Origin: Eubacteriales bacterium
GTDB taxonomy: Bacteria > Bacillota > Clostridia > Oscillospirales > CAG-272
Assembly (NCBI GenBank): GCA_045636085.1
Contig: JAZTWU010000159.1
Span: 1-45,233, forward strand
DNA length: 45,233 nucleotides
Direction: 5' to 3'
In this document: positions 1 to 45,233 of the stretch, one piece after another
How positions within the stretch are numbered: position 1 is the first letter of the stretch
Layout: the number at the start of each line of letters is the position of its first letter
The notes under the pieces: generated by a model
Databases searched by the model: none
What the model saw: the letters and a program-made list of their open reading frames with translations, nothing else
Told to the model about the DNA's origin: nothing
Program-made: the position numbers and the translations under genes

Positions 1-1251
1 GATCTTCTCGGTGTATTCCTCAAGGATCACGGTGCCAACCTGCGCATCCTTCTTAAGCAGATCCTCGTAAAGCTTTGCAAGAGCGGCATCAAGCTTATCC
101 TTTGCCTCCTTTGCATCGTCCTTCTGCTTCTGCGTTGCGCCGGTAGCGGTTGCCTTGGAATTGAGCTGATCGTAGGTGGACTTCAGCTTCACAACGTCCT
201 CAATAATCTTCTTGAGATCCTCATCGTCCGTGAAGCAAGGAAGCGAATCGGTTGCGATCGAATCGCCGAAGATTACCTCAACAACGTTCTCTGCCGTGAA
301 CTCCGCAACGGGATATGCATATGCGGGATAAATATAATAGGTGATCTCCTGATCCTTGATGTTGATCTGCTCTGCCGTGGTATTGGCGGCATTCTTGATC
401 TTCTTATCCGCCTCGGTATAGGTCGTGTCCTTCACCTCAACGAAATTGCCCTTGGATCTGAAATGCACGGTGAGAGAGCTGAGCGTGCACTCGCCCTTCT
501 CTGCATCGGTGAACTTCAGGGGAGCCGTCTCCGTGCCCTCGATCTTGCCGATCAACTTGCCTGCGATAAGCTCCGCGATGCTATCCACGGTGCCCTCTGC
601 GGTAGCGACGGTGAGAGGAAGGTACTCAGCGGTTATATCCTTCGTGGTGCCACCCTCGGTGTAGCTATACTTATACGAAACGAAAACGAGGTCGCCTGCG
701 GCAAGCGCCGTGCTGCTGCTGCTTTCGCTATCGTATGCATAATCCTTCACGGAAAGCGTATTGATTGCGGCAAAGACCTTCTTGAGATAATCGCTCACGA
801 GAAGCTCCTCGGTTGCGGAAAGATCCTCTGCGCTGTACTTGGGATTGGAGAGGAACTTTGCAAGCGCGGAATCATCCATATTCTTTGCATCGAAATAGAT
901 CGTCTCTCCCTCTACCTCAACGGAGCAATAGAAGGCATAATAGATCTGCTGACGGAAGCCGTATTGATCCGCATCGCCCGAAAGCTTATTGGCATCCTCG
1001 GCCTTGATCTTCTCGGCGAGAAGGCTATCGATCTTCTCAAGAACCTTCGCATCGCGCGCCTTATCGTTTGCGATATAGCGGCCGAAATCGCTATCCTCGA
1101 TCTCAAGTGCGGCAAGAAGCGCATCCAGCTTCGAGAAATCCGCCGTCGCAAACTGCGACATATCCTTCTTGTCATAGCGATAAGCGCAGCCGGTGAGCAC
1201 CAGCGCCATCGTTGCAATGACAAGTACCAGGGCAAGAATTTTCTTCATCAT
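1..1251 (-). CDS. Lipoprotein of unknown function; N-terminus complete, C-terminus cut by the window edge. Last visible gene of the GldG-type ABC operon.
   Basis: It is absent from the ORF track because it leaves the window. My minus-strand translation from ATG 1251 reads MMKKILALVLVIATMALVLTGCAYRYDKKD..., which is a signal peptide plus an L-T-G-C lipobox. The frame stays open for 417 codons to nt 1 (last codons ...VILEEYTEKI). I recognise no family. Confidence 0.7.
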   Translation of the reverse strand, partial: MMKKILALVLVIATMALVLTGCAYRYDKKDMSQFATADFSKLDALLAALEIEDSDFGRYIANDKARDAKVLEKIDSLLAEKIKAEDANKLSGDADQYGFRQQIYYAFYCSVEVEGETIYFDAKNMDDSALAKFLSNPKYSAEDLSATEELLVSDYLKKVFAAINTLSVKDYAYDSESSSSTALAAGDLVFVSYKYSYTEGGTTKDITAEYLPLTVATAEGTVDSIAELIAGKLIGKIEGTETAPLKFTDAEKGECTLSSLTVHFRSKGNFVEVKDTTYTEADKKIKNAANTTAEQINIKDQEITYYIYPAYAYPVAEFTAENVVEVIFGDSIATDSLPCFTDDEDLKKIIEDVVKLKSTYDQLNSKATATGATQKQKDDAKEAKDKLDAALAKLYEDLLKKDAQVGTVILEEYTEKI

Positions 1252-1313
1252 TTGTTTCAAACCTCTTTGTTTTTTATATCGGGGAGCCGAGCGCTCCCCC
1301 GTTGAATGAAAAT

Positions 1314-1342
1314 ATTATAGCACAGTCTCGAGCAAAAAGCAA
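1314..1342 (-). promoter_or_regulatory. Possible internal promoter for the lipoprotein gene (extended -10)
   Basis: The minus strand reads TTGCTT-17 nt-TATAAT with a TGn extension (tgcTATAAT). An A/U-rich hairpin (about 1331-1353) lies just upstream and a GGGGAGC/GCTCCCC hairpin lies at 1281-1299 in the leader. The -35 is weak. Confidence 0.3.
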
Positions 1343-1389
1343 CTGCTTTTTTTACTTTTTAATGAAAATATATATAATTTTTATCAAAA

Positions 1390-4356
1390 TCAGGAAGCGG
1401 AGCTATCCGTATCAAAGAAGGGCTCGTCTCCCGTTACCACCTTGGCATTCAGAAGCGCATCAAAAGCGCCCATAAACTTCTTGAAAATGGAGGTGGAGAT
1501 CGCGAAATCCGAAACGGGCGTTACGCCCTTCACGGGATTGCCTGCGGCATCGGTGCGATAGAGCTTAACGAGCACGCGGCGGTCGGAGGCACGGTAAAAT
1601 TCATAGGTGTACTTATACGCCGTGTCCTTCAGAACGAAGGAGATACGCGCCAGCATCCGATTGTTTTCGAGGATAACTTTCTGCTCCTCTTCGGAGAAGG
1701 TCTCAAGATACATCGTCGTATAAAGGATACCGAGCGTCATCTTGAAGAAATAGGTTCCCGCATAATCCTCGCCCATAACGCTGACGCCCTCGCGGATCAG
1801 CTCCTCGGGGCCGAGGCGGTTATAGAGCGTGACGAGGGAGAGCATCGGAAGCGTTCCGTCTTCAAGAAGCTCGCCGGGCACCTTGCCGCCCGCAAGCATA
1901 TACTCCACGAGCGCATTCGAATATGCATTCGCATAGGGGCAAACCTTGAGACGGATCATATCCACAACGGTATTGTTGTTCGGATTCGTCACGTCGTGGT
2001 GCTCCAGAATGAAATCGAATTTTCCCTTCATATCGTCGAAATTGAATTCAACCTCGACCTGCTCAATTCCGTCAATATCCGTGGAAACCAGAAGGCGTCT
2101 GGCCCAGAAGTCAAGGAAGGAAAGATCCAGATAATCCAGCTTTTCGTCCGTTACGCGGACAACGACGCCGTAAAGATCCGAGGCGATATAGCGGCTTCCG
2201 TCAATCTGCCTGTCGCTGATATAAACGGTGAAGCCAAGCTGGGTCTCGGAATCATAATCACCCATCGTTGCGTCGCTCTCGTCATCTCCCCCGATTTCCT
2301 TCACGCCACGGGGCAGAAGGTAATAAACGGTGTTGGCATAGAGGCCGTATTTACGCATATTCTCGGGCGTGAGTCCAATAGCAACGGTTTCGTCGCCCGA
2401 ATAGCCGTAGGCGACCGAGGTGGACTCGCCAACGCCGCCGAGATGCAAAAGCACGCTCTGGCAAGAGTCGTCGTTGAGACCGTAAATGTCCTTATTCTCG
2501 GTCTTGTTCTGATAAATGCTCTCTCCGTAGTAGGGATCGCGCTGAGAATAGTTGACGAAATTGAAACGAACGATCTCGGTTCTCTTGATCATATAGGGGA
2601 TCGCATCCACGCGGTAGGCAATGAAGTCCTGCATCACCTGCAGATCCTCCACGTATTCGCCGATCTTCACGTCATAGCCCGTTCCCGTCTTGCCGATCGC
2701 AAGGAAGAGCGCCTTATTTTCATCATCCATATCCGCAACCTTATCCGCGGCGGTATAATAAGTCTTTTCCTCCTTTTTCTGACCGTTGACCACAAGATAA
2801 TAGCGGTAAACGACGATGGAATCCTCGGTGATCGTCTGCATTGCCTGGCCCTTATCGTTATAAATCGAAACGATATCCGCCACGAAAACGGCGATCTTGC
2901 GCTGATGATTTTCGCTCATCGTCGCATTATCGTAGGTGATTTGCAACTCAATGTTTACATCTCCGATGGGTTGCGCCATAATCTCCGCCTTTTTATCCGC
3001 AATACGATCGTCGGAAAGCGAGAGAACGGAATAGATCGGCTCTTCGTTTGATTTCTTGGAGGAGCCGTCCTTATAAACGTCGTAGGCCACGCGCAGGGCG
3101 ATGGCATCCGCAGGGATCGCGGCACCGACCTTGGTGATCTCGCCATCCTCCGTCAGCGCGGAAAGGATCTTCGAGATCTTATAGGTATAGGTCGCGGTGC
3201 TCTCGCCCGAGGCATAGGAAACGCTCAGCGCCTCTGCGGCAACGGTGATATAAAACGAGGTGGAAAGCGAGGGCATCGTCTCGCTATCGGTATCGGCATT
3301 CAGAATGCCCGTGAGGGTGCGCATCTGAAGCAGACGGATCAGGCGCTGATAGGGCGCAGAGCCGGTTTTCTTCAACGCGGCAAGATCGAAGCTTGTGCTC
3401 TCCTCTTGCGAGATCAGGCCGCCCTTTTCGGGATCGGCGGGAAGGAAGGTCTCGCCCTTCACGATCACCTCGGCATTCTCGGGGATTTCCTTGCCGGGGG
3501 TGCTGATAAGCACGTTTTTCCATTGCTGATAATCCTTGATCAGGTAGGGTGCCTGAACGGCGTTCGTCGCCGTGCTGCCCGAGATCACGGCAGGATTGAT
3601 ATAATAGGTATAGGGCTGGGTTGCATAGCCGATGGTGCTGTTGCTGGTTGCATAGATATAGGGATGGTCGTCCAGAATGATATAATATCCGCTCTCGGAT
3701 ACGTTCTTGCCGCCAACCCAGATCACGTGGGTATCCTCATTGTTGCCGTCCTTATCCAGCGACCCGTCGCCGTAATTGACGCGCACGCCAAGGTCCTTAT
3801 CGTCCTCGGAATCGGAATAATCTCCGTAATCCATAAAGCCGAATTCCTCAAGATAGCTTCTCAGAGCATTCTCGGAAAGGCCCTCGAGGCTGATACGCTC
3901 GGTGAAATACATCGTGGTGACCGCGGAGCGCAGATAGAAGAAGCGCGCCACCTGTCCCTGACCGAAGGAATCCATTGCGTACAGGGAGGAATAGGTGAAG
4001 GCGGGGTCGGCAGAAACGATATCGGGGCTGAATTCGCGGTAATCCTCAACGCCCTTCTCCGTCTGATACCAGAGCTTGAAGGTGCCGTCGTCGGATTTGA
4101 TCAGACCGTAGCTTGCATATTCGCTACCCTCCGTTGCGTTTACGGTGATATACTGCAGGGCAGAGGAATCCACATCGGGGAAAACGCGCTGTGAAGCGCC
4201 CTCCCATTCGAGCTGCTCATATGCAGGGGGCGGCGTACCGCCGCTGTTATCGGGCAAAAGCGCCACCAAAGTGAAATAGCCTGCCACGAGAAGCGCCATC
4301 GTCGCGGAGAGGATCAAAAGGAGCTTTGCTTTGCTTTTTCTTTGAGTATAAATCAT
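1390..4356 (-). CDS. Membrane-anchored DUF4340-like protein, unusually large (988 aa)
   Basis: It has a single N-terminal TM (LLLILSATMALLVAGYFTLVALL). The N-terminal region (ITVNATEGSEYASYGLIKSDDGTFKLWY) resembles the DUF4340 pattern. Its position directly downstream of GldG-like genes is the usual place for DUF4340. The gap to the upstream gene is 15 nt. Confidence 0.5.
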   Translation of the reverse strand: MIYTQRKSKAKLLLILSATMALLVAGYFTLVALLPDNSGGTPPPAYEQLEWEGASQRVFPDVDSSALQYITVNATEGSEYASYGLIKSDDGTFKLWYQTEKGVEDYREFSPDIVSADPAFTYSSLYAMDSFGQGQVARFFYLRSAVTTMYFTERISLEGLSENALRSYLEEFGFMDYGDYSDSEDDKDLGVRVNYGDGSLDKDGNNEDTHVIWVGGKNVSESGYYIILDDHPYIYATSNSTIGYATQPYTYYINPAVISGSTATNAVQAPYLIKDYQQWKNVLISTPGKEIPENAEVIVKGETFLPADPEKGGLISQEESTSFDLAALKKTGSAPYQRLIRLLQMRTLTGILNADTDSETMPSLSTSFYITVAAEALSVSYASGESTATYTYKISKILSALTEDGEITKVGAAIPADAIALRVAYDVYKDGSSKKSNEEPIYSVLSLSDDRIADKKAEIMAQPIGDVNIELQITYDNATMSENHQRKIAVFVADIVSIYNDKGQAMQTITEDSIVVYRYYLVVNGQKKEEKTYYTAADKVADMDDENKALFLAIGKTGTGYDVKIGEYVEDLQVMQDFIAYRVDAIPYMIKRTEIVRFNFVNYSQRDPYYGESIYQNKTENKDIYGLNDDSCQSVLLHLGGVGESTSVAYGYSGDETVAIGLTPENMRKYGLYANTVYYLLPRGVKEIGGDDESDATMGDYDSETQLGFTVYISDRQIDGSRYIASDLYGVVVRVTDEKLDYLDLSFLDFWARRLLVSTDIDGIEQVEVEFNFDDMKGKFDFILEHHDVTNPNNNTVVDMIRLKVCPYANAYSNALVEYMLAGGKVPGELLEDGTLPMLSLVTLYNRLGPEELIREGVSVMGEDYAGTYFFKMTLGILYTTMYLETFSEEEQKVILENNRMLARISFVLKDTAYKYTYEFYRASDRRVLVKLYRTDAAGNPVKGVTPVSDFAISTSIFKKFMGAFDALLNAKVVTGDEPFFDTDSSAS

Positions 4357-4371
4357 TTTCGGCTCCTTTCT

Positions 4372-6039
4372 TTAGCGGAATCTGCGGCGCAGATGGATCA
4401 CCAGACCCAGAACCGCCGCCGCAAGGGGCAGAGCCAGAGCGATCGCGATGATCACGATCTGCGCGCCCGTCGTGATGGGCTCGTTGGTCTTCACGAGATC
4501 GCCGTTGCTGGCATAGATCTTCGTGGTGGTGCTTGCGATCGCCTCGGACTGCAATCTCTTACCGCCGTAGGAGGAGGAGTTCAGCGAGGTGCCGCCAAGC
4601 TCGATCGAGGCATAGACGTCCTCGCGCGCAATATTTTCTACGAGTGCGCCCGTAATATCGTAGTTCGCAAAGGAAAGATTGCCGAGGCTCTTCTCAGAGA
4701 AGAAGCTTGCGCTGTTCACGCAGAAAATATAGGAATAGCTGTGCGCCAGCGTCGTGGCATCCACACCGTAGCGCAAGGCGATCGCGCAAATGTCGCGCAC
4801 GCCGGCATCGCCGACAACCTTACCGTTTTCATCCAGAAGCTTGCTCTTCTCTGAGGTGGAGAAGAAGCTTGCATAATAGCGGGCAAACGAATTGCTTCCC
4901 GCCTCGGGCATACCCGTTCCGAGATCATAGCCGTTGCGGATCTCGCCCGCATCGCTGAAGACCATACGGGGCGCGGAGGTGAGGGATGCATAATCACCGT
5001 AGATCGCATAGGCATAGGTGTTTTCCTCGGTCTCGTATTTACCCACGAGATCGGTATAGCCTCCCTGTGCATTGGCAAGGTGCGAGCCCTCGTCGGAAAT
5101 CACCTGATCGCCGAAGATGAAGCCCCATTCGGCAAGAAAATCCTCAAGGTTTTCAAGCTCGATACGATAATCCTTCGCCACCATAAGAGATCCCTGATCG
5201 CGCGTGAGGAAGCGCTCAAGCTTCTCGGTCTCGCTGATATAGGAATAGGAATCCGCCTGCGATGCGTTGTAAACATAATCGCTCGTCGGATTATTGATGA
5301 TCAAAAGGGCGCAATCCTCGGGCACCTCCTCAGCGGAGAGATCCAGCGTATCCACAACGAGGCCGCGCTCCGTCAGAAGACGGTAGAGCGCAGAAAGCTC
5401 TGCGTTATCGGGATGATCCTCGTTTGCGGGATCGTAATAGGTCTCGCCGTGGTTGGTGATGAAATAGGCCTTCGGCGCGGAGCGCGAGGTCAGAGAATGA
5501 AAGAGCGTTGCCATCTTGTATTCGCCGTTATAGGAGAAGAGATTCTCCTCGCCGTCTCTGCCCCAGAAGGCATTGACGGAGGCGATACGGAAGGCTTCCT
5601 TGTGCTCAATGATCACGTCGGTCGCCGAGATCACCGAAAGCGAGGTGGTCTTATAAGCGTTCACCGCCGTGGGATTGGTTTTGAGGTTGACCGTCTTAAC
5701 CGTAATTGCGGGGAAAACCTTCTGAAGCGCAAGGCACATATAGTAAACCACTCTTGAGCTTTCGGACGCACGAAGCTCCTCGGGTGTTGCGCAGAAGGTG
5801 ATCACAATTCCGTCCTCGGGCTTTTCAACGGTGAAATCGGTAAGATAGGAGCATTCCTTCACCATCGCCTCGGTCAGCGTGTAGATCCCCTCGCTCGTCA
5901 GGTCAATATAGAGCTGCTTCTTTTCCGAAAATCCCGTGAACCAGAATTGAAAAAGCAGCACGGCGATAAAAGCGATCGGCAAGCATATATTCAGTATGCG
6001 CCGCTTCAGGCTCTTATCCGCGATTTTTTCATTTTTCAT
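4372..6039 (-). CDS. GldG-like ABC-transporter auxiliary protein, paralogue 2
   Basis: It has an N-terminal TM and a C-terminal TM anchor followed by a basic tail (IVIIAIALALPLAAAVLGLVIHLRRRFR). The motif YIDLTSEGIYTLTE matches the D-x-T...Y-x-L-S/T motif of the GldG/ABC_transp_aux family. It sits in operon with an ABC-2 permease and ATPase. Confidence 0.6.
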   Translation of the reverse strand: MKNEKIADKSLKRRILNICLPIAFIAVLLFQFWFTGFSEKKQLYIDLTSEGIYTLTEAMVKECSYLTDFTVEKPEDGIVITFCATPEELRASESSRVVYYMCLALQKVFPAITVKTVNLKTNPTAVNAYKTTSLSVISATDVIIEHKEAFRIASVNAFWGRDGEENLFSYNGEYKMATLFHSLTSRSAPKAYFITNHGETYYDPANEDHPDNAELSALYRLLTERGLVVDTLDLSAEEVPEDCALLIINNPTSDYVYNASQADSYSYISETEKLERFLTRDQGSLMVAKDYRIELENLEDFLAEWGFIFGDQVISDEGSHLANAQGGYTDLVGKYETEENTYAYAIYGDYASLTSAPRMVFSDAGEIRNGYDLGTGMPEAGSNSFARYYASFFSTSEKSKLLDENGKVVGDAGVRDICAIALRYGVDATTLAHSYSYIFCVNSASFFSEKSLGNLSFANYDITGALVENIAREDVYASIELGGTSLNSSSYGGKRLQSEAIASTTTKIYASNGDLVKTNEPITTGAQIVIIAIALALPLAAAVLGLVIHLRRRFR

Positions 6040-6058
6040 ATTTGGGAGAATTCCTTTC

Positions 6059-7561
6059 TCAGCGATTCCTGCGACGGCGGAGATAAACGAAGCCGAGAGC
6101 GGCCACGGCCGTGGGAATCAAGAAGATGATCGCCGTATAGATCCTGGCGGCACGTGCCGTCAGATTCTCAAGCATATCCGTCATAAGGCTCACGACGTTA
6201 CAGCCGTACGGCAGATTCTCGCCCTCATAGAGAGCGTCGATAATTCCGTAGATAAAGGTGCGGTTGGAATAGGTATTGGAGGTCATCGCATCCGTTGCGG
6301 TGAGATACACGGAGGGGATCACAACGATGTCTCCGCCGCCATCCACCTCCGTCATCGCCGCCAGCGTATAAGAGCCCGCGCGATCCACGGTTTTTCCGTC
6401 CGCCTCGAGAACCGAGGAGGAGGAAGAGACGAGCAGGGGCTTTGCATTCTTCGAAAGCGAAAGCGCCGCCGTCTGGCGGAGAACAACGCCGCCGCGATTT
6501 TCAAGCTGAGGCGAAAGCGCCGTCAGGAGCGCGCTCTCGGCGTAATCGGCAACGAGCGTATAAGCATCCGTGGGGATCGAGCTGACGCCGTCCTTCACGA
6601 TGCCAACGGAGCCTGCCCCGTCACGAACGGTGGCAAAGCCGTAATCCGCGAGGAAGGCATCAAAATTTTCAAGAGGATTTTTTAAGTAGGAATGCGTGGT
6701 CACGAAAAGATGACCGCCATTCTCCACATAGGTTTCGAGTCTCTCAATCTCGGTGCGGACACCGCTTCCCTTTTCAAAGTCCGTTTGCGGAGAGGAGATC
6801 ACGAGCAGGTCGCAATCCTCGGGAACCTCGGTATCGCGCAGGTTGAGAACGCTGATCGTGTAGCCTGCGCAGAAGAGAAGCGTCGTCAGCGAAACGTCGG
6901 CAATCTCGCCGTGATACTGCGTGAAATACGCCTTCTTTGCTTCCTGATCCTTAGAGAGCACGCTCATCGCCGTCAGCACCTCCTCACCCTGATAGGCGAC
7001 GGCACTGCCCTGCGAATCCAGCATAAAGAAGCTTGCAAAGCCAACGCCCGTGCTATCCGTCAGCACGCGGTAGCTCTCTCTGCCTGCGGCGGAGGTATAG
7101 GTGAAAACAACGGAGGTATTGCGAAGCACCTCGCCCTCGGCAAGAGCCGCCTTATAGCTCTCGATCTTTTCGTTGCGGCGGTTTCCCTTGGAATCCACGC
7201 GCGTGAGAATATTCATATATTCCAGCGAAAGAACCTCGGGATATTTTTCTGCAAGCTGCTTTGCCGTGTGATAAACGAACATACCCGTATCGTGAGCGGC
7301 AAGCTCGTCCTCTGCCATACAGAAGAGGATCTCCACCTTCCTCTGCTCCGTCTTGAGCTTTTCAAAGAGCGGCTCGGAGGCCTCCGAAATCTCAAGCTTC
7401 TCGGAATCGGAGGAATAGATATAGAGTCCGAAATAATTCGTCAATGCGTAAACAATGCCGTTAAAGGCAATGAGTATGACCAATAGCACAGCCGTCATCG
7501 CCGTGGAGAAGCGCCCCTCGGCAACGAAGCCCGCCTTGATCCTTTGTAAGAGCTTATTCAT
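6059..7561 (-). CDS. GldG-like ABC-transporter auxiliary protein, paralogue 1
   Basis: The topology matches paralogue 2: an N-terminal TM (AVLLVILIAFNGIVYAL) and a C-terminal TM plus RRRRNR tail. It lies immediately downstream of the ABC-2 permease. Confidence 0.6.
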   Translation of the reverse strand: MNKLLQRIKAGFVAEGRFSTAMTAVLLVILIAFNGIVYALTNYFGLYIYSSDSEKLEISEASEPLFEKLKTEQRKVEILFCMAEDELAAHDTGMFVYHTAKQLAEKYPEVLSLEYMNILTRVDSKGNRRNEKIESYKAALAEGEVLRNTSVVFTYTSAAGRESYRVLTDSTGVGFASFFMLDSQGSAVAYQGEEVLTAMSVLSKDQEAKKAYFTQYHGEIADVSLTTLLFCAGYTISVLNLRDTEVPEDCDLLVISSPQTDFEKGSGVRTEIERLETYVENGGHLFVTTHSYLKNPLENFDAFLADYGFATVRDGAGSVGIVKDGVSSIPTDAYTLVADYAESALLTALSPQLENRGGVVLRQTAALSLSKNAKPLLVSSSSSVLEADGKTVDRAGSYTLAAMTEVDGGGDIVVIPSVYLTATDAMTSNTYSNRTFIYGIIDALYEGENLPYGCNVVSLMTDMLENLTARAARIYTAIIFLIPTAVAALGFVYLRRRRNR

Positions 7562-7579
7562 TGCAGCAGAGCCCTCGCT

Positions 7580-8290
7580 TTAACCGTGATGGCGACGGCG
7601 CTCATACACGCGCACCGTAAGATAAATGAAGGCGGCAGCCACCGACAGATAATAGAGCAGAGATGCAAAATCAAAGTATCCGTTGGTATAGCTCTGGAAG
7701 CGGGAGAAGATCGAAATGCAGTTGAATACATAGCGGAGCCAATGGCCCGAGGGAAGAACGGAATTGATAAAGCCAACGGCAAGGAAGCCGAGGATGATCG
7801 CAATCGTTCCGATCGCGGCCGCCAGCTGATTCTCCGTCAGCGAGGAAACGAAAAGGCCGATGGAGATGAAAACCATACCGACGAGAAGCAGAGCCAGAAG
7901 GTTTCCGAGCAGGATCGCAAGCTTCACAAGCGCATACGGCGTTAAGAATACGAAGTAGAAGGAATTCAGAAGAATGGCACCGCCAAACATCGTCATTGCC
8001 GCGAAGAACTTACCGAGCACCATGCTCCAAAGCGAGACGGGTGCCGTGAGAAGCAGGGCCTCCGTGCGGATCTTTCTCTCCTCCGAGAAGGACTTCATCG
8101 TCAGAATCGGGAGAATGAGGCCCGAGAAGAGCATCATATAAAGATAGAAGCTCGTCACATCGGCGGACATAGCGTACAGCGTCGTCAGGCAGAAAAGGCC
8201 GCCGCCGACGGCGAGATAAAGAACGAGGAAAACATAACCGATCGCGCTCGTGAAATGAGAGCGCATTTCTCTTTTGTAAATAGCAAGCAT
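7580..8290 (-). CDS. ABC-2 type transporter permease (GldF-like)
   Basis: It is polytopic, with about 6 hydrophobic helices by eye, and has the typical N-terminus MLAIYKREMRSHFTSAIGYVFL. I moved the start from the track's GTG 8311 to ATG 8290, which has the RBS ggaaggagaaataaaATG. Confidence 0.75.
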   Translation of the reverse strand: MLAIYKREMRSHFTSAIGYVFLVLYLAVGGGLFCLTTLYAMSADVTSFYLYMMLFSGLILPILTMKSFSEERKIRTEALLLTAPVSLWSMVLGKFFAAMTMFGGAILLNSFYFVFLTPYALVKLAILLGNLLALLLVGMVFISIGLFVSSLTENQLAAAIGTIAIILGFLAVGFINSVLPSGHWLRYVFNCISIFSRFQSYTNGYFDFASLLYYLSVAAAFIYLTVRVYERRRHHG

Positions 8291-8307
8291 TTTATTTCTC
8301 CTTCCGA

Positions 8308-9276
8308 TCACTTGCGGTATGCAACCGAGGCGGGTGCACTCGCATCGGACTTTTCAACCAGACGAATAAAGATGGATTCCAGATCCGTTCCCGTGGGAGC
8401 AAGCTCCATCAGCGGATAATTCGAGGCCGCCAGAAGGCGGAACAGCGGCTTGCGGATGTCCACACCGCGCGCCCCCTCCAGAAGGTAAACGGCGGAATCG
8501 CCCTCCTTTTCGCCCGCAGGCTCAACGCTCTTCATTCCATTCATCGCACGAAGGGCGGAAAGCACCTCGCGCTCGGGTCCTGCAATTCGCGCGCGATAGA
8601 CCACCGTGTCCTCCAGCGTGCGGGCAAGCTCGTCCGTTCTCTTATCCGCGATCAGACGGCCGCGATTGATGATCAGAACGCGCTGGCACACAGACTGCAC
8701 CTCGGCGAGAATATGCGTGGAAAGAATCACCGTATGGTTTTTCGAAAGAGAACGGATCAGGTTGCGCACCTCAAGGATCTGCTTGGGATCGAGGCCGACC
8801 GTCGGCTCATCGAAGATCACGATCTTGGGATCGCCGATCAGCGCTTGCGCAATGCCGACGCGCTGCTTATAGCCCTTGGAGAGATTGCGGATCAGGCGAT
8901 GGCGCACCTCACCGAGCTTCACAACGGAAACGAGCTCGGAAATATGCGCTTCTCTTTCCAGCGTGCATCCCTTCAATTCATAAACGAAATTCAGATACTC
9001 CTCCACCGTCATATCGGGATAGAGCGGAGGCTGCTCGGGCAGATAGCCGATATTGCGCTTCGCCGCGATCGGATCCTCTTTGATATCCGCGCCGCAGATC
9101 GTCGCGCTACCCGACGAGGCCGCCAAAAAGCCCGTCAGAATATTCATCGTCGTGCTTTTTCCCGCGCCGTTGGGGCCGAGAAGACCAACGACCTCTCCCT
9201 CACCGATTTCGAAGGAAACGTCGTTCAATGCGTAATTCGCGCCGTAGCGCTTCACCAGATTTTCAACCTTTATCAT
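8308..9276 (-). CDS. ABC transporter ATP-binding protein (GldA-like)
   Basis: Motifs present: Walker A GPNGAGKST, signature LSKGYKQR, Walker B IVIFDEP and H-loop LSTH. A C-terminal extension typical of this subfamily is present. The start is ambiguous. ATG 9276 gives the canonical MIKVENLVKRYG but has a poor SD, and GTG 9330 (track) is the alternative. Confidence 0.9.
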   Translation of the reverse strand: MIKVENLVKRYGANYALNDVSFEIGEGEVVGLLGPNGAGKSTTMNILTGFLAASSGSATICGADIKEDPIAAKRNIGYLPEQPPLYPDMTVEEYLNFVYELKGCTLEREAHISELVSVVKLGEVRHRLIRNLSKGYKQRVGIAQALIGDPKIVIFDEPTVGLDPKQILEVRNLIRSLSKNHTVILSTHILAEVQSVCQRVLIINRGRLIADKRTDELARTLEDTVVYRARIAGPEREVLSALRAMNGMKSVEPAGEKEGDSAVYLLEGARGVDIRKPLFRLLAASNYPLMELAPTGTDLESIFIRLVEKSDASAPASVAYRK

Positions 9277-9336
9277 AATTTCAAGACCTGCAAGGAGGCC
9301 CTCCTTTCGGAAACTTTCGTACAATCGCACCTAAAA

Positions 9337-9345
9337 ATTATAACA
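9337..9345 (-). promoter_or_regulatory. Possible extended -10 element for the ABC operon
   Basis: The minus strand reads TGtTATAAT in the AT-rich gap between the upstream terminator and the ATPase gene. I found no convincing -35. Confidence 0.3.
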
Positions 9346-9392
9346 TATATTTTTAAACATATTGTTAACAAAGGGCGCCTCTTTATAAACAA

Positions 9393-9438
9393 TCTTAAAA
9401 AAATAAGTGTCATAGGCGTGTTTTTTCACCTATGACAC
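9393..9438 (-). terminator. Rho-independent terminator after the Toprim gene
   Basis: A perfect 10-bp stem GTGTCATAGG/CCTATGACAC (9407-9416 / 9429-9438) has a 12-nt loop. On the minus strand it is followed by TTATTTTTTTAAG. The stop codon of the Toprim gene lies inside the stem. Confidence 0.6.
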
Positions 9439-10032
9439 ATCCGTTTCGGGAAAAAGCGAGGCGGCGAGCGCCAAAAGCGCATCGTGATCGCATAAAAGAT
9501 TGACGGCGGAAAGCAAGGGCGAAGCCCCCATTCCGCGCGGCAGACCGAGTGCAAGCGCAAGCGCATCCCTGCGCTCGGAGGCGTTTTCTGCCCCCGTCAG
9601 ACCAAGAAAGTAGAAATCGGTCTTGGTGATCGGCTCACCCTTTTCTTGCGCGCCCTCCTCCGAGAGGGGCAGAAAAAGCTCATAAAGCAGGTCGGCCGCC
9701 ATTCCCTCCACGCCGAGGGTGCCGCTTTTCGAGGGGGCGGATTTTCTTTTCTCCTTTCCTGCGATCTCGGGGATATAGAGGGGGCGAATGGCCTCCTTTG
9801 GCAGGATGGAGGATAAAAAGGCGCGGATCTGGCGGCCGCCGCCGTCCGAATCCGTGAGCACGATCACGCCATCGGCGCAAAGGCGGCGAAGCAACGCTTG
9901 CTTTTCTTTGGAATTAAAGACGGAAAAGCCGCCCGTCGTCAGAATCGTTGCATCGATCACCTGCGAGAGGGTGTTTTTATCGTATTTTCCCTCCACGATC
10001 ACGGGCAGAGGGATGCGAAGCTTCTTTCGCAT
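9430..10032 (-). CDS. Toprim domain protein (DUF4093 / RNase M5-like)
   Basis: PVIVEGKYDKNTL supplies the Toprim Glu and VIVLTDSDGGGRQIR supplies the DxD. The size (200 aa) and architecture resemble RnmV-type proteins. Confidence 0.7.
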   Translation of the reverse strand: MRKKLRIPLPVIVEGKYDKNTLSQVIDATILTTGGFSVFNSKEKQALLRRLCADGVIVLTDSDGGGRQIRAFLSSILPKEAIRPLYIPEIAGKEKRKSAPSKSGTLGVEGMAADLLYELFLPLSEEGAQEKGEPITKTDFYFLGLTGAENASERRDALALALGLPRGMGASPLLSAVNLLCDHDALLALAASLFPETDVS

Positions 10033-10044
10033 AAGGCAAGCTCC

Positions 10045-11295
10045 TTAATTGTTTTCTTCATTTTTCGCAAGCGCTCTCTGCCGATGCAGGCAAAGAGCGG
10101 CAAGCGGGCATTCCCCGCATTTCGGTGCGCGCGCCGTGCATACCTCTCGGCCAAACCAAACGATGCGGTGGCAAAAATCGCTCCCCTCCTCAGGGGCAAG
10201 GATGCGGCGCAAAATCACCTCGATCCGCCCGGGATCCCGAAGCGTCTCCTTATACATTCCGAGGCGGCCGCAGATGCGCATACAGTGCGTATCGCAAACA
10301 ACGGCGGGGAGAGCAAAAATATCCCCCAGCAAAAGGTTTGCGATCTTGCGCCCAACGCCGGGAAAGCGCAAAAGCGAATCCATATCCGAGGGCAGAGCGC
10401 CGCCGTATTCCGAGGCAAGCATTGCAGAGGCATCTTTCAGGCTCTGCGCCTTCATTCTATAAAGCCCGCAGGGGCGAATAATTCTCTCGATCTCGGAGAG
10501 CTCAGCCGCCGCCATCGACTCGCAATTTGGGAATTTTGCAAATAATTCTTTGCAAACATCGTTCACTCTCTCGTCCGTGCACTGTGCGGAAAGCCTTCCC
10601 ATCACGAGAAGCTTCCAGGGATCACCCTCGTATTTCAGCGCGCATTCCGCCACGGGATAGCGCTCCTTCAGAAGCGAAACGATCCGATCCATACGGCGGC
10701 GCTTTTCGGCAAGCGAGAGGGCGCGCTTGGCACCGACCGCCTCCGAAAGCAGGCGCTTCACAAGGCGGCCCGAGAGGCCGACGACGGTATCGAAATCACC
10801 CTCGATTTTGGAAACGAAGGCGCCTGCGGCGCCCTGAATTCCGTATGCCCCGGCCTTATCCATCGGCTCTCCGCTATCCGCATAGCGAAGGATCTCCTGC
10901 TCCGAAAGAGAGCGAAAATGCACGGCCGTTGTGGCAGTTTCGGCGAAAGTCTTTCCTTTATAATGAATGCAAACGCCCGTATGCACGCGGTGTACCGCGC
11001 CCGAAAGCGCACGGAGCATACGGATCGCATCCTCGCGGTCGGCAGGCTTTCCGAGGGCAACCCCATCCAGCTCCACGAGCGTATCGGCGGAAAGCACGGG
11101 GATCGCATCCCCGATTTCGGCGGCCACGGCCGCCCCCTTTTTGATTGCAAGCAGGCGCACGCCGTCGTAGGGCGAGGTTCCCTCGGGAAGGGTTTCATCC
11201 ACCTCCGAGGTTTTCACCGTCAGCGAAAATCCCATCGCGCCGAGAATCTCTTTTCTGCGCGGCGATGCGGAGGCGAGAATCAATTCCTTTTTCAT
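10045..11295 (-). CDS. Fusion protein: Maf nucleoside-triphosphate pyrophosphatase (N) + endonuclease III/Nth DNA glycosylase-lyase (C)
   Basis: N-terminal Maf features: LILASASPRRKEIL and DKAGAYGIQG. C-terminal Nth features: LSAQCTDERVN, an HhH-GPD motif FPGVGRKIANLLL, the catalytic Asp context VCDTH, and the 4Fe-4S loop C-x6-C-x2-C-x5-C (CTARAPKCGECPLAALC). Its ATG overlaps the U32 stop (ATGA at 11292-11295). Confidence 0.85.
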   Translation of the reverse strand: MKKELILASASPRRKEILGAMGFSLTVKTSEVDETLPEGTSPYDGVRLLAIKKGAAVAAEIGDAIPVLSADTLVELDGVALGKPADREDAIRMLRALSGAVHRVHTGVCIHYKGKTFAETATTAVHFRSLSEQEILRYADSGEPMDKAGAYGIQGAAGAFVSKIEGDFDTVVGLSGRLVKRLLSEAVGAKRALSLAEKRRRMDRIVSLLKERYPVAECALKYEGDPWKLLVMGRLSAQCTDERVNDVCKELFAKFPNCESMAAAELSEIERIIRPCGLYRMKAQSLKDASAMLASEYGGALPSDMDSLLRFPGVGRKIANLLLGDIFALPAVVCDTHCMRICGRLGMYKETLRDPGRIEVILRRILAPEEGSDFCHRIVWFGREVCTARAPKCGECPLAALCLHRQRALAKNEENN

Positions 11296-13433
11296 CGTTT
11301 TTTCTTTCCATTTCCGTATTTGTATTTTTCCTGCAAGCCTCCGCGGCGCGAAACGGGGCGCACGGACGGCTTTTTTTGCTCAGCATTCTTTTTTGGGGGC
11401 AAAGGCTCCGCTCCGTCGTATACCCTCGCCTCGCTGACGCCGATGCGCCGCACCTTCTCGGCAAGCGGCGCTCCCTCGCGGTAAGCAGAGAGAATGCGGC
11501 GGATCTGTCTTGCATCCTCCACGGAGAAAATAAAATGCTCGTGAGAAATCCCGAAAAGCTCGCTTTTTTTATCTCCCATATAAGTGGGGAGCGAATTGAG
11601 GATCAGAGAGCGATGCGCGTGCTCACGGAGCACGGGAAAGCGCATACCGCGCCGATCCGTGAAGAAAAAGCTACCGCAAGCGCCACAGCCCGCGTTTTCC
11701 TTCACAAAGCACCGCTCGGTGATCATCAGGGGCACGCGGCCGTAAACGATCGCGCCGCCAACCCCTCTCAGGCGCGCCACCGTCAGCTCCGCCGAGGCGA
11801 GCGATTGCGAAACACCAAGCGAGGAAAGCACCTCGGCGGCATAGGGATTATAAAGATTCATCCGAAAATCCCCGAGGGGGATCAGCCCCGCCTCGCGGCA
11901 GAGCGGAATATGCGAAAGATTGGAGATCAAAGCGTACTTTGCGCCCTTCTCTGCCACCTCGGCCATACGGGTGCGGACAGAGGAAAGCTCACCCTCCATC
12001 ACGGCATAAGGGAGCGCCACACCCTCGGCGCGAAGCACGGGATCAAACTGCATCAGCGGAACGAAGACAATATCCAAAAGGGAGCGCTCCGCCTCCGAAA
12101 GTGCAAAAAGCGCCTCAGGCTTATAAAAGAGCGCGGTGCGAAGCGGCTTTTTCTTAGGCGCTCCCGCGGGCGCGGGGAGCGCGATTTCGGGCGGCATTTC
12201 GCGCTCACAGCCCTCCAGTGCCTCGGCCGCCGCACGGCGCAGGGCATTCACCGCCGCAGGCGAAAGATTGATATTTTCATCCATCTCCACCCTAAGCGCA
12301 TCGGCGGAAAGAGAAAGAAAGGTATTGCCCATTTTGCAAAGCCGCGCCGAAAGATCCTCTCTCGTTAAGGGCGCAGAAAGCGCGGGAACGGGGGCCTCAC
12401 CAAAAGCCGTCACGCTTCGGCCGCCTGCCGAAAGCGTCAGCTCTGCGCGCTCACCGAGACGGAAGATCGCCTTTCCCGAGCAAGGAACGCGCATCGGCGC
12501 GTATTCGCCCCTTTGCATTGCGCGACTCTCCTCCTTCTGCTCCTCGGAGCGCACGCCCGTCATACCGCCAAGACGGCCGACAAAATATCCGTCCGTGAAT
12601 CCGCTACGGGAGAACAAAGCGGAAAGCTCCCGCTCCTCCGCATCGGTTGCACCACGGCGCTCATCCAAGAGGCGGCGATAAATCGAGGTCACGCCGAAAA
12701 CATAGTCCGCGCTCTTCATTCGCCCCTCGATCTTCAAGGAGCAAACGCCCGCATCGATCAGGGCGGGAATATGGCGCGCAAGCGACATATCCTTCAGCGA
12801 AAGCGGATACTTCCCTTCTCCGTACGGCAAACGGCAGGGCTGGGCGCATTCGCCACGGTTGCCGCTTCGGCCGCCAACGAGCGAGGAGAAAAGGCATTGC
12901 CCCGAATGGCAAACGCAGAGCGCGCCGTGCAAAAACACCTCCAGCTCCAAGGCAGATTTTTTCACCATCTCGCGCATATCCGCAAGTGAGCACTCGCGCG
13001 CGATCACGGCGCGGGAAAGGCCGAGAGCTTGGCAAACGCCAACGCCCTCGCTATTATGGATTCCCATCTGCGTGGAGGCGTGCAGCTCCATCATCGGCAG
13101 ATGCTTGCGAAGCAAGGAAATGCCGCCAAGATCGGTGACGATCAGGGCATCCACGCCCATACCGTAAAGCGAGCGGCAAAAGGCAAGCCAAGAGGCAAGC
13201 TCGCGCTCGTATACGAGGGTATTCACGGTGACATAGAGACGAACGCCGTGCAGGTGACAATAGGAAACCGCACGCCGAAGCTCCTCCTCCTCAAAATTCT
13301 TGGCAAAGGCGCGCGCACCGAAGGCCTTGCCGCCAAGATAAACGGCATCCGCACCTGCGGCCACCGCCGCATACAGCGCCTCCATCGAGCCTGCGGGTGC
13401 CAAAAGCTCGGGCAAGTCTGTTTTTCTTCTCAT
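11292..13433 (-). CDS. Peptidase U32 family protein, long form (RlhA/YdcP-like architecture)
   Basis: LLAPAGSMEALYAAVAAGADAVYLGG is the typical U32 N-terminus. The Cys-rich block ALCVCHSGQCLFSS...GNRGECAQPCR is present, and a long C-terminal extension follows. I moved the start from the track's GTG 13466 to ATG 13433 (RBS gaaaggag). Confidence 0.85.
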   Translation of the reverse strand: MRRKTDLPELLAPAGSMEALYAAVAAGADAVYLGGKAFGARAFAKNFEEEELRRAVSYCHLHGVRLYVTVNTLVYERELASWLAFCRSLYGMGVDALIVTDLGGISLLRKHLPMMELHASTQMGIHNSEGVGVCQALGLSRAVIARECSLADMREMVKKSALELEVFLHGALCVCHSGQCLFSSLVGGRSGNRGECAQPCRLPYGEGKYPLSLKDMSLARHIPALIDAGVCSLKIEGRMKSADYVFGVTSIYRRLLDERRGATDAEERELSALFSRSGFTDGYFVGRLGGMTGVRSEEQKEESRAMQRGEYAPMRVPCSGKAIFRLGERAELTLSAGGRSVTAFGEAPVPALSAPLTREDLSARLCKMGNTFLSLSADALRVEMDENINLSPAAVNALRRAAAEALEGCEREMPPEIALPAPAGAPKKKPLRTALFYKPEALFALSEAERSLLDIVFVPLMQFDPVLRAEGVALPYAVMEGELSSVRTRMAEVAEKGAKYALISNLSHIPLCREAGLIPLGDFRMNLYNPYAAEVLSSLGVSQSLASAELTVARLRGVGGAIVYGRVPLMITERCFVKENAGCGACGSFFFTDRRGMRFPVLREHAHRSLILNSLPTYMGDKKSELFGISHEHFIFSVEDARQIRRILSAYREGAPLAEKVRRIGVSEARVYDGAEPLPPKKNAEQKKPSVRPVSRRGGLQEKYKYGNGKKKR

Positions 13434-13518
13434 CGGAAAACGCACTCCTTTCGCAAAAAAATTCACTTCGTTTCATAAAAAAAGCGCAAAGCGCCGCGAC
13501 TCTTTTTTTCATTATATT

Positions 13519-13547
13519 ATTATATATGACTTTGGCGCCGTTGTCAA
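13519..13547 (-). promoter_or_regulatory. Consensus sigma-70 promoter for the U32 / Maf-Nth / Toprim operon
   Basis: The minus strand reads TTGACA (13547-13542), then a 17-nt spacer, then TATAAT (13524-13519). Both hexamers match the consensus perfectly. Confidence 0.6.
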
Positions 13548-13558
13548 GACGATTGCAT

Positions 13559-13597
13559 AGAGAAGAAAAGAAGAAAAGAAAGAAGGAAAGAAAAAAG
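13559..13597. repeat. 39-nt uninterrupted polypurine/polypyrimidine tract (GAA/GAAA-rich)
   Basis: The plus strand reads agagaagaaaagaagaaaagaaagaaggaaagaaaaaag with no pyrimidine. It directly abuts the thiT terminator. Confidence 0.9.
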
Positions 13598-13631
13598 CCC
13601 GCCCTCCGTTGCCGCTACGGATAAGGCAGGC
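13590..13631 (-). terminator. Rho-independent terminator after thiT
   Basis: The minus strand reads GCCTGCCTTATCCG-loop-CGGAGGGCGGGC, a GC-rich stem with a G-U pair and a small bulge. It is followed by TTTTTTC and then a long pyrimidine run. Confidence 0.55.
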
Positions 13632-13675
13632 TTGTGATTTTGCAAATTTTCCAAACTTTTGTTTACAAAAACAAC

Positions 13676-14494
13676 TTATTTTCTTTTCTTGCTTTCGATC
13701 AGGCGGGAGGCAAAAACAGATCCCACGAAGATCAAAAATCCCAAAATCGTGAAGAGAGCAACCCTTCCCCAAGGAACGAGCGATAGGCCCGAGGCAAGAA
13801 GCTCGCCCGTCTGTTGCATTGCGGAGAAGATCACGATCACATCGTAGATGGCGGCGGCAAGGAGAAACACGCCTCCGCAAAGCACCGTGGCAAAAGCGGC
13901 CGTGCTGCTGTTTTCCGCTCTTGCGATCCGCTTCGGTGCGCGCGCGCCGAGATCCATTGCCTCCGAAATATAAAAGAGAACCAGAAGCAAGATCAGCGTT
14001 TCGGGCACCATATAGGTCGCGTTATAAGCGATCGATCCGATCAGCGCCGCCTCCGTGGGAATCGAAAGTCCCGCCCAGACGGTGGCACCCGAGATGATAT
14101 GGCAAAGATAGCGCAAAGCCGAGGCAAGCGTCGCACCCGAAAGGAGCGCCGCCGTTTGGCTCAGCCCCTTGTGCCGAAATGCGCCGGCGAGACCAAGCAC
14201 CGCAAAGGCGGCAACGTAGTCCAAAAGGATCACGGCAAAAACCGAAGCAAATCCCGTGACGAAGGAGAGCGTGCGCAGTCCGAGAAGCTGTTGGAGAACG
14301 CCGTAAACCGTTCCCGCGAGGAGGCCGTGCTTCAAGCCGTGGCGATACGAGATCAAAACGATCGGGAGCATCGAGGCAAATGTCACGGAGCCGCCCGCAG
14401 GCAATTCCGCCAGCTTCAGAAGACTCAGCACCGTGGCAAGCGCGATCATAACGGCACTCTCCACGAGCGCCAAGGTTTTTTTGTTGTTTTCCAT
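13676..14494 (-). CDS. thiT: Thiamine transporter ThiT (ECF S-component, YuaJ family) with an extra C-terminal membrane region
   Basis: A TPP riboswitch lies directly upstream. The sequence pattern resembles ThiT (ISYRHGLKHGLLAGTVYGVLQ, ILLDYVAAFAVLGLAGAF, ALRYLCHIISGATVW). I moved the start to ATG 14494 (MENNKKTLALVES..., RBS taggagg). The first 39 codons of the track ORF are the riboswitch. Confidence 0.8.
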   Translation of the reverse strand: MENNKKTLALVESAVMIALATVLSLLKLAELPAGGSVTFASMLPIVLISYRHGLKHGLLAGTVYGVLQQLLGLRTLSFVTGFASVFAVILLDYVAAFAVLGLAGAFRHKGLSQTAALLSGATLASALRYLCHIISGATVWAGLSIPTEAALIGSIAYNATYMVPETLILLLVLFYISEAMDLGARAPKRIARAENSSTAAFATVLCGGVFLLAAAIYDVIVIFSAMQQTGELLASGLSLVPWGRVALFTILGFLIFVGSVFASRLIESKKRK

Positions 14495-14510
14495 CGAAGA
14501 AAACCTCCTA

Positions 14511-14638
14511 TAAAAATTCGCCACACAGAAAATATCCGTGTGGCGATCTTTATAGCATCTTCCTACGACGGCATTATCCGTATCAGGTATAAGGGTTCGG
14601 AAAAAATCCATCTCAGCCTTGCGGCACCCCTGATATTA
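14511..14638 (-). promoter_or_regulatory. TPP (THI-box) riboswitch with terminator expression platform
   Basis: The minus strand reads CAGGGGUGCCGCAAGGCUGAGAUGG...GAACCCUUAUACCUGAUACGGAUAAUGCCGUCGUAGGAAG, which carries the conserved GGGGUGC, GCUGAGA and ACCUGAU-GGAUAAUGCC-GCGUAGGGA-like blocks. The hairpin GCCACAC/GUGUGGC (14544-14520) follows, then GAAUUUUUAU, then the RBS. Confidence 0.9.
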
Positions 14639-14659
14639 TTCTGTTGTCAGCGTGGTAAC

Positions 14660-14688
14660 AGTATAGCACGGCGCTTTTCGTTTGTCAA
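14660..14688 (-). promoter_or_regulatory. Sigma-70 promoter for riboswitch-thiT
   Basis: The minus strand reads TTGACA (14688-14683), a 17-nt spacer, then TATACT (14665-14660). Confidence 0.6.
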
Positions 14689-14742
14689 GCAATTTCGAAA
14701 AAAAATTTTCGCTCCGTTTTCCTTGCCTACGGCAAGATTTTT

Positions 14743-14976
14743 TCAAAATTCCCGTTTCACTCTGTCAATGCATCGCCCGCACAGTCGAATGCCCTCATTG
14801 CCGCAAAGTTCTTGCGCGCAAAGCGCACAGCTGCTCTTCTTCGGGCGCACGGTCAGTTCTCCGCCGTTGCAAAAAAGAAGGGCAAAATCCCCTGCGCGAA
14901 GTCCAAGCTTTTTACGAAATTCGATCGGGATCACAAGCCTTCCCAAGCGATCAATTTCTTTTTCTATCCCATGCAT
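14743..14976 (-). CDS. AbrB/SpoVT-family DNA-binding protein with a Cys-rich C-terminal tail
   Basis: IDRLGRLVIPIEFRKKLGL is the SpoVT-AbrB swapped-hairpin signature. The C-terminus CALCAQELCGNEGIRLCGRC contains paired CxxC motifs. I moved the start to ATG 14976 (RBS ggtggag). Confidence 0.75.
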   Translation of the reverse strand: MHGIEKEIDRLGRLVIPIEFRKKLGLRAGDFALLFCNGGELTVRPKKSSCALCAQELCGNEGIRLCGRCIDRVKREF

Positions 14977-15087
14977 ATTCTCCACCCCTTTTTTATATAA
15001 TAACACATTTTTTCTTCTTTGTCAACTCTTTTGGGTTAATCTTTTTAATTCAAATGAGTTAGGATATAAAAGAAAGGGGTGTTTATT

Positions 15088-15330
15088 ATGACGATGGGAG
15101 AAGCCTGCAAAAACAGAATTCGTGAGCTTTGCTCCGAAAGAAAAATCACACTCAATAAGCTTGCGATCCTCTCGGGGATCACGCAATCCACGCTCCACAA
15201 TATTGCGAGCGGAAGAAACCATAGTCTTACGGTTTCCACGTTGAAAAAGATCTGCGACGGACTTGAGATCACGGTTGTTGATTTCTTCAGCACGCCCATT
15301 TTTCTTTCCTTGGAGCAGGAAATTCAGTGA
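15088..15330 (+). CDS. XRE-family helix-turn-helix transcriptional regulator
   Basis: RIRELCSERKITLNKLAILSGITQSTLHNIASGRN is a typical HTH_3/Cro-C1 motif. I moved the start to ATG 15088 (RBS aaagggg). It is divergent from the AbrB gene. Confidence 0.8.
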   Translation: MTMGEACKNRIRELCSERKITLNKLAILSGITQSTLHNIASGRNHSLTVSTLKKICDGLEITVVDFFSTPIFLSLEQEIQ

Positions 15331-15337
15331 TAAGAAT

Positions 15338-15397
15338 AAAAAGCGGCCGCTTCGGGCATCTGTGCAATACAGCAGGTGCAAAAAGCGGTCGTTTTTA
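15338..15397. terminator. Bidirectional terminator between the convergent XRE and thiN genes
   Basis: A long imperfect hairpin has the outer stem CGGCCGC (15344-15350) / GCGGTCG (15385-15391) and an inner stem around CTGTGCAATACAG. It is flanked by A5 on the left and T5 on the right. Confidence 0.5.
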
Positions 15398-15413
15398 AGT
15401 ATTAAGAGATAAC

Positions 15414-16037
15414 TTATTTCTTATCCGAAAGCACGCAAAGAAGGATTCCCTTCTCCACGGAAACGAAAACCGAGTCGCCGAGCGCCGTATTGGAAACGCC
15501 CAAGGGAAAATCATTTTTCAAGGTGCCGTTTTCAAGCGCATAGGCCGCGCCCTCGATCGTGACGCCCGTTGCCGTCTCCGAAAGCGCAAAAACGCCAAGC
15601 GACTGCCCCGCATAGGTGGAAAGCTCCACGCCGCGATCCGCAAAGGCCAGCATCCGTGCCCCCTCCGATACAAGAGCGGCGCATCCTCCCTCCCCCGCGA
15701 TGCGGCGAAGAAGCTGAAGGTTTGCAACGGTGTGATCGGCGCGTCCGCCGAGACCGCCATAGATCTCAAAACTCGAGTATCCGCGGCGCACGCCCTCAAG
15801 ATAAGCAAGATACATATCCGTTTCGTCCTTTTTCACGGGAAAGCGCAAAACGGGGATCTCGATCGGTGGCACATCGCCTATCGAATCCAGATCTCCGACG
15901 AGAAGATGCGGCTTTTTTTGCGCGTTCAGGCAAGCATAAAGCCCGCCGTCCACCGCAATCAGAAGATCCTCTTCTCCTATATCGGGCAGGCGTGAAACCT
16001 CACCCGCGCCCACGAGATAGCAGATTTTTTCTTTCAT
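15414..16037 (-). CDS. thiN: Thiamine pyrophosphokinase
   Basis: Motifs present: LVGDLDSI, KDETDMYLA and GGLGGRADHTVAN, which are the TPK catalytic and thiamine-binding motifs. The start is ATG 16037; the track's TTG 16049 is possible. Confidence 0.8.
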   Translation of the reverse strand: MKEKICYLVGAGEVSRLPDIGEEDLLIAVDGGLYACLNAQKKPHLLVGDLDSIGDVPPIEIPVLRFPVKKDETDMYLAYLEGVRRGYSSFEIYGGLGGRADHTVANLQLLRRIAGEGGCAALVSEGARMLAFADRGVELSTYAGQSLGVFALSETATGVTIEGAAYALENGTLKNDFPLGVSNTALGDSVFVSVEKGILLCVLSDKK

Positions 16038-16052
16038 AATGCACACCAAGAT

Positions 16053-17309
16053 TTACTTATTCAGCATTTCTTCCAGCGCGGTCATCACGCCGAGCTTGCC
16101 GTATTCATAGGTAAGTCCGCCCTGCATATAAGCCGTATAGGGCGGCGTGAGAGGGCCGTCGCAGGAAAGCTCGTTGGTTGCGCCCGTAACGAAGGTGCCC
16201 GCCGCCATAATCTCCTCGTGCGGATATCCGGGCATTTCTCCCGGCTCGGGCACGCAGTATGCCTCAACGGGCGAGCCCTTCTGAATGCCGCGGCAGAAGC
16301 GGATCAGATTCTCGGCGGTGCCGAGATCGAGGGTTTGCACGATGTCCGTGCGGATCTCATCGTAGCGCGGAGAAACCGAGGCAAAGCCCGCAAGCTCCAG
16401 AATGCGCGCCGCAAAGGCCATCGATTTCAGCGTGGAGCAAACGGCGGCGGGAGCCATAAAGAAGCCCTTATAAAAGGAGGGGAGCTGATTGAAGTTTGCG
16501 CCAAGGCTTTTTCCAACGCAGGGCGCAGAGAAGCGCTCCGCAATATCCTCGATCACATCGTGGCGACCAACGCAGTATGCACCGCTGACGGCAAATCCTG
16601 CGCCGAGATTCTTCATCATCGAGCCAACGAAAACATCCGCACCAACCTCGGTGGGCTCGCGATCCTCGCAAAATTCGCCATAGCAGTTATCCACCATCAC
16701 AACCGTCTCGGGAGAAACGCGCTTGATCAGCGCGATCACGCGCTCGATTTTATCCATCGTTAAGCTCTTTCTCTGCGAATAGCCGCGGCTTCTCTGGATC
16801 GCGGCCACGCGAACGAAGCCCTCGGAAAGGCGCTTCTCAATTGCGGCATAATCAAAATCGTTTTCCACGAGGTCGATCTCCTCGTAAAGAACGCCGCAAG
16901 CGATCAGCGAGTTGCGGCTTTCGCCCGCCGTGCCAATCACGGAGCGAAGCGTATCGTAGGGCTCGCCGGAAATATAAAGCAGGGTCTGCCCGTGCTTCAG
17001 AAGTCCCCCGAGCGTGACGGCGAGCGCATGCGTTCCCGACATCAGTTGCGGGCGCACCAGCGCATCCTCTGCGCCGAAAACGCGCGCATAAAGCGCCTCA
17101 AGCTTATCGCGGCCATCGTCCGTGTATCCATATCCCGTCACCTCAAGAAAATCCGTCGTCGAAACGCGAAGGTCGCGGAAGGCGGCAAGCACCTTCGCGG
17201 AGCATTTCATACAGTTTTTCTCAAGCTTTGCAAACACTTCTTTGCAATCTGCTTCCGCCTGTGCGGCAAGATCAATCACTCTTTGGCTGAATTCGTGTCC
17301 TATATACAT
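16053..17309 (-). CDS. Methionine gamma-lyase-family / aluminium-resistance (YnbB-like) PLP enzyme
   Basis: Family-typical features: the N-terminus (VFAKLEKNCMKCSAKVLAAFRDLRVS...TGYGYTDDGRDKLEALYARVFGAEDALVRPQLMSGTHA) and the Lys context GSMMKNLGAG. Confidence 0.8.
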   Translation of the reverse strand: MYIGHEFSQRVIDLAAQAEADCKEVFAKLEKNCMKCSAKVLAAFRDLRVSTTDFLEVTGYGYTDDGRDKLEALYARVFGAEDALVRPQLMSGTHALAVTLGGLLKHGQTLLYISGEPYDTLRSVIGTAGESRNSLIACGVLYEEIDLVENDFDYAAIEKRLSEGFVRVAAIQRSRGYSQRKSLTMDKIERVIALIKRVSPETVVMVDNCYGEFCEDREPTEVGADVFVGSMMKNLGAGFAVSGAYCVGRHDVIEDIAERFSAPCVGKSLGANFNQLPSFYKGFFMAPAAVCSTLKSMAFAARILELAGFASVSPRYDEIRTDIVQTLDLGTAENLIRFCRGIQKGSPVEAYCVPEPGEMPGYPHEEIMAAGTFVTGATNELSCDGPLTPPYTAYMQGGLTYEYGKLGVMTALEEMLNK

Positions 17310-17320
17310 CCTTTATTTCC

Positions 17321-18001
17321 TCACATTTTCCTAAGCAAATCCAAAAGCTCCGAAAGCGCCGAGATCTCGGCATCGGGGCGCACCTCCGTGCTTGCAAGCC
17401 CCTTCGGGTTAAACCAAACGGTTTTGATTCCTGCACAGATGCCGCCCTTTATATCCGAGCTGAGGCTATCGCCAACGATCACGGCCTCCTCGCGGCAAAA
17501 GCCCTCGATTTTCCCAAAGCAGGCCTCGAAATATTCAAGCGACGGCTTATTGAAGCCGATCTCCTCCGAAACGAAGCGCGCCTCAAAATATTTCTCGATT
17601 CCCGCCGAGGCCACGCGCCCCGCCTGCACGGAGGCAAGCCCATTCGTGGCAAGATAGAGCTTATATTTTCCGTAAAGCTCCGAAAGAAGCGCCTCTGCGC
17701 CATCCACGAAGTAATGCCCCTCGGAGAGATACCCCTCGTACACCGCAGGCGCGCGCTCCGCGCCCTCCGCCTTCATCTCGGCAAAGAAGCGCTCAAAGCG
17801 AATTTTTCTGAGCGCGGCACGGGTGATCTCCCCGCGCTCCAGCGCCTCCCAGCACGCTTTATTGATCCGACTGTAACACGCGGCGTTTTCCTCCGTCACG
17901 GCAATGCCGAAGGCGCGCATCGTTTTCTCAATCGCGGCGGCCTCCGCCTTATGAAAATCCAGAATGGTGTCATCCAGATCCAGAAATACATACCTGATCA
18001 T
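17321..18001 (-). CDS. HAD-superfamily hydrolase, YjjG-like (noncanonical pyrimidine nucleotidase type)
   Basis: Motif I is FLDLDDTILDF, motif II is LATNG, and motif III/IV is K...VGDSLSSDIKGG. Confidence 0.8.
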   Translation of the reverse strand: MIRYVFLDLDDTILDFHKAEAAAIEKTMRAFGIAVTEENAACYSRINKACWEALERGEITRAALRKIRFERFFAEMKAEGAERAPAVYEGYLSEGHYFVDGAEALLSELYGKYKLYLATNGLASVQAGRVASAGIEKYFEARFVSEEIGFNKPSLEYFEACFGKIEGFCREEAVIVGDSLSSDIKGGICAGIKTVWFNPKGLASTEVRPDAEISALSELLDLLRKM

Positions 18002-18035
18002 TCTTTTTTCCTGTTCTTTTTCTTTGCATTAAAAA

Positions 18036-18075
18036 GGCGAGGATCGTCTATATCGACCATCGCCTTTTGTTTTAC
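18036..18075. terminator. Terminator-like hairpin about 35 nt upstream of the HAD start codon
   Basis: The hairpin GGCGAGGATC...GACCATCGCC (18036-18064) is flanked by AAAAA and TTTTGTTTT, so it looks like a terminator in both orientations. Confidence 0.4.
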
Positions 18076-18121
18076 TTTTTATTTTGCCGAAGCATCTTTG
18101 ATTTTTGAGCACGGCTTTCAC

Positions 18122-18412
18122 GAAAATCAGCGCCTTGCGCCGAAACCCGTTCGCCGCACCTGCACGAAGGTACCGTCTTCGCGGCGTCTCAAATTTCGGA
18201 TGATAAGATTCGATTTTTAAGGATGGCGTACAAGAGTACGTCGACGAAAAAATCGGAGCCTTGCGCCGAAATTTGTTCGCCGCACCATTACCCAAGCACC
18301 GTCTTCGCGGCGCCTCAAATTTCGGATGATAAGATTCGATTTTTAAGGATGGCGTACAAGAGTACGTCGACGAGAAAATCGGAGCTTTGCGCCGAAATTT
18401 GTTCGCCGCACC
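18122..18412. repeat. Tandem direct repeat with a 126-nt period and about 2.4 copies; each unit is a long imperfect palindrome
   Basis: Units 18172-18297 and 18298-18412 differ at 3 of 115 aligned positions. A more diverged partial copy lies at 18122-18160 plus an 11-nt linker. Within a unit, GCGGCG..AAATTTCGG pairs with CCGAAATTT..CGCCGC, CGATTTTT pairs with AAAAATCG, and GGCGTAC pairs with GTACGTC. Confidence 0.9.
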
Positions 18413-19579
18413 TTACAGCTCGGCTTCGCGATTTTCCAAAGCCGCCAGCGCTACGCGGAACGCTCTCGCCCCTTTCATTCTTTCCTCCTCATTATCGGAA
18501 CGAAGGAGGGGAAGGAGCTTGCGGTAGACCTCGCCTGCGGCATTCATATCGCGGGCGAAATGCTCCGCGCCGAACAGAGGCATCGTTTTATCCACAAGGT
18601 CAAAATAATAGAGGCCGAAGGCATCGCATTCCAGATTTTTCGGCACGAGGAAGCGCGGAGCGATCTCTCCGACGAGGAGAACGCGCAAAGCGGTTTCCAT
18701 ACCGTATTTTTTCTCACTGATCACGCGGGTGATGCGGTTGATGATCTCGCTACCGCTATCCACGCCCGTGATATCAATCGTTTCGGTGACGAAGCGCATA
18801 TGACCGAATGAAAGCTTCTTCACATCGATCGAAAGCTCGCCCTCCTGATAATCCACGATGATCAGATTGGCACCGCCAACGCCCGTATTTTCAAAGCCCG
18901 TGCACTCCAGCGCGCCGCAATAGCTATAAATCACGGAATCCCCGATCTTCATAAAGTCACTCGCCTCGTGGCGCGAGCCGAGCGCATAATAATCCGCGCG
19001 GAACTTCTTCAGTTCGTTTTCGGAAAGGGGGCAAAGCTCGGAATCGATCTCGCCGCCGAGATCACCGTAGCCGCAAACGAGGTTGATACGGGAGGTATCG
19101 TCCACCGTTTTTTCATAGAGAGGGCTTTCCGTCATCTTCTTGCCCGTGAAGGCCCAGCCGTAAACCGTTATATTAAACTGCTCGAAATCGAAGCGCGAGA
19201 GCGTATCCTTCGAGAAAACATATACATTGGAGGGAAGGCGGCCCGAGGTATAAATGGGATTATTCTCGTAGCAATCCGACTTGCCGGGAGAGATAATGAA
19301 GACGGTTTCCGAGCAATTGCGGAACTCGCGGATCAAAACCTCTGCGGTGGTATTGGTTGCATAATCGTTATCAAAGAGATCACCGCTGATAAGAACCACA
19401 TTCACGCCGCGATCGCGCACGTATTGCATCATACGCATAAAGGAGGAGCGCAGCTCTCTGCGCCTTTCATCGCACTTCTCCGCAGTTAATCCCACGGTGG
19501 GGGTATCCAAATGAATATCCGAGCAATGCAGGAATCTGAGATGCGTATTTTTTCCGGTTTCGCTCATAATTTCGCCCAT
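18413..19579 (-). CDS. SbcD/YhaO-like metallophosphoesterase with degenerate metal-binding motifs
   Basis: Motif I (LHCSDIHLD) and motif II (ISGDLFD) are intact. Motif III reads ISPGKSD instead of GNHD/E, motif IV reads CGYGD instead of xHGx, and motif V reads ALGSRH instead of GHxH. RBS gggagaaaagg precedes ATG 19579. Confidence 0.75.
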   Translation of the reverse strand: MGEIMSETGKNTHLRFLHCSDIHLDTPTVGLTAEKCDERRRELRSSFMRMMQYVRDRGVNVVLISGDLFDNDYATNTTAEVLIREFRNCSETVFIISPGKSDCYENNPIYTSGRLPSNVYVFSKDTLSRFDFEQFNITVYGWAFTGKKMTESPLYEKTVDDTSRINLVCGYGDLGGEIDSELCPLSENELKKFRADYYALGSRHEASDFMKIGDSVIYSYCGALECTGFENTGVGGANLIIVDYQEGELSIDVKKLSFGHMRFVTETIDITGVDSGSEIINRITRVISEKKYGMETALRVLLVGEIAPRFLVPKNLECDAFGLYYFDLVDKTMPLFGAEHFARDMNAAGEVYRKLLPLLRSDNEEERMKGARAFRVALAALENREAEL

Positions 19580-19622
19580 CCTTTTCTCCCGACGGCGGCG
19601 GGATTTTCTTTCTTTATTTTAT

Positions 19623-19651
19623 AGTATAGCATTTCCTCTCGCCTTTTGCAA
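19623..19651 (-). promoter_or_regulatory. Sigma-70 promoter for the metallophosphoesterase gene
   Basis: The minus strand reads TTGCAA (19651-19646), a 17-nt spacer, then TATACT (19628-19623). Confidence 0.55.
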
Positions 19652-19681
19652 TAATTTTAGCAAAAAAACTTACAAAATGTC

Positions 19682-19710
19682 TTGCAAGCGGATTTTTTTT
19701 GTGTTAAAAT
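19682..19710 (+). promoter_or_regulatory. Sigma-70 promoter for the methyltransferase-AraC unit
   Basis: It reads TTGCAA (19682-19687), a 17-nt spacer containing a T8 run, then TGtTAAAAT (the -10 is at 19705-19710). Confidence 0.55.
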
Positions 19711-19750
19711 AGTCTTACAAAAATCAAGGCAGAAATCGGGAGGTAATGAA

Positions 19751-21262
19751 ATGCTGAATCTTGCTTGCAGAAACACGGCAAAGCTCGTGCGCGCCAAGGC
19801 GGGGAGCGAAAATATTCGTCTCGGACGCTTATTCACGAAAAAGGACACCGCAAAAAGAATGGCGGCAATGTTTTCGCTTGACACGGAGAAAGACGCCTGC
19901 ACGATTCTGGATCCGGGCGCGGGTACAGGCATTCTTGCGGCCGCGCTGATCGAGCGTATCTGCAAGGAGGCGCCGAAGTGCAAGCAGATATTCCTCACCT
20001 GCTATGAAAACGACGAGGATTTCCTTCCTATGCTGAAGGACAACCTTGAGCGCATCCGCAAAAAGTGCCGCCACGACTATGAGGTGCGCCTTTTCGCCAC
20101 CGTTTACGAGGAAAATTACCTCACCTGCTCCAAGGAGCATTACACCGTTCATTTCTTCCGCCGCGTGGAGGACACCTTCGACTATATCATCTGCAATCCC
20201 CCGAAAAACCTTTATGAGAAAGGCTCAGAGGAGGCCGAGGCCATCGGCGGCATCAGCACCGTGAAGGCGCACGGCGCTCTGCTCTTTGCCGAAACGGCGA
20301 AGCGCCACCTTGAGGAGGGCGGACAGCTCGTGATCCTTATGCCAACGACGATTGCCTCCGCCACCGAGCAGCGCCCCTTCCGCCTCTCTCTCTTTTCCGC
20401 AATGCCGATCACGGGCGTTCACCTCTTTATCGGAAAGCAGAAAAACACGCGCCGCGCCGTGCCCCTGAAAAAGGAATGCATTCTTGCAATGCGCAAGGGC
20501 GAGGCCCCTGCCGAGGTGCAGATCTATACCTCGGCGGATCACGGCGCAAAAACTGCCGCTCTCTCCCCGCTTCCCTACGACTTCGTTGTGGACAAGAACG
20601 GCCACGGGCTGACGCTCCCGAAGAGCGCCGAGGATGCGAGCATCGTGCTTTTTATCAACGGATTCCCCGAAACGCTGGATAGCCTCGGTCTCCGTATGCG
20701 CACGGGCCTCGTGCTGGACAACCGCTCAGGCGGAATGCTTTTCAACGACCCCGTGAAGGGAACGATTCCGCTCCTTCGCACCGCGGCGATCGAGAACGGA
20801 CTCGTGCAATTTCCCGCCGCCGTGCCGAAGCAATACATCGCGCCGCTTTCAAAAAATCTGATTCAGCCCAACAAAAATATGATCCTTATCAAGCGCGTGC
20901 CCGCCAAGAGAGACGAAAGATTTCTGAATGCAGGCATCTATCTTGCCTCCCGCCTGCCCACCTATCGCTTCATCAGCACGCACAACAAGCTGAACTTTAT
21001 CGACACGAAGGAGGCGGGCGGCGAAATCTGCGCAAGACTTCTTTACGGCCTCTTTGCGCTCCTCAATTCCACGATCTACGACCGCTACATCTCCATCGTT
21101 TCAAAATCCAAGCAGATCAACGCAAAGGAATTCAAATCTCTCCCCCTTCCTCCGCGCAATCTGATCGAAAATATCGGTATGCGCCTTGGCGAGGTGCGGC
21201 TGACGGATGTGCGCACTTGCGACAAAATTGTAAACCCCACTTTCCATATTAAGGAAAAATAA
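19751..21262 (+). CDS. Gamma-class N6-adenine DNA methyltransferase-like protein (Eco57I/TaqI-like, TaqI-type C-terminal TRD) with atypical motif IV NPPK
   Basis: Motif I is ILDPGAGTGIL. Motif IV is DYIICNPPK (20195-20206 encodes N-P-P-K). The C-terminal region (LLNSTIYDRYISIVS...EFKSLPLP) resembles the TaqI_C specificity domain. I moved the start to ATG 19751 (RBS gggagg). Confidence 0.75.
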   Translation: MLNLACRNTAKLVRAKAGSENIRLGRLFTKKDTAKRMAAMFSLDTEKDACTILDPGAGTGILAAALIERICKEAPKCKQIFLTCYENDEDFLPMLKDNLERIRKKCRHDYEVRLFATVYEENYLTCSKEHYTVHFFRRVEDTFDYIICNPPKNLYEKGSEEAEAIGGISTVKAHGALLFAETAKRHLEEGGQLVILMPTTIASATEQRPFRLSLFSAMPITGVHLFIGKQKNTRRAVPLKKECILAMRKGEAPAEVQIYTSADHGAKTAALSPLPYDFVVDKNGHGLTLPKSAEDASIVLFINGFPETLDSLGLRMRTGLVLDNRSGGMLFNDPVKGTIPLLRTAAIENGLVQFPAAVPKQYIAPLSKNLIQPNKNMILIKRVPAKRDERFLNAGIYLASRLPTYRFISTHNKLNFIDTKEAGGEICARLLYGLFALLNSTIYDRYISIVSKSKQINAKEFKSLPLPPRNLIENIGMRLGEVRLTDVRTCDKIVNPTFHIKEK

Positions 21263-21285
21263 GAGAAAATCAACGAGGATTTTCG

Positions 21286-22188
21286 ATGAAGACTTCGGTT
21301 TTATACGATAACTATTTTTATTCCTCTTACACGCTTCAAATTGAAAATCTTTCCTTGACGGTGACGCTCGACGGCGGCATTTATTCAAGGACCGTGCGCT
21401 CAACGCCTCTGCACAGTCATCCCGTTTTTGAGCTACAAGCGGTTTTGGACGGAGGGCTTGCTCTGAACATTCAGGATGCCGACGAGATCCGCCTTGAAAA
21501 AAATGAGATCTGCCTGCTCCCGCCCGATCTTTATCACGGCGTTACCCCATTAGACGGCACGGTGCGGCTCACGCTTCGCTTCTCCCTTCAGCGCATCGGC
21601 GATGCGGAGGGCGAGGAGGATGTCCACGCGCGCTTTGCAAGGCTTTCGCGCGTTGCCTGCATCAAGGATGCCGAGCAGATCCTGCGCATTCTTGAGCGCA
21701 TCCGCGACGAGGCGCTTTCGCCGATGGCAGTATCCGATGCGCTTTGCCGCGCCTATTTTTCCGAGCTTTTTCTTCTGCTTTACCGCCGCCTCGGCGCGCA
21801 GGACTGCACCGCTCCCAGACTTTCGCTGGAGGAAAGCGACGACGAGAACGCGCGCTACAATAAAATCGAATTTATGATGCAACAGCGAATGGCAGAGCTT
21901 TTCCGCGAGGAGGATCTGGCCGAGGCGCTTGGTCTTTCCGTGCGGCAGACCAGCCGCGTGATGCAAAAGATCTTTGGAATGAGCTTTCGGAAAAAGCTTC
22001 TTGAGCTCAGGCTTCATTTTGCCAAGGGTCTTCTCGTGACCACGGAGGATCCCGTGGACACCATTGCCGCCACCGTGGGCTATACCTCCCCCTCGGGCTT
22101 TCATATCGCCTTCAAAAAGGCCTTTGGGCTCACGCCGAGCGAATACCGAGAGGCAAATATGCGTCCTTCCTTTAATAATGGGACATAA
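21286..22188 (+). CDS. AraC-family transcriptional regulator (cupin sensor + HTH)
   Basis: N-terminal cupin-like features: HSHPVFELQ and LLPPDLYHG. The C-terminus GYTSPSGFHIAFKKAFGLTPSEYR is the AraC HTH_18 signature. Confidence 0.85.
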   Translation: MKTSVLYDNYFYSSYTLQIENLSLTVTLDGGIYSRTVRSTPLHSHPVFELQAVLDGGLALNIQDADEIRLEKNEICLLPPDLYHGVTPLDGTVRLTLRFSLQRIGDAEGEEDVHARFARLSRVACIKDAEQILRILERIRDEALSPMAVSDALCRAYFSELFLLLYRRLGAQDCTAPRLSLEESDDENARYNKIEFMMQQRMAELFREEDLAEALGLSVRQTSRVMQKIFGMSFRKKLLELRLHFAKGLLVTTEDPVDTIAATVGYTSPSGFHIAFKKAFGLTPSEYREANMRPSFNNGT

Positions 22189-22215
22189 TTTCAAAAAAAA
22201 CGGCCGAGTGTTGGG

Positions 22216-22244
22216 TTGCTTTTTTTCGTTTCCTTCGCTATAAT
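22216..22244 (+). promoter_or_regulatory. Putative promoter of the PnuC-like operon
   Basis: It reads TTGCTT (22216-22221), a 17-nt spacer, then TATAAT (22239-22244). A weak hairpin flanked by A8 and T7 lies just upstream (about 22192-22227) and may terminate the AraC transcript. Confidence 0.4.
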
Positions 22245-22259
22245 TAAGGTATAAGATTT

Positions 22260-22970
22260 ATGAGCGAGGATTTTCTTGTGAAAAAAGCATTTACCTTTAT
22301 CGCATCGCGCCGTTTTTTGCTTATTCTGACAGCCATTGGAATGACGGCAACCTATATCGCCTTCCCCTCCCCCTTTTATCTTGTGCTACCGCTTTATATC
22401 TCTCTTTTCGTGAACCTTCTGACCTCAAAGGCCAACCGCTATTGTTTTCTGATCGGCGGACTGAATTCGATCCTTTATGCGATCACCTATATTTCGCTCG
22501 GCATCTATATGTCGGCCTTCTATGCCTTTTTCTTCTCCTTCACCCTGCAGATCTGCACCTTCTTTTCCTGGAAGAAGCGAGGCTATAAAAATTCGACGAC
22601 CTTCCGCAAAATGTCGCCGAGGCTGATCACCCTCATTTCCCTCTCCTTCGTTCTCGTTTACTTCTCCGCCTACTTTGTGATGACGCTTCTCGGCTCCAGC
22701 TTCGTGCTTTTGGATACCTTCACCTCCCTGCTTGGCATTCTCGTTACAATACTGCATCTCTTCTCCTTCCGCGAGGCCGCCTTTGTGCAAACCGTCAGCA
22801 CCCTGATCGGCTTCGCTCTCCAGATCGCCCTCGTGATGGAGGATCCCTCGCGCTGGCCCTTCCTCGTCAGCCACATTCATTCGACGATCTGCGTCTGGAG
22901 AAGCGTTCCCACCATTTGGAAGCTCTATAAGGAGCAGCAGGCACAGAAGCCGACCGAGGCCGCGCTTTGA
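22260..22970 (+). CDS. PnuC-family (nicotinamide-riboside-transporter-like) membrane protein, substrate unknown
   Basis: It is 236 aa with about 7 TMs. The block LTSKANRYCFLIGGLNSILYAITYISLGIYMSAFYAFFFSFTLQICTFFSWKK matches the PnuC pattern (basic-N-x-W/F, G-x-x-x-x-x-Y, Y-G-W-x-x-W-like). Confidence 0.55.
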   Translation: MSEDFLVKKAFTFIASRRFLLILTAIGMTATYIAFPSPFYLVLPLYISLFVNLLTSKANRYCFLIGGLNSILYAITYISLGIYMSAFYAFFFSFTLQICTFFSWKKRGYKNSTTFRKMSPRLITLISLSFVLVYFSAYFVMTLLGSSFVLLDTFTSLLGILVTILHLFSFREAAFVQTVSTLIGFALQIALVMEDPSRWPFLVSHIHSTICVWRSVPTIWKLYKEQQAQKPTEAAL

Positions 22971-22991
22971 TGCTCCGAGAAAGGAAGACCT

Positions 22992-24551
22992 ATGCTGAAT
23001 ATCAAAAATCGCAGAGAATGTTTTTTTGACGATTTTCTGATCGACACCGAGAAAACCACCGCAAAAAGGCTTTTGCATCATCCCGAGAAGCGCGAGCGCG
23101 TGCTTTTGCACGATGCGCCCTGGGAGGGCGACGGATGTATCTATCATCATATCTTTTTTGATCCCCGCTGGCACGGCGTGAAGGGGGATTATCCCAACGG
23201 AACCTACCGCATGTACTATCTTGGCTACCACGGTGGCGAATTCTGCGAATTTTGGACCAAGGATCAGCTCGAGGGCGGCTTTCGCATCTGCTATGCGGAG
23301 AGCGGCGACGGCATTCATTTTGAGAAGCCCGATCTTGGTATCTGCACCTACGGCGGCAGTACGCACAACAACCTGATCCTCGACAAAACCATTCATCCCG
23401 AATCCTGCCAGCTCTATATTTTCTACGACGAAAACCCCGATTGCCCCAAAAGCGAGCGCTACAAGGGCATCACGGCCTGGGATCCTCCGAAGGTGCCCGG
23501 GAAGAAAAACGAGTTTCGCCTTTTCACAATGCTCTCCGAGGACGGCATTCATTTCCGCTTCGGCGAAATGATCACGAACAAGGGATACTTTGACTCGCTC
23601 AATATCATGATGTGGGACGCGGAGGAAAAGCTTTACCGCCTCTACGCGCGCGGCATGCGCATCAAGGGAATGAGCGCGGAGGAAAGCACCAGGCTCGGAT
23701 GGGATACCATCGGCGGCAAAATCACGGATGCCTCCGTGAAGGCGTATCGCGAGGTATTCTATTTTGAATCCCGCGACTACAAGACCTGGAGCGATCCCGT
23801 CTGCCTCTCCTACGAGGACGGCGAAGAATATCATATGTATACCAACGGCATCAGCCGCTACCACCGCGCGCCGCATATCTATATCGGCTTCCCCACGCGC
23901 TACAACGAGCGCACGGAATGGACAAAAAGCTATGACGAGCTTTGCGGCAAGGAAAAGAGATGGCCGCGCTATAAATCCGCAAACCCAAGATCCGGCCTTG
24001 CCGTGACGGACTGCGGCTTTATGACCTCGCGTGACGGACTGCATTTCAACCGCTTCAAGGCCGCATTTATGCGCCCCGGCCCCGAGCATCCAAACGGCTG
24101 GCTCTACGGCGATTGCTATCCCACGCCCATTCCGATGGTTACGAAATCGCAGATCCCGGGAGCGGACGACGAGCTTTCCTTCTATTCTGCGGATGGGCAT
24201 TGCCTCGGCAACCCGGCCGAGCTTTATCGATACGTGATCCGCATGGACGGCTTTGCCTCCCTGCACGCAGAGGAGGAGGAAACGGTTGTGACAAAGCCCT
24301 TTGTCTATGAGGGCGATGCAATGTACGCAAACCTCTCCACCTCGGCCTTCGGCTATCTTTATTTCACGCTTACCTGCGGCGAGGAGCGCGCCGAAAGCTG
24401 CGAGATCTTTGGCGACAGCATTGATAAGCGCATTCATTTTCCCGAGGACGCCCTGCGGCGCTTTTCGGGCAAGGAGGTCGTTTTAAAGATCAAAATGCTT
24501 GATGCCGACCTCTACTCCATCAAATTTGACAAGAAAGGTGCACCCCTATGA
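22992..24551 (+). CDS. Signal-less beta-propeller protein with Asp-box-like repeats; predicted glycoside hydrolase of unknown family
   Basis: S-x-D-G-x-x-F/W motifs recur: ESGDGIHF, LSEDGIHF, ESRDYKTW and TSRDGLHF. The N-terminal pattern FFDDFLID...PWEG...YRMYY is seen in uncharacterised GH-like propellers. The C-terminal VIRMDGFASL suggests a beta-sandwich. Confidence 0.45.
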   Translation: MLNIKNRRECFFDDFLIDTEKTTAKRLLHHPEKRERVLLHDAPWEGDGCIYHHIFFDPRWHGVKGDYPNGTYRMYYLGYHGGEFCEFWTKDQLEGGFRICYAESGDGIHFEKPDLGICTYGGSTHNNLILDKTIHPESCQLYIFYDENPDCPKSERYKGITAWDPPKVPGKKNEFRLFTMLSEDGIHFRFGEMITNKGYFDSLNIMMWDAEEKLYRLYARGMRIKGMSAEESTRLGWDTIGGKITDASVKAYREVFYFESRDYKTWSDPVCLSYEDGEEYHMYTNGISRYHRAPHIYIGFPTRYNERTEWTKSYDELCGKEKRWPRYKSANPRSGLAVTDCGFMTSRDGLHFNRFKAAFMRPGPEHPNGWLYGDCYPTPIPMVTKSQIPGADDELSFYSADGHCLGNPAELYRYVIRMDGFASLHAEEEETVVTKPFVYEGDAMYANLSTSAFGYLYFTLTCGEERAESCEIFGDSIDKRIHFPEDALRRFSGKEVVLKIKMLDADLYSIKFDKKGAPL

Positions 24552-25651
24552 AGATAATTGGAAAAACCGTTCATACCATCCCGCCGACGAAGAACAATCC
24601 AAGAAACGGCGAGGGTGACTTTATCCGCCTGCCCGACGGCAGAATTATGTTTGCTTATTCCGAATATTACAGCGACAATCCACACGACCACGCCCCCTCG
24701 CAGATCACCGCCGTTTTCTCCTCAGACGAGGGCGAAAGCTTTGGCGGCCGCCGCGTTCTGGTTGCTCCGCGAGAGGATGTTGTGAACCGTATGAGCGTTT
24801 CTCTTCTCAAAATGCAAAACGGCGAGATCGGAATGTTTTACGGCGAAAAATATATGAGCGAGGGCGGAAAAATCTATATGCGCCTGATGCTCACGCGCAC
24901 CAAGGACGGCGAAAGCTTCTCCGAGCCGATCAACTGCACCGAGGGCATACAGTACAGCGTTTTTGAAAACGCGCGCGTGATCCGCCTTTCCTCGGGGCGC
25001 ATTCTTATTCCCTCCAACGATCACCCCTACGGCGAGGACGGAAACATTTCCCTTCGCGGCATCACGGAATATTTTTATTCCGATGACGACGGAAAAACCT
25101 TTAAAAAATTTCCCGTCCGCTATGAAAACCCCTGCGCATCCGTCAGCTCCGGGCTTCAGGAAACCGGCGTGATTGAGATCGAAAATGAAAGGATCCTCGC
25201 CTTCTCGCGCACGGATGCATCCTGCCAATTTCTTTCGCTTTCCGAGGACGGCGGCGAAACCTTCACAACCCCCGCGCCCTCCCTTTTCTTCACGGGTGCC
25301 TGCTCGCCGATGCATATGCGCCATCTGCAAAACGGAAAAACTCTCGCCGTCTGGAACCCCGTTCCGCCGACGCCCCTGACCAATGTGCGAAAGAACTTCA
25401 CCCGCACGCCGCTTGCCTGCGCCGTCGTGGACGGCAAGGGAGAAAAATTCCTCGGCAATCTTCTGACCGTGCCGGCAAAAATGTTCCTTCTCGAGGATGA
25501 CCGCAAGGAGGCCTATTGCTACCCCGCCGTTTTTGCCGATAAGGACTATTTCCTCTGCGCCTATTATCACTCCTATGGGACGGGCTTTATCCTTTCCGCC
25601 ACCGTGATCAAAAAGGTGATGCTCTCCGAAATCGAGGACGACGGAGAATAA
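24548..25651 (+). CDS. GH33-like exo-alpha-sialidase, small cytoplasmic type
   Basis: An RIP-like motif is present (DFIRLPDGRI). There are four Asp boxes: SSDEGESF, TKDGESF, SDDDGKTF and SEDGGETF. It is 367 aa with no N-terminal hydrophobic signal. Its ATG overlaps the upstream stop (ATGA). Confidence 0.65.
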   Translation: MKIIGKTVHTIPPTKNNPRNGEGDFIRLPDGRIMFAYSEYYSDNPHDHAPSQITAVFSSDEGESFGGRRVLVAPREDVVNRMSVSLLKMQNGEIGMFYGEKYMSEGGKIYMRLMLTRTKDGESFSEPINCTEGIQYSVFENARVIRLSSGRILIPSNDHPYGEDGNISLRGITEYFYSDDDGKTFKKFPVRYENPCASVSSGLQETGVIEIENERILAFSRTDASCQFLSLSEDGGETFTTPAPSLFFTGACSPMHMRHLQNGKTLAVWNPVPPTPLTNVRKNFTRTPLACAVVDGKGEKFLGNLLTVPAKMFLLEDDRKEAYCYPAVFADKDYFLCAYYHSYGTGFILSATVIKKVMLSEIEDDGE

Positions 25652-25685
25652 TCCCAAAATACGCAATCAAGAAGGAAAAACGAAA

Positions 25686-26645
25686 ATGAGCAATTTGAGC
25701 GGAATCGAAAAGGGGCTTGAGATCGATGCGGCAGGAAAAACCGACAGCGGTCTTCGCACCCCTTATAATAAGGAGCATTTCGAATCCATCGGCGTGACGC
25801 GCGTCTGGGAAAAATACGACGGTATTCTCACCTTCGGAGAGGGACAAACGCTCGCCATCGTGGACGACGGATGCGACCTCACCGTTCCCGAATGGCAAAC
25901 GGTGCATCCTTGGGGCAAAAAGGTGATCGCCTCCTATAATGTTTACGAGGAAAACGACGATCCCTCCCACGTTCCCCCCGGCTATCACGGAACGACCGTT
26001 GGCTACCCCTCCTCGCTTTGCTACCGCGGCCTTTGCGGCATTGCCTACCGCAATCAAACCGCGCAGATCCGATCCTGCACGGTCGTGCACCTGCCGAAGA
26101 TCGAGGGCGAGGATCTCACGCTTACAAAGGCCTTGACCTGGGTTGCCGAGAATGCAAAAAAATACAACATCACCGCCGTCAACCTCTCCGCGCTGGACGA
26201 TAAGCCTCATACTCAGCCCTGCCCCACCGTGCTGGACGAAGCCCTCGCTCGGCTTCGCAAAATGAATATCTGGGTGAGCGCCCCCTGCGGCAACCTTCAG
26301 CACACGGACGGCATTTCCTGGCCCGCCTGCCAGGAGGAATGCTACGCGATCGGCTCGGTGAAGGACGAGGTCGTTTATAACGACAGATACAAAAACACCG
26401 ACCTTTTGGTGCACGCCCATTTCACCTCCTCCTCCAATGCCTATGCCGCCGCATCCTTTATGATATGGCGCGAAGCCGTGGAAAAAGTAAACTTTCCTTG
26501 GCAAAGCTACGGTGAAACGATGCCCGAGGCCGCCTTGGCGATCTTCAAGCTCACGGGCAAGGATTATTTCGACGAGGTGACAAAGCTCTCCTTCAAGGCG
26601 CTGGATCTCGAAAAGGCCATCGACTTCATTATGCAGAAAAACTAA
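25686..26645 (+). CDS. Minimal signal-less subtilase (peptidase S8-like)
   Basis: The Asp motif is LAIVDDGCD, the His motif is GYHGTTVG, the oxyanion Asn context is SAPCGN, and the Ser region is HFTSSSNAYAAASF (non-canonical versus GTSxAxP). At 319 aa its size resembles intracellular subtilisins. Confidence 0.55.
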   Translation: MSNLSGIEKGLEIDAAGKTDSGLRTPYNKEHFESIGVTRVWEKYDGILTFGEGQTLAIVDDGCDLTVPEWQTVHPWGKKVIASYNVYEENDDPSHVPPGYHGTTVGYPSSLCYRGLCGIAYRNQTAQIRSCTVVHLPKIEGEDLTLTKALTWVAENAKKYNITAVNLSALDDKPHTQPCPTVLDEALARLRKMNIWVSAPCGNLQHTDGISWPACQEECYAIGSVKDEVVYNDRYKNTDLLVHAHFTSSSNAYAAASFMIWREAVEKVNFPWQSYGETMPEAALAIFKLTGKDYFDEVTKLSFKALDLEKAIDFIMQKN

Positions 26646-26697
26646 AAAAAAGCGACCGCTTGGTACCGAAAGGGCAATCAAGCGGCCGTTTTTTTGT
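26644..26697. terminator. Bidirectional terminator shared by the two convergent operons
   Basis: The stem GCGACCGCTTG (26652-26662) / CAAGCGGCCG (26679-26688) has one mismatch. It is flanked by A8 upstream and T7 downstream. Confidence 0.7.
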
Positions 26698-26702
26698 TGT
26701 TT

Positions 26703-27896
26703 TTATCTTTCGATCGGCGTCAGCGGATGCGTCCAAACGCCGTATTCGTTTTTATAATAGACCTTGAAGCTGCCGGCATTCTCGGGAATTTTGCGCGTGA
26801 TCACGCCGCTATCCTTTTCCTCCTCGGTCAGCTCCTCGTATTTTGCAAGCGGGCTGGGGCTATGGCCGTTGGAGCGGAAATCCATATAATGGATGCGGCT
26901 TTCGCCGTCGCAGGGATCGGCCTTCACGGTGATATAGCCATCCGAGATCTCATAGCTCGTTTCTGCACCGACAACGCCGAAATAAACGCTCTCATCCGTT
27001 CCCTTTAAGTGAAGCTCGTAATAGCCGCGCGCGGGTGAAAGCGTGATCATCGCGTGGCCATAGACCTTGAAGGTTTGCCAAATCTCGCCGTTTTCGATCA
27101 GCTCCACCTCGCCCTCCCCCTCAAGGAAGGTGGAAAGCAAAACGCTCTCACCAAGACGGTAGTTCGAATAATTTCCGTTGTCCACCGCGATTTTCGGCGG
27201 ATTTTCCGGCGGCTTATAATCCTTAACAAGCGCATCCACACGCATATCGAGGGGCAGAACGCTCTCGATGCGATCGTAGCGATCCAGATGGAAGAGCGCG
27301 TATTTTTCGAAAAACTCCATCGGGGTGAAGCTTCTTCTTGCGCAGGTGGGGCGGATCGCCTCCGATACCTCAATGAAGAGAACGGCGCCGCTCTCATCCT
27401 TCACGATATCCGTGATAAGCGCCACGTGGTTTCTTCCCTCGCCAAAGGCATAGAGAACGTCCAGAAGGCGGATATCCTCGGCCTTATAGCATCCGTGATC
27501 CGCAATGCGGCGCATTCCGGGTATGGTTTCCCATTTCGCGGTGCTCACGCGGTAAGGAATGCCGAGTGCATAGCGCACAAGGCCGTTGCAAACGATACCG
27601 AAATTGCAGGCATAATACTGCGCCTGTCCGGGCTGATACAGCTTGCTATCGGGATTATCGATGGCCGAAAGAAAGCTCTCGATCGAAACGTTTTCCGTGA
27701 TAAAGGAATCCGTTTTTTCCGTGGAGGCATAAGGGAAGCCCTTCAGGGGCTTGCCTGCGGGAAGACAGCAGCTTCCCTTATCGCGCATATAGGTCGGAAG
27801 CTCTCGCACGGGCGTGAAGACGAGCTCGGTCAGCTGAAGGCTTCTTTCGAGAACGGCCGCCTCGGCCTCCGTTTTCGGCTCGGTATGAATCAGCAT
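26703..27896 (-). CDS. Hypothetical cytoplasmic protein; possible papain-fold (NlpC/P60-like) Cys-His hydrolase N-domain plus beta-rich C-domain
   Basis: It has a good RBS (aaaggag) and codon usage like its neighbours. FGIVCNGLVRYALG, followed about 53 residues later by GRNHVALITDI, resembles the Cys...His spacing of NlpC/P60. I did not recognise the family with confidence. Confidence 0.55.
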   Translation of the reverse strand: MLIHTEPKTEAEAAVLERSLQLTELVFTPVRELPTYMRDKGSCCLPAGKPLKGFPYASTEKTDSFITENVSIESFLSAIDNPDSKLYQPGQAQYYACNFGIVCNGLVRYALGIPYRVSTAKWETIPGMRRIADHGCYKAEDIRLLDVLYAFGEGRNHVALITDIVKDESGAVLFIEVSEAIRPTCARRSFTPMEFFEKYALFHLDRYDRIESVLPLDMRVDALVKDYKPPENPPKIAVDNGNYSNYRLGESVLLSTFLEGEGEVELIENGEIWQTFKVYGHAMITLSPARGYYELHLKGTDESVYFGVVGAETSYEISDGYITVKADPCDGESRIHYMDFRSNGHSPSPLAKYEELTEEEKDSGVITRKIPENAGSFKVYYKNEYGVWTHPLTPIER

Positions 27897-27928
27897 ATGG
27901 ACTCCTTTTAGAAAAAAGCTTTGTTTTT

Positions 27929-28687
27929 TTACAGATATTCGATCTCGTTGCGGATCGCGCCGAGCTCGTCGGGCTTCTCCTCAAAGACCTTATTCTTATC
28001 CTCAAGCTTCAAAAACTCCTCGTAATAGCGAAGTCCGAATTCGCGAAGGGCAGGAGCGGAAAAATGAAGATTATCGGGATTGGAAAGCAGTCCCTCGGCC
28101 GAGGCAAATCCGATCATTTTATCCTTTTTGGGAAGATTTTGCAAAGTATCATTTACAATCTTGATATAAGGTGCGCGCTCCAGCGGATAAAAATTATAAG
28201 TAAAGTCTCCAAGTCCGCCAACAATAAAGGGAACGTCATAGAGATTCAAGCGGCGGCGAAGCGCACCGAAAATTTTCATCACCTTTTCTTCATAAAAGGG
28301 TGCTCTCTGCTCGCTGGTATCGCTCTCGCCCTGATGCCAGAGCACGGCAACAATCGTGGAGGTGCGGCTTGCAAGCTCCGCCATATAGCAGGCGTGGTCA
28401 AAAAGCAGACCGCCAACCGCCCATTGATCAAGGCAAGTGCCGCCGTCCGCGCAGGGAATGATACCAACGTCAACGCCCTTTTCATCGTGATAGCGTTTCG
28501 CGAAGCTTTCCGCAAGATTGACGCCCGATGTTCTACGATCGGGATTGACGGGGCAATACATCGGGATCCAGCGCCCGTTGCGCAAAACCTTCAGCGCCTC
28601 ATCCGGATTCGGAATAGGCTCCACCTCACCGGCAAAGCCGCGCCCCCCCATATTGGATTGGCCAATGATCAAAACGGAATGGATCAT
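27929..28687 (-). CDS. Sialate O-acetylesterase-like SGNH hydrolase (SASA/DUF303 family)
   Basis: VLIIGQSNMGGRG contains the catalytic Ser in GQSNM. Also present are LWHQGESD and a C-terminal DNLH (Asp-x-x-His). There is no signal peptide. Confidence 0.8.
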   Translation of the reverse strand: MIHSVLIIGQSNMGGRGFAGEVEPIPNPDEALKVLRNGRWIPMYCPVNPDRRTSGVNLAESFAKRYHDEKGVDVGIIPCADGGTCLDQWAVGGLLFDHACYMAELASRTSTIVAVLWHQGESDTSEQRAPFYEEKVMKIFGALRRRLNLYDVPFIVGGLGDFTYNFYPLERAPYIKIVNDTLQNLPKKDKMIGFASAEGLLSNPDNLHFSAPALREFGLRYYEEFLKLEDKNKVFEEKPDELGAIRNEIEYL

Positions 28688-28709
28688 ATTTTTTCTCCTT
28701 TTTTGGATT

Positions 28710-30104
28710 TTAAAGATCTTTTTTCAGTCTTCCCTTTTTATATTTTGCAAAAAGATAAACGGTGATCGGAATATAAACGACATCCAGAAGGATATAAGAG
28801 ATCGGATAGCAAAGATAGATCGAGGAAAGCTCGTGCGGCAAAATTCCGCCGTAATAGAAGAACTGCATCCATACGGTACGGAAGCCGAGCACGCCGAGAA
28901 GGTTGACGACCATCTGCAGTATCGGATACCCGAAGGCCTGAATCGTTGCAGCCAAGGGCGTGCAGTAAAGGAAGAAGAAAAACGCAAGATAGAAGGTGGA
29001 AATCGTTCCGCAATAAATGGCCTCGGCATTCGTTCCGACGAAGGGATAAAGGAAGGCCTCGACGAAGACCGTCATCAGAACGCCAAGCGAGAAGGAGAGC
29101 ACGAAAAGCATCAGCGCACAGTACCAGAAGCTCTTTCGCACGCGATCGGGCTTGCCCGCGCCGATATTCTGGCCGATAAAGGTCTGCGCGGCCACGTGAT
29201 AGGCGGAATTGATCGCAAGAATGATCATCTGAAGCTGGGCGGCGGCACTCTCACCCGCCATCGTATCCGCGCCGTATTCGTTCAGCGCCGCATAGATCAG
29301 AATATTCGAAACCGAGAAAAGCGCCGTGCAAAGGCCGCTCGGAAGACCGTAGCGCAGGATCTTGAAAAAGCATTGCCAATTCATACGAAGATCGGAAAGC
29401 GTGATGCGGCAGGGCCCGTCCATACGGAAGAGGCGAAAAAGAAGCATCGCGGCGCCAACCACCTGCGCAAGCACCGTTGCCAGCGCGACGGCAAGGATCT
29501 TCGAGGGGAGCGCAAGGCAGAACACGAGGTTCAAAACCACGTTGAGACCGCCCGAAAGGAGCATATAGTACATCGGGCGCTTGCTGTCTCCCGTGGCGCG
29601 CAGAATGGCCGCGCAGTAGTTGTAAAGGAGAAGCACGGGCATTCCCGCCATATTCACGATAGCATAAAGCCAAGCCTCGTCATAGCATTCGTCGGGGCAA
29701 TGCATCATCGTGAGGAAGGTTGCCATCAGCGAAATGCTGAAAACCGCGATCACAACGCCGATCAGAAGCGCGGCAAGCACGGAGGCGCTCACCGTTTTCT
29801 TTGCCTTATCCTCTTCCTTCGCTCCGAGATAGCGAGCAAGAAGGATGCTCGTTCCCACCGAAATACCGATGGAAAGATTTTTAAAGAAATTTAAAAGAGG
29901 GTTGGTGCATCCGATGGAGGCAACCTCCGTGCCCGTTACGGAAAAGAAATTCACCATCGCCATATCCACCGCGTTGAAGAGCGTTTGCATCACGTTGGAG
30001 AGGATGATTGGAATCACGAAGATCAGAATGGAGGAAAAAATCGGCCCCTCCGTGATCGGATCCTTATAAACTGCCTTCTTTTTCAAGGCTTTTACTTCGG
30101 TCAT
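28710..30104 (-). CDS. MATE-family transporter, paralogue 5 (most diverged)
   Basis: It has 12-TM-like hydrophobicity. Blocks shared with its four neighbours: GPIFSS..F.IPI, CPDEC, GDSKRP, IQAFGYP and RTVWMQF. Confidence 0.85.
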   Translation of the reverse strand: MTEVKALKKKAVYKDPITEGPIFSSILIFVIPIILSNVMQTLFNAVDMAMVNFFSVTGTEVASIGCTNPLLNFFKNLSIGISVGTSILLARYLGAKEEDKAKKTVSASVLAALLIGVVIAVFSISLMATFLTMMHCPDECYDEAWLYAIVNMAGMPVLLLYNYCAAILRATGDSKRPMYYMLLSGGLNVVLNLVFCLALPSKILAVALATVLAQVVGAAMLLFRLFRMDGPCRITLSDLRMNWQCFFKILRYGLPSGLCTALFSVSNILIYAALNEYGADTMAGESAAAQLQMIILAINSAYHVAAQTFIGQNIGAGKPDRVRKSFWYCALMLFVLSFSLGVLMTVFVEAFLYPFVGTNAEAIYCGTISTFYLAFFFFLYCTPLAATIQAFGYPILQMVVNLLGVLGFRTVWMQFFYYGGILPHELSSIYLCYPISYILLDVVYIPITVYLFAKYKKGRLKKDL

Positions 30105-30127
30105 CTTAAAGCTTCCTTATCTTTGTT

Positions 30128-31498
30128 TTAGATCTTTTCGTTGAGTTTTCCCTTGGCGTAGCGGTAAAAGAGCACGACCGCGATCGGAATATAGATTAAG
30201 GCGATAACGCTGTACGAAATGGGATAGCAGAGGAAGAGATTCAGAGGCGTGGGCGCGATCAGCTTTCCGTAAACAAACTGCATCCACACCGTGCGAAGCC
30301 CCAGCGTGATCGCAAGGTTCACGGCCGTTTGCAGCTGCGGAAATCCGAATGCCTGAATGGCGGCGCCAAGCGGCGTTTGCACGATGAAATACGCCATCAG
30401 CACCACGCGCATACGAAGCAGAGCCGTCTCCAGCGCAACGCCGCTTCCCGCACCGAAGAGTGCCGCGAATTGCTTGCCGAATAAAAGCACGATGCAGCTT
30501 CCCCCGAAGGTTACGAGAAACTGCACAAAAAGCATATAATAGAACGCGCGATACACACGCGGCTTCTTGCCGGCGCCGATATTCTGCCCCATAAAGGTGA
30601 GCGCCGTGGCGGAAAAGGAGGAGCCTGCATTGGCAACGATATTTTCATACTGCATACAGGCAACGCTTCCCGTGAGGAAATCCGCACCGAAGCCATTCAT
30701 TGCCGTTTGCACCTGAAGGTTGCTCAAGGGATACACCATATTCGTGATTGCCGTGGGAAGACCATACCAGAGCATTTTCTTAAAGGATGCAAAATCGAAA
30801 ATGATTTTCCTTATATTCCAACGGCAAGCCCCCTCCGATTTTGAAAGCCGACGGAGCGAAAGATAGGCGCCCAGCACCTGAGAAAGCATCGTTGCCAATG
30901 CAACGGCGGCAACCTTCTGCGTAAAGAGCAGGCAGAAGATAAAATTCAATACGAGGTTGGCCGAGCCGGAGATGACCATATAGCGAAGCGGGCTTTGGCT
31001 ATCTCCCGAAACGCGGATCACGGCGGCCGCATAATAATAGATAAGAATAAACGGCATTCCGAGAAAATACAGTCTCGAATACAAGGCCGCCTGCGAAAAG
31101 CATTCCTCGGGGCAGTCCGTGAGCAGAAGAAAGGGCTCTGCGGCCGCAAGGCCGATGATCGCAATCAGAGAGCCGAGCAGGGCACCCGTGAGGATCGCCG
31201 TGGAAACCACCTTGCGCACGCGCTCGCGGTCTCCCTCTCCGAGCAGGCGCGCGAGAATGATATTGACGCCGACGCAAAGCCCAACGCTGAACTGCGAAAA
31301 AAGCCCGTTGACGGACGAGGTTGCGCCAACGGCGGCAACCGCCGTTCCCGCATCAAACCAGGAAAGCACCATAAGATCCACCGCGTGGAACATCGTGCTG
31401 ATCAGATTGGCGACAAGAAGCGGGATGGCAAAGCGGATCATCGTGGAAAAGAGGGGGCCGCCCGTCAGATCCAGATCCTTTCTTTTTGCTAAAAGCAT
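30128..31498 (-). CDS. MATE-family transporter, paralogue 4
   Basis: Shared blocks present: CPEEC, GDSQSP, IQAFGFP and RTVWMQF. I moved the start from the track's TTG 31525 to ATG 31498 (MLLAKRKDLDLTGGPLF, RBS aaggaag), which aligns with the N-termini of the paralogues. Confidence 0.85.
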   Translation of the reverse strand: MLLAKRKDLDLTGGPLFSTMIRFAIPLLVANLISTMFHAVDLMVLSWFDAGTAVAAVGATSSVNGLFSQFSVGLCVGVNIILARLLGEGDRERVRKVVSTAILTGALLGSLIAIIGLAAAEPFLLLTDCPEECFSQAALYSRLYFLGMPFILIYYYAAAVIRVSGDSQSPLRYMVISGSANLVLNFIFCLLFTQKVAAVALATMLSQVLGAYLSLRRLSKSEGACRWNIRKIIFDFASFKKMLWYGLPTAITNMVYPLSNLQVQTAMNGFGADFLTGSVACMQYENIVANAGSSFSATALTFMGQNIGAGKKPRVYRAFYYMLFVQFLVTFGGSCIVLLFGKQFAALFGAGSGVALETALLRMRVVLMAYFIVQTPLGAAIQAFGFPQLQTAVNLAITLGLRTVWMQFVYGKLIAPTPLNLFLCYPISYSVIALIYIPIAVVLFYRYAKGKLNEKI

Positions 31499-31585
31499 AG
31501 CTACACTTCCTTTTGGAAAAATCAAAAAATGAACGTCCGACGGCCGCCCTGAAGGAAAGCCGAAAAGCAGAGAGCGAAGAAGAAA

Positions 31586-32977
31586 TCAGATCTTATAGCG
31601 GATCTTATCCCTTTTCAGCCTCACGAAAAGCACGACAATGATCGGCACATAAAGAACAAAATTCACAAGATAAGAGAGCGGATAGCAAAAATAGAGCGTA
31701 TCCAGCGTTGCTCTATAAGGATAAACGAACTGCATCCAGAGCGTTCGCAGGCCAACGACCGTGGCCACATTGATCGCGGTTTGCAGTGTTGGACGCCCGA
31801 AGGCCTGAATCGTGGAAGCCATGGGATTATGCGAAATGATATAGAAGAGTGCCACATACTTCATACGCACCGCGCCCTGCGCGATCGAGTCGGGATCTCC
31901 CGCAACGAAAATGGAAAGCAGGGGCTCGCGGAAAATATAGAAGCTCACGGCAAGCGATGCCGTTACGGCGACCGAAAGAGCCCAGCTATACCAGAAGGCG
32001 CGGTACACTCTTTCCTTTTTCCTTGCACCGAGGTTCTGGCCGATCACGGTCAATGCAGCGGTGGTCACAGCGCCGCCCGCCGTACCAACGATGGTTTCGT
32101 ATTGGATCGCGGCGGTATTGCCCGCAATGGCGGCCGTGCCGTGCAAGTTGATCGCGGACTGGATCTGCACATTGGTGATCGGATAAAGCGCGGTGGTCAA
32201 GGCTGTCGGCAGTCCGTAAAGAATGATCTTTTTAAAGGCGCTGAAATCAAAGCACTTCCCTTTGATATCAAAGCGGCAGATGCCTTCCGAAACGAGCAGG
32301 CGGCGCAGAGCCAGGAATGCGCCGAGCGCCTGCGAGATCAGCGTTGCCAGCGCAACGGCAACGACCTTTCTCGGCAAAACAATGCAGAAAACGGTGTTCA
32401 GCACCACGTTGCAGGTGCCCGATATGAGCATATAGAAAAGCGGACGCTCGCTATCGCCCGAAACGCGCAGGATCGTGGAGCCGTACTGATTTAAAAGCAA
32501 AAATGGCGCGCCGATAAAATAAATGGCGGCATAAAGCGTAGCATCCGCGAGGCATTCCTCGGGGCAATTCATAAAGACGAGCACGGTGCGCCCAAGCGTC
32601 GTTCCGAGAAGGGCAAGGACAAGTCCCATGCCAAAGGCGGTATAGATCGCCGTTGCAATCACAAGACGGGAATTTCTCTCATCCCCCTGCCCGATCAGAC
32701 GGGCGAGCACAATGCTCACGCCGCCGCAAAGGCCAATGGCAAACTGCGTGAAAAGCGAAATGATACTGCTCGTTGCGCCAACGGAGGCGATCTCGTTTCC
32801 AATGGCAAACCAGGAGAGCACCATCATATCCGCGGCGGAAAACAGCGTGGTTACAATATTGGCAAGAACGATCGGCAGCGAAAACAGAACGATCGTTTTA
32901 AAAAGCGGTCCGCTCGTTAAATCCAGATCCGTGCGGCGGGAAAAAATACTGCGCCGCTTCACGCTTTGTGTGTTCAT
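31586..32977 (-). CDS. MATE-family transporter, paralogue 3
   Basis: Shared blocks present: CPEEC (32552-32566), GDSERP, IQAFGRP and RTLWMQF. Confidence 0.85.
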   Translation of the reverse strand: MNTQSVKRRSIFSRRTDLDLTSGPLFKTIVLFSLPIVLANIVTTLFSAADMMVLSWFAIGNEIASVGATSSIISLFTQFAIGLCGGVSIVLARLIGQGDERNSRLVIATAIYTAFGMGLVLALLGTTLGRTVLVFMNCPEECLADATLYAAIYFIGAPFLLLNQYGSTILRVSGDSERPLFYMLISGTCNVVLNTVFCIVLPRKVVAVALATLISQALGAFLALRRLLVSEGICRFDIKGKCFDFSAFKKIILYGLPTALTTALYPITNVQIQSAINLHGTAAIAGNTAAIQYETIVGTAGGAVTTAALTVIGQNLGARKKERVYRAFWYSWALSVAVTASLAVSFYIFREPLLSIFVAGDPDSIAQGAVRMKYVALFYIISHNPMASTIQAFGRPTLQTAINVATVVGLRTLWMQFVYPYRATLDTLYFCYPLSYLVNFVLYVPIIVVLFVRLKRDKIRYKI

Positions 32978-33009
32978 ATGGTTCCTCTTTTATCCTGTGC
33001 GGAATTTCT

Positions 33010-34380
33010 TCAGATATTTTTCTTATATACGCCCTTGCGATAGCGCAGAAGCACCAGAGCCGCCAGTCCTCCCGTCACAACTTGCACCGCGGTGAAGGAA
33101 ATAGGATAGCAAAGATAGAGATTTTCAATCGTGTCAGGCAGAATTTTTCCGTATATAAACTGCATCCATACCGTGCGGAAGCCGAAAATACCGATCAGGT
33201 TGATCGTGGTTTGTATTCCGGGGTATCCGAAGGCCTGCAGGGTGGTGCCGAATATAGTCATCGCGAAGGGATAGAAAAGCAGAACGTATTGCATGCGGAT
33301 CATTCCTTGATTGACGGCCTCGGCATCCGCGCCCGTGAAGATCGGCAAAAGCTGACGGCCGAAGATAAAGAAGGTCAACGAAAGCACGATCGCTATCGTG
33401 CTCTCCATTGCTTGCGCATAGAAGAAGGAGCGATACACGCGTTTCGGCTTTTTTGCGCCGATATTCTGCCCAAGGAAGGTCATCGCCGTGGAGGTCAGAG
33501 CCGCGCAGGCATTGTTAACGATGCTTTCATACTGGGCGGAGGCCGTGTTTCCCGCAATGGCGGCCGTGCCGTGCAAGTTGATCGCGGACTGGATCTGCAG
33601 GTTTGCGATCGGATACAGCATGCTCGTCAGGGCCGCGGGGAAGCCGTACTGTATCATTTTCCCGAAGGTTCTGAAATCGAAGCGGATTTTTTTGGTGTCC
33701 CAATGCGCAATTCCGTCCACCGTGGCAAGACGGCGCAGGCAAAGGCAGGCGCTAAGCGCATTGGAGATCAGGGTTGCGATCGCAACCGCAAGCACCTTAT
33801 AGGGTAAAATGATACAGAAAAGGATATTGAGCACGAGGTTGGTAAATCCGCCGATGATCATATAGTAAAGCGGATGCTTGCTGTCTCCCGAAACGCGAAT
33901 GGCCGATGCTGCATAGTTATAGACGAGATAAGCGGGCATTCCGATAATATAGATGATGGCATAGAGCCTTGCATCCGCATAGCAATCCGCGGGACAATTC
34001 GTCCAAGCCAGGAAGGACGGAACCAAAAGCGCGCCGATCGCGGCAAGCACAATGCCAAGGAAAACACCCGTGAGAATCGAGGTGGAAAGCACGGTTTGCG
34101 CGCGATCCTTTTCCTTGCTTCCGAAGCATCTTGCAAGAATGATATTCGCGCCCGCACCGAGGCCGACGGCCGAATTTAAAAAGAGCGAGGTGAGCGCAGA
34201 GGTCGCGCCAACGGCGGCCACCTCCGTGCCAACGGCAAAGCGCGCCAAAACTCCCATATCCACCGCATGATAAAGAGCGAAGAAAAGATTGGATAGGATC
34301 AGAGGGATCGTGAAGGAAACCATCGAGGAGAAAAGCGGCCCCTCCGTTATATTCAGGTGTTTCTTGCTTGCAAGGAGCAT
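33010..34380 (-). CDS. MATE-family transporter, paralogue 2
   Basis: Shared blocks present: CPADC, GDSKHP, LQAFGYP and RTVWMQF. Confidence 0.85.
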   Translation of the reverse strand: MLLASKKHLNITEGPLFSSMVSFTIPLILSNLFFALYHAVDMGVLARFAVGTEVAAVGATSALTSLFLNSAVGLGAGANIILARCFGSKEKDRAQTVLSTSILTGVFLGIVLAAIGALLVPSFLAWTNCPADCYADARLYAIIYIIGMPAYLVYNYAASAIRVSGDSKHPLYYMIIGGFTNLVLNILFCIILPYKVLAVAIATLISNALSACLCLRRLATVDGIAHWDTKKIRFDFRTFGKMIQYGFPAALTSMLYPIANLQIQSAINLHGTAAIAGNTASAQYESIVNNACAALTSTAMTFLGQNIGAKKPKRVYRSFFYAQAMESTIAIVLSLTFFIFGRQLLPIFTGADAEAVNQGMIRMQYVLLFYPFAMTIFGTTLQAFGYPGIQTTINLIGIFGFRTVWMQFIYGKILPDTIENLYLCYPISFTAVQVVTGGLAALVLLRYRKGVYKKNI

Positions 34381-34429
34381 ACGAAGATACCCTTCCTTTC
34401 GTAGAAAGTCATAACCGATTACCGAAAAA

Positions 34430-35842
34430 TCAAACCTTTTCCTTATATTTTCCCTTGCGATAGCGAAGAAGGAGCACCAGCACGCAGACAGCGTAGCAGG
34501 CGGTCGTGAATATGTAGGAAACGGGGAAGCTCATAAAGACCGCGGCAGGCGTTTGCGGAACAAGTTTTCCGTAAACGAACTGCATCCAGAGCGTGCGAAC
34601 GCCAAGAATGCCCGCAATATTGATCGCAGTCTGCAGCGTCGGATACCCGAAGGCCTGAATCGTCGGTCCAAGGGGCGTATGCAGAATTGCATAGGAAAAA
34701 AGCATAATGCTCATGCGGAGCATACCCGCCTCGATTGCCGCGGCATTGTTGCCCGCAAAGATCGGAATTAGCGATTCGCCGAAGGAATAAATGACCGTTG
34801 CCGTGCCAAGCACGAGGATGAATTCCAAAATCAAAACGCTGAAGAAGGTGCGATATACGCGCTTTGGCTTTTTCGCGCCGAGGTTTTGTCCCATCATCGT
34901 CAGAGCCGTGGCGGCAAGACCGACATTATAGGAGCCGAGCATTTTTTCATATTGCTGGCTCGCCGTGCTTCCCGCAACGAAATCCGCACCGTAGGAATTG
35001 ATGCCGGATGCGATCTGCATATTGGCGATCGGATAGAGGCAGGAGGTGATCGCCGTGGGAAGTCCGTAGAGAATCATCGTTTTGAAGGAATCAAAATCAA
35101 AGCAGGTCTGCTTGACATCCCAGTAGCAGGCCTTGCTTGCCAATGCTTGCGCCTCTCCGGCCTTGCGCTTTTTCGCGGAAGCGGCAAGATGGCGAAGCGC
35201 AAGAAAGGCCGCAAGTCCCTTGGAAAGCGCCGTTGCCAACGCAACCGCCATCACCTTCTGCGGAAGGATCGCACAAAACACCGTGTTCAACGAAAGATTG
35301 CAAACGCCTGCGATCAGCATATAGTAAAGCGGGCGCTGGCTGTCTCCGCCGACGCGGATGATCGCCGCCGCATAATGATAAAGCAGAAGGAGCGGCATTC
35401 CGAGGAAATAGAAGGTCGCATAAAGCGTTGCATCGTCAATGCATTCGGGGGGGCAATCCGTCAAAACCAGGAAGGGGCGGGAGATAAAGCCGCCGATCAG
35501 AGCGATCACAAGGCCGAGGCCAACGCTCGTGAGGATCGCCGTGGAAATCACCTTCTGTGCGCGGGCGTGGTTCCCTTCTCCGAGCAAGCGCGCCAAAACG
35601 ATATTGACGCCGACGCAAAGTCCCGTTGCAAGATTTTCGAGAAGGTGCGTGAGCGAGGAGGTTGTGCCAACGGAAGCGACCTCGTAGCCGTGCGCAAACC
35701 AGGAAAGCACCATCAGATCCATCGCATCAAACATCATCGAAACGAAATTTGCCAAAATCAGGGGCATAGCAAACAAAACGATGGTTTTAAAAATCGGGCC
35801 GTTCGTCAGGTCCAGATCCGTTCGCCTCGAAAGCAGCTTCAT
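34430..35842 (-). CDS. MATE-family transporter, paralogue 1 (promoter-proximal; has a Lys/Ala-rich insertion in the central loop)
   Basis: Shared blocks present: CPPEC, GDSQRP, IQAFGYP and RTLWMQF. It carries the extra segment ASAKKRKAGEAQALASKA between the two 6-TM halves. Confidence 0.85.
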   Translation of the reverse strand: MKLLSRRTDLDLTNGPIFKTIVLFAMPLILANFVSMMFDAMDLMVLSWFAHGYEVASVGTTSSLTHLLENLATGLCVGVNIVLARLLGEGNHARAQKVISTAILTSVGLGLVIALIGGFISRPFLVLTDCPPECIDDATLYATFYFLGMPLLLLYHYAAAIIRVGGDSQRPLYYMLIAGVCNLSLNTVFCAILPQKVMAVALATALSKGLAAFLALRHLAASAKKRKAGEAQALASKACYWDVKQTCFDFDSFKTMILYGLPTAITSCLYPIANMQIASGINSYGADFVAGSTASQQYEKMLGSYNVGLAATALTMMGQNLGAKKPKRVYRTFFSVLILEFILVLGTATVIYSFGESLIPIFAGNNAAAIEAGMLRMSIMLFSYAILHTPLGPTIQAFGYPTLQTAINIAGILGVRTLWMQFVYGKLVPQTPAAVFMSFPVSYIFTTACYAVCVLVLLLRYRKGKYKEKV

Positions 35843-35881
35843 TTTTCTTCATCCTCGCTCTAAAATACTTTATCATATTTT

Positions 35882-35909
35882 ATTTTAGCACAACTTTCAA
35901 AAATGTCAA
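35882..35909 (-). promoter_or_regulatory. Strong sigma-70 promoter for the MATE array operon
   Basis: The minus strand reads TTGACA (35909-35904), a 16-nt spacer, then TGcTAAAAT (the -10 is at 35887-35882). A short leader with RBS gaggat follows. Confidence 0.55.
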
Positions 35910-35962
35910 TTGACTTTTTTCATAACTTTTCGCCCGACTTCGTCTTTTTTTAGGGAATTAAT

Positions 35963-35992
35963 CACAAAATAAAACCTGCGCGCCCCCGCGCA
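35963..35992 (-). terminator. Orphan terminator-like GC hairpin upstream of the MATE promoter
   Basis: The minus strand reads UGCGCG-GGGG-CGCGCA (35992-35977) followed by GGUUUUAUUUUG. No minus-strand gene lies upstream of it. Confidence 0.35.
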
Positions 35993-36047
35993 CGGAGCAA
36001 AGAGACGGCAAAGGTGCGCGCGCTACGGTTTTTTTTGCAAAAACATC

Positions 36048-36076
36048 TTGCATTCCCTTGTTTTTTTTAGTATAAT
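36048..36076 (+). promoter_or_regulatory. Sigma-70 promoter for the HD / HAD / NaPi unit
   Basis: It reads TTGCAT (36048-36053), a 17-nt spacer containing T8, then TATAAT (36071-36076). Confidence 0.6.
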
Positions 36077-36134
36077 AGGTATGATGGGAAAAAATGGCTT
36101 ATTTTTTCAAAAAAATAAAAAACGGAGGTCGCAT

Positions 36135-36794
36135 ATGCTTTCGTATGAGCAACTGAAAAAGGATCCCGCGATCCGCACCTATATCGAAGCCGCCGACAGT
36201 ATGCTTTCGGCCCTCGGCTTCACCGAGCATAGCTTTGCGCACATAACGCGCGTGGCAGAGGATGCCGCCCGCCTTCTCCGCTTTCTCGGCTATGATGAAA
36301 AAACGCAGGAGCTTGCGCGCATTGCGGGCTATCTGCACGACATCGGCAATATCGTGAACCGCATTGATCACTCGCAGAGCGGTGCCATCCTTGCATTCAC
36401 GCTTCTTTCGGAGCGCGGCTTTGCCCCCGAGGAGATTGCCCCCATCGTCAGCGCGATCGGAAACCACGACGAGGGCTCGGGCTCTCCCGTCAGCCCCTTG
36501 GCGGCGGCCTTGATCCTCGCAGATAAATCCGACGTGCGCCGCACGCGCGTTCGGGATGCAAGAGATATGGAAAGCGATATTCACGATCGCGTGAATTATT
36601 CCGTCACCGATTCCGCGCTCTCCTTTGATAAGGAGGCCGGCGAGGTTCGCCTTTCGCTTTCAATCGATACCGAAATCAGCTCAGTGCTCGAATACTTCGA
36701 GATCTTCACGGAAAGAATGCTTCTTTGCCGCAAGGCGGCGCTGATGCTCGGCTTGAGATTCCGCCTTTTCGTGAACGGACAAGCCTTGATTTGA
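36135..36794 (+). CDS. HD-domain phosphohydrolase
   Basis: HSFAHITRV...IAGYLHDIGN...H matches the H...HD...H pattern. I moved the start to ATG 36135 (MLSYEQLKKD, RBS acggagg). Confidence 0.75.
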   Translation: MLSYEQLKKDPAIRTYIEAADSMLSALGFTEHSFAHITRVAEDAARLLRFLGYDEKTQELARIAGYLHDIGNIVNRIDHSQSGAILAFTLLSERGFAPEEIAPIVSAIGNHDEGSGSPVSPLAAALILADKSDVRRTRVRDARDMESDIHDRVNYSVTDSALSFDKEAGEVRLSLSIDTEISSVLEYFEIFTERMLLCRKAALMLGLRFRLFVNGQALI

Positions 36795-36844
36795 CAACTA
36801 TTGTTTCCAAAACATACATTTTATTCTTTAAAAAAGGAGAAAAT

Positions 36845-37642
36845 ATGCAAAGTCTCAAAAAAATTACCATCGAACAGTTAAGAGAAAAGCGCGCCTTTAT
36901 TTGTGATATGGACGGCGTTATCTATCACGGAAACCGCCTGATCCCCGGCGCAAAGAAATTCCTCGATTGGCTGCACGCAACGGGCAAGGACTTCCTCTTT
37001 TTGACCAATAGCTCCGAAAGATCCCCCAAGGAGCTGGCGCAAAAGCTTTCCCGCCTCGGCCTCACGGTTGGCGAGGAGCATTTCTATACGAGCGCTCTCG
37101 CGACCGCATCCTTTATCGCGGCGCAATGCCCCGGCGGCTCGGTTTACGCCATCGGCGAGCCGGGACTGACGAACGCGCTCTACGAGGCAGGTCTCTCGAT
37201 GAACGATGTGAACCCCGACTACGTTGTGCTCGGCGAAACGAGATCCTTAAATTATGAAAAGATCGAAAAAGCCGTGCAGCTCGTTTTTAGCGGCGCAAAG
37301 CTGATCGGAACGAATACGGATATGACCGCGCCCTCCGAAAAGGGCATCATTCCCGCCTGCCGCGCGCTGATGGCGCCGATCGAGCTCACCACGGGCAAGC
37401 AGGCCTACTACGTCGGCAAGCCCAACCCCCTGATGATGCGCCACGCAAAGAATAAGCTCGGCTATCATCGCGCCGATGTTGCCATCATCGGCGACCGTAT
37501 GGATACGGACATCGTGGCGGGCGTGGAAACCGAAATCGATACCGTGCTGGTGCTCTCGGGCGTTACGGATACGGAAACGATGAATAAATTCGCGTATAGC
37601 CCCAGCATCGTGCTCACCGATGTCGGCGAAATTGCCGAATGA
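36845..37642 (+). CDS. HAD-IIA family phosphatase (NagD-like)
   Basis: Motifs present: FICDMDGVIYHG (DxDG), FLTNSS, VGKP and IIGDRMDTDI. I moved the start to ATG 36845 (RBS aaaggag). Confidence 0.85.
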   Translation: MQSLKKITIEQLREKRAFICDMDGVIYHGNRLIPGAKKFLDWLHATGKDFLFLTNSSERSPKELAQKLSRLGLTVGEEHFYTSALATASFIAAQCPGGSVYAIGEPGLTNALYEAGLSMNDVNPDYVVLGETRSLNYEKIEKAVQLVFSGAKLIGTNTDMTAPSEKGIIPACRALMAPIELTTGKQAYYVGKPNPLMMRHAKNKLGYHRADVAIIGDRMDTDIVAGVETEIDTVLVLSGVTDTETMNKFAYSPSIVLTDVGEIAE

Positions 37643-37696
37643 TTCCCTCCTCTGCTTTCTCCACCTAAATACATATATTGAAAGGAAACGAAAACT

Positions 37697-39454
37697 GTGG
37701 ATATTTTTGACATACTCTCTCTTTTTTGCGGACTTGCCCTCTTTCTTTACGGTATGGACGCAATGGGCAATGCGCTCAAGAAGAGCGCAGGCTCGGGATT
37801 GAAAACGACACTCAGTAAAATGACCTCCAGCCCCTTCCGCGGCTTCATCCTCGGTCTTGGCGTGACGGCGATCATTCAATCCTCCTCCGCGACGACGGTC
37901 ATGGTCGTTGGCTTCGTGAACTCGGGCACGATGACGCTCTTTCAGGCAATCAGCGTGATTATGGGCGCAAATGTGGGAACTGCCGTGACGGCTTGGATCA
38001 CGGGTCTTTCGGGTCTCGGTGCGGGCGGCTCTGCGGCCGTAAGCGCGCTGAAATGGCTCAAGCCCTCCTCCTGGATGCCCATCGTTGCCGTGATCGGCGT
38101 GGCTCTCATTATGTTCTCCAAGCGTAGCCGCAAAAAGGACATCGGCACCATCCTCATCGGCTTTGCCGTTCTGATGGTCGGTATGGATATGATGGGCGAC
38201 TCGGTTGGCGGTCTCAAGGACGATGCGGCCTTCCATTCGATCCTCACGATGTTTGAAAACCCGATCCTCGGCGTTCTTGCAGGCTTGGTGCTGACCGCGA
38301 TCGTGCAGTCCTCCTCCGCCTCGATCGGTATTTTGCAGTCTCTCTCCACCACGGGCGCCATCACCTTCGGCACGGCGATCCCGATCATTCTCGGCCAGAA
38401 CATCGGTACCTGCGTGACCGCAATGCTCTCCGCCATTGGCGCGAATAAAAACGGTAAGCGTGCCGCCGTGGCGCACCTCTTCTTCAATGTGATCGGCGTT
38501 GTTTTCTGGCTCACCGCCTTCTATATCGTGAATTTCTTTGCAAAGTTCGCCTTTGTGAGCGCAACGATCGATATGTGGGGCATTGCCGCCGTGCACACGA
38601 TCTTCAAGATCCTTGCCGTCGGACTTCTCTTCCCCTTCGCAAAATATCTTGAAAAGCTTGCGATCCTCGTCGTCAAGGACAAGGAATCCGACGATGCGCC
38701 CTCCAAGCTTCTTGATCCCCGTCTTCTTACAACTCCCGCCATCGCCGTTGCCCGCGCAACCGAGGTAACGCGTACGATGGCAGGCATTTCCTGCACCGCA
38801 CTTCGCAAGTCTATGAAGCTGATCTCGGCTTACGAGGAGAGCGAAGCGGATCTTATTCGCGATCTGGAATCCAAGGCCGATGTATACGAGGACGAGCTTG
38901 GCTCTTATCTCGTTAAGATCTCGGCAGAATCCCTCACGGATGCGGACAACCGCCAGCTGACGAAGCTTCTGCATATCATCGGAGACTTTGAGCGTATTTC
39001 CGACCACGCGGTCAACATCGTTGAATCCGCCGAGGAGATCCGCCAAAAGAAGCTCAGCTTCTCGCAGGAGGCACAGCGCGAGCTTTCGGTTATGATCTCG
39101 GCAATCAACGAGATCCTCGACATCAGCGAGCAGGCATTCTGCGAAAACAACCTCTCCATCGCCGCCAAGATCGAGCCCCTCGAGCAGGTGGTGGACGAGC
39201 TGAAGGACACGATCAAGGCCAACCACGTGCGCCGTCTGCAAACGAGCGAGTGCTCCATCGAGCACGGCTTCGTTCTTTCCGACCTGCTCAATAACTTCGA
39301 GCGTGTTTCGGACCATTGCTCCAATGTGGGCGGATGCATCATCGAGCTTGCGCACGATGCGCTGGATCTGCACAAGTACCTCTCCGAGGTCAAGGCAGAC
39401 AACGGTGCCTTCAAGCGCGAATTTGATGCCTTCGAGAAAAAATACGCACTGTAA
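37697..39454 (+). CDS. Na+/phosphate cotransporter family protein with C-terminal PhoU-like domains
   Basis: LFLYGMDAMGNALKKSAG and duplicated QSSSAT / QSSSAS helices are present. The C-terminus has GDFERISDHAVNI and NNFERVSDHCSNV, which are PhoU repeats. The start is GTG. Confidence 0.85.
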   Translation: MDIFDILSLFCGLALFLYGMDAMGNALKKSAGSGLKTTLSKMTSSPFRGFILGLGVTAIIQSSSATTVMVVGFVNSGTMTLFQAISVIMGANVGTAVTAWITGLSGLGAGGSAAVSALKWLKPSSWMPIVAVIGVALIMFSKRSRKKDIGTILIGFAVLMVGMDMMGDSVGGLKDDAAFHSILTMFENPILGVLAGLVLTAIVQSSSASIGILQSLSTTGAITFGTAIPIILGQNIGTCVTAMLSAIGANKNGKRAAVAHLFFNVIGVVFWLTAFYIVNFFAKFAFVSATIDMWGIAAVHTIFKILAVGLLFPFAKYLEKLAILVVKDKESDDAPSKLLDPRLLTTPAIAVARATEVTRTMAGISCTALRKSMKLISAYEESEADLIRDLESKADVYEDELGSYLVKISAESLTDADNRQLTKLLHIIGDFERISDHAVNIVESAEEIRQKKLSFSQEAQRELSVMISAINEILDISEQAFCENNLSIAAKIEPLEQVVDELKDTIKANHVRRLQTSECSIEHGFVLSDLLNNFERVSDHCSNVGGCIIELAHDALDLHKYLSEVKADNGAFKREFDAFEKKYAL

Positions 39455-39461
39455 ATATAAA

Positions 39462-39503
39462 AAAGAACACGCCCTCACCGATAAAGTGAGGGCGCGATTT
39501 TTA
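39462..39503. terminator. Bidirectional terminator between the NaPi gene and the GRE activase gene
   Basis: A perfect 9-bp stem CGCCCTCAC (39470-39478) / GTGAGGGCG (39486-39494) is flanked by an A-run and a T-run. Confidence 0.7.
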
Positions 39504-40400
39504 TTGAAAAAAGGTGTGTTTGCCGCTTTTTTCTTCGATTTTTCTTGCAATTTCAAAAAGTGCTTCTTTTTTCGGGGCTTGAAAAACGGGCTGTGCCGCA
39601 CGGCCGAGAGAAAGTCCCTTTTCGCATCCGAGCTTATGATACGGCATCAACTGAACGGCTTCGATTGCCCGATATTTTTTTGCGAGCGCGGTGATTTTTT
39701 CTATGAAGGCCTCCGAAAGATTTGCCCCCTCCACGATCGGGCACCGCAAGAGAATGCGAGCTCCGCTTCGGCAAAGAAAATCGAGATTTTCAAGAATTAT
39801 GCTATCCTCTGCACCGACGAGCCTTCTATGATCCTCGGAGGATGCCTTGCAGTCGAAGAGAAAAAGATCGCATAAGGGCAGAAGCCTTACAAAATCCTCC
39901 CGTCTTCCAAAGCCGCTCGTCTCCACGGCAACCGAGATCCCCTCGGCCCTCGCCGCCTCGCACAGCGCAATCACAAAATCCGCCTGCGCCATCGGCTCAC
40001 CGCCGGAAACCGTCAGCCCGCCGCATTCTCCGTAAAAGATCCGATCGCGGCGCACCTTCTCCATCACTGCCTCCACGGTCATTTTTTCTCCGATCACAGA
40101 AAGCGCCCCCGTGGGGCAAGCGGATGCACATCGGGCGCATCGGGCGCATTTTTTGCGATCGAGCGCAGCCACACCCTCCTTCACCGAGAGCGCACCGCTT
40201 TGGCAAGCAAGAGCGCAAGCGCCGCATCCGATACAGCCCTCCCGAATTAGGGAGATCTCGGGAATGGGTGCGATCCCCTCGGGGTTATGGCACCACGCGC
40301 ACCGCAGAGGACATCCCTTGAGGAAAACGCAGGTGCGAATGCCCGCTCCATCGTCCGTTGAAAACCGTTGAATGTGAAAAACCAATCCCTCCAAGGTCAA
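39501..40400 (-). CDS. Glycyl-radical enzyme activating protein (radical SAM, with two ferredoxin-type clusters)
   Basis: The radical-SAM motif is CPLRCAWCHNPEG (CxxxCxxC). The N-terminus IQRFSTDDGAGIRT is typical. The auxiliary cluster motifs are CIGCGACALAC and CARCARCASAC. The start is non-ATG (TTG 40400, or 40394) and overlaps the GRE stop. Confidence 0.9.
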   Translation of the reverse strand: MTLEGLVFHIQRFSTDDGAGIRTCVFLKGCPLRCAWCHNPEGIAPIPEISLIREGCIGCGACALACQSGALSVKEGVAALDRKKCARCARCASACPTGALSVIGEKMTVEAVMEKVRRDRIFYGECGGLTVSGGEPMAQADFVIALCEAARAEGISVAVETSGFGRREDFVRLLPLCDLFLFDCKASSEDHRRLVGAEDSIILENLDFLCRSGARILLRCPIVEGANLSEAFIEKITALAKKYRAIEAVQLMPYHKLGCEKGLSLGRAAQPVFQAPKKEALFEIARKIEEKSGKHTFFQ

Positions 40401-42571
40401 TACTCCGTTCTCTCCAGAATTTCTCTTTGAAGCGTTTTTGAAAGGCGCGTAAAATAGTCGCTATATCCCCCGATGCGCACGATCAGATCCCTGTGCGCCT
40501 CGGGGTTTTCCATCGCGTCGAGAAGCGTTTTGCGATCCACGGCGTTGACCTGAAGCTCCAGACCGCCCCGCGCCATAAAGGCGCGTAGAAGCGAGACGAA
40601 GTTCTCGGCCCCCTTTCCCGAAAGATTTTCTTTTCCGAACTTCATATTCACAACCATTCCGCCGAGCATCCTGCTCTGATCGAAGGAGGTCAGGGAAAGG
40701 AGCATCGCGGTGGGGCCGTTTACATCTCTTCCCTGCACGGGGCCGCATCCATCCGAATAGGAGATGCCCGCGAGGCGGCCGTCAAAGGTGGCGCCCATTT
40801 TGGCACCGAGGCTTGCGTGATTGATATAGCTGAAGGTGCCCGGCATTATATGCTCCCGAAGCGAAACGCCCTTGGAAATTTCTTCAATATCTTTTATAAA
40901 ACGCGCCGCCAAAGCATCGTGGGCGGCATCATCATTGCCATAATGCGAAATTTTGTTTACAATATAAGCACGAAGTGCTTCATTTTCCTCAAAATTATTT
41001 TCTGTAATTTTAAAAAACTCGGAAAGCGAAAGCCGTTTTTCTTTATAAACGATCTGCGAGATCGCCGCCAGAGAATCCACCGCCGTTGCAAAGCCGACGA
41101 AGATCGGCTGAATAAAGGTATATCTCTCGCCGCCCTCATAAATGCTCCTGCCGCGCGCAATACAATCGTCCACAAGCGCGCAAATGCGCATCGCCTCGTT
41201 TCCGATGCGCGCCGCCTCCAGAATGCGAAGGGCATAATTCTTTATGCGAAGCTGCACCTTGCTTTTCAGCCGTGCAAGATACCCTCGATAAAGCGTTTCA
41301 AAATCCGCCGCCTCCCCTTCCCCTGCGACCTCGCAAAGATGCCTTGGAAGATCCACCGTAAACGGCGTTGTGTGCGACTTGGATTTCCCGATGACGGAAA
41401 TTTCCGCGCAGGTGGAATGGATATAATTCGCGGCATCCTTCGGCAAAACGCCGTAATTTTTCACGAGAGAGGAAACGATGGCATCGTCGTTATAAAACGC
41501 AGGATGCGTTGCCCCTTGCGAGAGGATCTTGGCCGCATAGGAAAGAATTTCATCCCCCGTTTCGGAAGAGACCGCCAAGGCGCCGTTTGGGTCGGGAAGG
41601 CGCAGATGGTCAAGCGCGGTTAAAAACATATAGGTCAGATCGTTCTCCACCAAAGCGCCATCCGCATCCCTGCCGCCAACGATAAAGCCGCAGGCCGCTC
41701 TCGTGAAGACGCGATCCGAAATGCAAAGGCAGAAATTATCGATCAGCTCCTGTGCGAATGCGGGCGTGAGCGCACCGCTCTCAATATCCCTCTTATAATA
41801 AGGATACAAATAGCGATCGGGGCGCCCCAAGGGATAGAGCCCGAAAAGCGTGGACAGGAAAAACTGCACGCTCTGCACGGCCTCGTAAAAGCTTTCAGCA
41901 GGTGCTTCGGGCACCTTTTTCAGCATTTCTCCGAGCCGCAAAAGCTCACTTTTTCTCGGCTCCTCCCGCTCCCCCGCAAGGCGGATCGCCTCGGCGGAAT
42001 ATCTTGCGGCAAGATCCGAAAGCGCATCCAATTCGATAAGACAGCATTGATAAAATTCGAATCGGCGCGCCCCCTCAAGCGCAGGATAGCACTCTGAGGA
42101 AAAATCGATCGCCTCCATCTGCGAAAGAATCTGCTCGCGCAAGCCGCGAAGCCCCAAGCGAAGAAGCTTTTCAAAATCAAGGCCGATATGATCCTTGCGC
42201 GGCGGGCGCTCCGAAAGCGTATGCGCCGACATAGAAAATTTCTCGCAGAGCCGATCGTATTCCGCCTGCTCCTGTTCCGTATAGTCGGGCAAATAGAGGT
42301 GGCCGAGCAAAAGCTCTCCGTCATAGATCTGCGGCTTTGACAGGTAAAGCTCCTCCGCCTCGGCATAGGAGGCGCGCAGGCGCACGGTTTCGGCATCCTT
42401 ATGCTTTTCATAGCCGCGCAGGTATCCCAAGGTCACAAGGCGGTCGCCCGTTGCGTGCGGCTTATATTTCGTCGGATGGTAGGGATCGGCCATTTTCGGC
42501 ACGGTCAGTCCCCGATAGGTATCCTTTAAGCGCTCGATCCTTTCCGTGATCGGCAGAGCCTCATATTTCAT
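40397..42571 (-). CDS. Glycyl radical enzyme, short form, eliminase-type Cys loop (substrate unknown)
   Basis: The C-terminal Gly-radical motif is LIVRIGGYSDYF (the Gly codon is at 40466-40468). The thiyl loop is HSTCAEIS, with Cys at 41408-41410 and Glu two residues later. THPAFYNDD is conserved. I moved the start to ATG 42571 (MKYEALPITERI, RBS gaaagga); the track uses TTG 42595. Confidence 0.9.
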   Translation of the reverse strand: MKYEALPITERIERLKDTYRGLTVPKMADPYHPTKYKPHATGDRLVTLGYLRGYEKHKDAETVRLRASYAEAEELYLSKPQIYDGELLLGHLYLPDYTEQEQAEYDRLCEKFSMSAHTLSERPPRKDHIGLDFEKLLRLGLRGLREQILSQMEAIDFSSECYPALEGARRFEFYQCCLIELDALSDLAARYSAEAIRLAGEREEPRKSELLRLGEMLKKVPEAPAESFYEAVQSVQFFLSTLFGLYPLGRPDRYLYPYYKRDIESGALTPAFAQELIDNFCLCISDRVFTRAACGFIVGGRDADGALVENDLTYMFLTALDHLRLPDPNGALAVSSETGDEILSYAAKILSQGATHPAFYNDDAIVSSLVKNYGVLPKDAANYIHSTCAEISVIGKSKSHTTPFTVDLPRHLCEVAGEGEAADFETLYRGYLARLKSKVQLRIKNYALRILEAARIGNEAMRICALVDDCIARGRSIYEGGERYTFIQPIFVGFATAVDSLAAISQIVYKEKRLSLSEFFKITENNFEENEALRAYIVNKISHYGNDDAAHDALAARFIKDIEEISKGVSLREHIMPGTFSYINHASLGAKMGATFDGRLAGISYSDGCGPVQGRDVNGPTAMLLSLTSFDQSRMLGGMVVNMKFGKENLSGKGAENFVSLLRAFMARGGLELQVNAVDRKTLLDAMENPEAHRDLIVRIGGYSDYFTRLSKTLQREILERTEY

Positions 42572-42588
42572 AAAGCGCATCCTTTCTC

Positions 42589-42616
42589 TTGACAAAACAA
42601 AGGTTTATGCTATAAT
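42589..42616 (+). promoter_or_regulatory. Sigma-70 promoter for the divergent AraC regulator
   Basis: It reads TTGACA (42589-42594), a 16-nt spacer, then TGcTATAAT (the -10 is at 42611-42616). It overlaps the extreme 5' end of the GRE track ORF. Confidence 0.55.
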
Positions 42617-42690
42617 TATAGTTGAGATTTATACAAAATAATAGAATTTTTTATAAAAAGCATAAAAATCGTGAACTCGGAGGCGAAAAT

Positions 42691-43530
42691 ATGGATCATA
42701 AGCCGATCGTGCAGAGCGAAAGCGAGAGCCGCATCCTGCAATTTTCTCATTTTGACTACGATGCCCCCGCAGGGCATTGGAAAAAGAAAAATCTCGTGAT
42801 CCACGATCATATCAAGATCAATGTTTTTATCGAAAGCCCCTTTTCGGTCTTTTCGGACGGGGCTCTGCATTCTCCCGCATACGGCGACATCTATCTTTTT
42901 CCGCCTATGAAGATCCACGCAGGCCGTATCGACAAGGATATGCATATCAACTATTATGAATTTGATATCGGCTGTGAAGCCCTCTCGCAGATTCCCGACG
43001 GCGATCTTCTGATCCGCCGATTGCTGGATGCGGCGGTGGGCACCGCGCCCTTCCTCCGCCCCTCGCCCGAAAACCGCGAGGCCGCATTCCGCCTCTGCCG
43101 CGAAATTGAGGAAAGCCTGCAAAGAGAGGAGGCCTTTTTGGCCTATGCCAAGGTGGTGGAATTTTTATCACTTCTCTGCCGCCTCTATTTAAGCCCCGAA
43201 AAGCCGCAGGCAACGGCCTTTTCTCTTCGCACGGCGCAGGCGCTTGCCTACATTGAAAAGCATTATGCCGAAAACATCACCGCGATGCAGATCGCAGAGG
43301 CACTCGGCGTGAGCACCTCCTTTCTTTCCCGCGTTTTCAAAAAGGACCTTTCGCTCACGCTTCACGAATATCTGAATCAATACAGGATCTCAAAATCCCT
43401 CACGCTTCTCTTGTCGCATTCGGTCACGCAAACGGGATATCTTTGCGGCTTTTGCGATAACTCGCACTTCATCTCCGTCTTTAAGCGGCATATGGGGATA
43501 ACGCCAATGCAATACAAAACGAGAAAATAA
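42691..43530 (+). CDS. AraC-family transcriptional regulator, divergent from the GRE
   Basis: It has a cupin-like N-domain. The C-terminus is ITAMQIAEALGVSTSFLSRVFKK...GYLCGFCDNSHFISVFKRHMGITPMQYK. I moved the start to ATG 42691 (RBS ggagg). Confidence 0.85.
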   Translation: MDHKPIVQSESESRILQFSHFDYDAPAGHWKKKNLVIHDHIKINVFIESPFSVFSDGALHSPAYGDIYLFPPMKIHAGRIDKDMHINYYEFDIGCEALSQIPDGDLLIRRLLDAAVGTAPFLRPSPENREAAFRLCREIEESLQREEAFLAYAKVVEFLSLLCRLYLSPEKPQATAFSLRTAQALAYIEKHYAENITAMQIAEALGVSTSFLSRVFKKDLSLTLHEYLNQYRISKSLTLLLSHSVTQTGYLCGFCDNSHFISVFKRHMGITPMQYKTRK

Positions 43531-43584
43531 AAAAAGCTCCAAGGGCCTTTTCCGCTTTTTCGGCGGTACCCTTGGTGCTTTTTC
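43531..43584. terminator. Bidirectional terminator between the AraC and ApbE genes
   Basis: The stem GCTCCAAGGG (43536-43545) / CCCTTGGTGC (43569-43578) has one mismatch. It is flanked by A5 and T5. Confidence 0.6.
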
Positions 43585-43596
43585 CTATATAACGGC

Positions 43597-44631
43597 TTAA
43601 TTTGCCTTCAAGGCCTCGATTCCCTGCGTGCATCTGACCTCGCCCGAGGCCGTAACCCAAACCGCCTCATAGCCTTGAAGGGTGGAAAGAAGCGCTCTGC
43701 CCTCCGCCTCCTCCATCACGAAGAGCGCCGTGCTGAGCGCATCGCAGATGCCGCTATCCGCGCCGTATACGGAAACCGAGACGAAGCGCGATGCGGGGCG
43801 TGCCGTTTCGGGATCGATCAGGTGGTGATAGCGCTCTCCTGCAATCTCAAAATAGCGGAAATAGCTCCCCGAGGTGACGAGAGATGCATCCGAAAGATGA
43901 AGGCGAAGAACAAACGTCCCCGACGACGATGCACTCGGATCGTGGATCCCTGCGAGAAAAGGCTCGCCGCTGTTGCGGCTTCCGATCACGCGCAGATTGC
44001 CCCCGAAATCCAGAACGAAGCCGTGCTCCACACCGCGATCGCGAAGAAGCTCCGCCACGCGCTCGGCGGCATAACCCTTGCCAAAGGCGCCTGCATCGAT
44101 GCTCGCCTTGGGATCGGTGATGCGCACCGAGAGGCTCTCCTCGTCCAGCACAAGCGAATCGATCGAAATATGCGCCTTCGCTTCGGTGAGCGCATTCTCC
44201 GAGGGAAGCGCCGCCTCGCCCTCTGCGGCGTTCTCGCGCGCCGTATTCCAAAGCGAGGTGACGGCGCCCATCATTATATTCATATGCCCTCCCGTTGCTT
44301 CGGAGAGAGCCTTTGCTTGCAAAAGAAAATCAAAAAGCTCGCGCGAAACGCGCACGGCTTCGCCTCTTTTTGCCGCGAGATTGACGGTTCGAAGATTGTT
44401 CTCCCCCGCATACTCGTGGTAAATATCCAAGGCGCGGTGATATTTCGAGATCTCAGCCTCCGCCTCCGTGCAAAGCGCTTCAAAATCCGCCCCTCGCATT
44501 TGCTCGGCGGAAAGTGTGATCACCGTATCGAAATACTGATAATAGGTCTTCTCCCTCGGCACGGAGCAGGAGGTGAGCAGGGAAAGAAGCAGGGAAAGAA
44601 AGAGGCAAAGCGCCCCCATTCTTTTTATCAT
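43597..44631 (-). CDS. apbE: FAD:protein FMN transferase ApbE (lipoprotein)
   Basis: A signal peptide plus LTSC lipobox is present. Family motifs: YFDTVITL, AFGKGYAAERV, TSGSYFRYF and HHLIDPETARP. Confidence 0.85.
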   Translation of the reverse strand: MIKRMGALCLFLSLLLSLLTSCSVPREKTYYQYFDTVITLSAEQMRGADFEALCTEAEAEISKYHRALDIYHEYAGENNLRTVNLAAKRGEAVRVSRELFDFLLQAKALSEATGGHMNIMMGAVTSLWNTARENAAEGEAALPSENALTEAKAHISIDSLVLDEESLSVRITDPKASIDAGAFGKGYAAERVAELLRDRGVEHGFVLDFGGNLRVIGSRNSGEPFLAGIHDPSASSSGTFVLRLHLSDASLVTSGSYFRYFEIAGERYHHLIDPETARPASRFVSVSVYGADSGICDALSTALFVMEEAEGRALLSTLQGYEAVWVTASGEVRCTQGIEALKAN

Positions 44632-44661
44632 ACGAAAAAATCCTTTTCAGAAGTTTTTTGT

Positions 44662-44700
44662 GATTCAAAGGGCTGCCGCAAAGCGCGGCAGCCCTCCGTT
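44662..44700 (-). terminator. Terminator hairpin after the PFOR gene
   Basis: A perfect 10-bp stem GGGCTGCCGC (44670-44679) / GCGGCAGCCC (44685-44694) is present. The U-tract is short on the minus strand (UUUGAAUC) and better on the plus strand. Confidence 0.5.
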
Positions 44701-44717
44701 TTTTCTCTTACGAGAAA

Positions 44718-45233
44718 TTACTTATTGTAGAAATCAACGAGGTCAACGAGTCTCTGATACTTAACCTTTGCAGTCTGCTCAGCCTTCTCGAAGAGCTCCT
44801 TTGCTCTCTCGGGGAACTGCTGTGCAAGACGGGTGTAACGAGCCTCACCTGCGATGAAGTCCTGATAATTGCCCGTGGGCTCCTTGGAATCCAGCGAGAA
44901 GGGATTCTTGCCCTCTGCCTTCAGGGAAGGATTGAAGCGGAACATATGCCAGTAGCCGGTCTCAACAACCTTCTTCATCTCAGCCTGGCAGTTTGCCATA
45001 CCGCCCTTGATGGAGTGCATCTCACAAGGAGCGTAGCCGATGACGATGGAGGGACCGTTGTAAGCCTCAGCCTCGGTCAGAGCCTTCAGGGTCTGGTTCA
45101 TATCAGCGCCCATAGCGATCTGTGCTACGTAAACGTAGCCGTAGGACATAGCGATCTCTGCAAGGTTCTTCTTGCCGATTGCCTTACCTGCTGCTGCGAA
45201 CTGAGCAACCTGACCGATGTTGGAAGCCTTGGA
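44718..45233 (-). CDS. nifJ: Pyruvate:ferredoxin (flavodoxin) oxidoreductase, C-terminal TPP-domain end (5' part lies outside the window)
   Basis: The frame stays open to the window edge (SKASNIGQVAQFAAAGKAIGKKNLAEIA precedes the track's Met). YGYVYVAQIAMGA...EAEAYNGPSIVIGYAPC..H...GYWHMFRFNP is the typical PFOR C-terminus. Confidence 0.9.
   Translation of the reverse strand, partial: SKASNIGQVAQFAAAGKAIGKKNLAEIAMSYGYVYVAQIAMGADMNQTLKALTEAEAYNGPSIVIGYAPCEMHSIKGGMANCQAEMKKVVETGYWHMFRFNPSLKAEGKNPFSLDSKEPTGNYQDFIAGEARYTRLAQQFPERAKELFEKAEQTAKVKYQRLVDLVDFYNK

Follow-up and report, generated by a model that had tools for sequence, protein, structure and literature searches.

A PnuC-linked operon of glycosidase-fold proteins and an apparently separable MATE and esterase block in a clostridial genome

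In the 45,233-nt stretch of DNA analysed here (hereafter the window), the plus-strand genes for an AraC-family regulator, a PnuC-like membrane protein and their downstream neighbors belong to a conserved functional unit that ties a PnuC-family protein to glycosidase-fold enzymes, as indicated by synteny in ten loci of close relatives and by recurrence in distant ones. An earlier note on this sequence had joined the plus-strand genes and the convergent minus-strand unit into one system in which MATE proteins act as exchangers or exporters, a view that is not supported because the minus-strand block is absent at this site in the closest relative and from distant loci. The locus is best read as two separable units, namely, the conserved PnuC-linked operon and a neighboring block of genes for MATE proteins, an esterase and an uncharacterized protein denoted U397.

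Gene order, promoters and terminator

All 12 open reading frames lie at the coordinates and in the order given by the earlier note, with plus-strand gaps of 21, −4 and 34 nt as claimed there; of the minus-strand gaps, given as 22–87 nt, those between the genes as listed span 22–60 nt, and 87 nt requires that the second MATE gene start at ATG 31498 instead of TTG 31525. Profile searches matched the AraC, PnuC-like, five MATE, SASA and GH33-like (BNR_2) genes as originally labeled, but three family labels, those of the 519-aa protein (P519), the esterase and the S8 protein, need correction. In line with the predicted cytoplasmic location of the enzymes, none of the five soluble proteins has a hydrophobic N-terminus.

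The two units share, as proposed, a bidirectional intrinsic terminator (26646..26695) with a G+C stem at 26652–26688 between A8 and T7 runs (U7 in the RNA); the hairpin folds at −25.2 kcal/mol (z −3.82), and one of 200 shuffled sequences folds equally well. The near-consensus promoter that was placed at 35882..35909 on the minus strand is indeed of the σ70 type (TTGACA, 16 nt, TG-n-TAAAAT); read from 35909 to 35882, it is TTGACA-16-TGcTAAAAT, an 11/12 match plus TG, and by alignment it is kept in three relatives (L003, L008 and L088). The PnuC-like operon has a promoter-like site at 22216..22244 on the plus strand (−35 TTGCTT 22216–22221, 17-nt spacer, −10 TATAAT 22239–22244), and an A-tract/T-tract hairpin that is also kept in relatives is located just upstream (22190–22228). 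This promoter block is kept in all eight aligned relatives, and its weak −35 element would fit an activator-dependent promoter. The AraC-family regulator (21286..22188, +) combines a cupin-type ligand domain with HTH_18 (Pfam HTH_18 1.1e-22, AraC_binding 5.8e-5), and its gene has the PnuC-like gene as a neighbor in every close relative and, among the 38–42 distant PnuC-like loci examined, in 9–11.

The order AraC–PnuC-like–P519–BNR_2 is syntenic in the ten close-relative loci, with P519 identities of 66–91%, except that L088 is without P519. Intact copies of the plus-strand unit occur in L001, L002 (cut after P519), L003, L004, L008, L009, L016 and, as the closest relative (91%), L173/L174; in L009, L016 and L173/L174, the operon is completed by a gene for a GH20 hexosaminidase-like protein. 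At 30–44% identity, the PnuC-like and P519 genes, at times with a GH33-like gene, recur in further Clostridia as well as metagenomic loci, being adjacent in L019, L020, L022, L027 and L030.

The minus-strand block and its relation to the operon

The unit on the minus strand encodes U397, a cytoplasmic protein of 397 aa in which Cys103 and His157 are invariant (26703..27896), a cytoplasmic CE6-like acetylesterase of the SASA family (27929..28687) and five tandem MATE proteins (28710–30104, 30128–31525, 31586–32977, 33010–34380 and 34430–35842). Searches of Pfam, NCBIfam and PDB, including those with the family profile, yielded no match for U397, and none of its 347 homologs carries a named annotation; one homolog shows a weak E-set match, and U397 may be a thiol hydrolase that ends in an Ig-like region. 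The esterase, which contains a GQSN motif at residues 9–12 and is 83–88% identical in relatives, clearly belongs to the SASA family (Pfam, 1.4e-42), as the earlier note had it. However, its closest PDB entry is 1zmb, "acetylxylan esterase related enzyme" (6.4e-56), whereas sialate O-acetylesterases match at E 0.06–0.5, so its identification as a sialate O-acetylesterase is not confirmed and the link to sialic acid through this enzyme is weakened. The MATE proteins match MatE at 4e-41 to 5e-32 and score 111–153 bits against TIGR00797 (cut-off 147.4), a threshold that the first gene alone passes. These paralogs are 39–52% identical to one another; MATE1, MATE3 and MATE5 have orthologs in relatives, where the copy number is 3–5.

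In the model of the earlier note, as spelled out here, both units would act as one system on an acylated glycoside, a glycopeptide or a nonulosonic-acid conjugate: the PnuC-like protein would import this compound, the esterase, U397, the subtilase-like protein S8L and the two propellers would dismantle it, and the MATE proteins would export or exchange the substrate, the product or a toxic aglycone. One argument for such a system is the arrangement itself, since the two units are adjacent and converge on one terminator in the window, L001, L003, L008, L009 and L088; six of nine related genomes keep this arrangement, so a functional tie is possible. The cytoplasmic location of all enzymes also speaks for the model, as do the glucuronoyl-esterase-like gene that adjoins a homolog of the GH33-like gene in L092 and L093 and the SGNH/GDSL esterase genes that L030 carries within its PnuC–P519 operons. 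The latter suggest a deacetylation step in the pathway, in which case the CE6 esterase of the minus-strand unit could have a role.

Nevertheless, the evolutionary behavior of the two units argues for their separability. The U397–esterase–MATE unit is embedded in, and moves with, a ~17-kb block of unrelated housekeeping-type genes (HD, HAD, Na/Pi-cotransporter and glycyl-radical enzyme), and this block is absent at the site in L173/L174, L004 and L016, where the plus-strand operon abuts ApbE directly. Neither U397 nor SASA was found in ~73 other P519 loci or in 42 PnuC-like metagenomic loci; the MATE matches in P519 loci are few and weak (22–33% identity), apart from one of 37–63% in the L009 genome, where the contig is short. 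Moreover, a PutP proline symporter gene is inserted in the MATE array of L088, the U397 family has variable genomic contexts, occurring elsewhere without SASA or MATE genes, and alignments of the promoter regions of relatives revealed no conserved operator-like motif common to both promoters. We regard the single-system model as unlikely.

Cytoplasmic proteins of the operon

The 367-aa protein, here denoted GH33L (24548..25651, +; its first 4 nt overlap the end of the P519 gene), is a single-domain cytoplasmic enzyme of the GH33 type. It matches BNR_2 at 2.3e-17, contains three strict Asp-boxes and is modeled with high confidence (AF2 pLDDT 94) as a six-bladed sialidase fold, with Foldseek matches to many GH33 sialidases at TM ~0.7. 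Six residues (R19, D47, E205, R221, R286 and Y325) do not vary across 54 homologs and fit the GH33 catalytic set; E205, R221 and R286 align with the published catalytic-site residues E218, R234 and R305 of AmGH181. Y323 and Y339 are conserved as well, but the invariance of Y325 and its position in the model make it the candidate nucleophile. Thus, the earlier assignment to GH33-like sialidases appears sound, the predicted fold being genuine and the catalytic constellation intact.

An alternative that these features bring to mind is ordinary scavenging of sialic acid, with GH33L acting as a cytoplasmic Neu5Ac sialidase on imported sialyl-oligosaccharides, in the manner of the small Clostridium perfringens NanH, and with nanA/K/E encoded at other loci of the genome. 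Such scavenging would be a special case of the two-unit explanation, one that specifies the substrate. Apart from the catalytic residues and the fold, this alternative would accommodate the presence of C. perfringens NanH structures among the Foldseek matches (TM 0.62–0.65), the GH20 genes in the operons of relatives, which fit host-type HexNAc-containing glycans, and the human and animal gut samples among the sources. However, GH33L is 12–16% identical to characterized sialidases and reads R-N-G-E in place of the canonical RIP motif. As the earlier note had stated, no match to the NanA, NanK or NanE families and no TRAP, SSS or sugar-ABC importer, nor any other known type of sialic-acid transporter, was found among the scanned ORFs of the 45-kb window. 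Furthermore, the PnuC-like relatives adjoin GH28/β-helix enzymes and the P519 relatives adjoin rhamnosidases, neighbors that point to plant acidic glycans. A precedent for another substrate is available in BT1013, the C-terminal domain of which we take to belong to GH33. The C-terminus of this protein hydrolyzes Kdo in pectin RG-II (PMC13501991). On these grounds, sialic-acid scavenging proper seems quite improbable.

P519 (22992..24551, +) is, according to structure prediction (AF2 pLDDT 90.6), a cytoplasmic β-propeller with a C-terminal β-sandwich and represents a large uncharacterized family, with more than 1,500 homologs and not a single named annotation among them. The "Asp-box propeller" of the earlier note is a propeller in a confident model, but the Asp-box label is not confirmed: P519 has no BNR or GH33 match, and no match to any Pfam, NCBIfam or PDB sequence model; it contains no strict Asp-box, having instead four shorter SxDGxxF/W-like motifs, and hhalign gives a probability of 0.6% for its family profile against that of the GH33-like family. 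The Foldseek matches were all weak (target TM ≤0.65), comprising the GalNAc deacetylase 6n1b and enzymes of GH32, GH137, GH130, GH159 and GH93, and the best PDB match of the family profile is a GH130 phosphorylase (E 0.016). P519 is probably a glycoside hydrolase. Most of its homologs are not adjacent to a PnuC-like gene.

The last gene of the operon encodes S8L (25686..26645, +), a divergent subtilase-like protein that is a lineage-specific accessory, encoded in the window and in L009, L016 and L173/L174 and missing from L001, L003, L004, L008 and L088. The label "minimal S8 subtilase" goes too far: the score against Peptidase_S8 is 16.1 bits (cut-off 21.8), a mycosin model matches at E 3.4e-5, and a profile of four sequences found no subtilase in PDB, leaving the pattern of D60, H101, N203 and the TSSS248–250 motif, invariant in four orthologs, as the argument for this family.

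The PnuC-like protein and a proposed function

The PnuC-like membrane protein of the Pnu family (22260..22970, +) has at least five strongly hydrophobic segments; its true start is probably GTG 22278, because of the ortholog alignment and the conserved promoter, and the ribosome-binding site GAGGA (22266–22270) precedes this codon. It scores 49.4 bits against Pfam NMN_transporter (6.6e-13; cut-off 27.3) and 30.2 against the PnuC equivalog TIGR01528, under the cut-off of 42.45. The clade to which it belongs keeps carbohydrate-active neighbors far outside this lineage. Among 42 metagenomic PnuC-like loci of at least 4 kb, P519 was found in 10, GH33L in 6, AraC in 11 and an SBP-like lipoprotein in 8, although about half of the loci, many of them on short contigs, were without any marker neighbor. 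A Pfam census of the two neighbors on either side yielded AraC (9), BNR_2 (8), β-helix/GH28 (4–5) and GFO/IDH/MocA (4), along with GH123, GH31 and α/β-hydrolases, and neither NadR nor a vitamin kinase was among the 25 most frequent neighbor families. That this protein is a vitamin transporter, for nicotinamide riboside or thiamine, which stands beside its neighbors by chance is very improbable, although it belongs to the NMN_transporter family and thiamine genes (thiamine pyrophosphokinase and ThiT, the latter with a TPP riboswitch) are found 6–8 kb upstream. These thiamine genes occupy the opposite strand, are separated from the PnuC-like gene by five other genes and have a riboswitch of their own; no riboswitch was found upstream of the PnuC-like gene and no kinase or NadR gene beside it, and its product misses the PnuC equivalog cut-off. 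Furthermore, many unrelated contigs keep it adjacent to P519, BNR_2 and AraC genes at identities as low as 30–40%.

On balance, we favor two independent, adjoining transcription units, a catabolic one under AraC control and a MATE efflux array. The analysis shows the folds, the conservation of residues, the synteny and the distribution of the block among relatives, and we infer the direction of transport, the trapping by hydrolysis, the substrate class, the regulation and the functional independence of the units. The first unit (21286–26645, +) would be an AraC-controlled catabolic operon, in which the Pnu-family facilitator admits by diffusion a small glycoside, probably that of an ulosonic acid; alternatively, this protein could be an exporter or a carrier of a non-sugar ligand. 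GH33L, with its arginine triad, Asp and Glu/Tyr set, would cleave off a sugar of the 2-keto-3-deoxy (ulosonic) acid class, the candidates being Neu5Ac, KDN, Kdo and Dha, and P519, from its large propeller-plus-β-sandwich family, would be the second hydrolase; S8L and, in relatives, the additional BNR_2 paralogs and GH20 would be variable accessories. The 45-kb window contains no genes for the downstream catabolism of ulosonic acids. The second unit (26703–35909, −) would be a separately promoted MATE efflux array accompanied by the CE6-type acetylesterase and the Cys/His protein, located beside the first one only because the ~17-kb variable block occupies this site in some lineages.

In agreement with the earlier note, no characterized system of such composition turned up in literature searches. 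A mechanistic parallel is provided by the Pnu transporters themselves, which rely on facilitated diffusion and on trapping of the substrate in the cytoplasm (PMC5749112). In the catabolic operon described here, cytoplasmic hydrolysis would be the metabolic trap for the imported glycoside, taking the place of the kinases that serve the vitamin-transporting Pnu proteins.

Organisation and conservation of the two convergent units

On the + strand of the window, the gene for an AraC regulator (21286–22188) precedes four closely packed genes that are separated by intergenic gaps of 21, −4 and 34 nt and encode a PnuC-like transporter (22260–22970), a 519-aa protein, here P519 (22992–24551), a 367-aa BNR_2 protein, here GH33L (24548–25651), and a 319-aa subtilase-like protein, here S8L (25686–26645). 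This set, denoted unit A (21286–26645), converges with unit B on the − strand (26703–35909), which consists of the gene for a 397-aa protein, here U397 (26703–27896), a SASA-family esterase gene (27929–28687) and five MatE genes reaching 35842. The ORF coordinates of the earlier note, a first reading of the bare sequence, match our ORF map exactly, and the layout that it described is real although three of its family labels proved too specific. The PnuC-like protein most likely starts at the GTG at 22278, with GAGGA in front, and all five soluble proteins lack a hydrophobic N-terminus. Several long ORFs run antisense to the real genes and in phase with them (22425–24437, 24722–25666, 25608–26681 and 37247–39601 on the − strand; 28518–29894 and 34886–35863 on the + strand). 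Because TTA, CTA and TCA codons are nearly absent from the genes (23 of 4,708 codons in 12 genes, 0.5%), we consider these to be shadow ORFs, and this codon avoidance led us to reject the 670-aa ORF opposite P519 as a gene, along with others like it.

The two units have in common a hairpin at 26652–26688, located between runs of A8 and U7 (−25.2 kcal/mol, z −3.8). The unit B promoter (35909–35882) agrees with the consensus at 11 of 12 positions, contains an extended −10 element and is kept in three relatives (L003, L008 and L088), whereas the unit A promoter combines a weak −35 element (TTGCTT) with a perfect −10 element and a conserved block upstream. No conserved motif common to the promoters of units A and B was found, and a single AraC operator for both promoter regions was rejected once 8 + 4 orthologous regions had been aligned, only A-rich tracts being in common. 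The absence of a common motif neither proves nor excludes co-regulation; taken together with the difference in strength between the two promoters, it is only suggestive of separate control of the two units.

Comparison of gene neighbourhoods supports the + strand operon: the order AraC–PnuC-like–P519–BNR_2 is found in every related genome recovered (L001/L002, L003, L004, L008, L009, L016, L088 and L173/L174), with some local departures. In L088, P519 has been lost, and all that separates the PnuC-like and BNR_2 genes is an ORF of 47 aa and some 230 nt (L088:11254-13492). The fullest version, AraC–PnuC–P519–BNR_2–BNR_2–S8L–GH20, is seen in L173/L174; L016 has this order without AraC and PnuC calls, and in L009, the genes of this set are arranged differently.

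The conservation of unit B is of another kind. It adjoins unit A in six genomes; however, ApbE, the window orthologue of which (69% identity) lies at 43597–44631, comes directly after unit A in L173/L174, the closest relatives (91% P519 identity), as well as in L004 and L016. Since unit A abuts ApbE in these genomes, the region 26703–43500 of the window, with U397 at one end and the glycyl-radical enzyme genes at the other, can be regarded as one variable indel block of about 17 kb, which includes U397, the esterase, the five MATE genes, HD and HAD genes, a Na/Pi cotransporter, a radical-SAM activase and a glycyl-radical enzyme. Moreover, when metagenome contigs were scanned reciprocally with the PnuC-like alignment, 42 loci of at least 4 kb were obtained, and in none of these was a U397, SASA or MATE gene present. 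Both results go against the view of the earlier note that the two convergent units form one system. Most likely, the MATE, esterase and U397 genes make up a separate neighbouring module, and accordingly a sialidase with five exporters is probably not a single system. What stands of that interpretation is the undescribed, conserved, Pnu-linked cytoplasmic glycosidase operon, whereas the membership of the MATE, esterase and U397 genes most likely does not.

Within the block, the esterase contains a Pfam SASA domain (146 bits), but the sialate-type esterase previously supposed here is not what its relatives point to: the best solved one is a CE6-type protein annotated as 'acetylxylan esterase related enzyme' (1zmb, 6e-56), and sialate esterases appear only at E 0.056–0.47, near noise. 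Because it is CE6-like, the esterase was dropped as evidence for sialic acid. U397 has 347 homologues, all unnamed, in which Cys103 and His157 are invariant; there was no Pfam match at E ≤ 5, nor a PDB match of the family profile at E ≤ 1, and an NlpC/P60 assignment did not hold, only the Cys103…His157 pair having NlpC/P60-like spacing. The homologues with 51–56% identity have very different neighbours, SASA being adjacent only once and MATE never, and six genomic contexts revealed no consistent partner, apart from a divergent SASA gene in one case and a metallo-β-lactamase in two. The latter two are a fusion of U397 to a metallo-β-lactamase-fold domain (L006:10001-12076) and a Lactamase_B gene beside U397 (L090:8619-9410), and constitute the sole recurring partnership seen. 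The five MATE proteins, 39–52% identical paralogues, each contain two MatE stretches (E 4e-41 to 5e-32), and their copy number among relatives is 3 to 5. The SSS transporter gene inserted between the MATE genes of L088 was considered as a SiaT-type sialic-acid carrier and rejected, being the PutP proline symporter above the equivalog cut-off (TIGR02121, 527 bits).

Upstream of unit A, a gene for a 526-aa methyltransferase-like protein (19682–21262, + strand; MTS, N6_Mtase and Eco57I matches) ends 23 nt before AraC and is kept in all relatives. Identity between relatives is 82–91% for this gene and for Metallophos, as opposed to 48–80% for AraC, PnuC and P519, which suggests that the operon evolves faster than its flanks or was exchanged. 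Elsewhere in the window, the genes at 4372–9330, which encode an ABC-2-type transporter and two GldG-like ABC_transp_aux proteins, are adjoined by a 280-aa ORF (463–1305, + strand) and a 988-aa ORF (1390–4356, − strand), neither of which has a Pfam match.

The predicted hydrolases of the conserved operon

GH33L is the best-defined protein of the locus. It matches BNR_2 in Pfam (2.3e-17) and contains three strict Asp-boxes, at 58, 178 and 232; at the position of the RIP motif, the arginine is kept (R19), but the sequence reads P-R-N-G-E rather than R-I-P. The approximately 560 homologues, to which annotation pipelines give the name 'exo-alpha-sialidase', are all single-domain proteins of about 360 aa, and R19, D47, E205, R221, R286 and Y325 are invariant in 54 of them (37–82% identity). 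The family profile matched sialidases in the PDB, the best being the GH181 enzyme of Akkermansia (AmGH181, 6e-20), and in the profile alignment, E205, R221 and R286 correspond to E218, R234 and R305, which the published structure locates in the catalytic site (PMC10067855). In GH181, however, a glutamine replaces the nucleophile tyrosine and the third arginine, whereas GH33L keeps a conserved tyrosine and all three arginines, so that it is predicted to be of the retaining GH33 type. The catalytic set of GH33 (clan GH-E), namely, the arginine triad, the acid/base aspartate and the nucleophile tyrosine with its partner glutamate, thus appears to be present, the roles of the tyrosine and the aspartate being predicted from order, spacing and place in the model. 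In the AF2 model (pLDDT 94), the catalytic domain is a six-bladed β-propeller that Foldseek aligns with many GH33 structures (E 1e-13 to 1e-15, TM ~0.7), and the nearest structural neighbour is 5hx0, an uncharacterised protein of unknown function. In L092/L093 (8905-11083), a GCE_fung (CE15 glucuronoyl-esterase-like) gene lies directly 5' of a GH33L homologue (42% identity), a further instance in this family of an esterase and an acidic-sugar enzyme encoded side by side.

The 519-aa protein had been described as an Asp-box propeller, a designation that does not survive: P519 gave no match to Pfam or NCBIfam even at E ≤ 5, contains no strict Asp-box, and its family profile is unrelated to that of GH33L (hhalign probability 0.6%). 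Together with the GH32/GH130/GH137-type neighbours found by Foldseek, this led us to reject P519 as a relative of the sialidase/BNR proteins. The family includes more than 1,500 proteins, all unnamed and frequently present in several copies per genome, from Clostridia, Paenibacillus, Lentisphaerae, Kiritimatiellae, Planctomycetota, Acidobacteriota, Poribacteria and others. In the model (pLDDT 90.6), a propeller is joined by a β-sandwich at the C-terminus; the best Foldseek matches are a GalNAc deacetylase, GH32, GH137, GH130, GH159 and GH93, all of them weak (target TM ≤0.65, 8–13% identity), and solved relatives did not lead to an assignment of function either, the best PDB match of the family profile being a GH130 enzyme at only E 0.016. 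In 66 loci, the neighbours of P519 are carbohydrate-related yet heterogeneous (Amidohydro_2 in 6, AraC in 6, SBP in 5 and PnuC in 3, in addition to rhamnosidase, fucosidase, NAGLU and GH123). P519 is probably a glycoside hydrolase of an undescribed family. Amidohydro_2 (PF04909) recurs beside homologues of both P519 and GH33L (L019/L020:11462-12232, L091:12260-13228 and six P519 loci), which hints at a common downstream step, such as a sugar-acid lactonase or decarboxylase.

S8L is a divergent protein. Against Peptidase_S8, it scored 16.1 and 18.2 bits, under the cut-off of 21.8 and beneath every curated cut-off; the single sequence found PDB subtilases at E ~0.02, and a 4-sequence profile found only noise and no subtilase. 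Nevertheless, a D/H/N/S pattern is invariant in the motifs VDDG (60), HGTT (101), CGN (203) and TSSS (247–250).

The PnuC-like transporter and a candidate uptake route

The link to PnuC is the robust and unusual part of the locus. The PnuC-like protein passes the cut-off of the Pnu family (PF04973, 49.4 bits against 27.3) and falls under that of the PnuC equivalog (TIGR01528, 30.2 bits against 42.45). Its clade adjoins P519 homologues of 30–44% identity in L019, L020, L022, L027 and L030, accompanied by a GH33L homologue in L027 and by SGNH/GDSL esterases in L030. Among the 42 loci of the reciprocal scan, AraC is present in 11, P519 in 10, an SBP-like lipoprotein in 8 and GH33L in 6, and a Pfam census of the two neighbours on either side shows AraC (9), BNR_2 (8), β-helix/GH28 (4–5) and GFO/IDH/MocA oxidoreductases (4), as well as GH123, GH31 and α/β-hydrolases. 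NadR and vitamin kinases are absent among the 25 most frequent neighbour families.

No riboswitch was detected 5' of the PnuC-like gene, the sole Rfam match in the window being a TPP element (14543–14641, − strand, 70.9 bits) before the ThiT (Thia_YuaJ) gene. Given this element, the true start of ORF 13676–14611 is probably downstream of the first possible start codon. Thiamine pyrophosphokinase is encoded at 15414–16049. A connection of the PnuC-like protein with these thiamine genes was ruled out since the only riboswitch precedes ThiT and the thiamine genes are encoded on the opposite strand.

In several loci, PnuC-like genes are adjoined by lipoproteins of about 480 aa with a signal peptide and cysteine (L027:3912-9827, L030:3981-5435 and 10638-12098, and the same pairing in L094, L103, L104, L124, L125, L154 and L168). 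These proteins are weakly SBP-like (Pfam SBP_bac_1, E 0.014; family profile to 6ffl, E 0.002), and no ABC permease genes were seen near the pairs in L027, L030 and others. Such a pair may be a binding-protein-associated Pnu transporter and, if so, would be the first of its kind.

To our knowledge, Pnu facilitators have so far been known only for B-vitamins; the literature that we searched contained neither a member of the family with a sugar or glycoside as its described substrate nor a paper on a system in which PnuC is combined with glycoside hydrolases, a sialidase, CAZymes or pectin. Judged from its genes, unit A is rated as a putative AraC-controlled uptake-and-hydrolysis operon that would combine an unprecedented transporter family with an uncharacterised enzyme family. 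Conceivably, a Pnu-family clade was recruited to import small acidic glycosides, with cytoplasmic hydrolysis by the GH33-type ulosonic-acid glycosidase and the P519 hydrolase replacing a kinase as the metabolic trap. Pnu transporters are facilitators that depend on cytoplasmic trapping, that is, on facilitated diffusion coupled to metabolic conversion (PMC5749112), and the translational packing of the Pnu gene with those of cytoplasmic hydrolases would fit trapping by hydrolysis. We put this scheme forward tentatively, and consider it rather unlikely as a whole, namely, with acidic-glycoside import by the Pnu clade, trapping by GH33L and the new P519 family, and an SBP-like lipoprotein partner in some members. 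Should the PnuC-like protein import a glycoside, the substrate range of Pnu transporters would widen from vitamins to carbohydrates, and hydrolysis, rather than phosphorylation, could drive uptake by a facilitator. The locus also provides a genomic handle on two large unannotated families, P519 (>1,500 proteins) and the cytoplasmic single-domain GH33-like proteins (~560), both of them enzymes of gut and environmental polysaccharide degraders.

Possible substrates and comparison with known systems

From its predicted catalytic residues, GH33L would be expected to act on an anomeric-carboxylate (2-keto-3-deoxy) sugar. Such a sugar could derive from a host sialoglycan, with which the presence of GH20 in relatives and the gut sources are consistent, or from a plant acidic glycan, such as the Kdo or Dha side chains of RG-II, in favour of which are the rhamnosidase and GH28/β-helix genes that adjoin those of relatives, the many contigs that come from herbivore guts and the fact that the RG-II system is known to include a Kdo hydrolase (PMC13501991).

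Small cytoplasmic GH33 enzymes, such as C. perfringens NanH and human cytosolic Neu2, resemble GH33L in being single six-bladed propellers of about 360–380 residues, with Asp-boxes and conserved Arg/Asp/Glu/Tyr positions and without a signal peptide (Foldseek TM 0.62–0.68). By contrast, GH33L is only 12–16% identical to them, has R-N-G-E in place of RIP and lacks nan genes nearby. Canonical nan clusters combine NanA, NanK and NanE with SiaT, TRAP, SAT or NanT transporters and NanS-type esterases. As in these clusters, the locus has genes for an esterase of the SASA family, a transporter and an enzyme with a sialidase fold close together, but the transporter is of another family, the esterase is CE6-like and located inside the separable block, and the lyase, kinase and epimerase are absent: among the large window ORFs scanned against Pfam, there was no NanA, NanK, NanE or known sialic-acid transporter, bearing out the absence of nanA/nanK/nanE remarked on previously.

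In the RG-II system of B. thetaiotaomicron, the C-terminus of BT1013 is a Kdo hydrolase, GH143 is a DHA hydrolase and the GH137 enzyme BT0996 is a β-L-arabinofuranosidase. That system, too, directs an ulosonic-acid glycosidase and propeller-type glycosidases at small acidic side chains (PMC13501991), and one of the structures that P519 matches, albeit weakly (target TM ~0.55), is BT0996. However, the B. thetaiotaomicron enzymes are periplasmic or surface-located and belong to a Sus-type PUL, whereas those of the window are apparently cytoplasmic and Pnu-linked, and the GH20 of relatives does not fit RG-II.

The MATE proteins resemble the products of tandem MATE multidrug/toxin efflux genes in being of the twelve-TM class with two MatE repeats each, but the window has five paralogues that share a unit with an acetylesterase and the uncharacterised Cys/His protein U397, and only one of the five reaches the TIGR00797 cut-off.

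Another comparison is with the Pnu vitamin facilitators, among which PnuC transports nicotinamide riboside, PnuT thiamine and PnuX/RibM riboflavin, and which are encoded with trapping kinases. The PnuC-like protein belongs to the same Pfam family, is likewise a small polytopic membrane protein, and its gene adjoins those of cytoplasmic enzymes that would alter the imported molecule. Unlike in the vitamin systems, these neighbours are glycosidase-fold enzymes and AraC rather than kinases, NadR or riboswitches, and in some relatives, an SBP-like lipoprotein adjoins the PnuC-like gene.
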